From: a virus | DNA: 64,000 nt | IMG/VR virus record: IMGVR_UViG_3300025168_013179 | Coordinates: 1-64,000 of that record | Strand: one strand, 5' to 3' | Shown here: one piece after another, positions 1 through 64,000 of the stretch | How the letters are laid out: each line of letters opens with the position of its first letter | Position numbering within the stretch: the stretch's first letter is position 1 | Translations under genes and position numbers: made by a program | Notes under the pieces: model-generated | What the model saw: only the letters and a program-made list of their open reading frames with translations | The model's database searches: none | Told to the model about the DNA's origin: nothing

Positions 1-329
1 ATATCATCATGATACTTTCCTACTCCGCCGTCAAAATGCTGTGATAGTGGAAAGCATTCCACTGAATGAGATGCAGGTACTTCGTATGCCGAAGCTACAT
101 TAAGGTCGATACTTGCAGACCATAAGCTAGAGTGGGTAGTTCCTATTTTACTATTAACTACGTTAGCAATTTCAGTATCTTTAAAATGTATTACTGTTCT
201 AGTTGTTTGACCAACTTCCTGTATAGGGTAAGCACCTATCTCTATCATTTCATCGTACCCTGAATTACCGGAAGGTACTTCTGTAAATAAGAATGAATCT
301 TTATCGGGAAATATTTTATATACTGCCAT
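1..329 (-). CDS. Virion/baseplate-associated structural protein, N-terminal part (runs off window)
   Basis: ATG at 329 directly after baseplate wedge stop; reads MAVYKIFPDKDSFLFTEVPSGNSGYDEMIEIG..., open to window edge; not in ORF track. Confidence 0.6.
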   Translation of the reverse strand, partial: MAVYKIFPDKDSFLFTEVPSGNSGYDEMIEIGAYPIQEVGQTTRTVIHFKDTEIANVVNSKIGTTHSSLWSASIDLNVASAYEVPASHSVECFPLSQHFDGGVGKYHDD

Positions 330-332
330 GTC

Positions 333-2141
333 TTATATTATTGATCTACCTTTAATATCTTCGTTAGGAAATTTAACTTCGAATATACAAGGATCTAAAG
401 AAGGATAAACTGTGTTATTCTTAGTAGCTCCTTTTACGTCATACCCGTATGTAGAGTAATTGCCTCCGTTTAGATTAATTATTTCTATTTTTTGTACTGT
501 TTGTACCCCTTTTACTTTGTCTAGCAAAACTGCTATTTCAGATAAGTTTATTGGCTGGTTGATACTTCTTTTGGATATTTTAAAATAATCCTGTAACTCT
601 ACGTTGCAGTTAAAAACTACATCTCTACTAGAGTAATTAGGTCTTATTTTAATATCATAATTTATTCCAATATTTACAACAAAAGCATCTTTTATATTAA
701 TACTATCTGTCACTAACATAAATTCAGCTAAATAGGTTTTAAGGTTTGCTTTTAAGTTACTGGCAGCAGTAATAAGGTTTTGGTTATTATCATAACCTAA
801 TACATAAAGTGATAGCGCTAATGGATTATTATCAACTATACTATCAGTTATATTTGTATTTGTAAGTTGGTCTTGAGCAACATATACTTTTGCTACACTC
901 CCAAACTTACTTGGTAGTGATAAAGCTCTGACTGTATAGTCTTGTAAAGTTACTGCTCTACCTTGTTCGTTGAATGCCCTTAGAGCATTTTCTCTTAGCT
1001 CTTCTACTGTATCTCCATCTCTACCACCTGCTGCTGGATCACTATTATTTATAGTAAAAGTACCGGTTGGTAGTGTATCAATTGCAGTCGTAATAGTGTT
1101 AGCAGGTACGTTAGCTGATATTCCTCCTCCTTTAAGGTATGTAATAGTTAAAGTAGTATTAGATGGTGCTATTCCGTATGATTTACTATAAGTAAAATTA
1201 GTTGGATCATATGTAGTAATAAGAGATCCAGAGCCGTTATAGTTAAGAGACCCTTGATTGGTTACGTTTCCTATAGTAGAAGCGTCAGGTAGTATTACTG
1301 AATCGTCGTCAGATAATGTGCCTGCACCAAATTGTATGTCTAAATTACCATTTGATCTAAACCTCGTAACAAATCTTCTAGGTGCTTTTTTAAGTGCTAA
1401 TACAAAAGGTACTTGATTGGAATCAGAAGAAGTATTTTGTTCATCTAAGAACACTGTGTCTTGACCTAAGAAAGGAACTTCTAAATACTCTTTACCATCT
1501 TCGTCTATTATACTGATTACCTGTACTATATTTTCATCTGATAGAGTAATAGTTTTAAATTTTTCTGCTGATCCTATTACAACCTGTTTGGTTTCTCTTT
1601 TACCAGATATAGCTTTAACTTTCTTAGAGAGAAGATAGCCTGTAGGTTGATTAGAGCCGTCTACTCCGGTGACGGTAATATCGGTAGGATTAAAAGAGCT
1701 ACTGAAGTTAAAATCAACAGCTTCGGGAGAGAAGAATCTAGTTTTAGAGCCATCAGATGATTCATATCTAAAGTTCGCAGGTATAGTTTTAGCTTGAGAA
1801 AAATCAGGTAACCCACCTGTATCGTCTACTGCTTGAGTAATTGTTATATCTACTTCAGATGTTCCTGTGACTTTGGGTCTATACCCCATCATGTAGGCTA
1901 GGTTAAATAAGTTCTTTGGGTCTTTAGCGTGAGTTAAAAATGTTTCTTGTAGCTGTGTATCTTGGTAAAAAGAGAGTACGTCACCTACATAAGAGGCCAT
2001 TTCTATAAACATCATGCCGGGAGAAGTAGGAGAAAAGTCGTTATAAGAGTCAGGAAAGTAATTTTTAGCAAACTCTATAAGTTGACTACGAAAATCGCTA
2101 AACTCTCTACTTACGTATTTTATGTCTCTTGATACTGCCAT
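333..2141 (-). CDS. Baseplate wedge subunit (T4 gp6 / baseplate J-like)
   Basis: N-term 'YNDFSPTSPGMMFIEMASYVGDVLSFYQD' and 'GGRDGDTVEELRENA...RAVTLQDY' typical of gp6/gpJ; next to gp25-like gene. Confidence 0.85.
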   Translation of the reverse strand: MAVSRDIKYVSREFSDFRSQLIEFAKNYFPDSYNDFSPTSPGMMFIEMASYVGDVLSFYQDTQLQETFLTHAKDPKNLFNLAYMMGYRPKVTGTSEVDITITQAVDDTGGLPDFSQAKTIPANFRYESSDGSKTRFFSPEAVDFNFSSSFNPTDITVTGVDGSNQPTGYLLSKKVKAISGKRETKQVVIGSAEKFKTITLSDENIVQVISIIDEDGKEYLEVPFLGQDTVFLDEQNTSSDSNQVPFVLALKKAPRRFVTRFRSNGNLDIQFGAGTLSDDDSVILPDASTIGNVTNQGSLNYNGSGSLITTYDPTNFTYSKSYGIAPSNTTLTITYLKGGGISANVPANTITTAIDTLPTGTFTINNSDPAAGGRDGDTVEELRENALRAFNEQGRAVTLQDYTVRALSLPSKFGSVAKVYVAQDQLTNTNITDSIVDNNPLALSLYVLGYDNNQNLITAASNLKANLKTYLAEFMLVTDSINIKDAFVVNIGINYDIKIRPNYSSRDVVFNCNVELQDYFKISKRSINQPINLSEIAVLLDKVKGVQTVQKIEIINLNGGNYSTYGYDVKGATKNNTVYPSLDPCIFEVKFPNEDIKGRSII

Positions 2142-2548
2142 TATTGTATGTTAATTAAAATTTCGTCTTCTATGTTCTGATCTGCTATTGCATATCTCAG
2201 AAAGAAAGTAATAAGGTTGCTGTCAGGTTCTGATCCTACTTTCATTACTGTTGGTTTAATGTTTGGAAAAAATCTAGTAATACTTGAGGAAATATTTTCT
2301 TTTATATCGTCTAGTTTATCTTGATCTATATTTTCAAAAAGCATTTCTCTTATGCCTCCTCCAAAATTAGGGTTTAAAGGTCTTTCTCCTCTATTAGTGA
2401 GTAGGAAGTTAATTAAGTTTACCTTCAATGCATCTTTGGTTTGAAACGTAGAATTAAAAACAGCTGGTGCAGAGAACGGAATATCAATACCGACTGCTTT
2501 TCTAGGCTGTCTATCTAACGGGTTTATCTTTTTAGTGCTTATAGCCAT
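2141..2548 (-). CDS. Baseplate wedge protein, T4 gp25/gpW-like
   Basis: 'NLINFLLTNRGERPLNPNFGGGIREMLFE' GPW/gp25 signature. Confidence 0.9.
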   Translation of the reverse strand: MAISTKKINPLDRQPRKAVGIDIPFSAPAVFNSTFQTKDALKVNLINFLLTNRGERPLNPNFGGGIREMLFENIDQDKLDDIKENISSSITRFFPNIKPTVMKVGSEPDSNLITFFLRYAIADQNIEDEILINIQ

Positions 2549-2988
2549 TATATTTTAACTTGACCTTTAGCTTTTATTTCGTTTGACTTGTCATATATAG
2601 CTTTTGCTTTATTCACAAAGTCTAATTTACTTATATCTATACCTGGCATTGGTCCTGCGTTTTCACCTAACCCCATATCTCTTGCTACGTTAGAAGCAAA
2701 ATTAGGTTTCTTTACCATAGAAGAATTAGCGTTAATTACGTTTTTATAATCTTCACCTGTCATTTCGTTTTGCGTCATATTAAGCATCTCTTCTAAAGGA
2801 ACTGTGCCTGTATTCATTCTACCTGTAGACCAGGTTCTCTTAAGGTCTTTCTGTTTAACTTGCTTATATTCTTGTGTTGATGGTTTACTTGCTGTCTTAA
2901 CAGCTTCGTTTAACATTTCTTGTAACTCATCCTTTACGGCTGATCTTACCTCTTCGCGGATGATTTTTCTAAGTTGATCTAGTTTCAT
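2548..2988 (-). CDS. Hypothetical late phage protein
   Basis: 146 aa ORF preceded by TATTTAT motif, coupled to gp25-like gene. Confidence 0.6.
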   Translation of the reverse strand: MKLDQLRKIIREEVRSAVKDELQEMLNEAVKTASKPSTQEYKQVKQKDLKRTWSTGRMNTGTVPLEEMLNMTQNEMTGEDYKNVINANSSMVKKPNFASNVARDMGLGENAGPMPGIDISKLDFVNKAKAIYDKSNEIKAKGQVKI

Positions 2989-2992
2989 ATTA

Positions 2993-2999
2993 ATAAATA
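2993..2999 (-). promoter_or_regulatory. TATTTAT putative late promoter
   Basis: CTATTTATTAATATG before baseplate operon. Confidence 0.65.
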
Positions 3000-3005
3000 G
3001 TATGT

Positions 3006-3818
3006 TTATGGAAGTTGATTGTCTATTCTAAATTTTAATTCTTTTATTAGTACTTTTGAGTCGCTAGCAAAAGAAAGAGGTCCTGTAAGAACTGCTATTC
3101 CTCTGTTATCAAAAGCTATTGCTTGTCGTTGTGGTGCTATAGAAGGTGATGTTGGGTTTGTTACTACTTTTATAAGGTATACTCTACCGTTGGTTGATAG
3201 GTAGTTTTCTTCTTCAGCAGTAGATATGTTAGAACCTTCTAGAATTGCTTCTCTTTCTTCTGCTGTTAAATTAGGGTCTGCAGCGCATCTATTAAGTAGC
3301 GTTCTTATTAATTGTATTTTAGCTTGTAAGGGAACAAATATAAGTTCAAAGTTTCTTAACAGCTCTTCTATGTTGTCGATCTCGTTTTCTATGTCTTCTA
3401 AAGTTTCAGTAGCCCATTTAAGTTTAGCAGATTGACTTTGAACTACTCCCTGAGGTAAAGAAAATATTACTCCTCCTGCAGGGCCTGGTGGAATACCTAG
3501 TGTTGTAGGGAGAGGGTTGTGAGATAGTAGATCTATAAGTACCCTTAGTATACTAGTAATGATTTTTAAAGATTTTATAAGTCTGTGTAGCTTACCTGCT
3601 CTTCTATTAGCTGAGGATATTAAAGAATCTACTCTGTCTAATGATTTGTTCATTTTATTTAGCACATCAGCGGGAGGGCACTTCTTTCTTAATTCATCTA
3701 GTATTTCTAATATCTTCTTTTCAGCATACCTTCTAGCTATACCTTCGGCATAAGCAAGAGCAACAGCGGCATATTGTGCTAGGTTTAGTTTAATTGATTT
3801 AAGAAATGAATGAGGCAT
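3006..3818 (-). CDS. Hypothetical structural/baseplate-region protein (helical)
   Basis: 270 aa ORF in baseplate module, translationally coupled. Confidence 0.5.
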   Translation of the reverse strand: MPHSFLKSIKLNLAQYAAVALAYAEGIARRYAEKKILEILDELRKKCPPADVLNKMNKSLDRVDSLISSANRRAGKLHRLIKSLKIITSILRVLIDLLSHNPLPTTLGIPPGPAGGVIFSLPQGVVQSQSAKLKWATETLEDIENEIDNIEELLRNFELIFVPLQAKIQLIRTLLNRCAADPNLTAEEREAILEGSNISTAEEENYLSTNGRVYLIKVVTNPTSPSIAPQRQAIAFDNRGIAVLTGPLSFASDSKVLIKELKFRIDNQLP

Positions 3819-4978
3819 TATTCAGTAAACGTTTTTCTTGATTTTATAGGTGATTGTCCGTTAGGATTAATATAGGTCTGTAAGATATCGGCTGTAAATT
3901 TAAGGCTTACTCCGTATCCATTTAAGTTTGGGATAGCTTTGAAGTCTACTGTTTTAGCAGAACGTAATTTACCCGATAGAGTTTTAAGTTCATCTACTAA
4001 AATCTGCAGGAAATCTTCTAACCTGTGTCCTAAAATTACCGGCTCTGCTGATCCTAGCTGTGTGTCTTTATTCTTAGACCCTGCTCCTAGGTATATCTTT
4101 TTAGCGTCTAGGCTTATATAATCTTTACCGTCTATTCCTACATCTTTAGCAGATGCAGTAAAACTTTCTTTAGAGGATATAATAATGTCGTCTTTCTTTG
4201 AATTAAATACTAGTCTATTAGAATTTAATAATATCTGAGCTCCTTTATATTTATCCGATATTACTGTTTTATCGACGTTTGATTCTAACTTAGTGCTTGA
4301 TTGTTCTAAAGGTACTATATGATCAGAAGTGATATATATACTAGAATCGTCTTTATTTATATCTTCAGCTGTACCTTTAAGTATATCTCCATTAAATGGT
4401 CTCCCGTTAGATATAACTGTATACGGTTTACCGTCGTTAGTACTATCAGTAAGCACGTTTTTAGATCCTTTATAGCCACCTAGTCTTATAGAGTTACCGC
4501 ATCTACCGTCTATAATGTGGTCCCCAGAGTTGGGAAGCAGTATGTTTATATTATCTAGTTCTTCTACACCTTCTCCTAGGTCTGTAGACTGAGCGTCGTT
4601 AGGGGGTGCAGCATTATGATTAGAGGCGTTCCATATCGATATTACTGATGAATAGTATACTTTTAGTTCTGAGTCATCTCTATCTGCAGACTCTCTTGGG
4701 CCTGCGTTTATTACTACTATTTCGTTTTTAAGAGGGTATGTTCTAGCAGTACTGTCTAGAGGGTATGCTATATACAAATTATCAGGATCTTCTGTAAAAT
4801 TATCGTTATCAAATAAATTGTAGCGAATAGCTCCTATAGTATTAGTTACCTTAAAGCTTGGGTGGTTTTCGTCTAATACAATATCATATACTCTACCTAG
4901 TGTAGGTATTTCTGCTCTACCTGAATCTATAGGGTTATATTCTTGTGCTGAGTTAAACCCTAAACCTAAATTAAGCAT
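3818..4978 (-). CDS. Baseplate hub/spike protein (gp5/gpV-like)
   Basis: N-terminal OB-like region, 'GDHIIDGRCGNSIRLG', beta-repeat 'QILLNSNRLVFNSKKDDIIIS', 'EPVILG'; baseplate context. Confidence 0.6.
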   Translation of the reverse strand: MLNLGLGFNSAQEYNPIDSGRAEIPTLGRVYDIVLDENHPSFKVTNTIGAIRYNLFDNDNFTEDPDNLYIAYPLDSTARTYPLKNEIVVINAGPRESADRDDSELKVYYSSVISIWNASNHNAAPPNDAQSTDLGEGVEELDNINILLPNSGDHIIDGRCGNSIRLGGYKGSKNVLTDSTNDGKPYTVISNGRPFNGDILKGTAEDINKDDSSIYITSDHIVPLEQSSTKLESNVDKTVISDKYKGAQILLNSNRLVFNSKKDDIIISSKESFTASAKDVGIDGKDYISLDAKKIYLGAGSKNKDTQLGSAEPVILGHRLEDFLQILVDELKTLSGKLRSAKTVDFKAIPNLNGYGVSLKFTADILQTYINPNGQSPIKSRKTFTE

Positions 4979-5339
4979 CTTGGTCTTCTGATAAATTTTG
5001 TGAGTCGTCTACTTCTTTTTCTAGACGTTCCTGTTCTTCTATAAGATCTTGTAGTTCAGATAAATCGAACTCATCTGTTTCTCCCTTAGCAACTGCTGTT
5101 TCTATCCTCTGTATTACTGTGGCTAATTTAATTAAATGCTCGTCGTTCTTAACTCCTATTTCCATGTATTCTTTTATCATAGGAACAAGCAAAGTAGCAT
5201 CGCCAATGTTTTCTATAAGAGGTTTAAGTTCCCCTATAAGTCCTTTCACTTGACTTTTAGTTTCTTTAGAGTTATCGTATATCTCACCAAAGAGGTCGGA
5301 AAGTGTTTTCCCTTTAAATATTTCTTTGTCTAAGCTCAT
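4971..5339 (-). CDS. Conserved hypothetical phage protein
   Basis: 122 aa ORF with TATTTAT motif upstream. Confidence 0.55.
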   Translation of the reverse strand: MSLDKEIFKGKTLSDLFGEIYDNSKETKSQVKGLIGELKPLIENIGDATLLVPMIKEYMEIGVKNDEHLIKLATVIQRIETAVAKGETDEFDLSELQDLIEEQERLEKEVDDSQNLSEDQDA

Positions 5340-5350
5340 ATTGTTTTATA

Positions 5351-5357
5351 ATAAATA
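5351..5357 (-). promoter_or_regulatory. TATTTAT putative late promoter
   Basis: Upstream of 5339 gene and spike operon. Confidence 0.65.
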
Positions 5358-5359
5358 GC

Positions 5360-6064
5360 CTAGTCAATTTTATTGTGAAGATACCCAAGATCATATAGGT
5401 GCTGATATTTGTTTTTAAAGTCTTCTTTTAGGACTGTTACTACTTTTGTAAGCTTTGGTGTATCGCAATCAGTCATCTCTCTTATGTATATATAAAGTGC
5501 TTTCTTTCTAAATATATCTAAATCGTGTCTGGTTTTAAATACGGTAAGTACGGCGTCTGCTATTTTTTGATCTTCTAACTTAATAAACATTTCTTCTAAG
5601 TTATCGTAACATTCCACTATCCATTCATCTAAGAAGGTCGATAGAGATTTAGCAGCAGGAGAGTCAAGGTCTAATTTTTCTTCATAAGATTCCTCTATGT
5701 CTGCAAAGCTTCCTATCTGTTTAAGCTTCTTATAATTCTTATTATTGTAGTTTATTAGCCACCTTTTTACTATAGTTCCAAAATAAGAGTAGGCTTTTGC
5801 TCCGTTAGTAGGGTCAAACTTCATTATCTTCTCTTCTAAGAGGACAGATACGATTTCGTGCTTTAAGTCTTCTATTTTATCAACATCAGTATAGTAAAAC
5901 TTAAAAGTGTGTATGATGTTTTCGGCTAACTTGTAAAAGGGTAGGTATATATGGTCAGTAAATATCTGGTTTCGGTATTCCTGATCTGTAGATACGTTGT
6001 ATTTTTTTATGTACTCTTCTGTCTCTTTTGTAAAGTAATTAGCTTTCGCTCTCTTCCTTGCCAT
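5360..6064 (-). CDS. Late-transcription sigma factor, T4 gp55-like
   Basis: 'NYFTKETEE' N-term and sigma region-2-like 'KFDPTNGAKAYSYFGTIVKRWLI' resemble the gp55 FDP...AYFT motif. Confidence 0.65.
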   Translation of the reverse strand: MARKRAKANYFTKETEEYIKKYNVSTDQEYRNQIFTDHIYLPFYKLAENIIHTFKFYYTDVDKIEDLKHEIVSVLLEEKIMKFDPTNGAKAYSYFGTIVKRWLINYNNKNYKKLKQIGSFADIEESYEEKLDLDSPAAKSLSTFLDEWIVECYDNLEEMFIKLEDQKIADAVLTVFKTRHDLDIFRKKALYIYIREMTDCDTPKLTKVVTVLKEDFKNKYQHLYDLGYLHNKID

Positions 6065-6359
6065 AGTTTTGGGGGAGCATATAGTCGTTTAGTTGCTCCT
6101 GTACTTCTTTCATTTGGTTAAAAAATTCACCAACTTCATCATCTGACTGAAAGACCCCCTTGTCATCGAGATTTTGTAAGTGTCGCTTTGATTCTCCTAT
6201 AGTGTTAGAGATGTTCTGAAGGTATTTTACTTGATCTTGTGTGATATCTTCGTATTTCTCTACCTTTACTAGTAGGTTTCTTATAATGTATGAAGAAATA
6301 ATCAGTAACGCAACTAATATACCGATTATAACGTAAAATAATGTGAGATTAATGTCCAT
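6039..6359 (-). CDS. Membrane-anchored coiled-coil hypothetical protein
   Basis: N-terminal TM helix followed by coiled coil. Confidence 0.55.
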   Translation of the reverse strand: MDINLTLFYVIIGILVALLIISSYIIRNLLVKVEKYEDITQDQVKYLQNISNTIGESKRHLQNLDDKGVFQSDDEVGEFFNQMKEVQEQLNDYMLPQNYGKEESES

Positions 6360-7094
6360 CTATAGATTTTTAAGCATGTTTTGTAGACCTGGTGAGGAAT
6401 TTACTCGTTTTCCTGTTGAGGCTTGGGTTTTCTTGACTTTTTGAGTGGCTCCACCGGTGTCTTTAAGCCATATATCGTACTCTACCTTGGAGGCCATGAA
6501 GTCTGCCATGTGTAGTACGTATACTATGTTGGTTTTCATCCTAGAATTAGGGTTATGGCTGTAGAAGTAGGCTTCATTAGCTTTATCGAACACTCCATCG
6601 TGGAGTCTAATGCCTAAAAACTCGTTATGGCTTACTTTTATGTCAAACTTCTGGAGTATGTATAGGGAACGGTCTGGGATAAGCATAAAAGGTAGCTCTG
6701 AGTTAAAGGTATACATCTCGTGTAGCTTATCTTGCCTCCATTTATCAGTCTGAGGTATATAGTTATGTGTATCACCATCACCTAGCTTACCTAAGTCGTG
6801 AAATATACCGGCAAACACTAACTCTTCATCACTAAAGTCAATAGTACCTCCCATTTCCTCATAAAGCCTCTTGCATTTAATAGAATACTCTATAACTCTA
6901 TTGACATGGTCAACGTACCCACCGGGAATAGCATTATGATGCCAAGTTTTAGAACTAGCAGGTGCCATAATGTAGGTTTCACCTATGTGTTCTATAAGCT
7001 TCTTTACTTTATCCTTCCTATCACCTATGTAAGTGTCTACTATTTTAAGATGTTTCTCGTAGTTTGTAAGGATTTTATCCGCCGTCAATGTCAT
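6360..7094 (-). CDS. HD-domain phosphohydrolase (YhaM-like)
   Basis: 'APAS...HHNA..GGYVDH', 'FHDLGK', 'LHDG', 'LHMAD' HD motifs. Confidence 0.85.
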   Translation of the reverse strand: MTLTADKILTNYEKHLKIVDTYIGDRKDKVKKLIEHIGETYIMAPASSKTWHHNAIPGGYVDHVNRVIEYSIKCKRLYEEMGGTIDFSDEELVFAGIFHDLGKLGDGDTHNYIPQTDKWRQDKLHEMYTFNSELPFMLIPDRSLYILQKFDIKVSHNEFLGIRLHDGVFDKANEAYFYSHNPNSRMKTNIVYVLHMADFMASKVEYDIWLKDTGGATQKVKKTQASTGKRVNSSPGLQNMLKNL

Positions 7095-7180
7095 ATTAGA
7101 TTAATTACTATTATTATTATTATATACTATTATCATTAATATTACTATATACTTTAATACTTATATTTTTAATATATAAT

Positions 7181-7212
7181 TAAGATAATGTTTTTAGAGC
7201 AGAATGGCAACT
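7181..7212 (-). promoter_or_regulatory. Host-RNAP-type promoter (AGTTG-N17-CATTATCTTA)
   Basis: Matches the recurrent 32-bp promoter consensus; upstream of HD gene. Confidence 0.55.
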
Positions 7213-7717
7213 ATTTCAACATAATCTTTTGAAAATATTTTTTATTCTGGGTATTCTCACCTGCTTCCCACCAAACATCTACCTGTAAATTAAGAGTCTT
7301 ACCTGATTGACTAGCTCTAACTCCTATTATCTGAGTTATTATAACCCTGTCACCCTCTAATCTACCGAAAGTCTCCCTATCCGCCGAGTTAATCTCATCA
7401 AAAGTATACGGAGTCTGTACAAAGTACGTTAAATCCCCGGACCAATAAGCAGAGACTACCGGAACTCCGTTATACCTCCACTCTTGTGACGTAGGACTAG
7501 CATGAACCTCTACCGTAAAGTACTGTATCTTCGAGCTACCCTCATCAATATCAAAGGTATACGTACTATTCTCCACTATAGGCTTTATAACAGCAGTGCA
7601 GTCACCGCCTAAACAAACGGGTGCAATGGAGCTTTCGGGGGAGCACGATAAAAAAAGCGCGAAGCCCGCCGCGCAAAACGCGCGAAGTTGCCACGAAAAA
7701 TTATACATACAGATCAC
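7211..7717 (-). CDS. Putative lipoprotein
   Basis: Hydrophobic signal ending 'LFLSC' (lipobox). Confidence 0.55.
   Translation of the reverse strand: MICMYNFSWQLRAFCAAGFALFLSCSPESSIAPVCLGGDCTAVIKPIVENSTYTFDIDEGSSKIQYFTVEVHASPTSQEWRYNGVPVVSAYWSGDLTYFVQTPYTFDEINSADRETFGRLEGDRVIITQIIGVRASQSGKTLNLQVDVWWEAGENTQNKKYFQKIMLK
7657..7700 (+). repeat. Degenerate inverted copy of GC-rich GAA-hairpin element
   Basis: gcgcgaagc...cgcgcgaagttgccacg matches the GAAGT(C/T)GCCACG core of the three full copies, in opposite orientation. Confidence 0.5.
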
Positions 7718-7976
7718 TTGACGTTATTTCCCTATTCATAGCTCTTCCGAACGTCCCTAACATACTAGTACTGCCATGCTCTATGTAGACCTCTTTTAAT
7801 ATATCCAGTACCTCTCTTTCAGTATATGTGTGTGTTAGGAGGCTGGGTTTCTTATAGTACGTTATCGAATCCCATTTATTGGTAGAATCTGGAATACATG
7901 TGAAGTGTGTGGCATCGGGATGGTCCCCAGTGACTTTGATTAAACCTTTAACTTGATCTTTATTTACCTTTATCAT
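7701..7976 (-). CDS. Hypothetical protein
   Basis: 91 aa ORF in early operon. Confidence 0.5.
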   Translation of the reverse strand: MIKVNKDQVKGLIKVTGDHPDATHFTCIPDSTNKWDSITYYKKPSLLTHTYTEREVLDILKEVYIEHGSTSMLGTFGRAMNREITSSDLYV

Positions 7977-7978
7977 AA

Positions 7979-8119
7979 CTATTTAGTTTTAGTAACCGTT
8001 ACTCTATCAGCACCAAACAACTCTATAGCTTGATTCTTTCTCTTATACATCTCTACATAGCTAATAGACTTGAATATAGTCTCTGTCCAACCTTCGTTGT
8101 TTACTTTTAAATACATCAT
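7979..8119 (-). CDS. Small hypothetical protein (46 aa)
   Basis: MMYLKVNNEGWTETIFKS...; preceded by AAAGGTTATG leader and consensus promoter; not in ORF track. Confidence 0.6.
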   Translation of the reverse strand: MMYLKVNNEGWTETIFKSISYVEMYKRKNQAIELFGADRVTVTKTK

Positions 8120-8143
8120 AACCTTTATTTTTTTATTATACCT

Positions 8144-8175
8144 TAAGATAAGAAAAATAACTCGTTAAAGCAACT
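8144..8175 (-). promoter_or_regulatory. Early promoter AGTTG-N17-TCTTATCTTA
   Basis: Recurrent consensus. Confidence 0.7.
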
Positions 8176-8617
8176 GTTTTCTTGAATACTTTTGTCTATA
8201 AGCTACTTCATATGTGAAATCTATTACCCGCTTTATAACAGCACACTTTTCATACTTCTCTAATTCTTCGAAATATGCTCTTAATATATCTAAACCTAAT
8301 ACTATATTCTCTAGATCATAATCTTCTCCTATTCTATATACCATACCATCTATATTATCTACATCTAACCTTTCTAGATACAGATAAATTTTATTAAAGT
8401 ATTTATATTGAACATTAAGCCTTACATTCTTATACGCCTTGCCATGGTTCTTAGTATACATCATATCCATTATATTGTAGTTCTCTACAGCTCTGGAAAC
8501 CATATTAAGGACAACATACGGGTTCTTTAGAGTATCTTCTACTCCATGCTCTTTATATACCTCTTCATCTCCTTGTTCAAAGAGTGAAAATAGTGTATGT
8601 GGATCTAGTTTATTCAA
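8165..8617 (-). CDS. Hypothetical protein with UVR-like C-terminal motif
   Basis: 'YFEELEKYEKCAVIK'. Confidence 0.55.
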   Translation of the reverse strand: MNKLDPHTLFSLFEQGDEEVYKEHGVEDTLKNPYVVLNMVSRAVENYNIMDMMYTKNHGKAYKNVRLNVQYKYFNKIYLYLERLDVDNIDGMVYRIGEDYDLENIVLGLDILRAYFEELEKYEKCAVIKRVIDFTYEVAYRQKYSRKQLL

Positions 8618-8642
8618 GTTTTAGTTCGTATATTGTATATAT

Positions 8643-8658
8643 ATAAATAGATATTTAT
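8643..8658. promoter_or_regulatory. Back-to-back TATTTAT motifs serving divergent genes
   Basis: ataaata 8643-8649 (minus gene 8617) and tatttat 8652-8658 (plus gene 8671). Confidence 0.65.
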
Positions 8659-8670
8659 TATAAAGTCGTT

Positions 8671-9330
8671 ATGAAAAAACGTATAGTAAGCTTTGGATGT
8701 TCTTTTGTAAGAGGAAGCCATGACCAAGAAAACCCTAAAAGATCTAATATAGGTGATACTCCAACCAACCCAAAGCAACAGTACCATATAACTACATCCG
8801 GGTATAATAGTGGACGAGAAACATGCTTTACCTCTGAGCTAGGTGAACTAGTAGAGACTAGTACTAATAATCTAGGTATAGGAGGAAGCGGTATAAGATC
8901 TGCTGTATATAAAGCTTTAGATTATGTTGAGAACGATAAAAACGCTCTTAATAGTTATATCATTATAGGTATTAGTGAATTAAGCAGGTTTGACTTTATA
9001 AGACCTAGTATCGAAATGAAATGGCCTAAACTACAACCGCTAGATTATGCTAAATACTACGATAAACAAGATGTTGAATTTGAAATAAAGATGCTTTTAA
9101 AGCTTACATATGGGTATTTTAAAGAAATCAACATACCTATTCTGTTTATTAACACTATGAACGTAGATATAAGTACGAAAGATATAGTTCCTACCTTTAT
9201 ATTCCCTGATGGTAGTGAATACTGGAGAAGATACCTGACAGAAGCGGATTCTACCTACACTTATGAACATCCTAATGTAGCAGACCACAAACATCTGGCT
9301 AAATTACTAGCAGATAAGTTGGAATTCTGA
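8671..9330 (+). CDS. SGNH/GDSL-like hydrolase or acyltransferase
   Basis: 'SFGCSF', 'NLGIGGSG', C-terminal 'EHPN..H..LA'. Confidence 0.65.
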   Translation: MKKRIVSFGCSFVRGSHDQENPKRSNIGDTPTNPKQQYHITTSGYNSGRETCFTSELGELVETSTNNLGIGGSGIRSAVYKALDYVENDKNALNSYIIIGISELSRFDFIRPSIEMKWPKLQPLDYAKYYDKQDVEFEIKMLLKLTYGYFKEINIPILFINTMNVDISTKDIVPTFIFPDGSEYWRRYLTEADSTYTYEHPNVADHKHLAKLLADKLEF

Positions 9331-9348
9331 TGTATTATTCGTATATTG
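9317..9348 (+). promoter_or_regulatory. Early promoter AGTTG-N17-TCGTATATTG (plus strand)
   Basis: Consensus on plus strand, followed by AAATAAAGGTTATG. Confidence 0.7.
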
Positions 9349-9371
9349 TAGTATAAATATAAATAAAGGTT

Positions 9372-9527
9372 ATGGACGATTTTAAAATTACTGGATTAGG
9401 TGATGGTTTCCTTATAGGATTCTCATATTTCCCAAAAGATGAAAGAGCTGAAGGCTTCGAAGACGAAGATTGGACTGAAGTTAACATGTATCTTGGTTTA
9501 TTTAAGCTTACATGGAGGTATTTCTAG
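9372..9527 (+). CDS. Small hypothetical protein (51 aa)
   Basis: MDDFKITGLGDGFLIGFSYFPKDE...WRYF; consensus leader; not in ORF track. Confidence 0.65.
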   Translation: MDDFKITGLGDGFLIGFSYFPKDERAEGFEDEDWTEVNMYLGLFKLTWRYF

Positions 9528-9976
9528 ATTATACCCTATATAGAAACTTAATTAGTCATGAGTTCTGTGATAGAATAGCTGAAAGCTTTAAGGATAACTA
9601 CATAGGTGTACCTCATGATATTGGTGATTGGCATCGAATAAACAAAGATCCCCTATATACGGAAATTCTTGAAATTTTTTCTCCCGTGATTCCCCATACT
9701 TATACCGTAAAGCAGATACATGTAAGTGAATACAAAAAAGGAGATAACTTAAGCAGCCATATAGACCCTAACTCAAATCTAACCGTAGTATCGGAAATCA
9801 GTAGTGCCGCTAGAGGAGGACGCTTTATAATCAATAAAGACACCTATATAGAGTTAAATAAAGGTGATGTGGTGACACTCAATGGCAGTAAGACAAAACA
9901 CGGTGTGGAGACAATAGAGGAAGGAAGTAGACTATCATTGAACATATGGATGCAATTGAATAGAGGACTATTATAA
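9512..9976 (+). CDS. 2OG-Fe(II) oxygenase
   Basis: 'Y.KGD.L..HID', 'GGRF', 'HGV..I.EGSRLSL'. Confidence 0.85.
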   Translation: MEVFLDYTLYRNLISHEFCDRIAESFKDNYIGVPHDIGDWHRINKDPLYTEILEIFSPVIPHTYTVKQIHVSEYKKGDNLSSHIDPNSNLTVVSEISSAARGGRFIINKDTYIELNKGDVVTLNGSKTKHGVETIEEGSRLSLNIWMQLNRGLL

Positions 9977-10123
9977 CAATATATAAATATATATTACTAT
10001 ATACTCAAATTCTATAAGATTTATAACCACAGGTATAGCATAAATATAGCACGTTACCAACCCGTTAGGGAACTATACCGGCACTGTTACGGCAAGGTGA
10101 GGTCAAGGTGATGTCTACCTGCC

Positions 10124-10315
10124 CTACTTTTTCTTGGATGTAATTTGTATTATAGCTCCTATAGCTACTAATGAGAAGAGAATTGTATGGAAAGGATTAG
10201 CCATTACTAGCCATAGTATGTATACCAGTCCATGTACTATATGTACTGCCATATAGCCTATAAGGCCTACCAGTACTATAGATAGGCCTATTGTTAATAT
10301 GTTCTTATATGCCAT
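10124..10315 (-). CDS. Small two-TM membrane protein
   Basis: Hydrophobic 63 aa ORF. Confidence 0.55.
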   Translation of the reverse strand: MAYKNILTIGLSIVLVGLIGYMAVHIVHGLVYILWLVMANPFHTILFSLVAIGAIIQITSKKK

Positions 10316-10324
10316 AGATAGATA

Positions 10325-10606
10325 TTATATGTCTGATGACAACGTTAGAGGTACTAGTAATGTAGATGGTACTGATACCTTACCCATTGTAGCTGAGTCC
10401 ACTATGGCTTTACTACGATTGATCTTTACCACTCTACATACTTGACCCGATAGCTTCTTATGATCTACCATTACACTATCGCCAACGGCTAAGTCTAATA
10501 ATACATCCTTACCCTTCAAGTCTATGATGTTCGTTATACGTTTCCTTAATACTTTTAAGTCCTGGATAGACATTGCTCTTAACTCTGATGTTGATCTTAC
10601 GCTCAT
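10325..10606 (-). CDS. Small SH3/KOW-like early protein
   Basis: 'LAVGDSVMV...GQVCRVVKINRSKAIV'; consensus leader. Confidence 0.55.
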   Translation of the reverse strand: MSVRSTSELRAMSIQDLKVLRKRITNIIDLKGKDVLLDLAVGDSVMVDHKKLSGQVCRVVKINRSKAIVDSATMGKVSVPSTLLVPLTLSSDI

Positions 10607-10635
10607 AACCTTTATTTGTTTTAATTATTATACCT

Positions 10636-10667
10636 TAATATAAGAAGAATAACTCGGGTAGCCAACT
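10636..10667 (-). promoter_or_regulatory. Early promoter AGTTG-N17-TCTTATATTA
   Basis: Recurrent consensus followed by AGGTATAATAA...AAAGGTTATG. Confidence 0.75.
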
Positions 10668-11101
10668 TATTTATGCTTATTCCGGTATTCGGACCGTTAC
10701 CCTATATTAGGTACATTCATCGTTACCAACTATTTACATGGTTATTTTCCGGTAAAAAACAGTACATTATTCACATTTCAAGCTTCTATATAGGAAAGAA
10801 ATAAAATAGACACACAGGTCTCTCTACTATTAATTACGTTTCACACACATCACCTATGTCCTATTCTATACATTATATATGTTTATATGTCTATATCTAT
10901 ATATCATTATATACTTATATGTTCTCTTCTATACTTATACCTTATAAGAGGTTAGTACCCCATTGTCTACATTATATAGCTTATCTCTCCTATGTTATCT
11001 ATTGTAAATGGTATCTATGTCTAGCCTCAGCCTTACACTACCTCAGCCACATTGTCATATATGGCCATATGCTATAGGATGGTTGGAAGAATCATATGAA
11101 C

Positions 11102-11153
11102 GTTAGTGAAATATGCGCGTGGCACCTTCGGTGGAGAGAGATCACCCCCCCTC
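11102..11153 (-). repeat. GC-rich GAA-triloop hairpin element, copy A
   Basis: Minus strand: GGGTGATCTCTCTC-CACC GAA GGTG-CCACGCGCATATTTCACTAAC. Confidence 0.85.
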
Positions 11154-11757
11154 ATTCATAAGCTCTCGGCGAGGGCATGCCTGCATACGAACACCAATCC
11201 GGATCATCATACTGTCCCTTAAACCAATTCTTATACTCGGTAAGGTTCCATTGCTTACCCTCTAGCTTACAATACTGTTCGAAGTCTTGTTGATTAACCT
11301 CATACCCCCAATGTAATAATGATTGTTGTATCCTAGGTGATACATTCCAATTGCCTGTCTCTATCATTCTCTTATAGATCCTCTTCCTCCATCTACCGTT
11401 AACACCACAAAAGTCTTGCCATCGTCTAATCTGCCTATCGTCGTCTGGATGCCTTCTACCACTGGAGTACTTACAATACCATTCAAACCAACCATATGGA
11501 TCATCTTCATGCATCCATTTCATATCGCACCAATACTTATAGTCCATCCCACTCCTTACTTTATACTTATTCTTCTTAGGAGAGTACTTCTCTCCCTCGT
11601 ATAAGCTTCTATCTAACCCATCGAAATGGTATTTGAATAGTTGACAGTATTGAGTATCACCGCTTAGGTTCTCTTCTCCGAAGTAACTTCCTCCGAAAGC
11701 ACCTCTCTCTATCATCTCTCTAGGAGTTAATATAGGATAGAAGTCTAACTTACTCAT
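11152..11757 (-). CDS. Conserved uncharacterised protein of a family also seen in giant viruses and eukaryotes
   Basis: 'P.LTP.EM...G.FGG.YF', 'DPYGWF.WYC.Y..GRR..DD.RQI.RW', 'SPRI.Q.LLHW' motifs, recalled from memory. Confidence 0.65.
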   Translation of the reverse strand: MSKLDFYPILTPREMIERGAFGGSYFGEENLSGDTQYCQLFKYHFDGLDRSLYEGEKYSPKKNKYKVRSGMDYKYWCDMKWMHEDDPYGWFEWYCKYSSGRRHPDDDRQIRRWQDFCGVNGRWRKRIYKRMIETGNWNVSPRIQQSLLHWGYEVNQQDFEQYCKLEGKQWNLTEYKNWFKGQYDDPDWCSYAGMPSPRAYE

Positions 11758-11918
11758 TACTTAGTTGAATTTGCGCGTGGCGACTTCGTCGAGAGAGGAG
11801 AAACGCCCTCACTCTCCCTCAAAGCCTCTATATCAAACCCCCACCCTTGCAGAGCTTGATCTAATTTAAATTGTTTATCATCCATCCAATGCCACTCACT
11901 TGTACTGTTTATTATCAT
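11757..11918 (-). CDS. Small hypothetical protein (53 aa) whose 3' end reads through repeat copy B
   Basis: AAAGGTTATG leader; MIINSTSEWHWMDD...SPRANSTK. Confidence 0.45.
   Translation of the reverse strand: MIINSTSEWHWMDDKQFKLDQALQGWGFDIEALRESEGVSPLSTKSPRANSTK
11761..11810 (-). repeat. GC-rich GAA-triloop hairpin element, copy B
   Basis: Minus strand: GAGGGCGTTTCTCCTCTCT-CGAC GAA GTCG-CCACGCGCAAATTCAACTAA. Confidence 0.85.
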
Positions 11919-11927
11919 AACCTTTAT

Positions 11928-12161
11928 TTATAAATTATACTTCTTTTTATATATCTCTTTAAAGCTCTTACCCACTCCTAGTGCTACTATCTCATCATAG
12001 TAAGCTATTCTACTGGATCGTTTAGTAATAAGTTTATCAGGACAGTTGAGATCTTTAAAGACTCTTAGCTTCATTCTACCTCTTTGTCCTTTAGTTACTA
12101 CATAGATTGGTATGATCTTCTTTACCATACCCATTGTATTAGTACAGATACTAATGAACAT
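11928..12161 (-). CDS. Small basic hypothetical protein (true start probably internal)
   Basis: ORF track; overlaps upstream small ORF. Confidence 0.5.
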   Translation of the reverse strand: MFISICTNTMGMVKKIIPIYVVTKGQRGRMKLRVFKDLNCPDKLITKRSSRIAYYDEIVALGVGKSFKEIYKKKYNL

Positions 12162-12259
12162 ACAGCAGCTGCAAAAGCTGTTAGCAGAATTAACTTCATT
12201 GAATCGGTTTCTTTTTCCGGAGATCGTCCTTGATTGGACCTATATTGTCTTTTTTTCAT
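12122..12259 (-). CDS. Small membrane protein (45 aa)
   Basis: MKKRQYRSNQGRSPEK...+TM; AAAGGTTATG leader; not in ORF track. Confidence 0.6.
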   Translation of the reverse strand: MKKRQYRSNQGRSPEKETDSMKLILLTAFAAAVCSLVSVLIQWVW

Positions 12260-12283
12260 AACCTTTATTTTTAAACTGTTTAC

Positions 12284-12409
12284 TTATGCAATATACCTAC
12301 TCTTGCTCTTCCATATCACTCTATTGGAGGTACTGAAGAACTTCTTTCTACGGGCATTAGCATAGTCTAATCTTAGACCTTTTTGGTCTGGCATCATATT
12401 ACTGTTCAT
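12284..12409 (-). CDS. Small basic peptide (41 aa)
   Basis: ATG overlaps upstream stop; MNSNMMPDQKGLRLDYANARRKK... Confidence 0.4.
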   Translation of the reverse strand: MNSNMMPDQKGLRLDYANARRKKFFSTSNRVIWKSKSRYIA

Positions 12410-12630
12410 TTATTCTTAATTAATGTTCTTTGAATCTTTAGATAACTCTTTAAAAGACTAAACTGTTTTAAAATAGTCTTATTGTTACCTATAAATAGGT
12501 CAGAAAACCTATTCTTAACCAAGTCTACATAGGTTTCTGCTTGTTTTAGATGTATCATATTATCGCAGCTAGTAATCACTTTTAAGCTTTTCTCTACTGC
12601 AATAAAGAAGTTAGTTCTCATATTTGTCAT
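12406..12630 (-). CDS. Hypothetical protein
   Basis: Coupled ORF. Confidence 0.55.
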   Translation of the reverse strand: MTNMRTNFFIAVEKSLKVITSCDNMIHLKQAETYVDLVKNRFSDLFIGNNKTILKQFSLLKSYLKIQRTLIKNK

Positions 12631-13529
12631 TATGCTGAAACTTTATTAGTTACTACATTCCATTTTATGGAAGTATTTGCAACAGAGTCTTCGATATTAC
12701 TAACTCTTACTCTATCTTCATGGTAAGTATGTAAGTATTCTACCATTTCCTCAGTCTTGTTATCCCATCTTCTTAGCACTCTTTCTATAGTAACATTACA
12801 AGACTTACCTGAATAAGACATTTTATCTACCTTCATTTTCTTTATACTACCGAAGCCATAATCATATCTTACCTGTAAATAAGGTAAATCTTTAGAGGTA
12901 AATTCCACTCCTTCTTTAAGATCTCTCATTAAAGTATCGGTTTTAAAGTTCTTTCTATCCTGTATTATCTTATCAACATCCTTTCTAAGTTCAGATAACT
13001 CACTATTTAGTTTATCAAACTTTGCTCTAGTCTTCTCATATATCTTATTGATTGCACCTAATATGTCATCTTGATGATCAATTATCATCATAGCTAATCT
13101 ACCGTTAAACATAAACCTATCTAAAGTAGCTTTATCATAATGCTCTGAGTAAGAAGATGAACCTAAGCCTATCTTAGTAAATCTAGCAGCTCCAGACTCT
13201 TGACCTCTCCAATCATTACCTTCTATGTATACAGTACATAATCTATTTCTAGAGTACTTTTTAACCGTAACATAGTCATTTTTCTTTTCATCCCATTCTT
13301 CTTTCTCAAACTCTTCACCTTTAGCACTTACTTCCATATAAGAAGTAGAGTTACTAAAATGAATATCTTCTAGATCAGTTTCAAGACCTTTAAAGAAAGA
13401 AGTAACCTCTGCTACTATCTCACTATCTCTTTTCTTCTCTAGTTCATTCTTCTTACTGAAGATTATTTCTTTAGCATCTTCTAGCTTAGTTTGTTTTTCG
13501 TTTAACGCATTAAATATTGAATCTGACAT
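12630..13529 (-). CDS. Hypothetical early protein with coiled coils
   Basis: 299 aa; consensus promoter and leader. Confidence 0.65.
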   Translation of the reverse strand: MSDSIFNALNEKQTKLEDAKEIIFSKKNELEKKRDSEIVAEVTSFFKGLETDLEDIHFSNSTSYMEVSAKGEEFEKEEWDEKKNDYVTVKKYSRNRLCTVYIEGNDWRGQESGAARFTKIGLGSSSYSEHYDKATLDRFMFNGRLAMMIIDHQDDILGAINKIYEKTRAKFDKLNSELSELRKDVDKIIQDRKNFKTDTLMRDLKEGVEFTSKDLPYLQVRYDYGFGSIKKMKVDKMSYSGKSCNVTIERVLRRWDNKTEEMVEYLHTYHEDRVRVSNIEDSVANTSIKWNVVTNKVSA

Positions 13530-13561
13530 AACCTTTATTTGTTTTAAATTATTTATACTAT

Positions 13562-13593
13562 AAATATAAGAATACTTCTCCGACTTTCCAACT
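13562..13593 (-). promoter_or_regulatory. Early promoter
   Basis: AGTTG-N17-TCTTATATTT. Confidence 0.7.
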
Positions 13594-13622
13594 GTTTCAC
13601 TAGTTATTTCCTAAGAAAGTTA

Positions 13623-13859
13623 CTACCTTCTAACTTTATGGAGATTACTACCCCATCCAGTTCTTCTATCCATCGAAGCTATATCCTTAGCTACTTCTGG
13701 ATCTTTAATTACTTCTGTTTCACAATAATCAGTTTTACCTGAAATGATACTCCTAACGTACCACTTACTAGAAGTAGAGCAGCTAACACAAGTTTTAGTA
13801 CCCGGTATAGCTTTAACCCTCAACGGATTTATAGTCTCATTACATTTGATACAGTTCAT
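13623..13859 (-). CDS. DksA/TraR-type C4 zinc-finger protein
   Basis: 'CIKCNETINPLRVKAIPGTKTCVSC'. Confidence 0.75.
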   Translation of the reverse strand: MNCIKCNETINPLRVKAIPGTKTCVSCSTSSKWYVRSIISGKTDYCETEVIKDPEVAKDIASMDRRTGWGSNLHKVRR

Positions 13860-13860
13860 A

Positions 13861-14097
13861 CTAAAATGGTAATGGTTCGTCCTTTTTTTCTTTAGGAGTA
13901 AATGTTGGATTATCTAACTTACGATAATATGTTGAAGCAAACGGCTGTTCACCAATCTCTTTAACCTCTACATTCTGAGAGTGTCTTCTATTATCTATTG
14001 ATAATCTTAAATCATTAGCACGTTTCTTAGCCATATAATCATTATCGGCGTAAACATACATTTCCATAGTAACAACGTATCTTTTATTTTCGCTCAT
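13861..14097 (-). CDS. Hypothetical protein (C-terminal acidic-LPF tail)
   Basis: Ends 'DEPLPF', resembling an SSB-type tail. Confidence 0.5.
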   Translation of the reverse strand: MSENKRYVVTMEMYVYADNDYMAKKRANDLRLSIDNRRHSQNVEVKEIGEQPFASTYYRKLDNPTFTPKEKKDEPLPF

Positions 14098-14107
14098 ATT
14101 TTTAATT

Positions 14108-14305
14108 TTAGTAAAACATTCTATTCCAAGTCAACCAAGATGGTTCACTTACTTTCTGAGTACCTCTTAGAACGATACATCTATTACCATCCTCACTCAC
14201 ATCCACTAATGTATTATCTCCACAGTAGTCAGAACCAATTGCAGCTCTTAACTCATCAATCTTACCTAAACCATCCATCTCATCTTGAATACTTAAATTT
14301 ATCAT
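14108..14305 (-). CDS. Small early hypothetical protein
   Basis: Consensus promoter and leader. Confidence 0.6.
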   Translation of the reverse strand: MINLSIQDEMDGLGKIDELRAAIGSDYCGDNTLVDVSEDGNRCIVLRGTQKVSEPSWLTWNRMFY

Positions 14306-14333
14306 AACCTTTATTGTTTTAATTATTATACCT

Positions 14334-14365
14334 TAATATAAGAATAATACCTCGGGGAGGCAACT
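14334..14365 (-). promoter_or_regulatory. Early promoter
   Basis: AGTTG-N17-TCTTATATTA. Confidence 0.75.
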
Positions 14366-14389
14366 AGTTACTAAGTTATTTTTACTTAA

Positions 14390-14605
14390 TTAACTAATGT
14401 ATAGACTATTTGATTCAAACGTATCTTCATGAACCGTAACTTTATCATCCGCATAAGCTATCATTCCAATACCATCAGTATCTATTTGGTATTTATTCAT
14501 ACCTAAATAGGCAATTAGTTTAGCTGGACGATTAACTAGCTCACCATTGTGAGTTAATCCTTCCATGTAGAAAATGTCGTTTACTTTTAAATCTTTAATT
14601 GTCAT
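14390..14605 (-). CDS. Small early hypothetical protein
   Basis: 'MTIKDLKVNDIF'; consensus promoter and leader. Confidence 0.6.
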   Translation of the reverse strand: MTIKDLKVNDIFYMEGLTHNGELVNRPAKLIAYLGMNKYQIDTDGIGMIAYADDKVTVHEDTFESNSLYIS

Positions 14606-14639
14606 AACCTTTATTTTTATTTACTTATTAATTATACCT

Positions 14640-14670
14640 TAATATAAGAAGAATATCTCGGGGAGGCAAC
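14640..14670 (-). promoter_or_regulatory. Early promoter
   Basis: AGTTG-N16-TCTTATATTA. Confidence 0.7.
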
Positions 14671-14673
14671 TAT

Positions 14674-15003
14674 TTACAGTGAAAAGCTTTCACCACATCC
14701 ACACGTTCTATTTGCATTAGGATTGTTAAATACAAAACCTTTTCCATTTAATCCACCTGAGAATTCAAGGATAGTTCCTATAAGGTATAGAAAACTCTTA
14801 TTATCGACAATGATCTTTATACCATTGTCTTCATATACCTTATCGCTTTCCTCCATTTTACTATCAAAGTTTAAATCATATGAGAGACCAGAGCATCCTC
14901 CACTCTTAACTCCTACTCTAACGTAATCGTTTATGTGGCTAAGTCCATCTGCCTCCATAAGTTTAATTACTTCAGATTTAGCTTGTTCTGAGACTTTAAT
15001 CAT
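14674..15003 (-). CDS. iscA: Iron-sulfur cluster assembly A-type carrier (HesB/IscA)
   Basis: 'GGCSGLSY' and 'NPNANRTCGCGESFSL'. Confidence 0.95.
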   Translation of the reverse strand: MIKVSEQAKSEVIKLMEADGLSHINDYVRVGVKSGGCSGLSYDLNFDSKMEESDKVYEDNGIKIIVDNKSFLYLIGTILEFSGGLNGKGFVFNNPNANRTCGCGESFSL

Positions 15004-15010
15004 TTCTCTA

Positions 15011-15376
15011 TCATTCTTTCCAGTATGCTTGAATAAATATAATAGAAAAGCAAAGAAATAACTGTGCTCCTATCTTCCAAGTAAACGGTTCTTTAAAGTA
15101 GTACTGAATGAGTATGGCATAGCATATCATACCTAATGAAAAGCCTACGAATCTAGCTCCCCATATAGAACCTCCGTAACCTATCATGTTATACTTAGTA
15201 GCAGTCATAAATAAGTACGTAAGGGGAATAGCTAGTACATACCAACCCCACCAAGTCTCATCAAGTTTTGGATATTTAAATTGAAAATTGTGTTGATACC
15301 AAGCACCTACTTGACCTAAGATAGTCATAATAAGCCCTAATCCAATATAATACCAATTTAATTCACCTTTAGGCAT
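15011..15376 (-). CDS. Four-TM membrane protein (SMR/DMT-like size)
   Basis: Four hydrophobic segments in 121 aa. Confidence 0.55.
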   Translation of the reverse strand: MPKGELNWYYIGLGLIMTILGQVGAWYQHNFQFKYPKLDETWWGWYVLAIPLTYLFMTATKYNMIGYGGSIWGARFVGFSLGMICYAILIQYYFKEPFTWKIGAQLFLCFSIIFIQAYWKE

Positions 15377-15557
15377 AACAGGTGATTTTCTCGCTTTTAT
15401 CTAGTTTAATCAGATTTCTAACGATGACTTTACCGTAAGGTTTTTTAGATACCTTTTCATATCTATCTCTATCCAACATAATGTGGTAACCATCTATAAT
15501 GGAATCAGAGATTTTAGATGTAAGCTTAGAAGCTTTAACGTAATAACTATTTTTCAT
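15369..15557 (-). CDS. Small hypothetical protein
   Basis: ORF with promoter -7 box at 15578-15587. Confidence 0.5.
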   Translation of the reverse strand: MKNSYYVKASKLTSKISDSIIDGYHIMLDRDRYEKVSKKPYGKVIVRNLIKLDKSEKITCYA

Positions 15558-15622
15558 ATCATAACTTTTATTAATTATAATATAAGAAAATAATAGGTAA
15601 GAACCTAATTAAAACGGTAATA

Positions 15623-15778
15623 TTAATGTTTAGCTTTAACTGCTGCTATAAATTGACTAAAGATAGAGTTAATAGTAGATTTCTCACTATCAGAAGCTAC
15701 TCTTTTGGTTCCTGAGTATGCTGCTTCTTTGTTTTCTTTTGATCTATATGTTAGCCCAGCTATATCTGATTTTTGCAT
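15623..15778 (-). CDS. Small protein (51 aa), last gene of Hint operon
   Basis: MQKSDIAGLTYRSKENKEAAYSGTKRVASDSEKSTINSIFSQFIAAVKAKH; ATG 3 nt after upstream stop; not in ORF track. Confidence 0.65.
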   Translation of the reverse strand: MQKSDIAGLTYRSKENKEAAYSGTKRVASDSEKSTINSIFSQFIAAVKAKH

Positions 15779-15781
15779 AAT

Positions 15782-16159
15782 TTACTCTTCGTTTCTATTA
15801 ATAATCGAATCTCCATGAGCTCCTATTCCTTCTACATAGAAATGATTAGAAGTTTTAATATTATATAGTTTGTCTACTAATACATACTTACCTGTTATAT
15901 GCACATTATCTTCAGATTTTACCCAAGCTCCCTCCAACCATAAAGGATGGTCTCCAGTTACTTTAAAAACACCATAATCATACATTAGTATAGTATCGTT
16001 AATCTCATATACATGCTTTTCTAGTACTACTGAACCATGCTTTCTATCGTGAGATAAGAGTTTGTCACCTACTTTAACATCTTCTATATTCTTATGTTCC
16101 CTGAAGCCTAATGCAACTTTAGCTCCTGACATAAAACAGTTATAATTTTTAGTTTTCAT
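15782..16159 (-). CDS. Stand-alone Hint (hedgehog/intein-like) domain protein
   Basis: Block A 'CFMSGAKV', 'KNIEDVKVGD', block B 'VTGDHPLW', block F/G 'LYNIKTSNHFYVEGIGAHG'. Confidence 0.85.
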   Translation of the reverse strand: MKTKNYNCFMSGAKVALGFREHKNIEDVKVGDKLLSHDRKHGSVVLEKHVYEINDTILMYDYGVFKVTGDHPLWLEGAWVKSEDNVHITGKYVLVDKLYNIKTSNHFYVEGIGAHGDSIINRNEE

Positions 16160-16160
16160 A

Positions 16161-17951
16161 TTATATTAAATTTATGTTTCTTTTTTGTTTATTTCCTATT
16201 ATTGTAGTATACCCTTCTATATCTTTAACAACATTAAGTTCATTATGAGTAGTACCTGATGCAGGAATACCTTCTAGAATAAAATTGTCTTTAGTTTTTA
16301 AATTGTATAAACTTTTGACATACATAACTTTAGACTCCCAACCTAACTGCTCAGCATTACTCCATTCTCCATTAATAAATAACGGATGAGAATTGGTAAC
16401 TGTAATTTTACCGTTAGTATACATTTCAGTCATTTGATTAACATTATATATGTAAGTATCTTCTACTAAGCAATTCGTTCCGTTTTTTGTTAATACGTTG
16501 TCTCCTACTACGATATCCTGTATCTCTTTAAAACTTCCATCAGCCATAGTAACTCTACTTCCTGGCATAAAACATTTTCCTTTGTTATTGTGAAAAGCAA
16601 AGAAGAAAGGAGTATTTCCAGTAACAATATTATCAGTAGGTTCCAAGTTAACTGAGTTAAATGATCCTGTAGGAGTACTAAGGACTATCATTTTGTTTTC
16701 TTCTATATTTACTATGTTATTATTAATATCTATTAAGTAAATATCATCTTCTTCAATTTCACTGATAGCTCTAAATTTTATTTTATCTGAACCTGAGTCA
16801 TAAGATAGTACTGAAGTAGTAGGTCCTAAGTAGAACTTTTCATCAACACCTGACATTTTTAAACCGTAAATTATTCCTTCTGAAGCAGGATAAGAATCTA
16901 AATTAGAAACTACTGATGAACCGGTTATTTTTGATCCAGCAGGCCATACACTTCCAGTAATTTCGTATGAACTAAAAACAGTAGCATCATCTGTATCAGG
17001 CATACCTTCTACATGAAAAGATTTTAATACTTTTCCTATTGCTACATCTTCAAAAGCTAAATCTGCTCCAGAAGAAGATATGAAATGCTCTGTGCTGAAT
17101 AATCCTTCTCTTCTTTTAACTGACTTTACTATGCTTGTTGAAAATTCATAATGATGTTTAATACTAAGATCAGTATTAGAAGACATAGCTGTTATATCTA
17201 CCTGACTAGTTGTAGGAAGAGTAAATTTAGCATAACATATGCTTGTGCCTAAATTTAAAATATCTAAGTCAGATCCATAAGCTATAGAATAGTTTCTATA
17301 ACTCCAAGCTACGTTATCTGTAATAGATTCATCACTGATTTCATATGAGGATAGATATGCACTTCCGGTTAAACCTGATTTAGCAGTACTCCAGTTAGAT
17401 ACTTTCTTAAAACTGACATCGCTAGGCCATATTTTATTTTTAATTACTGCGTTAGGAACATTTTCAGAATAAGCATCTGTATTAATAGTATCGTAAGTTG
17501 TAGATCCAGATACTGCATAGAAAGGCACAATAGAACCCGAATGTCCAGCATCATGCATTAACTGTAATGGAGCAAAGGAATCTGCACAGTAAGTAGAATC
17601 TATTATAGCATTTTCGTTATAAGCTAATCTTAAAATAAATCTTTCAGAAGAATCGTCTATAGCATCAGGATAAATGTCGTTTAATCCAACCATAGACTGA
17701 CTAATAGAAACATCGGGTAACTGAACAGTCATTTTATCTACAAGATTACTTATAGATAGAATATGTAGTTCAGGTTTATAAACAAGAGTTAGATTAGTAT
17801 AAGACCCTGAAATAGCATCTACAAGAGGTTGCCAATTAAATTCATTGTCTAATATATCATCGTAAATAACTGTATCGGTATTGGTTTCTATTAACCTAAT
17901 GCTATTATCTCTAGCTTTGACATAGTCACTAGATATTAAAGTTCCTTTCAT
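16161..17951 (-). CDS. Circularly permuted ATP-grasp-like domain fused to two tandem Hint domains
   Basis: N-term 'SSDYV...IRLIETNTD', 'PNAVIK'; degenerate Hint ~aa283-455 ending 'FHN'; Hint from Cys460 'CFMPGSRVTMADG...TNSHPLF...LYNLKT'. Confidence 0.7.
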   Translation of the reverse strand: MKGTLISSDYVKARDNSIRLIETNTDTVIYDDILDNEFNWQPLVDAISGSYTNLTLVYKPELHILSISNLVDKMTVQLPDVSISQSMVGLNDIYPDAIDDSSERFILRLAYNENAIIDSTYCADSFAPLQLMHDAGHSGSIVPFYAVSGSTTYDTINTDAYSENVPNAVIKNKIWPSDVSFKKVSNWSTAKSGLTGSAYLSSYEISDESITDNVAWSYRNYSIAYGSDLDILNLGTSICYAKFTLPTTSQVDITAMSSNTDLSIKHHYEFSTSIVKSVKRREGLFSTEHFISSSGADLAFEDVAIGKVLKSFHVEGMPDTDDATVFSSYEITGSVWPAGSKITGSSVVSNLDSYPASEGIIYGLKMSGVDEKFYLGPTTSVLSYDSGSDKIKFRAISEIEEDDIYLIDINNNIVNIEENKMIVLSTPTGSFNSVNLEPTDNIVTGNTPFFFAFHNNKGKCFMPGSRVTMADGSFKEIQDIVVGDNVLTKNGTNCLVEDTYIYNVNQMTEMYTNGKITVTNSHPLFINGEWSNAEQLGWESKVMYVKSLYNLKTKDNFILEGIPASGTTHNELNVVKDIEGYTTIIGNKQKRNINLI

Positions 17952-17968
17952 ACTTAAAATGCTTTATT

Positions 17969-26686: not shown

Positions 26687-27573
26687 AGTTTAAAATTAGA
26701 TTCGTGATAGTATTTATTATAATTTTCTTTAGCTTCTGCTGATCTTATATCATAAAGATACGAATTTTCTTTCAGCTCAGCAAGTAATTCTTTAGCTTTT
26801 TTTACGTCTCCAACCTCAACAGTTAAAGAAGGGTGACATATTTCTTGAGTATCTAACCCTCTATAACCTATACAAGGTATACCTAAGTAAGCACAATTTA
26901 GAGCAAATGTTCCTGCAGCATGAGTACGCATAAGATGTACTCCATATTTAAATTCATTTAATTTATGAATCCATTGCTTCCAGGTCATATAGGGTAAATG
27001 CTCTATCAATTGTTCTTCCCCTGGTTGTTTTCTTCCCATTGAAGGTGCGATTATTTTATTGAATTGAGATGAGGCAACTATATAAGAATCAAAACCACCG
27101 TACCAATGAACGAAGTTACCTCCAATTATAATACCTTCTCTGTCTACGTCTTTTACATCCCCAATAGCATCTTCTATCATTAAGGTAGACATTACCCTAA
27201 CATCGGGGTGTTCTGTTATACCTTGATAGTAAATCTTATCAGTTTTGTTGTGAGTAAATATAATATCAGCTTCTCGTAATGTATTATAGTACCATATCTG
27301 TTTGTCTAAACTATAGTCTTGAAAGTACCAATGAGGTCCTTCTTGCATTACTCCAACTTTTTTACAATATTTTTTTATTGAATTTATATCGAAGCTAGGA
27401 TCTTTTTTAGGAATAATAACTATACCGATATCATATTGTTGACTTGGTACTTGCCTATAGTTATAATGATCAGCTTCAAGGGTACACATCCAAGCAAACT
27501 CAGTTCTCATATTTTCATGAGTACGAGATACTTTACCATTAAACCCCATTTCAGTAAAAAAAGCTATAGACAT
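26683..27573 (-). CDS. GT-B-like glycosyltransferase
   Basis: C-terminal 'AGTFALNCAYLGIPCIG' resembles the GT-B donor-binding motif; cluster context. Confidence 0.55.
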   Translation of the reverse strand: MSIAFFTEMGFNGKVSRTHENMRTEFAWMCTLEADHYNYRQVPSQQYDIGIVIIPKKDPSFDINSIKKYCKKVGVMQEGPHWYFQDYSLDKQIWYYNTLREADIIFTHNKTDKIYYQGITEHPDVRVMSTLMIEDAIGDVKDVDREGIIIGGNFVHWYGGFDSYIVASSQFNKIIAPSMGRKQPGEEQLIEHLPYMTWKQWIHKLNEFKYGVHLMRTHAAGTFALNCAYLGIPCIGYRGLDTQEICHPSLTVEVGDVKKAKELLAELKENSYLYDIRSAEAKENYNKYYHESNFKL

Positions 27574-28223
27574 TCTGATAACGTTTTATATTCAACTTCC
27601 TTAATAGCTCCTAAAGAAAGTCTCATTTGATTATAATTAGCTTCGTTCCAAACATTGTCATTCCAATCTCCTGCTATATGAGACTGAAACATTATCATAT
27701 TCTCATTGTGAAGACTTATTTCAGTTTCATTAATACCATCGTGTCCAAAAAATGTACTACATTTCCAAGCAAGATTATGATTATGTTCGTAATGTATAGC
27801 TGAATATTTAAATGCTTCACTTAATGAAGTTATTGTAGCCGGATGAGTTAACCAACCAGGATTTCTCCATCCTAAAGGTTTATGATTAACAGCATTCCAT
27901 TCAGTGATACATTTATTTAATCTATCTTCTACTTTTTCTATAGTATCTAATTCAAAGAACTCACACTCTCCTATCCCTTCTCTTTCACATTGATGATAAT
28001 GGCCATGAGCTGCTAATTCAAAATACCCTTTTGATCTAAGCCAGTCAATCCAATCTTTATTCTCTGATAGTTTAGCTTTATGGTGATAGTTGGATGGAAT
28101 AAATAAAGTAAACTTAGCACCGAACTCTTTATTAAGCTCATCTAAGTAGTACATACATTCGTCTCCTTCTACTCCCCATCCTCTCTCAGGATGAATATCA
28201 TCTATGCTTATAGTTACTATCAT
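27564..28223 (-). CDS. Polysaccharide deacetylase (NodB/DUF2334-like)
   Basis: 'ISIDD', 'ELAAHGHYH', 'R.PGW'. Confidence 0.8.
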   Translation of the reverse strand: MIVTISIDDIHPERGWGVEGDECMYYLDELNKEFGAKFTLFIPSNYHHKAKLSENKDWIDWLRSKGYFELAAHGHYHQCEREGIGECEFFELDTIEKVEDRLNKCITEWNAVNHKPLGWRNPGWLTHPATITSLSEAFKYSAIHYEHNHNLAWKCSTFFGHDGINETEISLHNENMIMFQSHIAGDWNDNVWNEANYNQMRLSLGAIKEVEYKTLSECL

Positions 28224-29158
28224 TAAAATATTTTATCTGTTAATTCGAATACTTTACTATAATCGTTAGTACCAGTTTCATTAACAGGGTGATGATATGT
28301 ATTACTATTAATAGCTCCTATTACATCAATAGCAGGATGTACATTATTATTAGATAGCTTCTGAAAGTAAGTATTAGGACCAAAATAATTAGGTCTTAAT
28401 TCTTTTCCTTTATGTACGTAGCTTATTACTGGTTTACCGAACATAGAACAGAGTATAGAGTTACCTCCGCAAACAGTAATAAATCCTGAACAGTTAGCCA
28501 TAATTTTAAGTTGGGTTAAATTATAGTTATCATTAGATCTTTCTACATATTCATCGATTAGTTTAACATTACTAAAGTAATTGGTAAGTCCGTAATCATT
28601 TAATATTCCTATTCCTTCTACATTGGCTTCTATATTATGGTAGCCAGCACTAAGAGAGTTCATTTCATTTTGATCTATTGTAAAATCTTTTTCTTTATTA
28701 GTAGCTCTTTTATATATAACGTTATACCCTTTTTCGTTTAATTTAATAAATAAATCATTAAGACATTTTATATCAAAGAAACCAAAAGGTTTTTCTCCAT
28801 GCTCTAAATTAAATTTATTATTAATAAAAATAGTTGGACGGTCAAATTTATATTCATCATTTTTATAATGATCAGCGTAAGGAGGTGCTTCCCATTTAGA
28901 GTAGTCTAATACTCCTGGTTCTTCTTGTGAATTAATACCATGTATCCAGTCGTTAGGCAGTGTCCCTAAGCCAGCAGCAGCGTTATCTATTGTTCTATAT
29001 TCAAACTCTTCTTTAACGTTATTGCAAAAGTAGTAGAAAGGAGACATACCTCTACTAGTAACTACTCCTTCTAATTGATTATTTTTATGTAACCAATAAG
29101 CATAAGGTATTGATAATGCTAATTCTATTCCAAATTCAGGATTTGTTTTTACTATCAT
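28223..29158 (-). CDS. Putative glycosyltransferase (GT9-like, GT-B)
   Basis: 'EFGIEL...P' N-term and 'FITVCGG.SIL..MFGKP'. Confidence 0.5.
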   Translation of the reverse strand: MIVKTNPEFGIELALSIPYAYWLHKNNQLEGVVTSRGMSPFYYFCNNVKEEFEYRTIDNAAAGLGTLPNDWIHGINSQEEPGVLDYSKWEAPPYADHYKNDEYKFDRPTIFINNKFNLEHGEKPFGFFDIKCLNDLFIKLNEKGYNVIYKRATNKEKDFTIDQNEMNSLSAGYHNIEANVEGIGILNDYGLTNYFSNVKLIDEYVERSNDNYNLTQLKIMANCSGFITVCGGNSILCSMFGKPVISYVHKGKELRPNYFGPNTYFQKLSNNNVHPAIDVIGAINSNTYHHPVNETGTNDYSKVFELTDKIF

Positions 29159-29805
29159 CCTACTTGTTTTATTACTTGAAATGCTTCAGCATATTTACAT
29201 CTTGCTTGTATACCTCTAAACCTACCTAATGTTCTTAGGTTATCAGGTACATCGAAACCTGCTGCTTTATATTTTACTATTTGACTTTTATGACATTTAG
29301 AAGCTTTTATTTTTTCATCGAATGTATCAGTAATGTCAACATAGAAGTTAGTAGTCATTTGATTAGCTGATTGTCTTGCTACAGGAATTTGCTCATAACA
29401 GTATACGTTAGGAACATATCTAGCTGCAGCCATTGTAGCTTTAAATGTAGCGATATGATCTTGATTAGCATCTCCAGCCCAGTGCGTATACACAGTATCT
29501 ATTTTATATTTTTTTATGTACTTTTCTATTCCGCTTACTGTTTCAAATGTAAAAGGAACTTTTAAATCAGTACATGGTAAAAAAGCTACTGCATCTACTT
29601 TAAGATGATTGGCCGCACATCTTACTTCTTCTTGATTTTCTTCTGCTGTTCTTATAACTCTACCTGTCGTTCCATCTACTGATTCTGTACTAGTCATACA
29701 GAGGTATACAGTATAGTCCCCGTTATTTTTATGCTTGACTAATGTACCTCCTACTCCAAATTCGATATCGTCAGGATGTGCTCCTATTGCTAATACTCTT
29801 TTCAT
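29155..29805 (-). CDS. PIG-L/LmbE-family N-deacetylase
   Basis: 'AHPDD', 'H..D.NQDH', 'HKSQ', 'AEAF'. Confidence 0.92.
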   Translation of the reverse strand: MKRVLAIGAHPDDIEFGVGGTLVKHKNNGDYTVYLCMTSTESVDGTTGRVIRTAEENQEEVRCAANHLKVDAVAFLPCTDLKVPFTFETVSGIEKYIKKYKIDTVYTHWAGDANQDHIATFKATMAAARYVPNVYCYEQIPVARQSANQMTTNFYVDITDTFDEKIKASKCHKSQIVKYKAAGFDVPDNLRTLGRFRGIQARCKYAEAFQVIKQVG

Positions 29806-30485
29806 ATAATATACTTACTGTTAGGTCCTTCGTTAAATAATAAATCTAATATATTCATATAAGGAATAAACTTTCCGTGTAATTGATTGTATGTAGGATG
29901 AACATAACGTTGCCATGCTAGTTCCATACCTCTGCTAGTAAAATCATCTTCATTAATATACCTCATAGACCCAGGCCCTGAACCTGTAATGTATGTAGTA
30001 GCTTTAAGTTTCTCTAATATAGTCATTATTCTATCTGCACCTGATACTTTGTTACTGACTAAAGAAGAAGATAGAATTACTTCAGTTTCAATATTTAATA
30101 CTTTTAAAAAGTAATTAATTAAATGAATATTGAGACTACTTAAAGTCTTAAAATCATATAAAAGTATATCATTAATCGAATGAAAATATTCTTTAAAAAA
30201 AGGAGCATCTTTATAAAATATCTCTATTAATCTTAAATGTTCATTTCTCCAATCACTATTTTTAAACCCTATCTCATTAAAATTTTTCTTTTCACTTTTA
30301 CCTAGAACTGGTACGCTTAACCATTTACTGTTATCATGAATTTTAATCTTATTCCTATTACCAAAATGATTCTTGCCTCTAGGGTATTGAACGTTATCAA
30401 AAATAACAAACTTATCGCTTTGTTTTATCTTATTAAAAAAACCTAGCCAAGGTAAGTAGTTGGGTTGATGTATACTAATAGTCAT
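29802..30485 (-). CDS. WbqC-like protein
   Basis: 'HQPNYLPWLGFF.K', 'NRNKI', 'ILDLLFN.G'. Confidence 0.92.
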   Translation of the reverse strand: MTISIHQPNYLPWLGFFNKIKQSDKFVIFDNVQYPRGKNHFGNRNKIKIHDNSKWLSVPVLGKSEKKNFNEIGFKNSDWRNEHLRLIEIFYKDAPFFKEYFHSINDILLYDFKTLSSLNIHLINYFLKVLNIETEVILSSSLVSNKVSGADRIMTILEKLKATTYITGSGPGSMRYINEDDFTSRGMELAWQRYVHPTYNQLHGKFIPYMNILDLLFNEGPNSKYII

Positions 30486-31635
30486 TCAGTAACTCATTAA
30501 CAGAGTTAGCAACATACTCTACTTGATCTAAATCCATTTCTACATACATTGGTAATGCTAAATGTCTTAAAAGTAACTCATCAGCTACAGGGTATGTTTG
30601 ATCTCCTATAAACTCTTCAAAGGCTGGTTGTTCATGACAAGCAGGCCAGTATGCATTAGCAGTTGGTATGCTATACTTAGTTAGTAAATCCTCACAAAAC
30701 TTTGTTCTTTGCTCTAATGAAGTACCTTTAGGAAGTGCCACAATATATTGCCACCAAGTCATTATAGCGTTGTCCGGTATAGTAGGTACTTCTAATTTGT
30801 CTCCGTTTAATAATTCTTTATATCTGTCTGCTAATAAGTTTCTTTTAGCTACAAATTCATCTGTTCTTTTAATTTGAGTCACTCCAATTGCTGCTGCCAT
30901 CTCAGGCATTCTATAATTAGAAGATGCTACTGTACAAGTAACACCGAAGTCTAAACCTGGAACAGGAGCATCATTACGAACACATCCATGGTTTCTAAGT
31001 ATTCTACATTGCTCAGCTATCTTTTCGTCATTAGTAGTCACCATTCCTCCTTCACCAGATGTAATAATTTTTGTAGCAAATAAAGAAAATGCTCCAGCAT
31101 CTCCTAGGTTACCAGCTGAAATATTATCTATACTAGCTCCTACTGCATGCGAGGCATCTTCTAGTAAAACTAAATCCATCTCATCACAGTATTGTTTTAT
31201 TTCTAAGTAATCAGGAGATAATCTACCTCCCATATGTACCCACATAACTCCTTCAGTATATTCATCTATATTATCTTTTATAATATCTAAATTTAAACAC
31301 TGAGTAACAGGATCTATATCGGTAATAACTGGTATGTTATTTGATCTTTCTATAGCACTAACACTAGCGACAAATGTTTGAGTTGGACATAGAATCTTTT
31401 TACCTACTAAACCAGTAGCTCTAATCATAACTTCTAGAGCAGTAGCTCCAGAGTTAGTAGCAATAGCATACTTTGTTCCACATAACTCTGCAAATAGATC
31501 TTCAAATTGTTTTACATACTTACCTTGTATAAACATTCCTGAATCAAGAATTTCTTTCCATGCTTCTTCAATCCATATTTTATCTTCTTTCGGCAAGAAA
31601 GGTTTAGCTCTATAAAGTTTTTTATTTGTATCCAT
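30475..31635 (-). CDS. DegT/DnrJ/EryC1/StrS sugar aminotransferase
   Basis: 'EDASHA', 'FSLFATKIITSGEGG' with catalytic Lys. Confidence 0.93.
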   Translation of the reverse strand: MDTNKKLYRAKPFLPKEDKIWIEEAWKEILDSGMFIQGKYVKQFEDLFAELCGTKYAIATNSGATALEVMIRATGLVGKKILCPTQTFVASVSAIERSNNIPVITDIDPVTQCLNLDIIKDNIDEYTEGVMWVHMGGRLSPDYLEIKQYCDEMDLVLLEDASHAVGASIDNISAGNLGDAGAFSLFATKIITSGEGGMVTTNDEKIAEQCRILRNHGCVRNDAPVPGLDFGVTCTVASSNYRMPEMAAAIGVTQIKRTDEFVAKRNLLADRYKELLNGDKLEVPTIPDNAIMTWWQYIVALPKGTSLEQRTKFCEDLLTKYSIPTANAYWPACHEQPAFEEFIGDQTYPVADELLLRHLALPMYVEMDLDQVEYVANSVNELLNDY

Positions 31636-32419
31636 ATTTATCTTTTCCTAAAGTATTATACCAATTCATAAATTTATCTAATTTTAATTTTATAACTCCA
31701 AAGTCATCTGTGTACGCATTATACATCATATCTAAATCATATGCAGGAGCCCAAAAAACTTTACTATTTCGTTCAATAGCATACTCCTCACCAAGGTATT
31801 CAGCTATAAACTCTATATACTCTGTCATTAAGTAATTTTTTGGATTAGATAGTTCTATTATTTCTGGAGTAAAATTACGTTTATCTACTAGATTATATAT
31901 AAAATTAACTACATCATCTACCCAAGTAATATTGATATAGTAATTACCATCACCAGCTACTGTAACTGGTTTGTAATTTTCTATTTGATTTATTATTTGT
32001 GCTGTTCTAGCTCTATGACTATTTTCTCCATCAATATAAGGAGGTCTAATAATTTTATAATTTTTAAACTTTTCTGCTACTAATAATTCACAAGCTTCTT
32101 TATCAGTTCCGTACTCACCCCATTGTTCTCTCCCTACTGATGCTGAACTAATGAAAATATATTTTGTATCCCAAGGAACTAAATCAGCAAATTTACCGAA
32201 TTGTTCTTCTTTAAACAAACAAAAATCTATTATTAAATCATAAGAGTTAAAGTTAATGTGATTAATAGTAGAAGGATCATTTCTATCTCCAGTTATAATC
32301 TTAGCTCCTTCTGGCCCTGTGCCTGTTCTATTAAATAAAGTTACTCTATTATCCGGTATTAACTTTTCTACTAAAGCCTTACCAACAAATCTATTACCAC
32401 CAAATACAAATATCCTCAT
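31622..32419 (-). CDS. NAD-dependent epimerase/dehydratase (atypical SDR)
   Basis: 'GGNRFVG', 'YGTDK', 'IIRPPYI.G'. Confidence 0.8.
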   Translation of the reverse strand: MRIFVFGGNRFVGKALVEKLIPDNRVTLFNRTGTGPEGAKIITGDRNDPSTINHINFNSYDLIIDFCLFKEEQFGKFADLVPWDTKYIFISSASVGREQWGEYGTDKEACELLVAEKFKNYKIIRPPYIDGENSHRARTAQIINQIENYKPVTVAGDGNYYINITWVDDVVNFIYNLVDKRNFTPEIIELSNPKNYLMTEYIEFIAEYLGEEYAIERNSKVFWAPAYDLDMMYNAYTDDFGVIKLKLDKFMNWYNTLGKDKYGYK

Positions 32420-33279
32420 TATATTAAAGGTATTATTTCTTCTACTGAATATTGATCAACTTGACTAGAATCTAATCCATCTTCTAATATTTTCTCATGT
32501 AAATTTTCTCCCGGTTGTAAACCTATAACTTTAATTTTCTTTTTTCCTCCTTCTGGTAAATACTTTTCGTACATAGCATCTAATAGATTCTCTATACTCA
32601 TAGCTTTCATTGTAGGAACATAAGGTTTAGAATCTTTAGCATTAGTTAAACAATCATATATAAGGTCTAATGCTTGGTCTACAGTCCAAAAGAATCTAGT
32701 AGCTTTTGGTTCAGTGACTATTAATTCTTGATTTGCTTCTATTAAATCTTTCCATTTGCATAGTACTGATCCAGTAGAATATAATACATTACCGTATCTA
32801 ACTATTCTATAATCACAAGTAGGATTTATTCTCTCAAACTGAGTAAATAATCTCTCCATTAGTAATTTAGATGCTCCATATACTCCTGCTACTTGAGCAG
32901 CTTTATCAGTACTAATACCAATTACGAACTCTAAATTCTCTTCTAAAGATTGTTCTAATATATTCATAGAACCTATAGTGTTAGATTTAATAGTTTCCCT
33001 CACAGTTATTTCAGCTAACCCAACATGCTTTGAAGCTGCTAAATGAAACACTCCATCTACTCCTTTCATAGCTTGTCTTACTTCGAACTTATCAGATATA
33101 TCTCCGTTAAGTATTTCTATTTGTGGACACTGTTGCTTAAGATCTATTAATTTACCTTCATCTCTTGAGATTACTCTCACATTAGCTCCTTCAGCTAATA
33201 ACCTTTTTACTAGGGGTACTCCTAAAAAGCCACTGCCTCCAGTCACTAGTAGTAATTTGTTTTTAAAATTGTATTTCAT
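32419..33279 (-). CDS. UDP-GlcNAc 4,6-dehydratase (PseB/FnlA-like)
   Basis: 'TGGSGFLG', 'HLAASKHV', 'STDKA', 'YGASK', 'RYGNV', 'GENLHE'. Confidence 0.88.
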   Translation of the reverse strand: MKYNFKNKLLLVTGGSGFLGVPLVKRLLAEGANVRVISRDEGKLIDLKQQCPQIEILNGDISDKFEVRQAMKGVDGVFHLAASKHVGLAEITVRETIKSNTIGSMNILEQSLEENLEFVIGISTDKAAQVAGVYGASKLLMERLFTQFERINPTCDYRIVRYGNVLYSTGSVLCKWKDLIEANQELIVTEPKATRFFWTVDQALDLIYDCLTNAKDSKPYVPTMKAMSIENLLDAMYEKYLPEGGKKKIKVIGLQPGENLHEKILEDGLDSSQVDQYSVEEIIPLI

Positions 33280-33298
33280 TAAGTATTGTATTATATGT

Positions 33299-33330
33299 TA
33301 ATATAAGAATAATATTTGTTATTTGCAACT
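33299..33330 (-). promoter_or_regulatory. Host-type promoter internal to glycan cluster
   Basis: AGTTG-N17-TCTTATATTA. Confidence 0.7.
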
Positions 33331-34272
33331 GTCAAATACACTTTTCCATGTATGAGCTTTAAAGTTAGGGTTAAATAAATTATAGCAATTCTCTTCGCAC
33401 ATTTTATTAGCTGGTGTATACCAGTTATGAACCTCTCTTTGAGCACCAGGATTAGTTTTATCTAGATTCTCTTCACCTTCAACAAAAGTTCTCTTATCTG
33501 GATGCTTTCTATTATGCACTACGAGTATGTTTTTAAAATGATACTGAGGTATATCGCCAAGTACTTTGTTAGTCATCATCATAAAGGCTGTGTCTTCATG
33601 GATAAAAAATACTGATTTAGGAATATTTACTCCAGCTTTTATAACTTCAGAACTTATTACTAGTCCGCAACCGTTAAACTTATGCGGAGAAACAATACTA
33701 ACATCTATATCTTCTACTTTATCATTAAAAGTATTCATCTCTGCCTTAGTCATCGTATACCTTAAACTCCACCAGTTTTTAGTATCCATCTCAATAAATG
33801 GCTTATCAGTAAACTCCGGATGTTCTAAAGCTTTCCAACTATCATCCCACATCTTACAAATTGCAAAAGTAGCTAAGTACTTTGGAGTTTTAACATTCTG
33901 ATGTAAGTGATTAAGTGCTACAAATGCTTGCTTAGGAACTAACATATCTGTTTCACCCCAAACTAGTACATCTGCTTTTGTACAGTATGTACTATTAAAC
34001 TCTCTTCTATAATCAGCTATGCTATAGAGAGATTCTTTTACACCCAATCTATTTGGAATACTGTTACAAATTTTTCTAATTTTTGTTATAGCTTTATTAA
34101 AATCTGAATCTGAGGTAGGTTTCTCTAGTGTAGTATCGCTGATGATACAGATATCTATTAGTACTTCGCCATCGTAACTCTCAATAGCATCTTTTAGAGA
34201 GTCTATGTAGTACTCTATGATGCTCGATTCATACCATTGTATTAATACCCCTATTGCAAATTTTGTTTTCAT
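33319..34272 (-). CDS. GT-A-fold glycosyltransferase-like protein
   Basis: 'WGETDM', 'HEDT', cluster context. Confidence 0.55.
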   Translation of the reverse strand: MKTKFAIGVLIQWYESSIIEYYIDSLKDAIESYDGEVLIDICIISDTTLEKPTSDSDFNKAITKIRKICNSIPNRLGVKESLYSIADYRREFNSTYCTKADVLVWGETDMLVPKQAFVALNHLHQNVKTPKYLATFAICKMWDDSWKALEHPEFTDKPFIEMDTKNWWSLRYTMTKAEMNTFNDKVEDIDVSIVSPHKFNGCGLVISSEVIKAGVNIPKSVFFIHEDTAFMMMTNKVLGDIPQYHFKNILVVHNRKHPDKRTFVEGEENLDKTNPGAQREVHNWYTPANKMCEENCYNLFNPNFKAHTWKSVFDSCK

Positions 34273-35981
34273 ACTTTACTAGCTATTTCCTCTGCTGCTG
34301 CTACACAGTTACCTATTTTACCGCTAAATAAAACTATAGTATCGTCTTTAAATTCAACTATTGTTGGTCTAGCATCTGTATCATCTTTATTAGGTAGAAC
34401 AGTTCTGACTGTGTACATAGATCCAACATGTATAGCTTTATCTATATCTGGGAAGAACCTCTTGGCAGACTCTATAAATCTTGGTACATTGGTTAGTTTA
34501 GGATCTTTTATAATACCTTTATTAATATAGTCTCTGTATGCAGGAGGAACAATGGCCTCTTCGCCTATGTTAGAACTATGGATAGCGTGGACTACATTAC
34601 CGCCTACATGAAACTTTGTAAAGCCATATGGATCAAAGCACATGAATGGTCCATCCATAACAACTATACTTTTATTTTTATACCTATTAGGGAGAATAAA
34701 TAAAGGCTTTTCGCATAACTCATACTGATAGTTCTTCTTTACTTTATCAAAATCATTTAAAGAACTATAAGTAGATATAACTTTATATTTGTAATCTGAA
34801 AGTTCTTCTAACGTATTTACTTTAGAGTTAAGAAGTAAGTTAATATTACAAGCTTTAATTCTATCCATACATATCTTTCTTAAAGGATCAGGAGCATATA
34901 AACTCTCACTGACTTTAACTGTAAGGTCACAGTTTGGCATAGGGTCCACTATTTCCCAATTTAAATTACATTCATCAAGAGTATGTAAATAATCTCTAGG
35001 AGTAGTCAAACTATCTTCTGACGCTATAGAGTAGTAATGTTCTACGTCATTTATTATAGCAGCGTTATAGTACTTTATAAAACTACTTTCATTATCCTTA
35101 CAGGACATAATAGTATCTTTACTTCTAGGGTAATGGTAACCTCTATGTACTCTGTATTGATTTATACCAGAAGTAGCTGAAAGAATATTATCTTGTTTCT
35201 CAAACAGATCAACATGGTATCCTTTATCAGCTAATTTAATTGCTGCTGTTGTTCCATATATTCCTGCTCCTATTACTGCAACTTTACCGTACAGTAATGG
35301 TTTAAGCTTCTGTACTATTTTTGTAGCAAAGATAGTCCTATAGTAATTACCTGTAAAATCAGCTTCACTGGTAAGTACAGCTGTTAGCATAGTCTCTAAA
35401 GCATCTGTATTTGTTGTAGGTTCTATGTTATGAGTCTTCTTTTTATACCAATCGAAATTGTAATCAAAATGATATAATTCTTTTCCGAATTTCAAAGTAA
35501 ATTCTTTTTCTAACTTTTCATTCTTGATTATATTAAGCTTAAACTTAGTACCTATACCAGCAGTATATATAAGATAAAAATGATGGTATGCTATCCTATC
35601 TAATATATTAGAGTAAGCATAGCCCCATTTTTTATAAGTAAATTTATTAGTATGTGTAATATGTTCATAATTAAGAACATCATCAACATAGAATAAACAG
35701 CTATTATCATTAGCCAACTTATAAAGTTCTTCTACAGCCTCATAATTAAATGCAGCAGGCTTCTCACAAAAAACATTAGTACCTTTTGTAAGGAAATGCT
35801 TTGCTTGTTCATAATGAAACTCACTAGGGCTTGCTATAACTACCCATTCAGATTCATAGTTCCACCATTGGTCTTTTGAACCAAGTACCCATTCTATTTC
35901 TACTCCTTCGATTAACTTTAACTTAGAAAGTATCTTAGAGCCGAATTTACCTTTACCTATCTGACCTACTCTAATGCTCAT
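34269..35981 (-). CDS. Fusion of Gfo/Idh/MocA NAD oxidoreductase and FAD-dependent oxidoreductase
   Basis: N: 'IGKGKFG', 'H.EQAK..L..G..VFCEKP'; C: 'VIGAGIYG...E', 'RVHRGYHYPRS', 'SGKI'. Confidence 0.85.
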   Translation of the reverse strand: MSIRVGQIGKGKFGSKILSKLKLIEGVEIEWVLGSKDQWWNYESEWVVIASPSEFHYEQAKHFLTKGTNVFCEKPAAFNYEAVEELYKLANDNSCLFYVDDVLNYEHITHTNKFTYKKWGYAYSNILDRIAYHHFYLIYTAGIGTKFKLNIIKNEKLEKEFTLKFGKELYHFDYNFDWYKKKTHNIEPTTNTDALETMLTAVLTSEADFTGNYYRTIFATKIVQKLKPLLYGKVAVIGAGIYGTTAAIKLADKGYHVDLFEKQDNILSATSGINQYRVHRGYHYPRSKDTIMSCKDNESSFIKYYNAAIINDVEHYYSIASEDSLTTPRDYLHTLDECNLNWEIVDPMPNCDLTVKVSESLYAPDPLRKICMDRIKACNINLLLNSKVNTLEELSDYKYKVISTYSSLNDFDKVKKNYQYELCEKPLFILPNRYKNKSIVVMDGPFMCFDPYGFTKFHVGGNVVHAIHSSNIGEEAIVPPAYRDYINKGIIKDPKLTNVPRFIESAKRFFPDIDKAIHVGSMYTVRTVLPNKDDTDARPTIVEFKDDTIVLFSGKIGNCVAAAEEIASKV

Positions 35982-36717
35982 ATAAATATTTGTATGTTTT
36001 TTCCATCCAATAAGGAACCGTTTCGTCTTTATTAGGAAGACCGTTAAAGTGCATCACATACCCTGCTTTAGTATGTTGCATCTCTTCGTTTAAACATTCT
36101 TTAGCAGCCATACAACTCATATTATAACTGTAAGGCAGCGCTTTTATTTCTACATTATGTTTCCTTAAAAGATAGTTAAGGGGAGTTTGATCTGTTCCTA
36201 CACCGTATGTCTTTTGACACCAACTAATCATATCTGAATTCTCTGTATAGAACTCTCTCATAATTTTAAAGAAGTCTCTATGTTTATTATTAACAACTTG
36301 AAAGCCGCTGTTAAAGTACTCGTACCAGTTAAAGATAGGTTGGTCAGTAAATAAATGTTTATTATAATTTTCCATAGACCTAATAATCCAATCAAAGTTT
36401 CCATCATCATGAACCATAGTATACTTGTTATCTGTAAGGGTAAAGAAATCAGGTGCATCTGGATGAATTATTGTATCGGCATCTACTATGCATATCTGAT
36501 CAAACTTTAATTCATTAGAATCTAATATATCGAATAGATAATACCTCTGCCATATAACTCCCATATAGCTCATATCAGTAACCGGTTCTTCCATAGTAAG
36601 TATCTCATGGTCATACTTTTTACAGAAGTGCTTCCAGCTATCTATTGATATTTGGTATTCTTTTTTTGTCTTACCGTCTTTCTTTATGTCTATTATAAAA
36701 ACTAAATTTTTACTCAT
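35971..36717 (-). CDS. GT-A glycosyltransferase (GT8/GT34-like)
   Basis: 'DADT', 'YFNSG', 'DQT.LN', 'HFNG'. Confidence 0.8.
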   Translation of the reverse strand: MSKNLVFIIDIKKDGKTKKEYQISIDSWKHFCKKYDHEILTMEEPVTDMSYMGVIWQRYYLFDILDSNELKFDQICIVDADTIIHPDAPDFFTLTDNKYTMVHDDGNFDWIIRSMENYNKHLFTDQPIFNWYEYFNSGFQVVNNKHRDFFKIMREFYTENSDMISWCQKTYGVGTDQTPLNYLLRKHNVEIKALPYSYNMSCMAAKECLNEEMQHTKAGYVMHFNGLPNKDETVPYWMEKTYKYLYEH

Positions 36718-37459
36718 AATGTCCTTTATATTGTTCCCAAACTTGCTTCATTATCTTTATCCTATCTTCAATACCAAATCCAGTAAAATGCCATATGTTA
36801 GCATACTTAATAAAGAACGGGGTCATATCTTCGTTCAATTGCCAGTTATGTTTAAACATATCTTTTTTATGAATTGAAAATAAATTCCATGTAGGAGGAA
36901 TATGTTTTACCTTTATATTATGTTTAGTAAGCATAAAGTTTAATACCGTTTGCTCTTTTCCTACTCCTTCCTTAGAATCTAAACTTGTACTATTTGTTTC
37001 ATAAAATTTTATTAAATCATCATAAAAGTCTTTATGTTTATAAGAAAAGAAACTTACACCTGCATTAATATAGTTTGAAATATCTAATGATGTACCAGGA
37101 AAAAATTCTTTATAAACATTTATTGAATTAAGAATCCATCTTAAAGAGCTTCTATCTACTACTCCACAGTATTCATCATCATATAAATCGAAAGGATTAG
37201 GTGCATCCCATTTGACCATTGTATCAGAATCGACATATATAATCTTATCATACTTATCACCTACTCTTTCAAAGATAGTATGTTTATTCCAAACAGGATA
37301 CTTATACCTAGCTTCATGAGTATCTATAACTAAAAAATCTATATCTTTTTTACCGCACCAAGCTTTCCAACTATTAATACAGTATTGGCTATAATCATTA
37401 TTACGAAACTGAGATGTATTATGATCTATCGCTATGGTATAAATTAGATTTTTGCTCAT
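36710..37459 (-). CDS. GT-A glycosyltransferase (GT8/GT34-like), tandem paralog
   Basis: 'DSDT', 'YINAG', 'EQT.LN', 'HFTG'; start moved to MSKNLIY, matching the neighbour's MSKNLVF. Confidence 0.8.
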   Translation of the reverse strand: MSKNLIYTIAIDHNTSQFRNNDYSQYCINSWKAWCGKKDIDFLVIDTHEARYKYPVWNKHTIFERVGDKYDKIIYVDSDTMVKWDAPNPFDLYDDEYCGVVDRSSLRWILNSINVYKEFFPGTSLDISNYINAGVSFFSYKHKDFYDDLIKFYETNSTSLDSKEGVGKEQTVLNFMLTKHNIKVKHIPPTWNLFSIHKKDMFKHNWQLNEDMTPFFIKYANIWHFTGFGIEDRIKIMKQVWEQYKGHYE

Positions 37460-38274
37460 ACTATAGCTCTTCCTTTCATTTGTTCCCAATCTCTTACTTC
37501 TCTTACTTCATCGTTTTTATCTCTAGTAGCTTTCATCATTATAGGATCTACTCCTGCTTCTTCTGCTACCTTAATTAAAGCATTGAGGTCTTTAGGAAGA
37601 CAGTGCCCACCAAAACCACAGTACCCATCAGGTCCTTTTACTGCCCAATGGGAAGTTCCTAATCTATCATCGTGTAATGAATACTCTAATACTTTATCAT
37701 AATCTAATTCTAATGCTTGTGCTAGTTGATACATTTCATTAGCAAAAGATACTTTATTAGCTAAGTAACAGTTAGTAATATACTTAACCATTTCAGCATG
37801 TTTAGAGCCTGTCTTAACAAAGTGTATCTTTTTAAATGCTACTGAATATATTTCTTTTAATCTAGTAGTTGCAGGTCTAGGTCCCCCTAGTATAATTCTA
37901 GTTTGATTCTCAAAGTCTTCAACTGCATTTCTTTCAGTTAAGAATTCTGGGTTAAAAACTACGCTTAAATTACGAAACTTAACGTTTAGTTTTTCTGTAG
38001 TTCCAGGTGGTACAGTAGATTTTATTACAACAATCTTACACTTGCCATGTTTATTTAGATCTTCTATAGTTTTTTCGACTATACCTGTATAGCAAGAACC
38101 GTCTTTATCCATAGGAGTAGGAAGACAAACGAATACTATTTCAGCATCCATTACTTGTTCTTTTGTACTGTTACATTTACTTTCGTCTAAGTCGTATGTG
38201 TACACTTTAAAATATGTTTTGAACTTCTGGTATATAGCATTACCTACAAAACCTTGTCCTATAATTCCTATCAT
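37456..38274 (-). CDS. UDP-glucose/GDP-mannose 6-dehydrogenase family (short form)
   Basis: 'GQGFVG', 'KSTVPPGT', 'NPEFL', 'GFGGHCLPKD'; lacks usual C-terminal domain. Confidence 0.9.
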   Translation of the reverse strand: MIGIIGQGFVGNAIYQKFKTYFKVYTYDLDESKCNSTKEQVMDAEIVFVCLPTPMDKDGSCYTGIVEKTIEDLNKHGKCKIVVIKSTVPPGTTEKLNVKFRNLSVVFNPEFLTERNAVEDFENQTRIILGGPRPATTRLKEIYSVAFKKIHFVKTGSKHAEMVKYITNCYLANKVSFANEMYQLAQALELDYDKVLEYSLHDDRLGTSHWAVKGPDGYCGFGGHCLPKDLNALIKVAEEAGVDPIMMKATRDKNDEVREVRDWEQMKGRAIV

Positions 38275-38289
38275 AACTTTTCTATAATT

Positions 38290-38997
38290 TTAATTTGGTT
38301 TCTTGTTATTGTTCCTACTTTTTATATTATTCAAAAAAGTATTTAATTTATTAAGATTCATTCTAGTATCAGTAGGTACGTGAGTAGGAGGCTCTACAAC
38401 TTTACTATCAGTAACTAGACTTGATAAGTACTTATTACCTGTTCCTACGTTATAGGTTCCTTCTGCACTATGTTTAATTAGTTTAATGACCAATTCAGCT
38501 ATTTTATTTACTCTGTCTCCAGATGTTTTTGTTTTCCATACTTCTGGGTGATTAAAATCATTAGGTTTATGTAGTAATCTACATATAAGATACGAATTAT
38601 TTCTCAATTTTACATACTCATCAGCTAATAATTTAGTTAGAGCATAATAACTATCGTGAGGAATAGCGTTATCTTTTTCAGTAGGAATATTTCTATTGTT
38701 AGCATATACATACTCTGTAGATATTTGAACTAGTTTTTTATTTAAATCCCTGCAAGCTTCACTTAAATGAGCTACGAATAAATAATTTACATCAAAATGC
38801 TCATCGTAATCATCAGTATAGGTATCTGTGTTAGCTATACAGTTAACTATAATGTCATAATCCTTTATGTAATGTTTTTTAATAAAGTCTATCCCCGTTA
38901 CTGCAAACGTACCAGCTCTTCTTGATATACTATCCCAACCAGTTTGTTTCTTTAATTCAGACCCTAGAATTCCATCACCTAAGATTAAAACTTTCAT
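38290..38997 (-). CDS. dTDP-4-dehydrorhamnose reductase-like (RmlD)
   Basis: 'GDGILG', 'ISTEYVY', 'YALTK'. Confidence 0.8.
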   Translation of the reverse strand: MKVLILGDGILGSELKKQTGWDSISRRAGTFAVTGIDFIKKHYIKDYDIIVNCIANTDTYTDDYDEHFDVNYLFVAHLSEACRDLNKKLVQISTEYVYANNRNIPTEKDNAIPHDSYYALTKLLADEYVKLRNNSYLICRLLHKPNDFNHPEVWKTKTSGDRVNKIAELVIKLIKHSAEGTYNVGTGNKYLSSLVTDSKVVEPPTHVPTDTRMNLNKLNTFLNNIKSRNNNKKPN

Positions 38998-40142
38998 TTA
39001 TCGAAAAATTCTTTTACTTTACTACATACATAGTCTACATCGCTTATTGTCATACCGTGATGAGCTCCTAATAAAAATCCATTCTCCATAATAAGATCAG
39101 AATTTTCAAATGGCTGTAAGTACTCTCTATAAACTGGATGTCTAGTTACATTACCGGCAAAAGTTACTCTTGTTTGAATATTATTAGTTTCTAAAAAATG
39201 CAATAATTCAAATCTTTGTTCAGTTTGTAATGGTAAAGCTAACCAATTAGGTTTTATGGTATCATCAGGAAGTATAAGATCTCCTACACCTTTCAAGTTA
39301 CTTAGATATCTTTCTATATTAGCTCTCCTAATATCTTTAAAACCTTCAAATCTTTTTAATTGAACAATACCAAAAGCAGCATTCATTTCACAAGCTTTCA
39401 TATGATAACCTAAAACAGAATACAGAAATTTATGATCATAAGCTATTCCATCTACTTTATGGTTAAATCTATCAGACATAATTTCTGAATCGTCTCCTAA
39501 TCTACCCCAGTCTCTGTACTGAAGACATTTAGTAACATGTTTTTTATCGTTAAACATAACCATTCCTCCGACTCCTCCTGCTGTAATAACATGAGAAGCG
39601 TAAAAACTAGTAGTAGAAACATCAGTTTCTCTTGTTCTTGTAATAGTATCGGCAGAATCTTCTATTAAATAGATATCCTCTCTACCTATATCTTTTAAAT
39701 CATTTTTAAGAGATTTCCATTGTGGTTTATTTCCTATAAGATTTGGCAACATAAGTGCTTTAACATCATCTGTAATAGCATCTAAAATCTGTCCTCCATC
39801 AGCAACGTAATCATTTAATCCTACATCAACAAATACGGGTATAAATCCTAACTGTATAATTGGAGCTAAAGTAGTAGCAAACGTACATGCTGGGGTAATA
39901 ATTTTACTACCTTTAGGTAGATCTAATGCCGCAATAGCAAGTAAGCATGCTGATGATCCTGAGTTAACAAATACTCCATACTTCTTTCCAAATTTATTGG
40001 CTATTTTTCTTTCAAACTCTTGGCTTTTTTCACCTTGGCCTCCTAGCCATCCGCTTCGTAAAGATTCTTCTACTGCTTTAATTTCTTCTTCTCCGTAAGA
40101 TTCGAACTTGTAAGGGGCATACCATATTTTTCTTCTTTTCAT
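38994..40142 (-). CDS. PLP-dependent NDP-4-keto-6-deoxysugar 3-dehydratase (RfbH/ColD-like)
   Basis: 'VNSGSSA.LLA', 'SFYASHVIT' (His at the Lys position), 'RDWGR', 'YDHKF.Y'. Confidence 0.85.
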   Translation of the reverse strand: MKRRKIWYAPYKFESYGEEEIKAVEESLRSGWLGGQGEKSQEFERKIANKFGKKYGVFVNSGSSACLLAIAALDLPKGSKIITPACTFATTLAPIIQLGFIPVFVDVGLNDYVADGGQILDAITDDVKALMLPNLIGNKPQWKSLKNDLKDIGREDIYLIEDSADTITRTRETDVSTTSFYASHVITAGGVGGMVMFNDKKHVTKCLQYRDWGRLGDDSEIMSDRFNHKVDGIAYDHKFLYSVLGYHMKACEMNAAFGIVQLKRFEGFKDIRRANIERYLSNLKGVGDLILPDDTIKPNWLALPLQTEQRFELLHFLETNNIQTRVTFAGNVTRHPVYREYLQPFENSDLIMENGFLLGAHHGMTISDVDYVCSKVKEFFDK

Positions 40143-40147
40143 ATTAT

Positions 40148-40179
40148 TAATATAAGATTATTTTAGTAATTAGACAACT
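40148..40179 (-). promoter_or_regulatory. Host-type promoter
   Basis: AGTTG-N17-TCTTATATTA. Confidence 0.7.
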
Positions 40180-41134
40180 TTTTTATTATACTCTGATTAG
40201 GATCAGTCCATAGCTCATGATCTCTAATATGTTTAGGGTGAGGTAATTTACTGAAGAATTTTACCCAGCCATGAGATAAATCTCTTTTACCTTCTCTTAC
40301 ACATAGTTCATCATACTCATATTGGTCACATTTATCCATTTCTTTCTTAAAAAATTCCCAGTAACCTGGAGGGCGAGCTAATTGATCACATCTAAGATCT
40401 CTGTACTTTCCTGGTCTAATCCATGCATAGTGGTAAGTAATTAGGTCGGTAGGAAAAAGCATTCCATAGCCTCCATCTGCATTATGGTAATCTGTAGTCA
40501 TAAAGTTTTTAAGCATATCTTTATACTTTACTCCTCCTTTATCATATCTAAAACAAATACGTCTGGATTGATAATTACCTTCATGGTTATATTTTTTATC
40601 TTTTAAGTATATCTTTAGTCTACTCTTTTCGGCATACCAGAAATTTTGCATATAATCTATCCAAATAGATCTAAATCCTTGACCAGGTTCTAACTGATCG
40701 CAGTATCCTTGTATTTCTTTAGCTGTATTTTCATGATGAAATATATCTCCTTCGTAAGGAAAGACGAAATCTCCTTCTTTAATATCAATATTTAATTCTT
40801 TGAAGTTATTTGTAGCTTTAATATAGCACTCAGTAGAATTATCACAATCTGAGTAATCCATTTTGTTAAGGATAATATTAGTATTAGGATAAATTTTTTG
40901 ATATTTTTCGATAGTCTTTTCTAACTCTAAGTAATCAAATGCTCTTATTCCTTTACCGTCAAGAGTGTACTTATCTCTCCATACTTGATCTATGTTCTTA
41001 TTACCCTCTGTGCCATTAGGAAACATACCTTCGTTGTACACAAGATAGTCTGGATTAACAGTATCTATTATGTTAGGTATTTGATGTTTAATCAAATGAT
41101 GTTCTCCAAATGTAGGTACAAAAACTACTTTCAT
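40163..41134 (-). CDS. GT2-like glycosyltransferase
   Basis: 'EGDIF', 'YHYAW.R'; cluster context. Confidence 0.5.
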   Translation of the reverse strand: MKVVFVPTFGEHHLIKHQIPNIIDTVNPDYLVYNEGMFPNGTEGNKNIDQVWRDKYTLDGKGIRAFDYLELEKTIEKYQKIYPNTNIILNKMDYSDCDNSTECYIKATNNFKELNIDIKEGDFVFPYEGDIFHHENTAKEIQGYCDQLEPGQGFRSIWIDYMQNFWYAEKSRLKIYLKDKKYNHEGNYQSRRICFRYDKGGVKYKDMLKNFMTTDYHNADGGYGMLFPTDLITYHYAWIRPGKYRDLRCDQLARPPGYWEFFKKEMDKCDQYEYDELCVREGKRDLSHGWVKFFSKLPHPKHIRDHELWTDPNQSIIKKLSNY

Positions 41135-41838
41135 ACTTTCTTATAAATTGTTTTATGCTTATCAGATAATATATTGTTAGGCTTTTCTTTTGAATAGTAA
41201 TAAAGTGCTATTGATTTTCTATATACTCCTTCAGGTGTTTCTAAAGGTATCGGGTGACCGTGGTAAGCGATAGTATCTCCATCAGGTTGAGTATTAAAGA
41301 TAACTATTCTATTGAAAGATGGATAAACTGATTTAACAGCATGAGTAAGTTCTGTGTCCCATAGTTCTAACTGCCCATTATATTCTTCTTTCCATTCTTT
41401 GCTAAGGTAAATAATTATATTTAATCTTCTATGAAGGTCAGGCATTTGGTCTGATATATTAAAATCAGCATGTACATTTAAAAAACCTCCTTTAACTATT
41501 TGGTGTAACCCTCCGCCAGCTAATTCATTATCTCCTATAAGATTAGGTATACCAGTTAAGTCAGATACTTGAGATAAAAATTCATCAGAGTTAAGATACT
41601 TTATAAACTTATCTATAGTTGGTAAATTCTTTTTTATAACTTCAGAATCTTGACACATAAGTTTTTTACTATTTTCATCATTAGATTTCCAATTAAATAA
41701 AGGAGAATCTTGAGAAGGAAATTCTTGATAAACTTTTTCTAACATATCTTCATCAAAGAAGTTATCTAAACTAATATGTTCGAATGGTTCGTTACTCTTA
41801 AACTGAGAGTTAAGTTCTTTTAAGTTATAGTTGATCAT
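41131..41838 (-). CDS. 2OG-Fe(II) oxygenase
   Basis: 'GGGLH...GG.L.VHADFN', 'G.LELW', 'YHGHP', 'RKSIALYYY'. Confidence 0.92.
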   Translation of the reverse strand: MINYNLKELNSQFKSNEPFEHISLDNFFDEDMLEKVYQEFPSQDSPLFNWKSNDENSKKLMCQDSEVIKKNLPTIDKFIKYLNSDEFLSQVSDLTGIPNLIGDNELAGGGLHQIVKGGFLNVHADFNISDQMPDLHRRLNIIIYLSKEWKEEYNGQLELWDTELTHAVKSVYPSFNRIVIFNTQPDGDTIAYHGHPIPLETPEGVYRKSIALYYYSKEKPNNILSDKHKTIYKKV

Positions 41839-42466
41839 TTTTTAATTGGTTTACTACTTGGTTTACATCAGCAATTAATTTTCCTTCATCAAATGTTCTT
41901 TTTTCCCCTATGTAATTATAACCTCCTTGTAAATTAATTTCATTAAATAATTCTTTTATTTTTTTAAGAACTACTTTTACTACATTTACTTGATGGTATG
42001 CTTCTGTATTCTTATTTTGTTTGAATTTAAAATTATATTCTTTTATTCTTTCTGTAGCCAACCTGTCCATATAGGCACTGAAAGAATCTATATTGGTAAC
42101 TCTTTTATTAGATTCTCCTTCAGGGATACCGGCTATTTGTTCAAGTAACTTATCTATTTCATTTTTCATCTTGCCTCTGCTCTCATTAGCCTGTCTTAAT
42201 CTAGCTTCGTTAATCATAAACTTTTTAAGTGATGGTTCTCCTTCAGTTTTAGTATAGTAAGCATCTCCTACATCTAAGTCGTTTATAACTAGAGTTTCTA
42301 TACATTCAATTAATTTTAATACAGTGTCATGTTTACCGTACATACCGCTGATGGCTTTTATTATTTCTTCTCTGCCAGAAACTTCACAGACTCCTTTACC
42401 GTTCTTATTATAATTGGCTACTATACTTACTATGTAGGTATCTAAATTATTAGTTAAATTTATCAT
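41825..42466 (-). CDS. Helical protein with DUF4254-like repeats
   Basis: 'RQANESRGKMKNEID', 'MDRLATERIK'. Confidence 0.45.
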   Translation of the reverse strand: MINLTNNLDTYIVSIVANYNKNGKGVCEVSGREEIIKAISGMYGKHDTVLKLIECIETLVINDLDVGDAYYTKTEGEPSLKKFMINEARLRQANESRGKMKNEIDKLLEQIAGIPEGESNKRVTNIDSFSAYMDRLATERIKEYNFKFKQNKNTEAYHQVNVVKVVLKKIKELFNEINLQGGYNYIGEKRTFDEGKLIADVNQVVNQLKNDQL

Positions 42467-43089
42467 GTTAATGTATCGTAATAGTTATTTTGATGCTCTT
42501 GTCTTTCTATAGTTTTATGATGATATAAGGAATAATGTTCTTGAGCAGGTAAAGCTGCATAAGTCGAATAACCTTCTAATTTTTCATGAACTTTATTAAC
42601 CCATTTAATTTCTTCTTTATTTTTCCATATACGCCATTGATAATCTGGATAATTAACCCATCCTGTATCGTTAACCGCCCATCTCCATTTTGCTATATGT
42701 TCTTTAGTCAAGCCTTTTACTGTATTTACTCTGGGAACTAAATATACTTCATTATTAGGGTTACCTTTTAAAATTGTAGGAAGATTTTTTATAAGAGCCT
42801 CGTTAGGGATCTCATCAGCATCTATCTGAAATATATAATCACCAGAGCATAAACTTGTAAGTTTATTTTTCCAATCAGCAAAGTGATGAGCAAACTCACC
42901 AGCATGCCAAGCATATTCAGAGTTAACTGATTTAGCTCTAAGGTACTCTTCTACTCCTTTGCTACCGTTTTTACTATCAAATAGAATAACTATTTCATCG
43001 TCCAATCTTTTATTGTCTAAAAGAAAAGTTACTAATGTTTGAATTTCAGTAGCTTCGTTACATACTGTAATAGCATAACTTATTTTCAT
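42463..43089 (-). CDS. Glycosyltransferase family 2
   Basis: 'IFQIDADE', 'YPDYQ.RI', 'W..KVHE'. Confidence 0.9.
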   Translation of the reverse strand: MKISYAITVCNEATEIQTLVTFLLDNKRLDDEIVILFDSKNGSKGVEEYLRAKSVNSEYAWHAGEFAHHFADWKNKLTSLCSGDYIFQIDADEIPNEALIKNLPTILKGNPNNEVYLVPRVNTVKGLTKEHIAKWRWAVNDTGWVNYPDYQWRIWKNKEEIKWVNKVHEKLEGYSTYAALPAQEHYSLYHHKTIERQEHQNNYYDTLT

Positions 43090-43547
43090 TGCTTATAGAA
43101 ATCTATATATTCCAATGCTGTCATAAAATCATTTTGAGGATATTTCTTTAAATTTGCCATATCCATTTTATGAGTTTGATCTTTAGGAAACTGCTTAATT
43201 TTTCTATCATCTTCTGTAATAGGAACTGCTTTAACAGCAGACCAACCCCATTCTTCTTTATTGCTACCATCCAAAAATACCATACCTTTTTCTGGTATGC
43301 TAATTGTAGCTGGTGCCCATACTCTTTTATCTTTATCGGTATGAAGTAGGTCTTTATATAACTCAGGAGAGGTTGCTAATAAATCATTTACTACTTTAGA
43401 ACCTTCTGTCATAAGGGTCGATGTAGTAAACCCACTACCAAAACATAACCATGTTTTTATTTGGTTACCTTCTTGTTCAAATGATTGTTCATAACAAGCA
43501 TTACTACCGAAAGGACCTTCTACTAATTGATCTTTATTTAATTTCAT
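43086..43547 (-). CDS. Conserved hypothetical protein
   Basis: Coupled ORF in glycan cluster. Confidence 0.55.
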   Translation of the reverse strand: MKLNKDQLVEGPFGSNACYEQSFEQEGNQIKTWLCFGSGFTTSTLMTEGSKVVNDLLATSPELYKDLLHTDKDKRVWAPATISIPEKGMVFLDGSNKEEWGWSAVKAVPITEDDRKIKQFPKDQTHKMDMANLKKYPQNDFMTALEYIDFYKQ

Positions 43548-44860
43548 ACTTTTTTAAGTTTAGGAAGTTTAATAGCAGGTGGTGTTGATGCACCTGGTTT
43601 ATTTAATTTAGGAAGTGAAAGCTTTGGAAGAGTAAGCTCTACTTGTTGAGCAAATTCAGGTATGGTACTTTCAAATATCTTTTTTAATTTAAAGACCATG
43701 TTATCGAAACTGAAATTTGTTTTATTTTGATGTCTTAGTTTTTTAGCATAAGTAATATATTTCTTATAATGTTTAAATATATTCTTATATGCTTTTCCAA
43801 CTTCAATAGAGTCAGCTTTAAACCAAGCAGCTTGAGATAACAATACATTTTTTTGAACTGATGATGGGTGAAGTTGTTCTAACTTACCATTAAGAAGAGT
43901 AGCATATTGTTTATCTAAAAAATCTAAATGACCAGACCATCCTGAAGCTATAATTGGTTTACCTATCAAGCTAAATTCAAGCAATGGTCTACCAAAACCT
44001 TCTCCTCTTGTAAGCGATACCATAGCTTTAATCTTAGGGTGATTGTATATATCGTTAATTTCACTATCAGTTAAGTCTCCATGTATCACATATACGTTAG
44101 GTAATTTACCTTTAACAGTATTCTTAATAGATTGGATTTTATTTAACAGAGTAGACTTATCCATTAATGAAGTATTAGCATGAGAAGTTTTTAAAACTAA
44201 AGCTGGTTGGTTGGTCTTATTTTTAAATGTTTCTAAGAAAGACTTAATAGTAAAGCCTATATCTTTTCTATCATGACCATACTCTCCTTTTAACCAATGT
44301 CCAACAACTAAAAAACAAAACGATTCTTTAATCATAGACAAATCAAAACTTGAATTCTTAGGTAAGTACTTATCTAAGTCTGCTCCTTCTAATAATACTT
44401 CAATTGGTTTATTAACCTGTACCTTAGAAGTAATTTGACCAGTTTTATTATCTTTTACTTCCCAAGCTGTTTTTAAAAATACATCTTTACTGTGCTCAGA
44501 AGATGTCAATGTTAGATTCATTCTATTAACTCCTTGAATCCAACTTTGATCTACTAAAGTTGCTTCTATACCTGCTGTTACTCCTATACTATACTCACCT
44601 ACGGGTTGAAATTCATTAGGAACTGTTATCTGTATCCATATTTCAGGTTTCTTATCTACCTGAGGAACTATTAAAGAGGATAGTTCACCCTCGTTATGAT
44701 CGTTCAAATAGCCGAATCTAGTATTACCCCATCGTTGAGATAGTAATTTTACATTATACTTATCTAATTTTAGAACTGCTTTTATAAAATCCCTTGATCT
44801 TGCTCCGTAGCCTGAATAAGTATCTACTGGAGAGCTTATAAACATTGTTGGTTTATTCAT
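43544..44860 (-). CDS. Glycosyltransferase family 4 (GT-B)
   Basis: 'SGYG..SR', 'RKD', 'GEGFGRPLLE', 'SGHLDF'. Confidence 0.9.
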   Translation of the reverse strand: MNKPTMFISSPVDTYSGYGARSRDFIKAVLKLDKYNVKLLSQRWGNTRFGYLNDHNEGELSSLIVPQVDKKPEIWIQITVPNEFQPVGEYSIGVTAGIEATLVDQSWIQGVNRMNLTLTSSEHSKDVFLKTAWEVKDNKTGQITSKVQVNKPIEVLLEGADLDKYLPKNSSFDLSMIKESFCFLVVGHWLKGEYGHDRKDIGFTIKSFLETFKNKTNQPALVLKTSHANTSLMDKSTLLNKIQSIKNTVKGKLPNVYVIHGDLTDSEINDIYNHPKIKAMVSLTRGEGFGRPLLEFSLIGKPIIASGWSGHLDFLDKQYATLLNGKLEQLHPSSVQKNVLLSQAAWFKADSIEVGKAYKNIFKHYKKYITYAKKLRHQNKTNFSFDNMVFKLKKIFESTIPEFAQQVELTLPKLSLPKLNKPGASTPPAIKLPKLKKV

Positions 44861-44861
44861 A

Positions 44862-46298
44862 TTAATATCCTGTTAATTTATGAGTTACTTTAAGCGATGG
44901 TGCTTTATCAACATGAAAGACTTCGTGTCTAGGTCTAGGTTTAAAAGTTGCTAAAGTTTCATCTATACTATTAATCATATTTTTACACATATGGTCTGCT
45001 GTCATTTGAGCTTCGTCAGACTGAGCCCATAAACTACCAGCTATCCCTCTTCTATCTCTTTCTTCTTTTGGAATATCATATACCTTTTTTATAGCAGCAG
45101 CTATATCCTCAGGGTTAGACCTATCGTCGTATATATAAGGAGTCATAGGAGACCCTGCTAGAGAAATATTAGAAGGGAAAACAGGTACTGCCCATTCGCC
45201 ACATTTTTTATAAGTACCTCTATGATTAGAAGGAAAGTCAGCATCGAAGTCTATCCAATCACCATTTTCATCTTCAAATCTTAATTGATCTTGCATTCCT
45301 CCTGTTGCTGCTCCTATTATCATCGTACCAGACATCATTGATTCTGTTAAAGATAATCCCCATCCCTCATTAGATGAGATTAAAGTAGTAACATCACACA
45401 TATTATACATAAAGTTCATTTGAGCAGATGATATTTTTGCAGTAGAAAAATAAACATTACCTTCTGGGTACACAGCTTCTTTTACTGCTTTTAAATCTGT
45501 ACCGTGATTATTAGAAACTTCTGTATGCATTATTAATCCACATCTCTTTGCTTTTTCTTCTCCTATCATATCACAGAAGAATTTAAATGATAAGATAATG
45601 TCACCTGGTCTCTTTCTGTGAATATTTCTTGAGTTAAAATAAACTAAGAAATCTACATCTGGATTATTAATAGTCTTTTGTTTAAACTTTACAAGTTCTG
45701 GGTATAGGGGATTTTCTTTTACTATTGGAAAGAAATGCTTATTATTAATTCCATGAGGAACATAATTAATAATTTTATCTATAGCTTCATCACCTAGTAC
45801 TAATTTATTTATATTAACAGTCTGTTTAGATATACCCATTAAACAGTCTACAGAGTTATAATAATCTCTATTATATACTGGAGCAGGATAGTCATCCCAA
45901 ATATTTAACCATACGATTGGAATTTTATTTCTTATTTCTCTTTCAATTTCAAATAACCAAATCCAGTATCTAGGGTCAGTAAAAATAAAAATAGCATCTG
46001 GTTTTTCTTTTTCTAGTAAGCTTCTAATTAAGGTACTATTTCCATAACCTTCAAAAGGCATAATATGCACTTTTGCATCAGTTATACCTGCATTTTTATT
46101 TACGTCATCAGAAATGTCTACAAGTTTTCCATTCTCTGGATGTTTAAGAGCAGCTCCAACTTGGAACCAATTGTATTTATGCGCTGATCCGACCACTAAT
46201 TCCCTAGACATTGTTGCTATCCCAGAGTGCATTCTTAAATCATCACTAAGTAAAAGTATTTTCTTTCTTTTACTCTTTTCAATATAACCTTCTACCAT
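44862..46298 (-). CDS. Glycosyltransferase family 4 (GT-B)
   Basis: 'VPHGI', 'RN..RK', 'NEGWGLSLTE', 'TGGMQDQ'. Confidence 0.9.
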   Translation of the reverse strand: MVEGYIEKSKRKKILLLSDDLRMHSGIATMSRELVVGSAHKYNWFQVGAALKHPENGKLVDISDDVNKNAGITDAKVHIMPFEGYGNSTLIRSLLEKEKPDAIFIFTDPRYWIWLFEIEREIRNKIPIVWLNIWDDYPAPVYNRDYYNSVDCLMGISKQTVNINKLVLGDEAIDKIINYVPHGINNKHFFPIVKENPLYPELVKFKQKTINNPDVDFLVYFNSRNIHRKRPGDIILSFKFFCDMIGEEKAKRCGLIMHTEVSNNHGTDLKAVKEAVYPEGNVYFSTAKISSAQMNFMYNMCDVTTLISSNEGWGLSLTESMMSGTMIIGAATGGMQDQLRFEDENGDWIDFDADFPSNHRGTYKKCGEWAVPVFPSNISLAGSPMTPYIYDDRSNPEDIAAAIKKVYDIPKEERDRRGIAGSLWAQSDEAQMTADHMCKNMINSIDETLATFKPRPRHEVFHVDKAPSLKVTHKLTGY

Positions 46299-46486
46299 TA
46301 TTTACTGTATTTAATATTATTTTGTTTATGTATCTTATCCTTAAAGGTCTTATCAGTAAGGTATAAATAAATTGCACGATCTGCAAGCTTTTTAAAAGAA
46401 AAATTTTCTTGAAGGCAAGCCATTTTAAAATGATCGAAAAGGGGTTGAGTAATTTTAACCGAAGTTAATTTTTCATTTCTTATCAT
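46298..46486 (-). CDS. Small ribbon-helix-helix-like DNA-binding protein
   Basis: 'LTSVKI...LF..FK..C......KLADRAI'; TATTTAT at 46513-46519. Confidence 0.5.
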   Translation of the reverse strand: MIRNEKLTSVKITQPLFDHFKMACLQENFSFKKLADRAIYLYLTDKTFKDKIHKQNNIKYSK

Positions 46487-46521
46487 AACTATATATCTTT
46501 ATATATTTATATATAAATAGG

Positions 46522-47439
46522 CTAAAATCCCGAAAATGGTAAACAGTGATCACACTTACCAAGAGGAGACTTACAGCTATGGTCTATATCTAAATACTTA
46601 CCTTTATCATCTAATACATTAGTTAAAAAATTATTCATAGACTCTATAACTTGTTTAGTTTTTCTAGGGCCTGAGTTAGGTTTAAACTCTTGAACTCTTC
46701 TTTGCATAGATGCAAATTCAGCATCTTTAGGTACTCTTCTTTTAACTATAAAGAACTCTACATTAATCTTACTAGGGTCTATGTTAAATTGCTTAGCAAA
46801 GAACTCTCTATATAAGATAACCTGAGCAGTTAGGTTAGGATTCTTTTTGTAAGTATCATTCCATCCTCTAGTAGAAGTCTTTATATCCATAACTGTCCAA
46901 GTATCAGTATTAGGGTGATAGAAGACTAAGTCAACTAATCCTTTAAATACCACACCTGGTTTAATCTGCTGATATAATAATGTCTCTACTCCTGCAAGCT
47001 TCATAGTCTTAGTACCGAAGTATATAGACCTCTTCTTTTTAATAAAGTCTAATATATGTTTACCGTCTAACCAAAAGCTATTAAGTTCATCTGCATTAGA
47101 GTAGTGCTCATGACCGTTAACTGCCTTACCTGATCTATATGCTTTAATCATATTGTCATATAAAAGGTTATTAATATCTATTTCATTAGCATCTTTAACA
47201 GAGTTATGATACATTACCTCTAAGTAATGCTGTAACGTTTCATGAAATGCTGTACCAAAAGTAGTATAGATATTTTGAGTAAACGGTACTGCTCTCTTTC
47301 TATATTGCATATCCCATAACTTAGGACATTTGTTATAAGTGCTAATAGAACTATACGAAATGTGAGTTAACTTAGAAGGTGTTTGTTTGATTTTACTCTC
47401 CCAAACGACCTTCACAGGTCCTTTTAGTTTTCTTTTCAA
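46522..47439 (-). CDS. PD-(D/E)XK nuclease (RecB/Cas4-like)
   Basis: 'SYS....Y..CP', 'G..FHE', 'G.VD', 'DIKTS', 'Q..LY', C-terminal Cys cluster. Confidence 0.88.
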   Translation of the reverse strand: MKRKLKGPVKVVWESKIKQTPSKLTHISYSSISTYNKCPKLWDMQYRKRAVPFTQNIYTTFGTAFHETLQHYLEVMYHNSVKDANEIDINNLLYDNMIKAYRSGKAVNGHEHYSNADELNSFWLDGKHILDFIKKKRSIYFGTKTMKLAGVETLLYQQIKPGVVFKGLVDLVFYHPNTDTWTVMDIKTSTRGWNDTYKKNPNLTAQVILYREFFAKQFNIDPSKINVEFFIVKRRVPKDAEFASMQRRVQEFKPNSGPRKTKQVIESMNNFLTNVLDDKGKYLDIDHSCKSPLGKCDHCLPFSGF

Positions 47440-47445
47440 TATATT

Positions 47446-47796
47446 TTATTTAGATTTCTTCCATAAACCCTTTTGTACTATCTGAGATATAATACCATAG
47501 TTACTTAAGTCTTGAAAAGTATCTATTAAAGATTCGTTGTGAGCTTTTCTATTTGATAGAATCATATTCTTCCATCTATTTACTTTATCTGATATTCTAT
47601 ACCAGAGTCCAACTAAAGCGAAGTCAACTTCTTCTTGATTTACTAATTGAGTACCAGCGGCTACATTACCCATACCGTAGTCTAAATGCTTCTTAGCAAA
47701 TAGTTCAAACTGTTCGTCTGATATATCTTTATAGGCTTTGTAAATAAGTGGGTACTCTTTTTTTAGTACCGGGAGGGCTTTTATAGGTTCTTTCAT
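47446..47796 (-). CDS. Nucleotide modification associated domain 1 (DUF1599-like)
   Basis: 'KK..DYG..N', 'R.SDK..R', 'ES..DT..DL.NYGII'. Confidence 0.8.
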   Translation of the reverse strand: MKEPIKALPVLKKEYPLIYKAYKDISDEQFELFAKKHLDYGMGNVAAGTQLVNQEEVDFALVGLWYRISDKVNRWKNMILSNRKAHNESLIDTFQDLSNYGIISQIVQKGLWKKSK

Positions 47797-47801
47797 ATAA
47801 T

Positions 47802-47833
47802 TAAGATAAGAAAAATATCTATAAGAACCAACT
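47802..47833 (-). promoter_or_regulatory. Host-type promoter
   Basis: AGTTG-N17-TCTTATCTTA. Confidence 0.7.
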
Positions 47834-48989
47834 ACATATAGATAATTCTGCTGTCGTCTCCTCTATTAATTTTACCTCTTCGTCCATCAGCAAGAGTAAC
47901 AACAATGCTGTTAGGTTTAGTTTCAAATCTTGGTTTCTTATCTAAAAAAGTTCTAGTACCGTCTTTTTCTATAATCATGTACTTAGCATAATTTTTTGTA
48001 AAGTCTTTAAAATCTCCAGTAGACTCTTCTTCTATTACTTTACTATCTTTATCGTAATGATCTCCATCATTACCATTCTGACCTATAATATTCATTCTGT
48101 TTTCATCATAATCTTCAGGAAAGATTCTGCTCTCTTCTTTAGATACTTCTTTTTCACCGTATATGTTTTTTAATTTCCTAGGGTAAGCTATATCAAAAGC
48201 AAAATTAGCAGCTACAACTAATGAAATTGCTAAAGGATCGAATACAAAAATAATTACTAATAAAAGAATATTAATAATAACATCCATTGGAGTATCTGTT
48301 AAACCGGATAAATATTTTAATGGTCCTAATTCTCCAGCTATCTCTGAATTATTATTTAGGTTAAGTATTTGTAATTTAAATTTTTGTAAGCTATCAGCAG
48401 CTATCTGTCTTTTTTCTTGAACAGCTTTTCTATTCTCTTCTTCAACTTCAATACGTTTCTGCGAAAGCCTAAGTTCGGCAGTAGAGATGGTTGATCTAAC
48501 GCCCCCAGAAACCGTGGTGTCTCGTACCTGGATCGACTGAGCCTTGGCATTAGAAAGAATAGCAATATTACTGCTAATTTGTGTAAGCTCTTTTTCGTAG
48601 CGTTGTATATCGTCTTCATAAAATTGTGCTTTATTATCTAAAAATTCTATTTTATTTTCATTAATTAGTAAGTTAGCATAAGTATCTTGATATGCTGCAC
48701 TTAAAAATCCATAAATACCCATACTAGTAATAACTACTAATACTATAGCAGCCACAATAAGATACGCTCTAAGAGCTTTATTTATAGTATCCCAGTACTG
48801 GTATAAAAGCGATGCTATAACTAACTTAGCTACTTCTAAAGAACCAGCCATTATAATTACTTCAAATTGTGCTCCTGCAAATAGCTTACTTAATCCATAT
48901 ACTGAATAAAATGCTGCTGATGCAGATACTGATAGAGCAGAAAAGGCAATAATAAAAGGAAATAAACCTTTTTTCACATTTTTCCACAT
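47832..48989 (-). CDS. Multi-TM coiled-coil membrane protein
   Basis: Three N-terminal TMs, long coiled coil, fourth TM 'VFDPLAI'; TATTTAT at 49003-49009. Confidence 0.65.
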   Translation of the reverse strand: MWKNVKKGLFPFIIAFSALSVSASAAFYSVYGLSKLFAGAQFEVIIMAGSLEVAKLVIASLLYQYWDTINKALRAYLIVAAIVLVVITSMGIYGFLSAAYQDTYANLLINENKIEFLDNKAQFYEDDIQRYEKELTQISSNIAILSNAKAQSIQVRDTTVSGGVRSTISTAELRLSQKRIEVEEENRKAVQEKRQIAADSLQKFKLQILNLNNNSEIAGELGPLKYLSGLTDTPMDVIINILLLVIIFVFDPLAISLVVAANFAFDIAYPRKLKNIYGEKEVSKEESRIFPEDYDENRMNIIGQNGNDGDHYDKDSKVIEEESTGDFKDFTKNYAKYMIIEKDGTRTFLDKKPRFETKPNSIVVTLADGRRGKINRGDDSRIIYM

Positions 48990-49015
48990 AATATTGTTTA
49001 TTATAAATAGTTAAG

Positions 49016-49456
49016 TTAGTTGCCAATCACTTGAAGGAGTACGGCAGCTAATCCTATTGCAGATCCTATTTGGTAGAGTTTCTTTTGCCTATTAGCTTTT
49101 TTTAAAGCTGATTGTAGATCTTTAGATAAGTCAGCTTGAGTGTCTATTTGACTATCTTTCTGTAGTATAATGCTGTTTAAAGTAGAAGTTTGAGTCTTAA
49201 GATTATTAACTAAATCCGACTGTGTGACTAACTTTTCGTTAGTAACTGATATCAGCTTAAACATAGCATCTAATTCTTTTGAACTAGCATCTCCTTGTAT
49301 TAAATCCTTTATAACTAATTTAGCTATAGGGTTACTTAACTGTATCGTTTTCGTAGAGTCTGCCTTTATATCGTTCTGCGAAAAACTGCTCAAGCATATC
49401 ATCACCGAAATAATCGATAGCATCAAGCTTTTGTTTAGTTTCTTTTTTAATAACAT
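49016..49456 (-). CDS. Exported coiled-coil protein with C-terminal TM (spanin-like candidate)
   Basis: Signal-like segment, coiled coil, C-terminal hydrophobic helix; overlaps upstream gene. Confidence 0.5.
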   Translation of the reverse strand: MLLKKKLNKSLMLSIISVMICLSSFSQNDIKADSTKTIQLSNPIAKLVIKDLIQGDASSKELDAMFKLISVTNEKLVTQSDLVNNLKTQTSTLNSIILQKDSQIDTQADLSKDLQSALKKANRQKKLYQIGSAIGLAAVLLQVIGN

Positions 49457-49688
49457 TTATGTTTCTATTTAAATTATCTATTTTAATATCGTAAGCTGCT
49501 ACTGCTTTCTCTAGTTCTTTAGATTCTACCTGTAAGCTATCATTAACTGTTTCTAATGATAAAATTTTTTGTTGAAGAATATTAATTTGAAGTTCATACT
49601 TAGCAATATCTATAGTAGGTTTTTTATCTATTATATAGAAAATAGCTAAAGTAGTAAGACACAGTAATATAACACTTGTTCTGTTCAT
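49332..49688 (-). CDS. N-anchored coiled-coil protein (i-spanin-like candidate)
   Basis: N-terminal TM plus coiled coil, downstream of amidase. Confidence 0.5.
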   Translation of the reverse strand: MNRTSVILLCLTTLAIFYIIDKKPTIDIAKYELQINILQQKILSLETVNDSLQVESKELEKAVAAYDIKIDNLNRNINVIKKETKQKLDAIDYFGDDMLEQFFAERYKGRLYENDTVK

Positions 49689-49693
49689 TATTA

Positions 49694-49725
49694 TAATATA
49701 AGAAAACTAATTCGATTAAGCAACT
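49694..49725 (-). promoter_or_regulatory. Host-type promoter
   Basis: AGTTG-N17-TCTTATATTA. Confidence 0.7.
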
Positions 49726-50207
49726 AGTGCTGCTTGAAATCTTTCCCATTCAAAGGCTGATCCTGGATCTACCTTACCTTTTCTATCTCCTCTAACGTGA
49801 TCTCCAGAACAATCTGAATGTCTTACAATGTTAGAAGCTGGAATATTATATTGTTTCATCCACCATTTACAAGTAGATAGTGCTGATTCAAATTGAGCTT
49901 CCGAGTAAGTACCTGGTTGTTTAATTGCCTGTGTAAAAGAGTAGTACGACTGTTTGCCTGGCACTAGTAACTCAAAGCCTAAGTAATGAGAGTTTAGGTT
50001 AGATAACCCATCCCATTTTGATTTACCGGCATGAAAAGCTTTACCAGGAGAAGAGATCATTTTCTCATAAGTTCCATCAGGGTGAATAAATCCATGTACG
50101 GATAATTTTAACTCCTTTAAGAAATCGTGGGCTGTTATCCACTCGTCCTTCCATTGAAGGTATTCGCCCATACTATGTATTACTATTCCTTTTGGTATAA
50201 TTGCCAT
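49716..50207 (-). CDS. N-acetylmuramoyl-L-alanine amidase (Amidase_2), probable endolysin
   Basis: 'IVIHS', 'SVH', 'HAG.S.W....N...G.E', 'RHSD', 'K.DPG'. Confidence 0.9.
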   Translation of the reverse strand: MAIIPKGIVIHSMGEYLQWKDEWITAHDFLKELKLSVHGFIHPDGTYEKMISSPGKAFHAGKSKWDGLSNLNSHYLGFELLVPGKQSYYSFTQAIKQPGTYSEAQFESALSTCKWWMKQYNIPASNIVRHSDCSGDHVRGDRKGKVDPGSAFEWERFQAALVA

Positions 50208-50221
50208 CTTAACTACATTAT

Positions 50222-50623
50222 TTAAAATTTACTTTCGTTTAATAGTTCATCTATAACTTCTTGAATGTCTTCCCATGAATCCTTTATAGCAAAATCTAAA
50301 CCTGCTTTAAAATGTTTTTCATCGTACCCGTCAAAAAATATAATAATATGTGGAATTGTTCTAACTTTATGGTCTTTTTTAGCTTTAGGTGATTTAGAAA
50401 TATCTACTTTATAGTATTTAATACCTTTTAATTTACCCCAATCACTAAATGAATTAGAATCATTAAATGAGGCCCAAAACTCTACAACTACTATTGAAAT
50501 GTCATCATCTTGAAAAGCTGATCGACCATTTATAGCTTCTTCAAAATTATCATCAGTTAAGATTTGCTGGCTGAAATTGCTCAGTGAAAATAATAATAAT
50601 AATGCAACTATTAAATTTTTCAT
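50222..50623 (-). CDS. Exported thioredoxin-fold protein lacking CxxC
   Basis: Signal peptide; 'VVVEFWASFN', 'VRTIPHII.F'; start moved to MKNLIV. Confidence 0.7.
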   Translation of the reverse strand: MKNLIVALLLLFSLSNFSQQILTDDNFEEAINGRSAFQDDDISIVVVEFWASFNDSNSFSDWGKLKGIKYYKVDISKSPKAKKDHKVRTIPHIIIFFDGYDEKHFKAGLDFAIKDSWEDIQEVIDELLNESKF

Positions 50624-50627
50624 GTTA

Positions 50628-50909
50628 TTATCTTTTTTGAAGATCAAACAACCTCTCATCTATCTTCTTAAGTTGTTCTTTTATTTCTTCTACATCATCC
50701 TGAGTATTGATAATTGCATCTCTAATAGCTTCATCTTTCATTTGAAATTCTATTCTTTGAATCTCTGGTGCTGGAAGTTCTTTAGCTTCTTCAATGTCAG
50801 CTTGGAGTGCGAACCACATTCCTATTAAAGATGATAGCCCTACTACTATTAATCCAATTGTTTTAAGGTCTAAGGTAATCTTAGTCTCCTCTCCTATTTG
50901 TTTTGCCAT
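50628..50909 (-). CDS. Single-TM coiled-coil protein
   Basis: TM then coiled coil. Confidence 0.6.
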   Translation of the reverse strand: MAKQIGEETKITLDLKTIGLIVVGLSSLIGMWFALQADIEEAKELPAPEIQRIEFQMKDEAIRDAIINTQDDVEEIKEQLKKIDERLFDLQKR

Positions 50910-50912
50910 TTC

Positions 50913-51488
50913 TTAGTCTAATAAAAACCCATATGGAGTAGATGTTATATCTTGTCCTATTGGAAAGTTTTCTAATCTCATTGATACTGTCATTGTTCTC
51001 TGAATATATGGATTGTAGAACTCTCCTTCAACAGTTAAACAAATTAATGAAGGGTCATAAAAATTATCTTCATCTGGTTTAACAATTTCTCCTACTATTA
51101 CTTCGTTCCAAACTATATACTCATCGTTACCAGGTATTTCTACACCAGCATATTTGTTATCTGGGCTTTCCCAAGTGTAAGTACCTACATCCAATAATGA
51201 ACCATCATCTACTGCATCTGAATCTAATAAGTACATTGCAAAGTGTTGTCTATCTAACCTTGCTTCACCATCATCTATTTGAAGATATAGAATAAATATT
51301 TTTCTTAGTTTACCATTAGCTCCTAATTGTTCTCCTCCAAAAGAAGTTACTATAGAGTATCTTTCATAGGGGTCAAATGAATCTCCATCTAAACTTATTT
51401 CAAATAATAGTTCTCTTTCTTCTGCTACATCATCTTTGGAACATCCAAGGAAAAGTATAAGCGTTAAAAATAGTATTAATTTTTTCAT
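50913..51488 (-). CDS. Lipoprotein
   Basis: 'LILFLGCSKDD' Bacteroidota-type lipoprotein N-terminus. Confidence 0.75.
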   Translation of the reverse strand: MKKLILFLTLILFLGCSKDDVAEERELLFEISLDGDSFDPYERYSIVTSFGGEQLGANGKLRKIFILYLQIDDGEARLDRQHFAMYLLDSDAVDDGSLLDVGTYTWESPDNKYAGVEIPGNDEYIVWNEVIVGEIVKPDEDNFYDPSLICLTVEGEFYNPYIQRTMTVSMRLENFPIGQDITSTPYGFLLD

Positions 51489-51496
51489 TATCTTTC

Positions 51497-52714
51497 TTAT
51501 TTAAAGGTATAATTTAAACCGAATGTAGATTGATATAATTCACTATCCCACATCTTTGTATATTCACCTTCAACAAATATACCTATATTTTTTCCTACTT
51601 TCCAACCAAATGCTATTCCAGCTGAATAATCATCCCATTGTTCTTGATCGTTATCTAGTACTAATCCACCCTTTCCCCAGTTATTTCTATTTAGGTAAGA
51701 AAACTCTTCTTCTCCTTTAAAGTACTTATGGTAAGGAAGTATGTAGTTTGCATAACCATGTAACCAGAAGTCTCTTTTATAATGATAAAAATCAAATCCA
51801 ACGATAGGAGCTACTTCAACCCATGAGTCTAATTCCTCCCAAGCTTCGTTATTATACCTATTCATCAAATCTCCGAATACATTTTCTCTAAAATCAATGT
51901 CAGAATATGCTACTATTTCTCCGTTTTCATTTTTCCAAATCCAATCTTGAGTTGTAGCTCCAGTATTAACATCTGTATAAGTTGTAAAATGGTCTGAATA
52001 ACCATATTCAAATCCTAAAGTGTACCAAGGATTTGCTGGGTATTCAAATTCTTCATCAGTGTTAGGATCTGTGTACATTTTAGTTTCATTTAACCATATT
52101 TCAATTGGATTGTATCCATATGCTCTTTCATGTCCTCTTGCTATTGCTCCAGCTGATATAGAAAACTTCTTACCTATTGGTAGTCTAGCTCTTACTTCTG
52201 CTGAGAAGTACTCTAGGTTTATCTTATCTTCTTCTCTGCTTTCAAGTTTAACAATATGATACTTACCTGTATGTTTTAAAAACAAGTGATGGTTCTGAAA
52301 TTCTTCACCTCTCCATCTTTCTTTTTCAAAATGAATCTGATACTCTAACCCTTTAACTGCTGATGTTGGAGCTGCAAATGTTAGTTGGTTCTCTGTTCCG
52401 TCGTAAAAGTTTTTAGGTTTTCTTTCGTAATCATATCTTGCTAGTTTTCTAATACCAAATCCAAGTCTATAATCGAATGGATATACTGGTGTAACATCTA
52501 TTACATCTGGTATAGAATATAAACTACCATCTTGGTTAGTTCTTACAAAGTAAGATGGTGCTGCTGCTTCAATAGAGTTAGATATATCTCCAGCAACATA
52601 AACTGTACCGTATTTTAAGAAATCGTCGTATATGGATTTAAAAAGGTTAGGTTTATCCTGAGCGTTAGCTGCGGTGCTAAGGCATAACAGGGTGATTAGT
52701 ATTAATTTTTTCAT
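51497..52714 (-). CDS. Outer-membrane beta-barrel-like protein
   Basis: Signal peptide; aromatic alternating strands; C-terminal 'FGLNYTFK' BAM-type signal. Confidence 0.65.
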   Translation of the reverse strand: MKKLILITLLCLSTAANAQDKPNLFKSIYDDFLKYGTVYVAGDISNSIEAAAPSYFVRTNQDGSLYSIPDVIDVTPVYPFDYRLGFGIRKLARYDYERKPKNFYDGTENQLTFAAPTSAVKGLEYQIHFEKERWRGEEFQNHHLFLKHTGKYHIVKLESREEDKINLEYFSAEVRARLPIGKKFSISAGAIARGHERAYGYNPIEIWLNETKMYTDPNTDEEFEYPANPWYTLGFEYGYSDHFTTYTDVNTGATTQDWIWKNENGEIVAYSDIDFRENVFGDLMNRYNNEAWEELDSWVEVAPIVGFDFYHYKRDFWLHGYANYILPYHKYFKGEEEFSYLNRNNWGKGGLVLDNDQEQWDDYSAGIAFGWKVGKNIGIFVEGEYTKMWDSELYQSTFGLNYTFK

Positions 52715-52725
52715 AATAAATATTT

Positions 52726-52980
52726 TTATTTTTTACTGCCAAATATTTTTCCTGCTTCTGCTATACCGAATGAACCAAGAACAATATATACAAAAGAATC
52801 GTATATAAATTCATTGATTACTAAATCTTCACCTACATAACCTGTAACCAGGTCTGCAACTGCAAAAAGTACCATAATAGCGAATGCCATGAAACCAACT
52901 ACTGATTTTTCGTTGATATCATTTTTTTCTTTGAATATGTCTGTAAAAGCCATCCATTTAAGTTTTAAGTTATTAAACAT
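52726..52980 (-). CDS. Two-TM membrane protein (holin-like candidate)
   Basis: Two TMs, basic C-terminus; TATTTAT at 53013-53019. Confidence 0.5.
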   Translation of the reverse strand: MFNNLKLKWMAFTDIFKEKNDINEKSVVGFMAFAIMVLFAVADLVTGYVGEDLVINEFIYDSFVYIVLGSFGIAEAGKIFGSKK

Positions 52981-53034
52981 ACGAAAACAAGTTTAGGTGT
53001 AACGGTTTAATAATAAATAGCTAATATGACTAAT

Positions 53035-53055
53035 AAAAAAGAGGCCGAAGCCTCT
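53035..53055 (-). terminator. Intrinsic terminator
   Basis: Minus strand AGAGGC-TTCG-GCCTCT followed by a T run. Confidence 0.9.
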
Positions 53056-53100
53056 AATTATTTATCTGAATAAATTTCATCTTGTAATCCGGAGAATAAT

Positions 53101-53325
53101 CTACGAACTGAGATCCTTGATCTCTTTGGGTCTGAACTCTTCATTGACGTGTCCACAGTCTCGGCAGTTAAAGACCGGGATGGGGATGTAGGATGTTTTG
53201 CCTGTTCCTGTAAGGATTCCTGAGGCTTTTCTGAGAATGAGTCCTTGTTCAAAGTAGACTCCTCCGCATTTTTCGCAGGTGACTGATTGGGTTTGGGTGA
53301 TATCGACATTTAACTGGTTGTGCAT
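53101..53325 (-). CDS. Zinc-ribbon protein
   Basis: 'CEKCG...CRDCGH'. Confidence 0.75.
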   Translation of the reverse strand: MHNQLNVDITQTQSVTCEKCGGVYFEQGLILRKASGILTGTGKTSYIPIPVFNCRDCGHVNEEFRPKEIKDLSS

Positions 53326-53347
53326 AACTTGTTTTTTTATACTAAGA

Positions 53348-53605
53348 TTATTTCTTAGCTTTAGGCTTGCGACCTCTTCTTTTTCTGCCTTTTACAGCTT
53401 TTACTACGTCTTTAACTTCCGCTTTTACAACCTTTGCTCTAGCTTTAACTTCAGCAACTGTTTCTTTGACGTCTTCTACAGCATCTTCTACTGCATCAGG
53501 GATTAGATCTCCATCGGAGTCTTTAATTTTTCCGGCTTTAACGAAATAGATAGTCACTCCTCCTGAAACGAGCAATATACCTAGAATAATAAAAATAGTG
53601 TTCAT
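53348..53605 (-). CDS. Small N-anchored membrane protein with basic tail
   Basis: TM, 'DSDGDLIPD', 'KRRGRKPK'; TATTTAT at 53620-53626. Confidence 0.65.
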   Translation of the reverse strand: MNTIFIILGILLVSGGVTIYFVKAGKIKDSDGDLIPDAVEDAVEDVKETVAEVKARAKVVKAEVKDVVKAVKGRKRRGRKPKAKK

Positions 53606-53616
53606 AGTAATTGTTT

Positions 53617-54150
53617 TTAATAAATAGATTGTTTAGACATTTTAGTCGGCTGCCAGTAAGTTCCGTATTTTTTTTCCATTCTAAAATAGAAATCAGCTAA
53701 ATCTTTAGCACTAGTATTAAGTACTTCTTTATCGTATTGCTCGCTAGTAATTTTAAACTTAACTAAAAACAGACGTTTAATATCATCTAGTTTTCTATCT
53801 TCTTCTTTTTCGTGATCTTCTAATAGTCTTTTCATTCTAGCTCTATCTATGGAAGTCTCTTGATGATACTTACTATGATCTACTTCCCCTCCTGTAGTAA
53901 TAGCAGATAAGTATTTATCATTCATATTATGCTGTACTAACTCCATCTCCATTAGATAGGGACCTACTTCGAAGTCACCATTGAGAATTCTATCTATAAG
54001 AGGTTTACGTTTATCGAGAGGTTTATTCTTAGGGGTATAGCTTCTCCACCACATAAATCTATCGTAAGGCTTTTTAAAGTAACGTTTAGATAAAGTACGT
54101 TCTATAAAAGACCTAGTAAATTTAGGCTTCATTGGTAAGATATGTTCCAT
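53617..54150 (-). CDS. Hypothetical protein
   Basis: Promoter at 54155-54186. Confidence 0.6.
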   Translation of the reverse strand: MEHILPMKPKFTRSFIERTLSKRYFKKPYDRFMWWRSYTPKNKPLDKRKPLIDRILNGDFEVGPYLMEMELVQHNMNDKYLSAITTGGEVDHSKYHQETSIDRARMKRLLEDHEKEEDRKLDDIKRLFLVKFKITSEQYDKEVLNTSAKDLADFYFRMEKKYGTYWQPTKMSKQSIY

Positions 54151-54184
54151 AAGTAAATATAAGAAAATTTACTCAAATAAACAA

Positions 54185-54694
54185 CTATAAAAATTTATAT
54201 TCAGTAAAGCCGCATTGTCTACTTAATATAGAAGAAGCTCGATTCCAATCATCGTTATATAGGTACTGAATATCTTTATTATAATAGTCAAAATTATATC
54301 TAATTCCTTGACGATAAAATTTAATAGCTGAAGAAGCTTCAGGTTTTTCTTTCGATAAAAATGCTCCACCTGCGTAAATCGTATTATCTTCTAAAATACA
54401 ATTAGAGGATTTCCAGTCTGTAGTTATATGTTTATCGTTAGTCCAGTGCCACCCTAAAGGTTTTTCTTCAAACATCCATAAATGACATACAGAGCCGAAT
54501 TCAAGTCTTTTTTTAAATTCATCTATATCAGGACAGTCTTTCCATTCCAATTCGTTATTAATTTTCTTTATAACATCAGTAGCATTAAAATACCATTCTC
54601 TATAATGATTTTTAGAAAGAGGTTGAAACCAGTACCTATCGTCGTATTCATAACCACGTTGATCAGATTTATGTAACCTTAATTGTGTTTTCAT
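54185..54694 (-). CDS. GNAT-fold acetyltransferase-like protein
   Basis: C-terminal 'DDWNRAS....QCGF' GNAT motif B. Confidence 0.6.
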   Translation of the reverse strand: MKTQLRLHKSDQRGYEYDDRYWFQPLSKNHYREWYFNATDVIKKINNELEWKDCPDIDEFKKRLEFGSVCHLWMFEEKPLGWHWTNDKHITTDWKSSNCILEDNTIYAGGAFLSKEKPEASSAIKFYRQGIRYNFDYYNKDIQYLYNDDWNRASSILSRQCGFTEYKFL

Positions 54695-55209
54695 TAGTAA
54701 AGTGTTTTTCGTTCTTTAAATTTTTTAGTATAGAAAACTATAAGTGATTTACGTCTGCCTTTAGTGACTTTACTAACTGAATGTATAGTTTTAGCACCAT
54801 CATAAATAATATAATCACCAGGTTTGTTTAAATCAGCATTCTTATCTCCTATAATAAGGTCTCCTCCTATACTATTTTTTTCTAGGACCAATGATAATGT
54901 AGTTCTAGAATTAGTATCAAGATGAGGTTCACCAAAGTCTCCTTTTGAAAATTCAACTGTGTAGATAGATTGTATATCTCTTGTGTTACCCTTAGTGATA
55001 TCATGTAATAAACTATTTAAGTTTTTATTCTCTATACTGAAGTGAATTAAGTTAACATTTTGAAATCTAAATCCTTTTTCCTCTGTTCTTTTTTTATGAA
55101 ATGGATTAAGAGCATTTCTTCTTTCCATTTCTTCTACACTAGCTAGAGGGGTAATTGATAGTTGATATAAAATACTATCTAATTTTTCTTTAGATAATTC
55201 CTTCTTCAT
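54694..55209 (-). CDS. 2OG-Fe(II) oxygenase
   Basis: 'HLD', 'GGDL', 'HSV.KV.KG.RKSL'; start moved to MKKELS. Confidence 0.85.
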   Translation of the reverse strand: MKKELSKEKLDSILYQLSITPLASVEEMERRNALNPFHKKRTEEKGFRFQNVNLIHFSIENKNLNSLLHDITKGNTRDIQSIYTVEFSKGDFGEPHLDTNSRTTLSLVLEKNSIGGDLIIGDKNADLNKPGDYIIYDGAKTIHSVSKVTKGRRKSLIVFYTKKFKERKTLY

Positions 55210-55411
55210 CGCATGCAATTTGAAGTCCAACTAAAAGAGAAGCTCCATTATACTCTTTTTGAACTTCTGCTGCTCTTTCAGTTACTGTAGCTATCTTTCC
55301 GGCACCAACTGCTGATGCTATCAATTCTAATATTTCTTTTTCTCTTTTCTCTTCAGGACATAGTAAATTTGATGTAGGATTTTCTAAGTACTTTTTTACT
55401 GAATCACTCAT
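55190..55411 (-). CDS. Hypothetical protein
   Basis: 'MSDSVKKY' ORF, coupled. Confidence 0.55.
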   Translation of the reverse strand: MSDSVKKYLENPTSNLLCPEEKREKEILELIASAVGAGKIATVTERAAEVQKEYNGASLLVGLQIACDEEGII

Positions 55412-56028
55412 TATATAATTGTTTTAGGTTTAATTGGTTTTCTATATTTCTTACTAGGGTGAAGCATATCTCTTAATTTTACTTTATCTAAATCTAAATC
55501 AATTTGATCTACAATGCTATTAAAAACAGTTATATCTTCTGAGTATAAGTCTTCATATAGAATATACGATTTTTTATTCAAATAAGCAACTGCCTTAACT
55601 TCTTCTACACATTTAGTCATATGTTCAACAACCCATTTATCCATAGTGATATTTAATGGATTAAAAGTATAGCTCATATGCCATTTAGACACTGTAGGGT
55701 ATTTCGCATTTTTGAGTTCTTTGTTATTTATAGCCCATTGAAAACTTTCTATAGCAAGCTTAGCATTTTTTCTAGTTAAGTAAATTACTTTATCAAATTT
55801 ACTTATATAGTTCAAATACCATTTACGAGGTCTATGAACACTTAAAACCTTAACAATTTTATTATTCGAAATATTGTTGCCTTTATTATTTATCTGGTCT
55901 TCGGTTAAGCCTTTTATATTTAACGGATTGAAAGGTTCTAAAGAGAATTTAAATTTAAGTAACTTAGCTAAAGCATAAGTAAGTTCGGTAGAACCTGATC
56001 TAGGCGATGCAAAAATTAAGATTTTCAT
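55411..56028 (-). CDS. Sulfotransferase-like P-loop protein
   Basis: 'SPRSGST' 5'-PSB motif, 'EPFN', 'LTRKN...S', 'YEDL'. Confidence 0.7.
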   Translation of the reverse strand: MKILIFASPRSGSTELTYALAKLLKFKFSLEPFNPLNIKGLTEDQINNKGNNISNNKIVKVLSVHRPRKWYLNYISKFDKVIYLTRKNAKLAIESFQWAINNKELKNAKYPTVSKWHMSYTFNPLNITMDKWVVEHMTKCVEEVKAVAYLNKKSYILYEDLYSEDITVFNSIVDQIDLDLDKVKLRDMLHPSKKYRKPIKPKTII

Positions 56029-56561
56029 AAAAAAGTATCTTTAAATATGCTCTTAAATTCTTCGTAACCATTAGCAGCATTTTCTTTCCATTTATCAATG
56101 TCACCATCATCACTAACCCATTTGTAACTGTGACAAAAAACTCTAGCTGTTTGACATGCTTTAGCAATACCGTACAACTCCATATCAACAATATCTATAT
56201 CGTCTCTATAATGAAAAGTATTAGATTGTGCTTTTTTACTTTTATCATAGAAATGATCAGTAGTACAGCAAATTATATCTCCTTTGCCTTGTAAAGTTAT
56301 ATCTACATCGTTAGTTAAATTCATTACGTCTAAATCATTAATGACTTTACCTATCTTAAACACCTCTCCTATAGGAATATCTTTAACAGCCCCGCAAGAG
56401 CCAAAGTTTACTACTAATTCTGGTTTATGAATATTAATTAGTCTTGCTGTTTCTACAGCTGCATTGACTTTACCGATACCGGTAATATGTATTTCGTTAT
56501 CAAACAAATAAGAATCGCCATGTTCTAGATCTGTAGCTGATAGTAGTAAAATTCTACTCAT
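56025..56561 (-). CDS. Nucleoside phosphorylase/MTA-SAH nucleosidase family
   Basis: 'GIGKVNAA', 'NFGSCG', 'VDME', 'K.VSD'. Confidence 0.88.
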   Translation of the reverse strand: MSRILLLSATDLEHGDSYLFDNEIHITGIGKVNAAVETARLINIHKPELVVNFGSCGAVKDIPIGEVFKIGKVINDLDVMNLTNDVDITLQGKGDIICCTTDHFYDKSKKAQSNTFHYRDDIDIVDMELYGIAKACQTARVFCHSYKWVSDDGDIDKWKENAANGYEEFKSIFKDTFL

Positions 56562-57033
56562 ACTTAATTAAAGACTTTACGTTAGAATCTGCTATTCCTA
56601 TATCAATTAAACAGACCTTGCCGATCACATCATAGCCACACGTATACGCAAGCTCTTCCGCTGCCTCCATTGTACCTCCAGTAGCAAATACATCATCGAC
56701 TAGCACTATAGAACCAGAACCAGGGGCCATCTCTAATGAACCAGAAGCATATTCATATTGATAGTCTAAAGTAAATAGATTTTTATCTGGCAGTTTACCA
56801 GGTTTTCTTATTAACTTAACTCCTCCTTGTCTCATAGCAGCTATACCGGCTGCAAATAAAAATCCTCTTGATTCGATTCCTACCCAGTAATCAGGGGATT
56901 CATCCATCGAGCTCATTTGCATGCAAGCATGTGTAAAAGCATCTGAGTTAGCTAATAAAGGTTGAATGTCTCTATATACTATTCCGTCTACAGGATAGTC
57001 GTATATTTTTTTAATGTATTTTTTTAGGTCCAT
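56554..57033 (-). CDS. apt: Adenine phosphoribosyltransferase
   Basis: 'DYP..GI.YRDI.PLL', 'ESRGF', 'RKPGKLP', 'VDDVFATGGT'. Confidence 0.93.
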   Translation of the reverse strand: MDLKKYIKKIYDYPVDGIVYRDIQPLLANSDAFTHACMQMSSMDESPDYWVGIESRGFLFAAGIAAMRQGGVKLIRKPGKLPDKNLFTLDYQYEYASGSLEMAPGSGSIVLVDDVFATGGTMEAAEELAYTCGYDVIGKVCLIDIGIADSNVKSLIKYE

Positions 57034-57057
57034 ACTATAATATATGAAAATATTAAG

Positions 57058-57741
57058 TTATATCAAACTGTTATTAATAAGTAAATCATAATTATTTTTA
57101 ACTCCTATCATATTTAAGTTATACTCTTTTGCTAATATTGTAACAGCAGTTCCTTCCCCAAACCCTATACCATTCTTAGCATACCTACTTAAATAGGTTC
57201 TAGACCAATCAGCTGTTTCAGAGTTAAAAATGCCTTCAATGTGGGCTTGTAACTCTTTACTACGGCACGCGATCTCTATAGTTTTTGATGAATATGGAAA
57301 AGAAAGAAAAGCTTCGGTTATATAATTGAATGGTTTATCTAATCCATGCTCGGTCATAAATGCAAAATACTCTTTATACGCATTATTCCGTCCTTTAAGT
57401 CTATTTAACTTTGTTAAATGTTTAGGTATAATAACAGATGAGTAAAAAGCAGAGTCGTTCTCTACTATCAGCTTATTAAAATTAACTCTCAGAAAATCAG
57501 CATCAACATAATTTACTCTCTCTTTATACTCCAGCAATAGCTTAAATAAGAACGTTAACTTTGAATAGTAACTAAATTGAGATCTTCCTATTACCTCCTC
57601 ATATTGGTAACTAATACAATTATCGAAATATTGCGGTTGGTCGGTTAGTACGTGAACGGTATCAATTTTACCTACTTTATTAATCTCTTTACCAAACCTT
57701 TTTATAAACTCTGCACCATGACAGACAGTTGCGTATAACAT
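57058..57741 (-). CDS. GT-A-like protein
   Basis: 'VLTD.P', 'K', 'YVDAD'; TATTTAT at 57747-57753. Confidence 0.45.
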   Translation of the reverse strand: MLYATVCHGAEFIKRFGKEINKVGKIDTVHVLTDQPQYFDNCISYQYEEVIGRSQFSYYSKLTFLFKLLLEYKERVNYVDADFLRVNFNKLIVENDSAFYSSVIIPKHLTKLNRLKGRNNAYKEYFAFMTEHGLDKPFNYITEAFLSFPYSSKTIEIACRSKELQAHIEGIFNSETADWSRTYLSRYAKNGIGFGEGTAVTILAKEYNLNMIGVKNNYDLLINNSLI

Positions 57742-57809
57742 ATATAATAAATAGAAAATTTATTGAGACTACCAAACTTTTTAACACTTTTTTTTATATT
57801 TATTAAAAT

Positions 57810-58040
57810 ATGGGAAGTATTATTGATTTAATAGATTTGTTTAACGAAGATAGAGGTGATTCTATCTTTTACTTCTTTGCTGGTTGTATGGTTGCTATAA
57901 TTATTTCTGCTTGGTGGCTTGCAAAACGCTCTTTTGATAACCCTGAAAATACTTTCCATAGATATTTCGATGAAAATGGAGATGAATTTGTAAAAAATAA
58001 AAAGGGTAAATTAATAAAAAAACCCCACCGATTAGGGTAG
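57810..58040 (+). CDS. Small membrane protein
   Basis: Single TM; TATTTAT at 57797-57803 on plus strand. Confidence 0.6.
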   Translation: MGSIIDLIDLFNEDRGDSIFYFFAGCMVAIIISAWWLAKRSFDNPENTFHRYFDENGDEFVKNKKGKLIKKPHRLG

Positions 58041-58044
58041 GGTT
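58016..58044 (-). terminator. Intrinsic terminator of chaperone operon
   Basis: Minus strand AACCCTACC-CTAATC-GGTGGGGTT followed by a T run. Confidence 0.75.
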
Positions 58045-58091
58045 AGTTCAAAATGCGCGTGGCGACTTCGTCGAGAGAGAAAAACGCCCTC
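58043..58091 (-). repeat. GC-rich GAA-triloop hairpin element, copy C
   Basis: Minus strand: GAGGGCGTTTTTCTCTCT-CGAC GAA GTCG-CCACGCGCATTTTGAACTAA. Confidence 0.85.
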
Positions 58092-58092
58092 C

Positions 58093-58260
58093 CTACGCTT
58101 TAGTAGCCTCCATATTAGCCTTTTTGTAAGGCGTAATTAATTTTTTGATCTCTCCTGCTGCTTTTCTAGCTCTTGCTTGAGATGCTTTAGTAGATCCGGA
58201 GTTGTTCTCCTCTAAGATAGCAAACTGAGTTGCTAATTGTTCAAATAATTCGTCTTTCAT
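58093..58260 (-). CDS. Histone H1-like (Hc1 family) small DNA-binding protein, 55 aa
   Basis: MKDELFEQLATQFAILEENNSGSTKASQARARKAAGEIKKLITPYKK... has the 'KA...RARKA..E..K' signature; not in ORF track. Confidence 0.8.
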   Translation of the reverse strand: MKDELFEQLATQFAILEENNSGSTKASQARARKAAGEIKKLITPYKKANMEATKA

Positions 58261-58282
58261 AATTTAATTTAATTGTGCTAGT

Positions 58283-59926
58283 TTATCCTAATAGCATACT
58301 AGGATCGATACCAGCTGGTTTATCGTCTTTATCTTCAGGGTTTTTAGTTACTACTGCCTCAGTAATAAGTAAGGTTCCTGCCACAGATGCAGCATTTTCT
58401 AATGCCAATCTGGTTACTTTAGTTGGGTCTATAATACCTGCTTCAAACATATTAACTATTTCTTTGATTCTAGGATTATATCCTTCCCATTCGTTACCGT
58501 TATCTTTAATCTCTGCTTCTATATCGTGTATGTCTTCTATCTCTATACCTGCGTTTGTAAGTATCTTTTCAAAAGGTTTCTCACAAGCATTTATAACAAT
58601 ATCATAACCGGTAGAAATATGTTCATTGCTATCCTCTGGAATATTATGTATTATTTGCATTGCTGCGTTTAGTAGAGCAATTCCTCCCCCGGGTAGAATA
58701 CCTTCTTCCAATGCTGCTTTTGTAGCATGTAAAGCATCTTCGACTCTATCCTTTTTCTCTTTCATCTCTATCTCTGTATGACCTCCTACATGAACGATAG
58801 CTACTCCTCCAATGAACTTGGCTAATCTATTTTGTAGATTCTCTTTTTCAAATGGTGATGTAGATTCATCTATTTGAGTTTTTATCTCTTCTACCTTCTG
58901 TGTAATTTTATCTTCTTCTCCTTTAGCGTCTATAATAGTAGTAAATTCTTTAGAAATAGTAGCTTTATTAGCTTTACCCAACCATTTAGTATCAAATTTA
59001 TCTAACCTCATACCTTTCTCAGAAGAAACAACTTGTCCACCAGTTAAAATAGCTATATCCTCCATGATAGCTTTTTTTCTATCACCGAATTCTGGTGCTT
59101 TAACTGCAGCACATGCTAGGATACCTCTCATTTTATTTACTACTAATGTAGATAGTGCTTCTCCATCTATATCGTCAGCAATAATTAATAATGACTTATT
59201 TTGTTGAGAAACAGCCTCCAAGATAGGAAGTAACTCTTTGACCTGATTTAGTCTTTTATCGACTATAAGAACGAAAGGTTCTTTCAGTACTGCTGTCATA
59301 GAGTTATTATCAGTAACAAAATATGGAGACTTATAACCTCTGTCGAACTGCATTCCTTCAACCGTCTCTAAGTACGTTTCTCCGGTTTTCGACTCTTCTA
59401 TCGTAACTACTCCATCTCTTCCTACCTTGTCCATGGCTGTTGAAATTAATTCACCAACTTCTGTGTCATTATTAGCAGATATTGTAGCAATTTGTTTTAA
59501 TTGCGCCTCATCTGTAATTTCTTTTGAATACCCTTCAAGGTACTCTACTACTTTTTTAGTAGCTTCATCAATACCTTTTTTGATTTCTACTGCGTTTGAT
59601 CCTGCTTCCAGTCTCTCTAAACCTTCTGCTAATATAGATTGTGCTAATAATGTAGAGGTAGTAGTACCATCCCCGGCATAATCAGCTGTTTTAATAGCAG
59701 CTTGTTTTACAATTTGAGCTCCTAAGTTTTGTATTTTATCTTCTAAAACAATTGATTTAGCTACTGTAACTCCATCTTTTGTAGATATAGGATTACCCAT
59801 ATCTTGTTCTATAATAACATTACGTCCAGAAGGACCTAAAGTTGCAGTAACTGCATCAGCTAGTTTATTTACCCCGTTAGATAATTCTATCCTTGCAGGG
59901 TTTGCAAATGTAATTTTTTTACTCAT
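58283..59926 (-). CDS. groL: Chaperonin GroEL
   Basis: 'TLGP.GRNV', 'TKDGVTVAK', 'GDGTTT', 'GMQFDRGY.SPYF', 'GIIDP.KV.R.AL'. Confidence 0.98.
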   Translation of the reverse strand: MSKKITFANPARIELSNGVNKLADAVTATLGPSGRNVIIEQDMGNPISTKDGVTVAKSIVLEDKIQNLGAQIVKQAAIKTADYAGDGTTTSTLLAQSILAEGLERLEAGSNAVEIKKGIDEATKKVVEYLEGYSKEITDEAQLKQIATISANNDTEVGELISTAMDKVGRDGVVTIEESKTGETYLETVEGMQFDRGYKSPYFVTDNNSMTAVLKEPFVLIVDKRLNQVKELLPILEAVSQQNKSLLIIADDIDGEALSTLVVNKMRGILACAAVKAPEFGDRKKAIMEDIAILTGGQVVSSEKGMRLDKFDTKWLGKANKATISKEFTTIIDAKGEEDKITQKVEEIKTQIDESTSPFEKENLQNRLAKFIGGVAIVHVGGHTEIEMKEKKDRVEDALHATKAALEEGILPGGGIALLNAAMQIIHNIPEDSNEHISTGYDIVINACEKPFEKILTNAGIEIEDIHDIEAEIKDNGNEWEGYNPRIKEIVNMFEAGIIDPTKVTRLALENAASVAGTLLITEAVVTKNPEDKDDKPAGIDPSMLLG

Positions 59927-59928
59927 GA

Positions 59929-60249
59929 TTATATGTCGTTATGTTTAGTTTCTTCCCTAATAACAGCTAGTATTTCTCTATCTTGAGCTACTAAATACTC
60001 TTCACCTTCAAAATCTATTCTTAAAGTACCTAATTTAGGAACTAAGACAGTATCTCCTACATGACACGATCTAATAGGAATCATTTTACCGTATTCAGAT
60101 AATCTACCAGACCCGATGGCTACTACTGTACCCATTTCTGGTTTTTCTTTTCCTAAATCTGGTATTACTATGGATCCGTAGGTTTGTTCTCCTTCATCTA
60201 AAGGTTTAATCAGTACTCTATCATTAGAGGGTATTAATTTTTTAGTCAT
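59929..60249 (-). CDS. groS: Co-chaperonin GroES
   Basis: 'P..DRVLI', 'G.VVA.G.G', 'VGD.VL', 'ILAVI'. Confidence 0.95.
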   Translation of the reverse strand: MTKKLIPSNDRVLIKPLDEGEQTYGSIVIPDLGKEKPEMGTVVAIGSGRLSEYGKMIPIRSCHVGDTVLVPKLGTLRIDFEGEEYLVAQDREILAVIREETKHNDI

Positions 60250-60267
60250 AACTTATTTATTTATTAT

Positions 60268-60299
60268 TAATATAAGATTAATTTATTTAAGAGGCAACT
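60268..60299 (-). promoter_or_regulatory. Host-type promoter for groES/groEL
   Basis: AGTTG-N17-TCTTATATTA. Confidence 0.7.
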
Positions 60300-60314
60300 C
60301 GAGAGCGGGAAAGT

Positions 60315-60728
60315 TTAGCTAATTTTCAAAGTTTTTGGTTCTGATCCTTTAGCAAAAGGAATAATAACTTGTAATAGTCCGTTTTTAAATTCAGCTGTAG
60401 CTTTACTTAAGTTAAACTTACTATCTATCTTCCAACCTAAGTTGAATGATCTTTTAGCGATGCCTTTGTGAATATACTTTCCAGTATTATCATCGCCGTC
60501 TGGTTTATCGTAATTTACTCTAATTATATTACCTTCTATTTGAATATCGATATCTTCTTTTGAGATCCCGGTACAAGCTATATCTAAGCCTAAACCTATT
60601 TCTTTTTCGTAAATATCTACTGGGTGAGGTAATTTGGATTCTGCCAACGGTCTGTAAGTGTTGGCGTCTTGGAAAAAATTTCTTACTAAAATGTCGAACG
60701 GATTACGTTCATAAAATAATGTACTCAT
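60315..60728 (-). CDS. Small heat-shock protein (Hsp20/IbpA-like)
   Basis: 'YIHKGIAKRSF', 'A.FKNGLL.V'. Confidence 0.92.
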   Translation of the reverse strand: MSTLFYERNPFDILVRNFFQDANTYRPLAESKLPHPVDIYEKEIGLGLDIACTGISKEDIDIQIEGNIIRVNYDKPDGDDNTGKYIHKGIAKRSFNLGWKIDSKFNLSKATAEFKNGLLQVIIPFAKGSEPKTLKIS

Positions 60729-60804
60729 ATCATTGTGTTTTGTGAGTGCCTAAGCTACTCGGTTAATAAAAATTAAAATCGCTCTCGAGTCGATTCTCTT
60801 TATA

Positions 60805-60811
60805 ATAAATA
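60805..60811 (-). promoter_or_regulatory. TATTTAT motif upstream of hsp20 structured leader
   Basis: Motif in the pol-hsp20 intergenic region. Confidence 0.55.
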
Positions 60812-60826
60812 TCTCTATTTTTAGTT

Positions 60827-63151
60827 TTAATGTCCATCTCTCCAGTTATCTGATATCTCAGGAGGTGCTTTTAACGTAACGCCAGGTAGTTGAGTAGTAG
60901 TCTCCATAATCTCTTGAACTATAGGAGCAAACATAGCAACATCTTTCTTATCGCAGTTAATAATCAATTGATCATGTACTTGAGCTTGTACAGAAGCATC
61001 TATACCAAGTTCTTTAGCTTTACGGTTAATTACTAAAGCAGCTCTATTCACAACAGCAGCTGCTAAACTCTGTAACTGAAAGTTAAGGCAGTTATTAAGC
61101 CCATTTCTAAAGTCTCTATAAGCTTTGATAACCTTATCTTTACCGTAAGTAGGTTCTAACGACTTTCTAAATCTCCAATCCATTAATTTATTATCGAATT
61201 TTTCATAGTACTGCTTAACTCGAGGCAAATGTCTAATTCTACCGACGTAGTTAGTTATACGTCCATAGGCTTTAACTTCTTCTCTAGATCTCTCTCTCCA
61301 TTCAGCTAACTGAGGAAAACCATCTAGGTATCCTTTGATAAGTCTCTCAGCTTCTTTCTGATCTACACCTAATGTCATTTTAAGAGCATAAGCTTCCATA
61401 CCGTAGGCAATACCTAAAGAATAAGCTTTAGCTTTATTACGTTTAATAGGGTCTAGCTTTTTAAGGTAGTTATCAGCTTTTTTATCAGCAGATACTCCTT
61501 GTAAGTTCTCAGTTTGTATAGCAACAGTAGAGTAGAAGTCCCATCCTTTTCTAAATATCTCCCTTAGGTTCTCATCTCCTGTTACTGATGCAAAGCAATG
61601 AGGCTCTAGTGATTCGTAATCAGCATCGATAACCTTTCTACCATCACCAGCAGTTAAGAAAGCTCTAACTATATTAACATACTTCATAATGATAGGAGCA
61701 TCTTCTCCTTCTTCTAAAGGTTTAGGCAGCTGTTGAGCATCAGATCCATAACGACCAGACACAGTTCCGTTCTGCTTAAAGTAAAAGTAGTATCTACCGT
61801 CCTCATTCCTATCTCTAAATCTATCTACGTAAGTAGACTTAATCTTAAGCAACTTATTATATATACGTAAGTTCTCAGCCCATGCATAAGTCTTAGATAA
61901 CTCCTCAACCATACTCATGTCAAACTTATCTCTACCGGATTTAGTATTAGCTCCTGATACTTTAGGTTTAATGCCCATATACTTAAAGACTATCTCTCCT
62001 AAATGCTTCTTTGACTGTATATTAATGTAGTCTCCATCGTTAGATTCTTTCCATAGCGACATCGATAAACGTGCTTTCTCAACGTCCTCTAGTAGGCTTT
62101 GATCTCCGGTAAGCAAAAACTGCTTAACACTAGAGTCATCTAACTCTTCGATATACTTTTGAGTAAGAGAGTACTTACCAGTCTTTTCGGACTTAGGTAA
62201 TGGTAGAGAGTACCTTTGTACTAGCGTTTGAGCCCAATTACCTTTATGAGAAACTGGATAGTTAGTCATAGAAGTAGCTACTACCCATTCTTTAACCTCT
62301 GGTATAGCAAGTAAAGACTTCATAACAATCTCTTTATTCTCTTTTTGATCTATTACTATCTCGTCATGTATCTTATTAAGTAAGTTCATATCAAGATCGA
62401 CTCCTTGAGCTTCCATAGGTACAGTCACTTCACGGTAGATAGGCATAACCTCTTCTTCAAAGAAAAACTTCTCTAAGCCTTCCTCTTTAAGCTTTTTAAG
62501 GTATAGATTACATATACGAAGAGTAAGATCGGTATCTGCAGAAGCATACTTAGATAATATATCTAAATCAGCTTTATAAATCTCGTATAAAGCCTTTGTA
62601 GTCTGGCCACCGTTCTTTTTAATACTCTCTTTAAGTTCAACTTGCTCTTCGTTAGCGGCTTTCTCTACATCTAAGCCAAGCTCTTTCTGATTCATTATTG
62701 CAATTGACTTTAACCCAAAAGGATTACCGTAACCAAAAGCACCTTCCTCGTAAACTGTATGAACTAGTAAACCAGTATCAACCCAAACGTCAGGAAGTAA
62801 ATCTACACCTAAATAGTTCTTAATAAACTGAACGTCAAACGAAGCATTATGAAATACAAGTTTCTTACCTTTAAGTAACTTAAGTAAGTTCCTAGATATA
62901 GTTTCAGTAGAAGTACCGTCGATAGTCTGTAATTCTAGTTCGTCTTTATCAAAGTTAAATACTAAAGTAGGTAAGTAGAAACCTATTCCTTCGTCACCGG
63001 ATACAGACCATCCTACAATCTTATCCTTTCTAGGATTAAGACCAGTCGTCTCGGTATCAACAGCAATAACTTCTGATTCAGTAATATGTTGATGTAAGAG
63101 TTTTAAGGTCTCCTTATCTTGGACCGTATAGTACTTTTTTTCTAACTGCAT
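60827..63151 (-). CDS. DNA polymerase family A with 3'-5' exonuclease
   Basis: ExoI 'DTETTG', ExoII 'HNASFD', ExoIII 'YASAD'; motif A 'DYESLE', B 'RNKAKAYSLGIAYG', C 'VHDQ'. Confidence 0.96.
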   Translation of the reverse strand: MQLEKKYYTVQDKETLKLLHQHITESEVIAVDTETTGLNPRKDKIVGWSVSGDEGIGFYLPTLVFNFDKDELELQTIDGTSTETISRNLLKLLKGKKLVFHNASFDVQFIKNYLGVDLLPDVWVDTGLLVHTVYEEGAFGYGNPFGLKSIAIMNQKELGLDVEKAANEEQVELKESIKKNGGQTTKALYEIYKADLDILSKYASADTDLTLRICNLYLKKLKEEGLEKFFFEEEVMPIYREVTVPMEAQGVDLDMNLLNKIHDEIVIDQKENKEIVMKSLLAIPEVKEWVVATSMTNYPVSHKGNWAQTLVQRYSLPLPKSEKTGKYSLTQKYIEELDDSSVKQFLLTGDQSLLEDVEKARLSMSLWKESNDGDYINIQSKKHLGEIVFKYMGIKPKVSGANTKSGRDKFDMSMVEELSKTYAWAENLRIYNKLLKIKSTYVDRFRDRNEDGRYYFYFKQNGTVSGRYGSDAQQLPKPLEEGEDAPIIMKYVNIVRAFLTAGDGRKVIDADYESLEPHCFASVTGDENLREIFRKGWDFYSTVAIQTENLQGVSADKKADNYLKKLDPIKRNKAKAYSLGIAYGMEAYALKMTLGVDQKEAERLIKGYLDGFPQLAEWRERSREEVKAYGRITNYVGRIRHLPRVKQYYEKFDNKLMDWRFRKSLEPTYGKDKVIKAYRDFRNGLNNCLNFQLQSLAAAVVNRAALVINRKAKELGIDASVQAQVHDQLIINCDKKDVAMFAPIVQEIMETTTQLPGVTLKAPPEISDNWRDGH

Positions 63152-63173
63152 ATAATATAATATAAGAATTTTT

Positions 63174-63674
63174 TTATAATTTACAAACTAAATAATTATT
63201 AATTAAGGTATTCCAATTATCATTAGTAGGTCTAATAGAACATTTTTTTCTTTGTCCATTAGTCATCCAGTTTATCATTTTTAATTCTCTTCTTTCATTA
63301 ATATAGAAATCCCTATCATTAACAATTTTTTCTCTTGGAACATTAAATACTTCTCCTGTATCACATATAACAGTCAAAAAGTCAAAATTAAGATCAGAAT
63401 GAAGCTGTATAAGATTTCGTTCAGAAGATTTTTTAACATCCATCTTAGGAGTTAAGAATTTTACTGAATAAGTACCTAGATCACCAGTACCGTCTATATT
63501 ATCTTGTCTTGGAGGAGCTGGTTTATAACCTTTATCTATTTTTTCAAGAATAATTTTTTTAGCTTGAGCCTCACCGTATAAGCCAGACACTTGGTCAGGG
63601 TCTAATCCTTCTAGTGGAGCTAACTCTTTAAGTTTATTACAATACTCTAGTATGAGATTTAAATTTTTTGACAT
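63174..63674 (-). CDS. Hypothetical protein, possibly nuclease-like
   Basis: 'GLYGE', 'NIDG', 'YSVK', 'FDFL.V' weakly resemble a PD-(D/E)XK fold. Confidence 0.4.
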   Translation of the reverse strand: MSKNLNLILEYCNKLKELAPLEGLDPDQVSGLYGEAQAKKIILEKIDKGYKPAPPRQDNIDGTGDLGTYSVKFLTPKMDVKKSSERNLIQLHSDLNFDFLTVICDTGEVFNVPREKIVNDRDFYINERRELKMINWMTNGQRKKCSIRPTNDNWNTLINNYLVCKL

Positions 63675-63715
63675 AATATAACCTTTTTATTTACTATAAA
63701 GATAAGAAAAATATC

Positions 63716-64000
63716 TCAGGGAGACAAGCTTTTTTTATAAAAATCGTAAAGTAAGTCTCCTAGAATCTTATACCCATGTCTATTAGGGTGATTTCTTTGA
63801 CCTGGAGGGCTAAACGCTAGTTCAGTATTTTCAAATACATCTCCTCCTATTTTATTCAAATGATCCCAAGCAGTAGAGGCTCCAAATTTCCAATACTTAG
63901 TCTTGTCTACTAACCCCCATTTTTCATTATTAGAATCAAATGAATTCATCTCTTCAAAACCATCTATAAAGATATATTGACATTTTTTATATTTGAAAAA
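63716..64000 (-). CDS. C-terminal part of SGNH-like protein (starts beyond window)
   Basis: 'NHPNRHGYKILGDLLY' SGNH block V-like; similar to the end of 8671-9330. Confidence 0.55.
   Translation of the reverse strand, partial: FFKYKKCQYIFIDGFEEMNSFDSNNEKWGLVDKTKYWKFGASTAWDHLNKIGGDVFENTELAFSPPGQRNHPNRHGYKILGDLLYDFYKKSLSP

What the first reader, a model, noticed from the sequence alone, without database searches (positions are those of the whole stretch)
11102..58091. Dispersed ~50-nt GC-rich element with a covarying GAA-triloop hairpin
Seen: three co-oriented copies (11102-11153, 11761-11810, 58043-58091). Minus-strand consensus is GAGGG..GT..CTCTCT-[stem-GAA-stem]-CCACGCGCA.WTT..ACTAA. The stem is CGAC/GTCG in two copies and CACC/GGTG in the third, so there are two compensatory base-pair changes. 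Copies A and C start right at a stop codon, and C sits just before a terminator. A degenerate inverted copy lies at 7657-7700. Established: C-GAA-G triloops form unusually stable ssDNA mini-hairpins and are used as protein-recognition signals (e.g. N4 virion RNAP promoters, single-strand priming signals). Inference: a conserved structured DNA or RNA signal, such as a priming/origin site, processing site or recombination site.
Basis: partly seen in the sequence, partly recalled or inferred. Interest (0 to 1): 0.75.

Follow-up and report, generated by a model that had tools for sequence, protein, structure and literature searches.

The report
Conserved hairpin signal in Flavobacterium phages
A roughly 55-base GC-rich element with a tiny, strictly conserved GAA-looped hairpin occurs one to three times per genome, always on the gene strand, in a group of large Flavobacterium phages; it is a real, undescribed nucleic-acid signal at gene junctions, but its job has not been shown.

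Summary
The three minus-strand copies are real. They belong to a family (here "E") found in 80 or more distinct copies in uncultured relatives and in the cultured Flavobacterium phage vB_FspM_immuto.

E has this layout:
- a G-run
- a CUCUCUC tract
- a 3-6 bp stem closed by C-GAA-G
- an invariant CACGCGC box
- an A/T-rich tail

Main results:
- **Hairpin.** It covaries cleanly: 99% paired, four pair types at one position, no one-sided changes.
- **Copy number and range.** Complete genomes of 160-173 kb hold only 1-3 copies, all in sense orientation. No curated Rfam family matches. No bacterial genome carries E.
- **Contexts.** There are three: right after a stop codon and before a terminator (most conserved, after an Hc1-like gene next to GroEL); 14-20 nt before a start codon; and in frame inside a small ORF, where a third covarying hairpin follows.
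- **Inverted copy.** The claimed copy at 7657-7700 is not a member.

Best reading (about 0.4): a transcribed, protein-recognised RNA signal acting at operon ends and gene junctions, affecting termination read-through or downstream expression.

Rivals: a single-stranded-DNA mini-hairpin signal like IncQ ssiA or G4 oric; a recombination or mobile junction; a hairpin promoter.

The function is untested. The scan has noted C-GNA-G hairpin boundary elements in other phages before.

The parts
11099..11171 (-). Copy A of element E. G-run 11151-11145; CT-run about 11140-11134; hairpin CACC-GAA-GGTG 11133-11123; box CACGCGC 11121-11115; A/T tail. A third hairpin P3 (CATAT...ATATG) follows down to about 11093.
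   Evidence: Sequence. Model hit E = 2.2e-20. P3 covariation in the A-type subfamily.
11757..11829 (-). Copy B of element E. Hairpin CGAC-GAA-GTCG 11791-11781; box 11779-11773. It lies in the 3' end of ORF 11757-11918. The TAATG stop/start overlap with ORF 11152-11757 comes 15 nt after the box.
   Evidence: Model hit E = 1.7e-20.
58039..58111 (-). Copy C of element E. It starts directly after the TAG (58095-58093) of the Hc1-like gene. Hairpin CGAC-GAA-GTCG 58073-58063; box 58061-58055.
   Evidence: Model hit E = 6.3e-21. The same site is occupied in 27 of about 33 close relatives of the Hc1-like gene that were fetched without reference to E.
58016..58044 (-). Intrinsic terminator 12 nt after the box of copy C (CCCTACC-CTAATC-GGTGGGG plus T7). 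It probably serves both strands, because the plus-strand ORF 57810-58040 ends here.
58093..58260 (-). 55-aa basic Hc1-like (histone H1-like) gene downstream of GroES/GroEL. It is the most conserved upstream neighbour of E.
   Evidence: Weak Pfam hit to PF07432, E = 0.0045, below the curated cut-off. Synteny.
11152..11757 (-). 201-aa ORF of unknown function, flanked by copies B and A. Its C-terminal about 60 aa are homologous to a small ORF 'S' that carries E in frame in related phages.
10607..11098 (-). Non-coding, A/T-rich stretch of about 490 nt after copy A, ending in an early-type promoter (about 10665-10625) for ORF 10325-10606. Blocks of it are conserved in 13 or more related phages. It is either an extension of E's context or a separate feature.

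Best explanation
E is a transcribed, cis-acting RNA signal of Immutovirus-like Flavobacterium myophages.

**Proposed fold.**
- A G.U-rich hairpin P1 (G-run with CUCUCUC).
- A short hairpin P2 with an invariant C-GAA-G tip.
- A single-stranded CACGCGC box and an A/U-rich tail.
- Then a third hairpin, an intrinsic terminator, or the next start codon.

**Proposed action.** A phage or host protein reads the fixed loop and box. It acts at a few operon ends and gene junctions. Most likely it changes what RNA polymerase does at the terminator that follows (read-through, as at lambda nutR-tR1 or HK022 put). It may instead, or also, affect the stability or translation of the adjoining cistron.

**By-product.** Because the same 55 nt sits at several junctions, it also serves as a crossover point for gene shuffling.

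**Shown here:** the family, its structure, strandedness, copy number and contexts.

**Inferred:** that RNA is the active form, that a protein partner exists, and the effect on termination or expression.
For: **Family and covariation.**
- 83 model hits, 80 distinct. P2 cells are 99.3% paired, with no one-sided changes and four pair types at one position.
- A search pattern that left the hairpin unspecified still returned hairpins in nearly every true copy.

**Transcription context.**
- All copies are in sense orientation, at 1-3 per complete genome.
- About 95% of copies are directly preceded by coding sequence, with no promoter or terminator, so E is transcribed with the upstream gene.
- At least 11 contexts have a strict intrinsic terminator within about 12-15 nt after the box. 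About 12 more have a hairpin there.
- The C site is conserved after the Hc1-like gene in 27 of about 33 independently fetched relatives.

**Structures that fit RNA.**
- P1 is rich in G.U pairs, which can form only on this strand. RNA folding predicts P1 as the dominant helix.
- A-type copies carry a third A/U-rich hairpin. It is 93.8% paired against 7-39% in slid controls, and four pairs are changed on both sides. Some of these changes are synonymous codon changes.

**Nucleic-acid selection, not protein selection.** The nucleotide sequence is kept in all reading frames and in non-coding sites.
Against: - Two independent contexts (L041/L205 and L283) put E directly after a strong terminator. 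An RNA element there would be made only by read-through.
- P2 is only 3-6 bp. Nearest-neighbour energies are marginal, -2 to -3 kcal/mol, and no better than shuffles.
- P2's invariant C-GNA-G tip is the rule for extra-stable DNA mini-hairpins, not RNA ones (PMC13037366).
- G.U intermediates are almost absent in P2 (1 of about 310 cells).
- P1 cannot be tested properly, because any G pairs with any pyrimidine.
- Hairpin-less variants persist at the orthologous site (L298, L303/304).
- No N-like, Q-like or NusG-like gene was found in the phages. No binding protein is known.
- In several loci the genes after the E-terminator pair have their own promoter, so read-through is not needed there.
- No transcript data were available.
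Confidence: 0.4

Rival explanations
1. E works as single-stranded DNA on the non-template strand. The C-GAA-G mini-hairpin, flanked by a pyrimidine tract and a CGCG-rich tail, is a protein-recognition signal exposed in R-loops, at replication forks or in the transcription bubble. It would be a priming or origin signal for the phage DnaG/DnaB system, built like IncQ ssiA or G4 oric. Alternatively it would be an ops-like signal read on paused RNA polymerase.
For: - The loop and closing pair follow the d(C-GNA-G) rule exactly: GAA in about 80 copies and GCA in one.
- Such DNA hairpins are far more stable than the RNA versions. They occur in G4 oric, RSF1010 ssiA (CCGAAGG) and N4 promoters (PMC13037366).
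- ssiA, read from an IncQ-like plasmid, is CCTTTC + hairpin tipped with CCGAAGG + CGCGTG... This is the same order of parts as CTCTCTC + hairpin + CCACGCGC.
- Stems of 3-4 bp without G.T pairs suit DNA.
- The context-independence (coding, non-coding, after terminators) is easy to explain.
- 1-3 copies per genome fits origins.
- The G-rich transcript could favour R-loops.
- A conserved A/T-rich non-coding block follows A-type copies.
- The phages encode DnaG and DnaB.
Against: - No RepB'-type or PrimPol primase was found. The RepB' search had no positive control.
- All copies are on one strand, whereas ssiA and ssiB are an inverted pair.
- GC skew shows no origin-like switch at E.
- The P1 G.T pairs and the A/T-rich P3 with an internal loop would be very weak in DNA, yet P3 covaries.
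- The most conserved site is simply the 3' end of an operon.
Confidence: 0.25
2. E is mainly a recombination or mobile junction. It is a short portable sequence at cassette borders that spreads or mediates gene shuffling, like PeSLs of T4-type phages or in-frame palindromic elements of Rickettsia. It has little function of its own.
For: - A clean 66-nt in-frame presence/absence difference carries E in a homologous small ORF: L077 and L036 are filled, L179 is empty.
- The 201-aa gene, the S ORF and E are arranged differently in the window and in relatives.
- E is joined at a fixed 14-20 nt to the start codons of many unrelated genes.
- Two copies flank one gene in the window.
- Tandem copies lie about 100 nt apart in L036 and L077.
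- PeSL precedent: PMC2839356 and PMC4122927.
Against: - Copies within one genome are usually not alike in the stem (window A against B and C; L040, L114, L117, L138, L203). Spread is therefore not recent and there is no concerted evolution.
- There are only 1-3 copies per genome.
- Orthologous copies are kept with compensatory changes across phages whose DNA polymerases are only 69% identical. This shows purifying selection on structure.
- No Y1 transposase was found.
Confidence: 0.15
3. E is a hairpin promoter or transcription start signal for a phage-modified or phage-encoded polymerase, in the style of N4.
For: - In B-type copies E sits 14-20 nt before start codons.
- In two contexts E lies between a terminator and the next gene, where a promoter would be expected.
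- Conserved flanks plus a 3-nt-loop hairpin resemble N4 P1-P3 (PMC13037366).
- A weak sigma-like ORF exists at 5360-6064.
Against: - No RNA polymerase is annotated in the first 150 kb of immuto's 160-kb record, and the largest CDS there is about 1265 aa.
- Eleven or more copies are followed at once by an intrinsic terminator.
- Many copies lie inside ORFs.
- The GAA loop is on the non-template strand, whereas N4 uses the template strand (own knowledge).
- The leader would be only about 15 nt.
- A separate early promoter motif of the Bacteroidota type, TTG-N19-TATATT, already serves this region.
Confidence: 0.08
4. E is only a conserved coding motif (..GEGAFLSPPKVPRAFSTNV..) and the hairpin is incidental.
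For: E is in frame in 9 of 9 S ORFs, although hairpin length varies.
Against: - The most conserved copies lie after stop codons, in inconsistent frames.
- Stem changes alter the encoded residues radically while keeping the pairing.
- The box is invariant at all three codon positions.
Confidence: 0.02

Closest known systems
Lambda-type nut sites (boxA + boxB) and HK022 put RNAs: cis-acting antitermination signals in nascent RNA (own knowledge)
   Same: - Few copies per genome.
- Sense orientation.
- Position between the stop codon of a small early gene and a terminator, as in cro-nutR-tR1.
- A pyrimidine-rich tract followed by a short hairpin with a purine-rich loop whose stem covaries while the loop stays fixed.
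- Adjacent hairpins, as in put.
   Different: - The loop is a GAA triloop, not the GNRA-like pentaloop of boxB.
- There is no boxA consensus.
- No N, Nun or Q homologue was found.
- The host is a Bacteroidota member.
- E also occurs inside ORFs and right before start codons.
- There is no sequence similarity.
Single-strand initiation signals: RSF1010/IncQ ssiA and ssiB (RepB' primase) and G4-type oric (DnaG) (PMC8567376, PMC13037366)
   Same: - A pyrimidine hexamer or heptamer lies 5' of a hairpin tipped by the CCGAAGG/C-GAA-G mini-hairpin.
- A CGCG-containing tail follows 3' of the hairpin (ssiA read).
- Size is 40-55 nt.
- Few copies per replicon.
   Different: - ssiA has a 9-bp stem, E only 3-6 bp.
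- The tail is CGCGTG in ssiA and CACGCGC in E, which is the reverse complement.
- ssiA and ssiB are an inverted pair on opposite strands, whereas all E copies are on one strand.
- No RepB'/PrimPol gene was found.
- E lies in transcribed, often coding, sequence.
PeSL (promoter-early stem-loop) cassettes of T4-type phages (PMC2839356, PMC4122927)
   Same: - A conserved short motif at the borders of small genes in the plastic early region of a T4-related myovirus.
- Associated with insertions, deletions and gene replacements.
- Often next to a terminator and an early promoter.
   Different: - PeSLs are themselves a terminator plus a host-type early promoter and occur in many copies.
- E is neither a terminator nor a promoter and occurs 1-3 times per genome.
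- E's own small hairpin is kept by covariation.
- The early promoter motif of these phages is a separate sequence: 16 copies in immuto and 4 in this record.
Early promoters P1-P3 of coliphage N4 (PMC13037366)
   Same: - Three copies.
- Conserved flanks.
- A short stem with a 3-nt purine loop (GGA or GAA).
   Different: - No virion RNA polymerase gene is annotated.
- The loop is on the non-template strand.
- Many copies are followed by terminators or lie in ORFs.

Membership tests
Any Rfam 15 RNA family | Match to a curated covariance model | tested here: not met
   There were 0 matches at gathering score over the whole window. There were 0 matches at E <= 10 over 10300-12000.
Lambda nut site | boxB: 5-bp stem with a 5-nt GNRA-like loop (GAAAA/GAAGA) | tested here: not met
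   The loop is the 3-nt GAA in about 80 of 83 copies, and the stem is 3-6 bp.
Lambda nut site | boxA consensus (CGCUCUUUA) 5' of boxB | tested here: inconclusive
   A CU-rich tract (CUCUCUC) lies 0-2 nt before the hairpin, but it is not the boxA sequence. The Bacteroidota boxA is not known to me.
Lambda nut site | Cognate N-type antiterminator protein encoded by the phage | tested here: inconclusive
   The ORFs next to E have no informative Pfam, PHROG or NCBIfam hits. No NusG paralogue was found. The small basic Hc1-like gene upstream is a candidate only by position.
IncQ ssiA/ssiB | Hairpin tipped by the CCGAAGG mini-hairpin, with a specific 5' hexamer and a 3' priming tail | tested here: inconclusive
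   The tip is identical or of the same C-GAA-G type, and a pyrimidine tract and a CGCG tail are present. However, the stem is 3-6 bp against 9 bp, and the tail sequence is the reverse complement.
IncQ ssiA/ssiB | RepB' (AEP-type) primase in the same replicon | tested here: inconclusive
   PF16793 gave no hit in 5 phage records, but the control genomes gave none either. Prim-Pol PF09250 gave no hit and its controls were positive. Only a DnaG-type primase is annotated in immuto.
IncQ ssiA/ssiB | Two copies in inverted orientation on opposite strands | tested here: not met
   All copies in all five complete or near-complete records are on the gene strand.
N4 early promoters | Virion RNA polymerase (about 3500 aa) that reads a template-strand hairpin | tested here: not met
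   No RNA polymerase is annotated in the first 150 kb of the 160-kb immuto record, and the largest CDS there is about 1265 aa. The GAA loop is on the coding strand.
PeSL | Composite terminator stem-loop plus host-type early promoter, many copies flanking genes of the hyperplastic regions | tested here: not met
   E holds no -33/-7 or -35/-10 motif and has no T-run. It occurs 1-3 times per genome. The early promoter motif is a separate element.
REP/RAYT or IS200/IS605-type hairpin elements | Y1 (HUH) transposase in the genome and many near-identical copies | tested here: not met
   PF01797 gave no hit and its controls were positive. Copy number is low and the stems differ within genomes.
Site-specific nick sites of T5-type phages | Strand-specific interruption of virion DNA at a fixed sequence | not testable with these tools
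   Considered only because all copies are on one strand and the box contains GCGC (own knowledge of T5). Testing needs virion DNA.

The most novel reading that the evidence does not exclude
E is a new kind of bifunctional signal. The non-template DNA strand (mini-hairpin, pyrimidine tract, box) and the G-rich nascent RNA together set up a transcription-primed replication start or a polymerase-loading site. This would be a phage analogue of R-loop origins combined with an ssi-type priming hairpin. The adjacent Hc1-like protein or the phage DnaG would recognise it.
Probability: 0.1. Interest if true: 0.85.

Novelty: new variant of a known kind. Interest (0 to 1): 0.55.

Why it matters
Regulatory and replication signals of phages that infect Bacteroidota are almost unknown. 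Their hosts use unusual promoters and make little use of Shine-Dalgarno pairing.

E is a sharply defined, low-copy, strand-specific signal with clean covariation. It is present in a cultured phage-host pair (vB_FspM_immuto with Flavobacterium sp. LMO8), so its function can be tested directly.

E also bears on a wider question: are C-GNA-G mini-hairpins in double-stranded-DNA phages read as DNA or as RNA? The fact that E sits in frame inside genes and at shuffled gene borders makes it a marker for how the plastic early regions of these phages are rebuilt.

Tried and rejected
- **Known RNA families.** Rfam gave nothing at gathering score or at permissive thresholds. No tRNA or tmRNA was found.
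- **Close phage DNA match.** None found.
- **Inverted fourth copy at 7657-7700.** Rejected.
- **Diversity-generating retroelement (VR/TR ends).** Rejected, because the sequences upstream of the three copies are unrelated.
- **Pseudoknot between the P1 loop (GCGU) and the box (ACGC).** No covariation; the loop GCG is lost in several copies while the box never changes.
- **Alternative hairpin GAAGGUGC/GCAUUUUC predicted by single-sequence folding.** Not supported; the A/T tail varies independently of the stem.
- **Translational bypass, read-through or an intron in the 201-aa gene.** Rejected; the S ORF is open and in frame through E in 9 of 9 cases.
- **Host-derived element.** Rejected. A scan of one genome for each of about 185,000 bacterial and archaeal species found only a mis-binned 1.7-kb phage fragment.
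- **GC skew as an origin marker.** Uninformative, because skew follows the coding strand throughout.
- **Nearest-neighbour folding energies.** Not significant for the short hairpin in DNA or RNA. Covariation, not energy, is the evidence.
- **Function of the 201-aa ORF.** Protein-family and atlas searches gave nothing.
- **CRISPR-repeat mimic and sigma-54 promoter readings.** Considered by eye and dropped for lack of fit.

Full report
**1. The observation**

The window is the first 64 kb of a 97,786-nt IMG/VR virus record. CheckV estimates it as 59% complete. GC content is about 31% and nearly all genes are on the minus strand.

Read on the minus strand, the three reported sites share these parts:
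- a G-run
- CGTTT/TGAT
- CTCTCTC
- a 4-bp stem with a GAA loop
- CCACGCGCA
- a W-rich tail ending ACTAA

The stems are CGAC/GTCG in B and C and CACC/GGTG in A, so two adjacent pairs are changed on both sides.

The pattern GAAGNNNCCACGCGCA occurs three times on one strand of the whole record. It does not occur on the other strand or in the reversed control.

A and C begin directly after stop codons. C is followed after 12 nt by a terminator found by the consensus scan. B lies in the end of a 53-aa ORF, and the next ATG comes 15 nt after the box.

The 'degenerate inverted copy' at 7657-7700 shares 13 nt only, cannot form the hairpin, and is not found by the covariance model.

**2. A family, and whose it is**

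Two pattern scans of IMG/VR were run. The second left the hairpin unspecified. Besides chance hits in GC-rich contigs, they returned dozens of true copies in contigs of 31-44% GC.

A covariance model built from 29 copies found 83 copies, 80 of them distinct, in 69 loci.

- **Copy number.** The model finds 1-3 copies in each of four complete 167-173-kb genomes, all on the gene strand.
- **Nearest cultured relative.** This is Flavobacterium phage vB_FspM_immuto (Immutovirus, 160 kb). Its DNA polymerase is 69% identical in amino acids. It carries E after its GroEL-adjacent small gene, plus a hairpin-less remnant at 64.8 kb.
- **Outside these phages.** A scan of one genome for each of about 185,000 prokaryote species found only a mis-binned phage fragment.
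- **Rfam.** No match.

**3. Structure**

*Hairpin P2.* On the 83-copy alignment, 99.3% of hairpin cells are paired. One position shows A-U, G-C, C-G and U-A; another shows C-G and A-U. There are no one-sided changes. This alignment was fitted to the model, but the same result is plain in the raw sequences.
- Stem length is 3-6 bp.
- The closing C-G is invariant.
- The loop is GAA, except for one GCA (L117) and one TTT (L158).
- The CACGCGC box is invariant, although both search patterns contained it.

*Helix P1.* A G-run/CU-run helix is possible and is the main helix in single-sequence RNA folds. It is full of G.U pairs and cannot be tested, because G pairs with either pyrimidine.

*Hairpin P3.* A-type copies have a third hairpin just after the box: an outer 5-bp stem, an inner 2-3-bp stem and a tetraloop. 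It is 93.8% paired against 7-39% in slid controls, and four pairs are changed on both sides.

*Energies.* Folding energies of the short hairpin are marginal in both DNA and RNA models.

**4. Contexts**

*C-type.* A stop codon is followed by E and then by a terminator or hairpin, sometimes followed by an early promoter.
- The upstream gene is a 55-60-aa basic Hc1-like protein next to GroES/GroEL.
- Relatives of that gene were fetched without reference to E. Of about 33 close relatives, 27 had E at the stop codon and three had it about 900 nt further on.
- Three relatives had a plain terminator (GGGGGGCGTTTGCTCCCC plus a T-run) instead.
- Three relatives had E without the hairpin.
- Relatives at 60% identity or less had no E.

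*B-type.* E is followed after 14-20 nt of A/T-rich spacer by the start codon of various unrelated genes. The upstream ORF often reads through E.

*A-type.* E lies in frame in a small ORF 'S' (..GWGFD.EAL.GEG-AFLSPPKVPRAFSTNV-..EEWCSYAGMPSPKAYM).
- It is in frame in 9 of 9 cases, despite different hairpin lengths.
- S is homologous to the C-terminus of the window's 201-aa ORF, which lacks E.
- A homologous small ORF exists with E (L077, L036) and without it (L179). The difference is a clean 66-nt in-frame indel.

*Upstream of E.* Nearly all copies are preceded by coding sequence without a promoter or terminator. Two contexts (L041/L205 and L283) have a strong terminator directly upstream.

*Downstream of E.* Strict terminators follow 11 of 75 copies, and weaker hairpins follow about 12 more.

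**5. What it most likely is**

Selection acts on the nucleic acid, not on a peptide:
- The sequence is kept in non-coding sites and in different reading frames.
- Stem changes are compensatory but alter the encoded residues.

E is not a recently spreading repeat:
- Copies within a genome usually have different stems.
- Orthologous copies have diverged by compensatory change.

*For an RNA signal:*
- E is transcribed with the upstream gene.
- Its orientation is always sense.
- It sits just before terminators.
- P1 contains G.U pairs.
- The covarying P3 is A/U-rich.

*For a single-stranded-DNA signal:*
- The tip obeys the d(C-GNA-G) mini-hairpin rule exactly. The RNA forms are much less stable (PMC13037366).
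- The stems are very short and have no G.U pairs.
- E tolerates any transcriptional context.
- The design is shared with IncQ ssiA. ssiA was read from a plasmid contig as CCTTTC + CCCCTACCC-GAA-GGGTGGGGG + CGCGTGTGCAGCC (PMC8567376).

*Gene content of the phages:*
- A DnaG primase and a DnaB helicase are annotated in immuto.
- No RNA polymerase is annotated in the first 150 kb of the immuto record.
- No NusG paralogue, PrimPol or Y1 transposase was found.
- A weak sigma-like ORF is present.

I commit to these estimates:

| Reading | Confidence |
|---|---|
| Transcribed, protein-read RNA signal at operon ends and gene junctions, with recombination at E as a by-product | about 0.4 |
| Single-stranded-DNA signal | about 0.25 |
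| Pure recombination or mobile junction | about 0.15 |
| Hairpin promoter | about 0.08 |

**6. Comparison and novelty**

E is not a member of nut, put, ssi, N4-promoter, PeSL or REP families. For each, at least one defining feature fails or cannot be shown (see the membership table).

E works most like a nut/put-type or ssi-type signal, and it behaves in genome evolution like a PeSL. It is an undescribed family restricted to Immutovirus-like Flavobacterium phages.

Earlier notes of this scan describe C-GNA-G hairpin boundary elements in unrelated phages, and a reading of copy C as a three-way-junction RNA. I treated them as leads only.

Noticed in passing
window 10607-11098 (minus strand): A non-coding A/T-rich stretch of about 490 nt follows copy A. 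It has blocks conserved in 13 or more related phages, for example TCTGAGGTAGTnTAGACTTTGG, GTAGATAAAGGGTAA, GACTATTAATAATAG.TAGTGT and long ATATA-type runs. It could be a replication origin or a long non-coding RNA. Rfam gave no match.
   Followed up: partly
window about 10625-10665, 14363, 14669, 23702 (minus strand); immuto 60.9-76.2 kb: A recurrent early-promoter-like motif, TTG-N17-21-TATATTAAGGTA, resembles the Bacteroidota -33/-7 type. It is followed by a fixed start region, AATAAAGGTTATG. There are 4 copies in this record and 16 in immuto, all on the gene strand and clustered in the small-gene region.
   Followed up: partly
window 11152-11918 and loci L101, L116, L204, L210: In relatives, the 201-aa ORF is split. 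Its N-terminal about 165 aa end in one frame, and a small ORF 'S' homologous to its C-terminus starts in another frame, overlapping by about 40 nt. In the window the gene is continuous, and the 53-aa ORF upstream looks like the N-terminal half of S. This could be a fused or split gene pair, or a frameshift site.
   Followed up: partly
L077:2585-2760, L036:5690-5870, L179:10990-11110: A clean 66-nt in-frame insertion or deletion carries the CT-run, hairpin, box and tail of E directly after the codons GGG TGG GGG TTT (GWGF). The host codons supply the G-run of that copy.
   Followed up: yes
window 5360-6064 (minus strand): A 234-aa ORF has a weak Sigma70_r2 match (E = 0.002, below the cut-off). 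It is conserved in position in two related genomes. It is a candidate phage sigma factor, about 5 kb downstream of copy A in the direction of transcription.
   Followed up: no
window 57810-58040 (plus strand): A 76-aa plus-strand ORF with a hydrophobic segment converges on the terminator after copy C, which would then serve both strands.
   Followed up: no
L291-L293 (relatives), just after the Hc1-like gene: Where E is absent, the site holds a terminator, GGGGGGCGTTTGCTCCCC plus a T-run. This resembles the G-run, CGTTT and CT-run half of E. The 5' half of E and this terminator may therefore share an origin.
   Followed up: no

Follow-up and report, generated by a model that had tools for sequence, protein, structure and literature searches.

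HINT domains are familiar as components of larger proteins, namely inteins, Hedgehog proteins, BILs and pretoxin modules. In type B BIL domains (Amitai et al. 2003; summarised in PMC4031507), the HINT fold comes with Cys1 and a TxxH motif, and an intein-like block G is absent. In HINT domains without the block G His-Asn, such as type B BILs and Hedgehog, cleavage or transfer is uncoupled from splicing (PMC4031507, PMC7664689). The Vint domain is eukaryotic and is found behind VWA and Vwaint domains (PMC2362128). In BIL2 of the Tetrahymena BUBL1 polyubiquitin-like locus, the HINT thioester hands the N-extein to a lysine, and does so without ATP (PMC8616854).

Here we describe a phage gene that encodes what is modelled as a complete Hint, and nearly nothing else. 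It is maintained by selection as a gene of its own and its catalytic residues are intact, with almost nothing to cut, which raises the question of what purpose the chemistry could serve without a passenger. A literature phrase search for free-standing or stand-alone Hint or intein genes returned nothing relevant. The phage is common in seawater, and in its relatives three or four Hints are strung together on a single protein; tandem-Hint proteins in marine metagenomes are largely unstudied, and this system makes them tractable.

A free-standing Hint gene in a marine phage

The window analysed here is a stretch of 64,000 nucleotides, belonging to an IMG/VR record of 97.8 kb that is estimated to be 59% complete. 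The genes of the record include those for a baseplate wedge protein, GroEL, a DNA polymerase and glycosyltransferases, and we therefore assign it to a large marine myophage. The Hint gene and its immediate surroundings, in window coordinates, are as follows.

16161-17951, minus strand: upstream gene, 596 aa, made up of an N-domain, a degenerate Hint-1, the linker NKGK, Hint-2 and a 30-residue tail
16157-16163, minus strand: TAA-T-ATG junction, which couples the Hint gene translationally to the 596-aa gene; identical in the window and in loci L003 and L004
15782-16159, minus strand: free-standing HINT-fold gene, 125 aa, identified from the list of open reading frames, its orthologues in L003 and L004, dN/dS and the structural model
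15623-15778, minus strand: downstream gene, 51 codons, with the junction TAA-ATT-ATG; a p51-like gene also lies directly 3' of the multi-Hint gene in distant relatives

The order of genes encoding 596, 125, 51, 62 and 121 aa is common to the window, to the TARA scaffold L003 and to a second metagenome locus, L004; in these two the Hint orthologues occupy the same position and are 125 and 132 aa long. The orthologue in L004 (595-993) has a seven-residue insertion, EEGSALT, directly past block B; this loop tolerates length change. Public homologues of the same size number four (P0001-P0004, 78-99% identity), one of which, P0004, is encoded on 14 contigs.

Across the window, L003 and L004, the pairwise dN/dS of the Hint gene was 0.12-0.18 at dS 0.56-0.86, similar to the values for flanking genes. 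The segment 15782-16159 has thus been shown to be a real gene under purifying selection, which we read as separately translated. The free-Hint clade is known from five near-identical copies (78-99% identity), and because 86% of the columns are invariant among them, the fact that they all keep the three catalytic residues weighs little by itself.

The preliminary description of this DNA had named one way in which its proposal could fail, namely that the Hint might be a frameshifted piece split off a longer gene. The frame of the Hint gene is open for just two codons 5' of its ATG (the open frame has 127 codons), the window, L003 and L004 contigs have no slippery site in common, and the orthologues of the upstream protein (P0026) terminate at the same place as the 596-aa protein of the window. 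Frameshift fusion is very unlikely for these three reasons, and the TAATATG sequence is conserved. Just before the upstream stop, two contigs have the codon ATA and the third has ATT; given the closed frame and the lack of a common slippery site, we rejected a programmed frameshift linking the two genes. A k-mer search for a fused or longer homologue of the 125-aa Hint also found none, which by the tool's own note is weak evidence.

Two other candidate features of the 5' end were discarded as well. Translation from Met10 was ruled out, as Cys8-Phe9 fit the block A of the family across a deep divergence, and MKTKNYN-C was ruled out as a lipoprotein or signal peptide, having no hydrophobic stretch. 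In a scan for promoters and terminators, hits were no more numerous than in shuffled sequence.

The same DNA was found in metagenomes from many marine or seawater studies. Contigs from RNA libraries, at 99% identity or better, overlie parts of the gene as well as the junction at 16044-16194, which shows presence and not transcription; stretches of the region that have no such contigs carry no meaning. A tblastn search with the 125-aa protein gave no match in 50,697 phage records, blastn of the region returned just a 90-nt match to Flavobacterium phages (outside the Hint gene), and scans of viral contigs, both with single proteins and with alignment A2, found nothing. Elsewhere in the window, a phage GroEL is encoded at 58283-59926, and genes of 200-570 codons each, all on the minus strand, follow one another over 24685-46298, with at least two glycosyltransferase-like proteins (43544-44860, 44862-46298; phrog_2170).

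Fold and active site

Pfam searches with the 125-aa protein returned Hint-type matches exclusively, all below the gathering threshold (Hint 23.9 bits, Vint 23.1 and Hom_end_hint 21.3), and phmmer against the PDB sequences found nothing relevant. The assignment of the HINT fold is independent of these sub-threshold matches. An AlphaFold2 model, for which the input was a 22-row alignment of the family, reached a pLDDT of 87.3 and a pTM of 0.81, and was poor at residues 1-3 and 120-125 alone. Structural searches with this model (Foldseek, VIA-align) gave as best match the Tetrahymena Vint domain 8r2c (Z 13.9, rmsd 2.6, 119 residues), then BIL2 (6y75, Z 13.3), the C. thermocellum BIL 2lwy (13.0), many inteins at about 12 and Hedgehog (1at0, Z 11.6); the HINT matches span 103-119 residues. 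As modelled, the free protein is a complete HINT fold extending from residue 8 to residue 116, rather than the partial fold with a partner fragment that marks a split intein.

In the superpositions, residue 8 of the model falls on residue 1 of inteins and on Cys258 of Hedgehog, and Cys8 therefore occupies the position of the nucleophile. Residue 116 falls on the last residue of inteins (145 in MchDnaB-1, 440 in Mtu RecA and 125 in gp41-1), so that His115-Gly116 stand in place of the His-Asn of inteins. The protein thus runs from its leader MKTKNYN straight into Cys8, continues through V-T68-G-D-H71-P, and ends its fold with E-G-I-G-A-H115-G116, beyond which there is a nine-residue tail. The corresponding features are listed here.

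16139-16159, minus strand: leader MKTKNYN, seven codons, the entire N-extein; invariant in the window, P0001-P0004, L003 and L004
16136-16138, minus strand: codon TGT of Cys8, the block A nucleophile by structural alignment; at least 90% conserved in alignment A3
15947-15958, minus strand: block B, Thr68-Gly-Asp-His71; His71 invariant in 22 of 22 rows of A3, Thr68 invariant in alignment A5
15812-15832, minus strand: end of the fold, E-G-I-G-A-His115-Gly116; residue 116 aligns with the last intein residue, and conservation of Gly116 across the family is at least 90%
15785-15811, minus strand: tail DSIINRNEE, nine residues, near-invariant in the clade (last residue E or D; alignment A1)

These results bear out what had been seen in the letters alone. 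Cys8 does open block A, the block B His (in TGDHP) is intact, and block G does end in AHG rather than HN, with Gly116 at the position of the terminal Asn. The overall picture of a free-standing Hint with a seven-residue N-extein and no terminal Asn was likewise confirmed, by the reading frame, the model and the structural alignment.

Cys8-Phe9, Thr68, His71 and Pro72 are retained despite an identity of about 36% to the nearest paralogues and a long branch, which argues for the first ATG as the start of translation and for selection on the chemistry. Other positions have changed. The Asp of intein block F is Asn across the whole phage Hint family (in the motif LYN). Gone from the free-Hint clade are the 'M.DG' motif of block A and the tail of 25-30 residues that the C-terminal Hints of the family carry; in place of that tail is the nine-residue one, predicted to be disordered (pLDDT 38 in the last block). 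His115 is particular to the clade, the family having Ser or Thr at that position. To judge from these substitutions and losses (block F Asn, M.DG and tail), the activity of the Hint could be reduced or differently tuned.

A class 1 intein would have His-Asn followed by Cys, Ser or Thr at +1, and the sequence here is His115-Gly116-Asp117. Nor is there a protein into which an intein could have been inserted, the N-extein being seven residues long and the tail nine, with no longer homologue found. A mobile intein, which the preliminary description had dismissed, can indeed be set aside, as host protein, endonuclease and +1 nucleophile are all absent. Its suggestion that the domain performs N-cleavage or transfer only is supported by the model, in which the nucleophile and block B are intact and a terminal Asn is not present.

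The Hint family and the origin of the free gene

An exhaustive phmmer search collected 495 relatives at E ≤ 0.001, a family match therefore far beyond chance. Most of the top 150 hits contain several Hint domains, and many have 2-7 Hints in tandem. Arrays of 4-7 Hints in direct tandem, a few residues apart, are common among the relatives (P0005, P0006, P0013, P0014, P0018, P0025 and others); a literature search found no description of such arrays. Similarity over the full length, including LYN.KT and EGI.A.G, is confined to Hints located at the C-termini of phage proteins, whose lengths run from 180 to more than 1100 residues.

The resemblance to the second Hint of the upstream protein, which had been noticed in the motif LYN.KT...F..EGI, is real: the free Hint and Hint-2 (aa 460-566) share 36% identity over 109 residues, this motif included, with an E value of 2e-21. 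In a maximum-likelihood tree, however, the free-standing clade (support 97/92) falls outside the main clade of capping Hints (96/92), which holds the Hint of the neighbour. The free Hint is therefore an old paralogue and not a fresh local duplicate.

A multi-Hint module

The upstream 596-aa protein contains two Hints behind an N-domain of about 280 residues.

16587-17105, minus strand: Hint-1 of the 596-aa protein (approximately aa 283-455), degenerate; it has no Cys1 and ends in His-Asn
16254-16574, minus strand: Hint-2 of the 596-aa protein (aa 460-566); Pfam Vint, 37.1 bits over aa 460-551 (cut-off 27)

In an hhalign comparison, the Hint-1 region matched the C-type Hint with 92% probability over block A. 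The N-domain, whose invariant residues include E22, N24, T25, D26, T27, R108, Y111, E113, D118 and S119, had no match in Pfam, the PDB sequences or the Atlas, and the AlphaFold model of the 596-aa protein was poor (pLDDT 52, about 30 for the N-domain). Homologues of this protein with 744-906 aa (P0012, P0017, P0024, P0009 and P0127) have three or four Hints per chain, in the order N-domain, degenerate Hint without Cys1 but with His-Asn, one or two ordinary His-Asn Hints, and a terminal capping Hint.

Distant phage relatives (L010, L011, L014 and L015) were reached through a neighbouring reductase-like gene. In L014 (754 aa) and L011 (744 aa), three Hints lie in one chain, a p51-like gene follows directly, and a free Hint is absent; in L010 and L015 the entire module is absent. 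The conserved core is therefore the multi-Hint protein together with the p51-like protein. In this comparison, the free Hint is a lineage-specific gene inserted between the two, where the large protein has one Hint fewer. In the 754-aa homologue of L014 (469-2733), the terminal Hint belongs to the His-Asn type, and just one Lys separates it from the stop codon, leaving a C-extein of one residue.

The 51-codon product of the window is 37% identical to L014:2748-2891 over 41 aa (pairwise E 4e-7) and more weakly related to L011:10470-10607 (E 0.002). Genes of this kind, 45-51 codons long and found in three diverged lineages, encode a conserved C-terminal helix ending in F..(F/V)KA(K/E)H and are tightly coupled to the preceding stop. 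The p51-like protein may be a partner or a substrate of the module. A prediction of the complex between the Hint and the 51-aa protein scored 0.01, a value that counts neither for nor against binding. Near the module in L004 (1722-2267) and L011 (10617-11159) there is also a gene of about 180 codons, alike in the two loci and absent from the window.

Proposed reaction

The reading that we favour, and that we consider a little better than evenly balanced, is that the gene encodes a catalytically intact, non-splicing Hint that acts as a separate subunit of the multi-Hint module and sheds a minimal leader of seven residues. In this scheme Cys8, aided by Thr68 and His71 of block B, would attack the Asn7-Cys8 bond in an N-S acyl shift, giving a thioester. 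Since Gly cannot cyclise and there is no C-extein nucleophile, this step is the only one left (PMC4031507, PMC7664689); with Gly116 at the place of the Asn, neither splicing nor C-terminal cleavage would be expected, and the model leaves N-terminal cleavage or transfer at Asn7/Cys8 as the sole predicted outcome. The thioester would then be resolved by water or by an outside nucleophile, and the products would be the heptapeptide MKTKNYN and a 118-residue Hint starting with cysteine.

Most likely, the leader is the smallest possible N-extein, a mere start peptide and not a cargo, and the product under selection would be the Hint itself. The Hint is probably an extra, separately encoded Hint of the module formed with the p51-like protein, as relatives bear an equal number of Hints in one chain; the equal count per locus in three lineages may nevertheless be a coincidence. 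We infer the cleavage and its rate, as well as the resolution and the fate of the thioester, and likewise the tie of the Hint to the neighbouring genes, which gene order and coupling suggest.

Should the protein cleave itself as proposed, it would be a very small natural thioester generator (125 residues) without an Asn-driven side reaction, and might find use in protein ligation.

Alternative readings

The alternative that survives best, although we think it unlikely, is a chemically silent, domesticated Hint serving as a binding, scaffold or assembly subunit, for example as a partner of the Hints in the upstream protein. The residues Cys8, Thr68 and His71 would then persist for structural reasons or as relics. 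Such a role would be in keeping with purifying selection over the whole fold and with the ways in which the clade differs from its family, i.e., the loss of M.DG, the shorter tail and His115 in place of Ser or Thr. However, nucleophile and block B have outlasted a divergence in the course of which some two thirds of the residues changed, and a leader that ends right at Cys1 is exactly what an active precursor requires.

The preliminary description had seen in the leader a short basic peptide cargo, and in the two genes a modular cassette of peptide donors made by duplication. On such an account, the Hint would activate its leader by turning it into a thioester and then pass it on to a target as a tag or signal, with NKGK as a second cargo. 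The chemistry would be available, at least in the model (Cys1 and TxxH present, Asn absent), and no copy shows an amino-acid change in the leader, the single nucleotide difference being synonymous (AAC/AAT in codon 7). There are also precedents: the Tetrahymena BIL2 conjugates its N-terminal ubiquitin-like domain to lysines independently of ATP (PMC8616854), Hedgehog is transferred to cholesterol (PMC7664689), and Hog genes exist whose N-terminal domains have just 15-25 residues (PMC2362128).

Nonetheless, the homologues, when examined for variable N-exteins, offered no support for either idea. The leader is identical in all five known copies, no second or differing leader occurs in any homologue found, and cassette-like variation is thus missing. 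A profile search of short proteins yielded no further genuine stand-alone member; the other short hits (P0049, P0106, P0154, P0155 and P0157) all start at a conserved internal Met on contigs of about 1 kb, and we read them for that reason as truncated gene calls. The segments between Hints in the multi-Hint relatives vary from 0 to 6 residues and are unconserved (AF, AP, KK, R, NLTPE, TKFGS, RWGIFG, none), so that by their sequences they look like spacers and not like cargo. The tree, as noted, points to an old paralogue. Even the invariance of the leader is just marginally unusual, since we estimate that about 1.4 non-synonymous changes would be expected per pair in these seven codons against the zero observed. 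In addition, one peptide per single-turnover protein of 125 residues would be costly, and no acceptor is known. A peptide donor is, all considered, quite improbable.

Very unlikely, too, is a relay in trans, whereby the Hint, through the N-terminal Cys exposed by loss of its leader or through its intact thioester, would react with the p51 protein or with the thioester that the upstream protein forms at Lys459-Cys460, so as to join or process products of the module, a task that the internal 'mid' Hint of the relatives would perform in cis. The loci do have three Hints each, either on one chain (L014, L011, P0012 and P0017) or as two plus one (window, L003 and L004), and the free Hint sits exactly between the multi-Hint and p51-like genes, with tight stop/start junctions. 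Yet the tree does not place the free Hint near the mid Hints, whose sequences end in His-Asn.

Finally, that the gene is an artefact or in decay (either a fragment that frameshift or splitting has detached from the upstream gene, or a duplicate that is being lost) has a negligible probability: its reading frame does start 1 nt past the stop of a gene ending in a related Hint, but the frame is closed two codons upstream, a slippery site shared by the three contigs is absent, the junction is conserved, dN/dS is 0.12-0.18, the upstream orthologues share the same end residue and a fused form was not found in the search for longer proteins.

Comparison with known systems

By analogy, a non-splicing, catalytically intact Hint such as we favour comes close to the type B BILs, with which it shares the HINT fold, the N-terminal Cys, the TxxH motif and the lack of an intein-like block G, and for which cleavage instead of splicing would be expected. 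The type B domains, however, are embedded in bacterial proteins that are large and variable; the free Hint has a gene to itself and an N-extein of seven residues. The Pfam family Hint_2 did not match the 125-aa protein, and gave merely 15 bits with the neighbouring Hint.

In structure, the closest match is Vint (PF14623; Tetrahymena 8r2c). Hint-2 (37.1 bits) and the clade members P0002 and P0003 (precomputed PF14623 hits) reach this Pfam family and no other; the 125-aa protein itself scores 23.1 bits, below the cut-off of 27. The architecture is another matter, as the VWA-Vwaint-Vint arrangement is replaced here by a viral gene without a VWA domain.

Hedgehog/Hog proteins resemble the proposed reaction in that they perform the N-S acyl shift only, with an outside nucleophile resolving the thioester, and Cys8 superposes on their Cys258. 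The nematode 'short-hog' or 'Hog only' genes, with N-terminal parts of 15-25 residues (PMC2362128), provide a precedent for a very short leader. Hog proteins differ in having a sterol- or adduct-recognition region behind the Hint, where the free Hint has a nine-residue tail that is predicted to be disordered; moreover, the free Hint is viral and not secreted, and the sequence similarity is weak.

BIL2 of the Tetrahymena BUBL1 locus (6y75, 6tmm) has a close fold (Z 13.3) but differs in its terminal Asn and in the ubiquitin-like domains on both sides. Hedgehog cholesterolysis and the dispensing of ubiquitin by BUBL would be the systems to compare with a broader idea, which we regard as a long shot: that free-standing Hints are recurring, single-shot and ATP-independent acyl donors of phages, attaching a short, ribosomally made peptide to a molecule of the phage or its host, or joining proteins of the module via a thioester, in this case with the multi-Hint and p51-like proteins.

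Nearest in sequence are the capping Hints of phages (P0038, P0040, P0041, P0052, P0071, P0089 and P0119; L005-L009), which belong to the same family and likewise have no Asn. These end larger proteins and carry a tail of 15-30 residues; the free Hint shares their sequence similarity, but it does not stand at the end of a larger protein, and it forms a separate deep branch, outside their main group, as a gene of its own.
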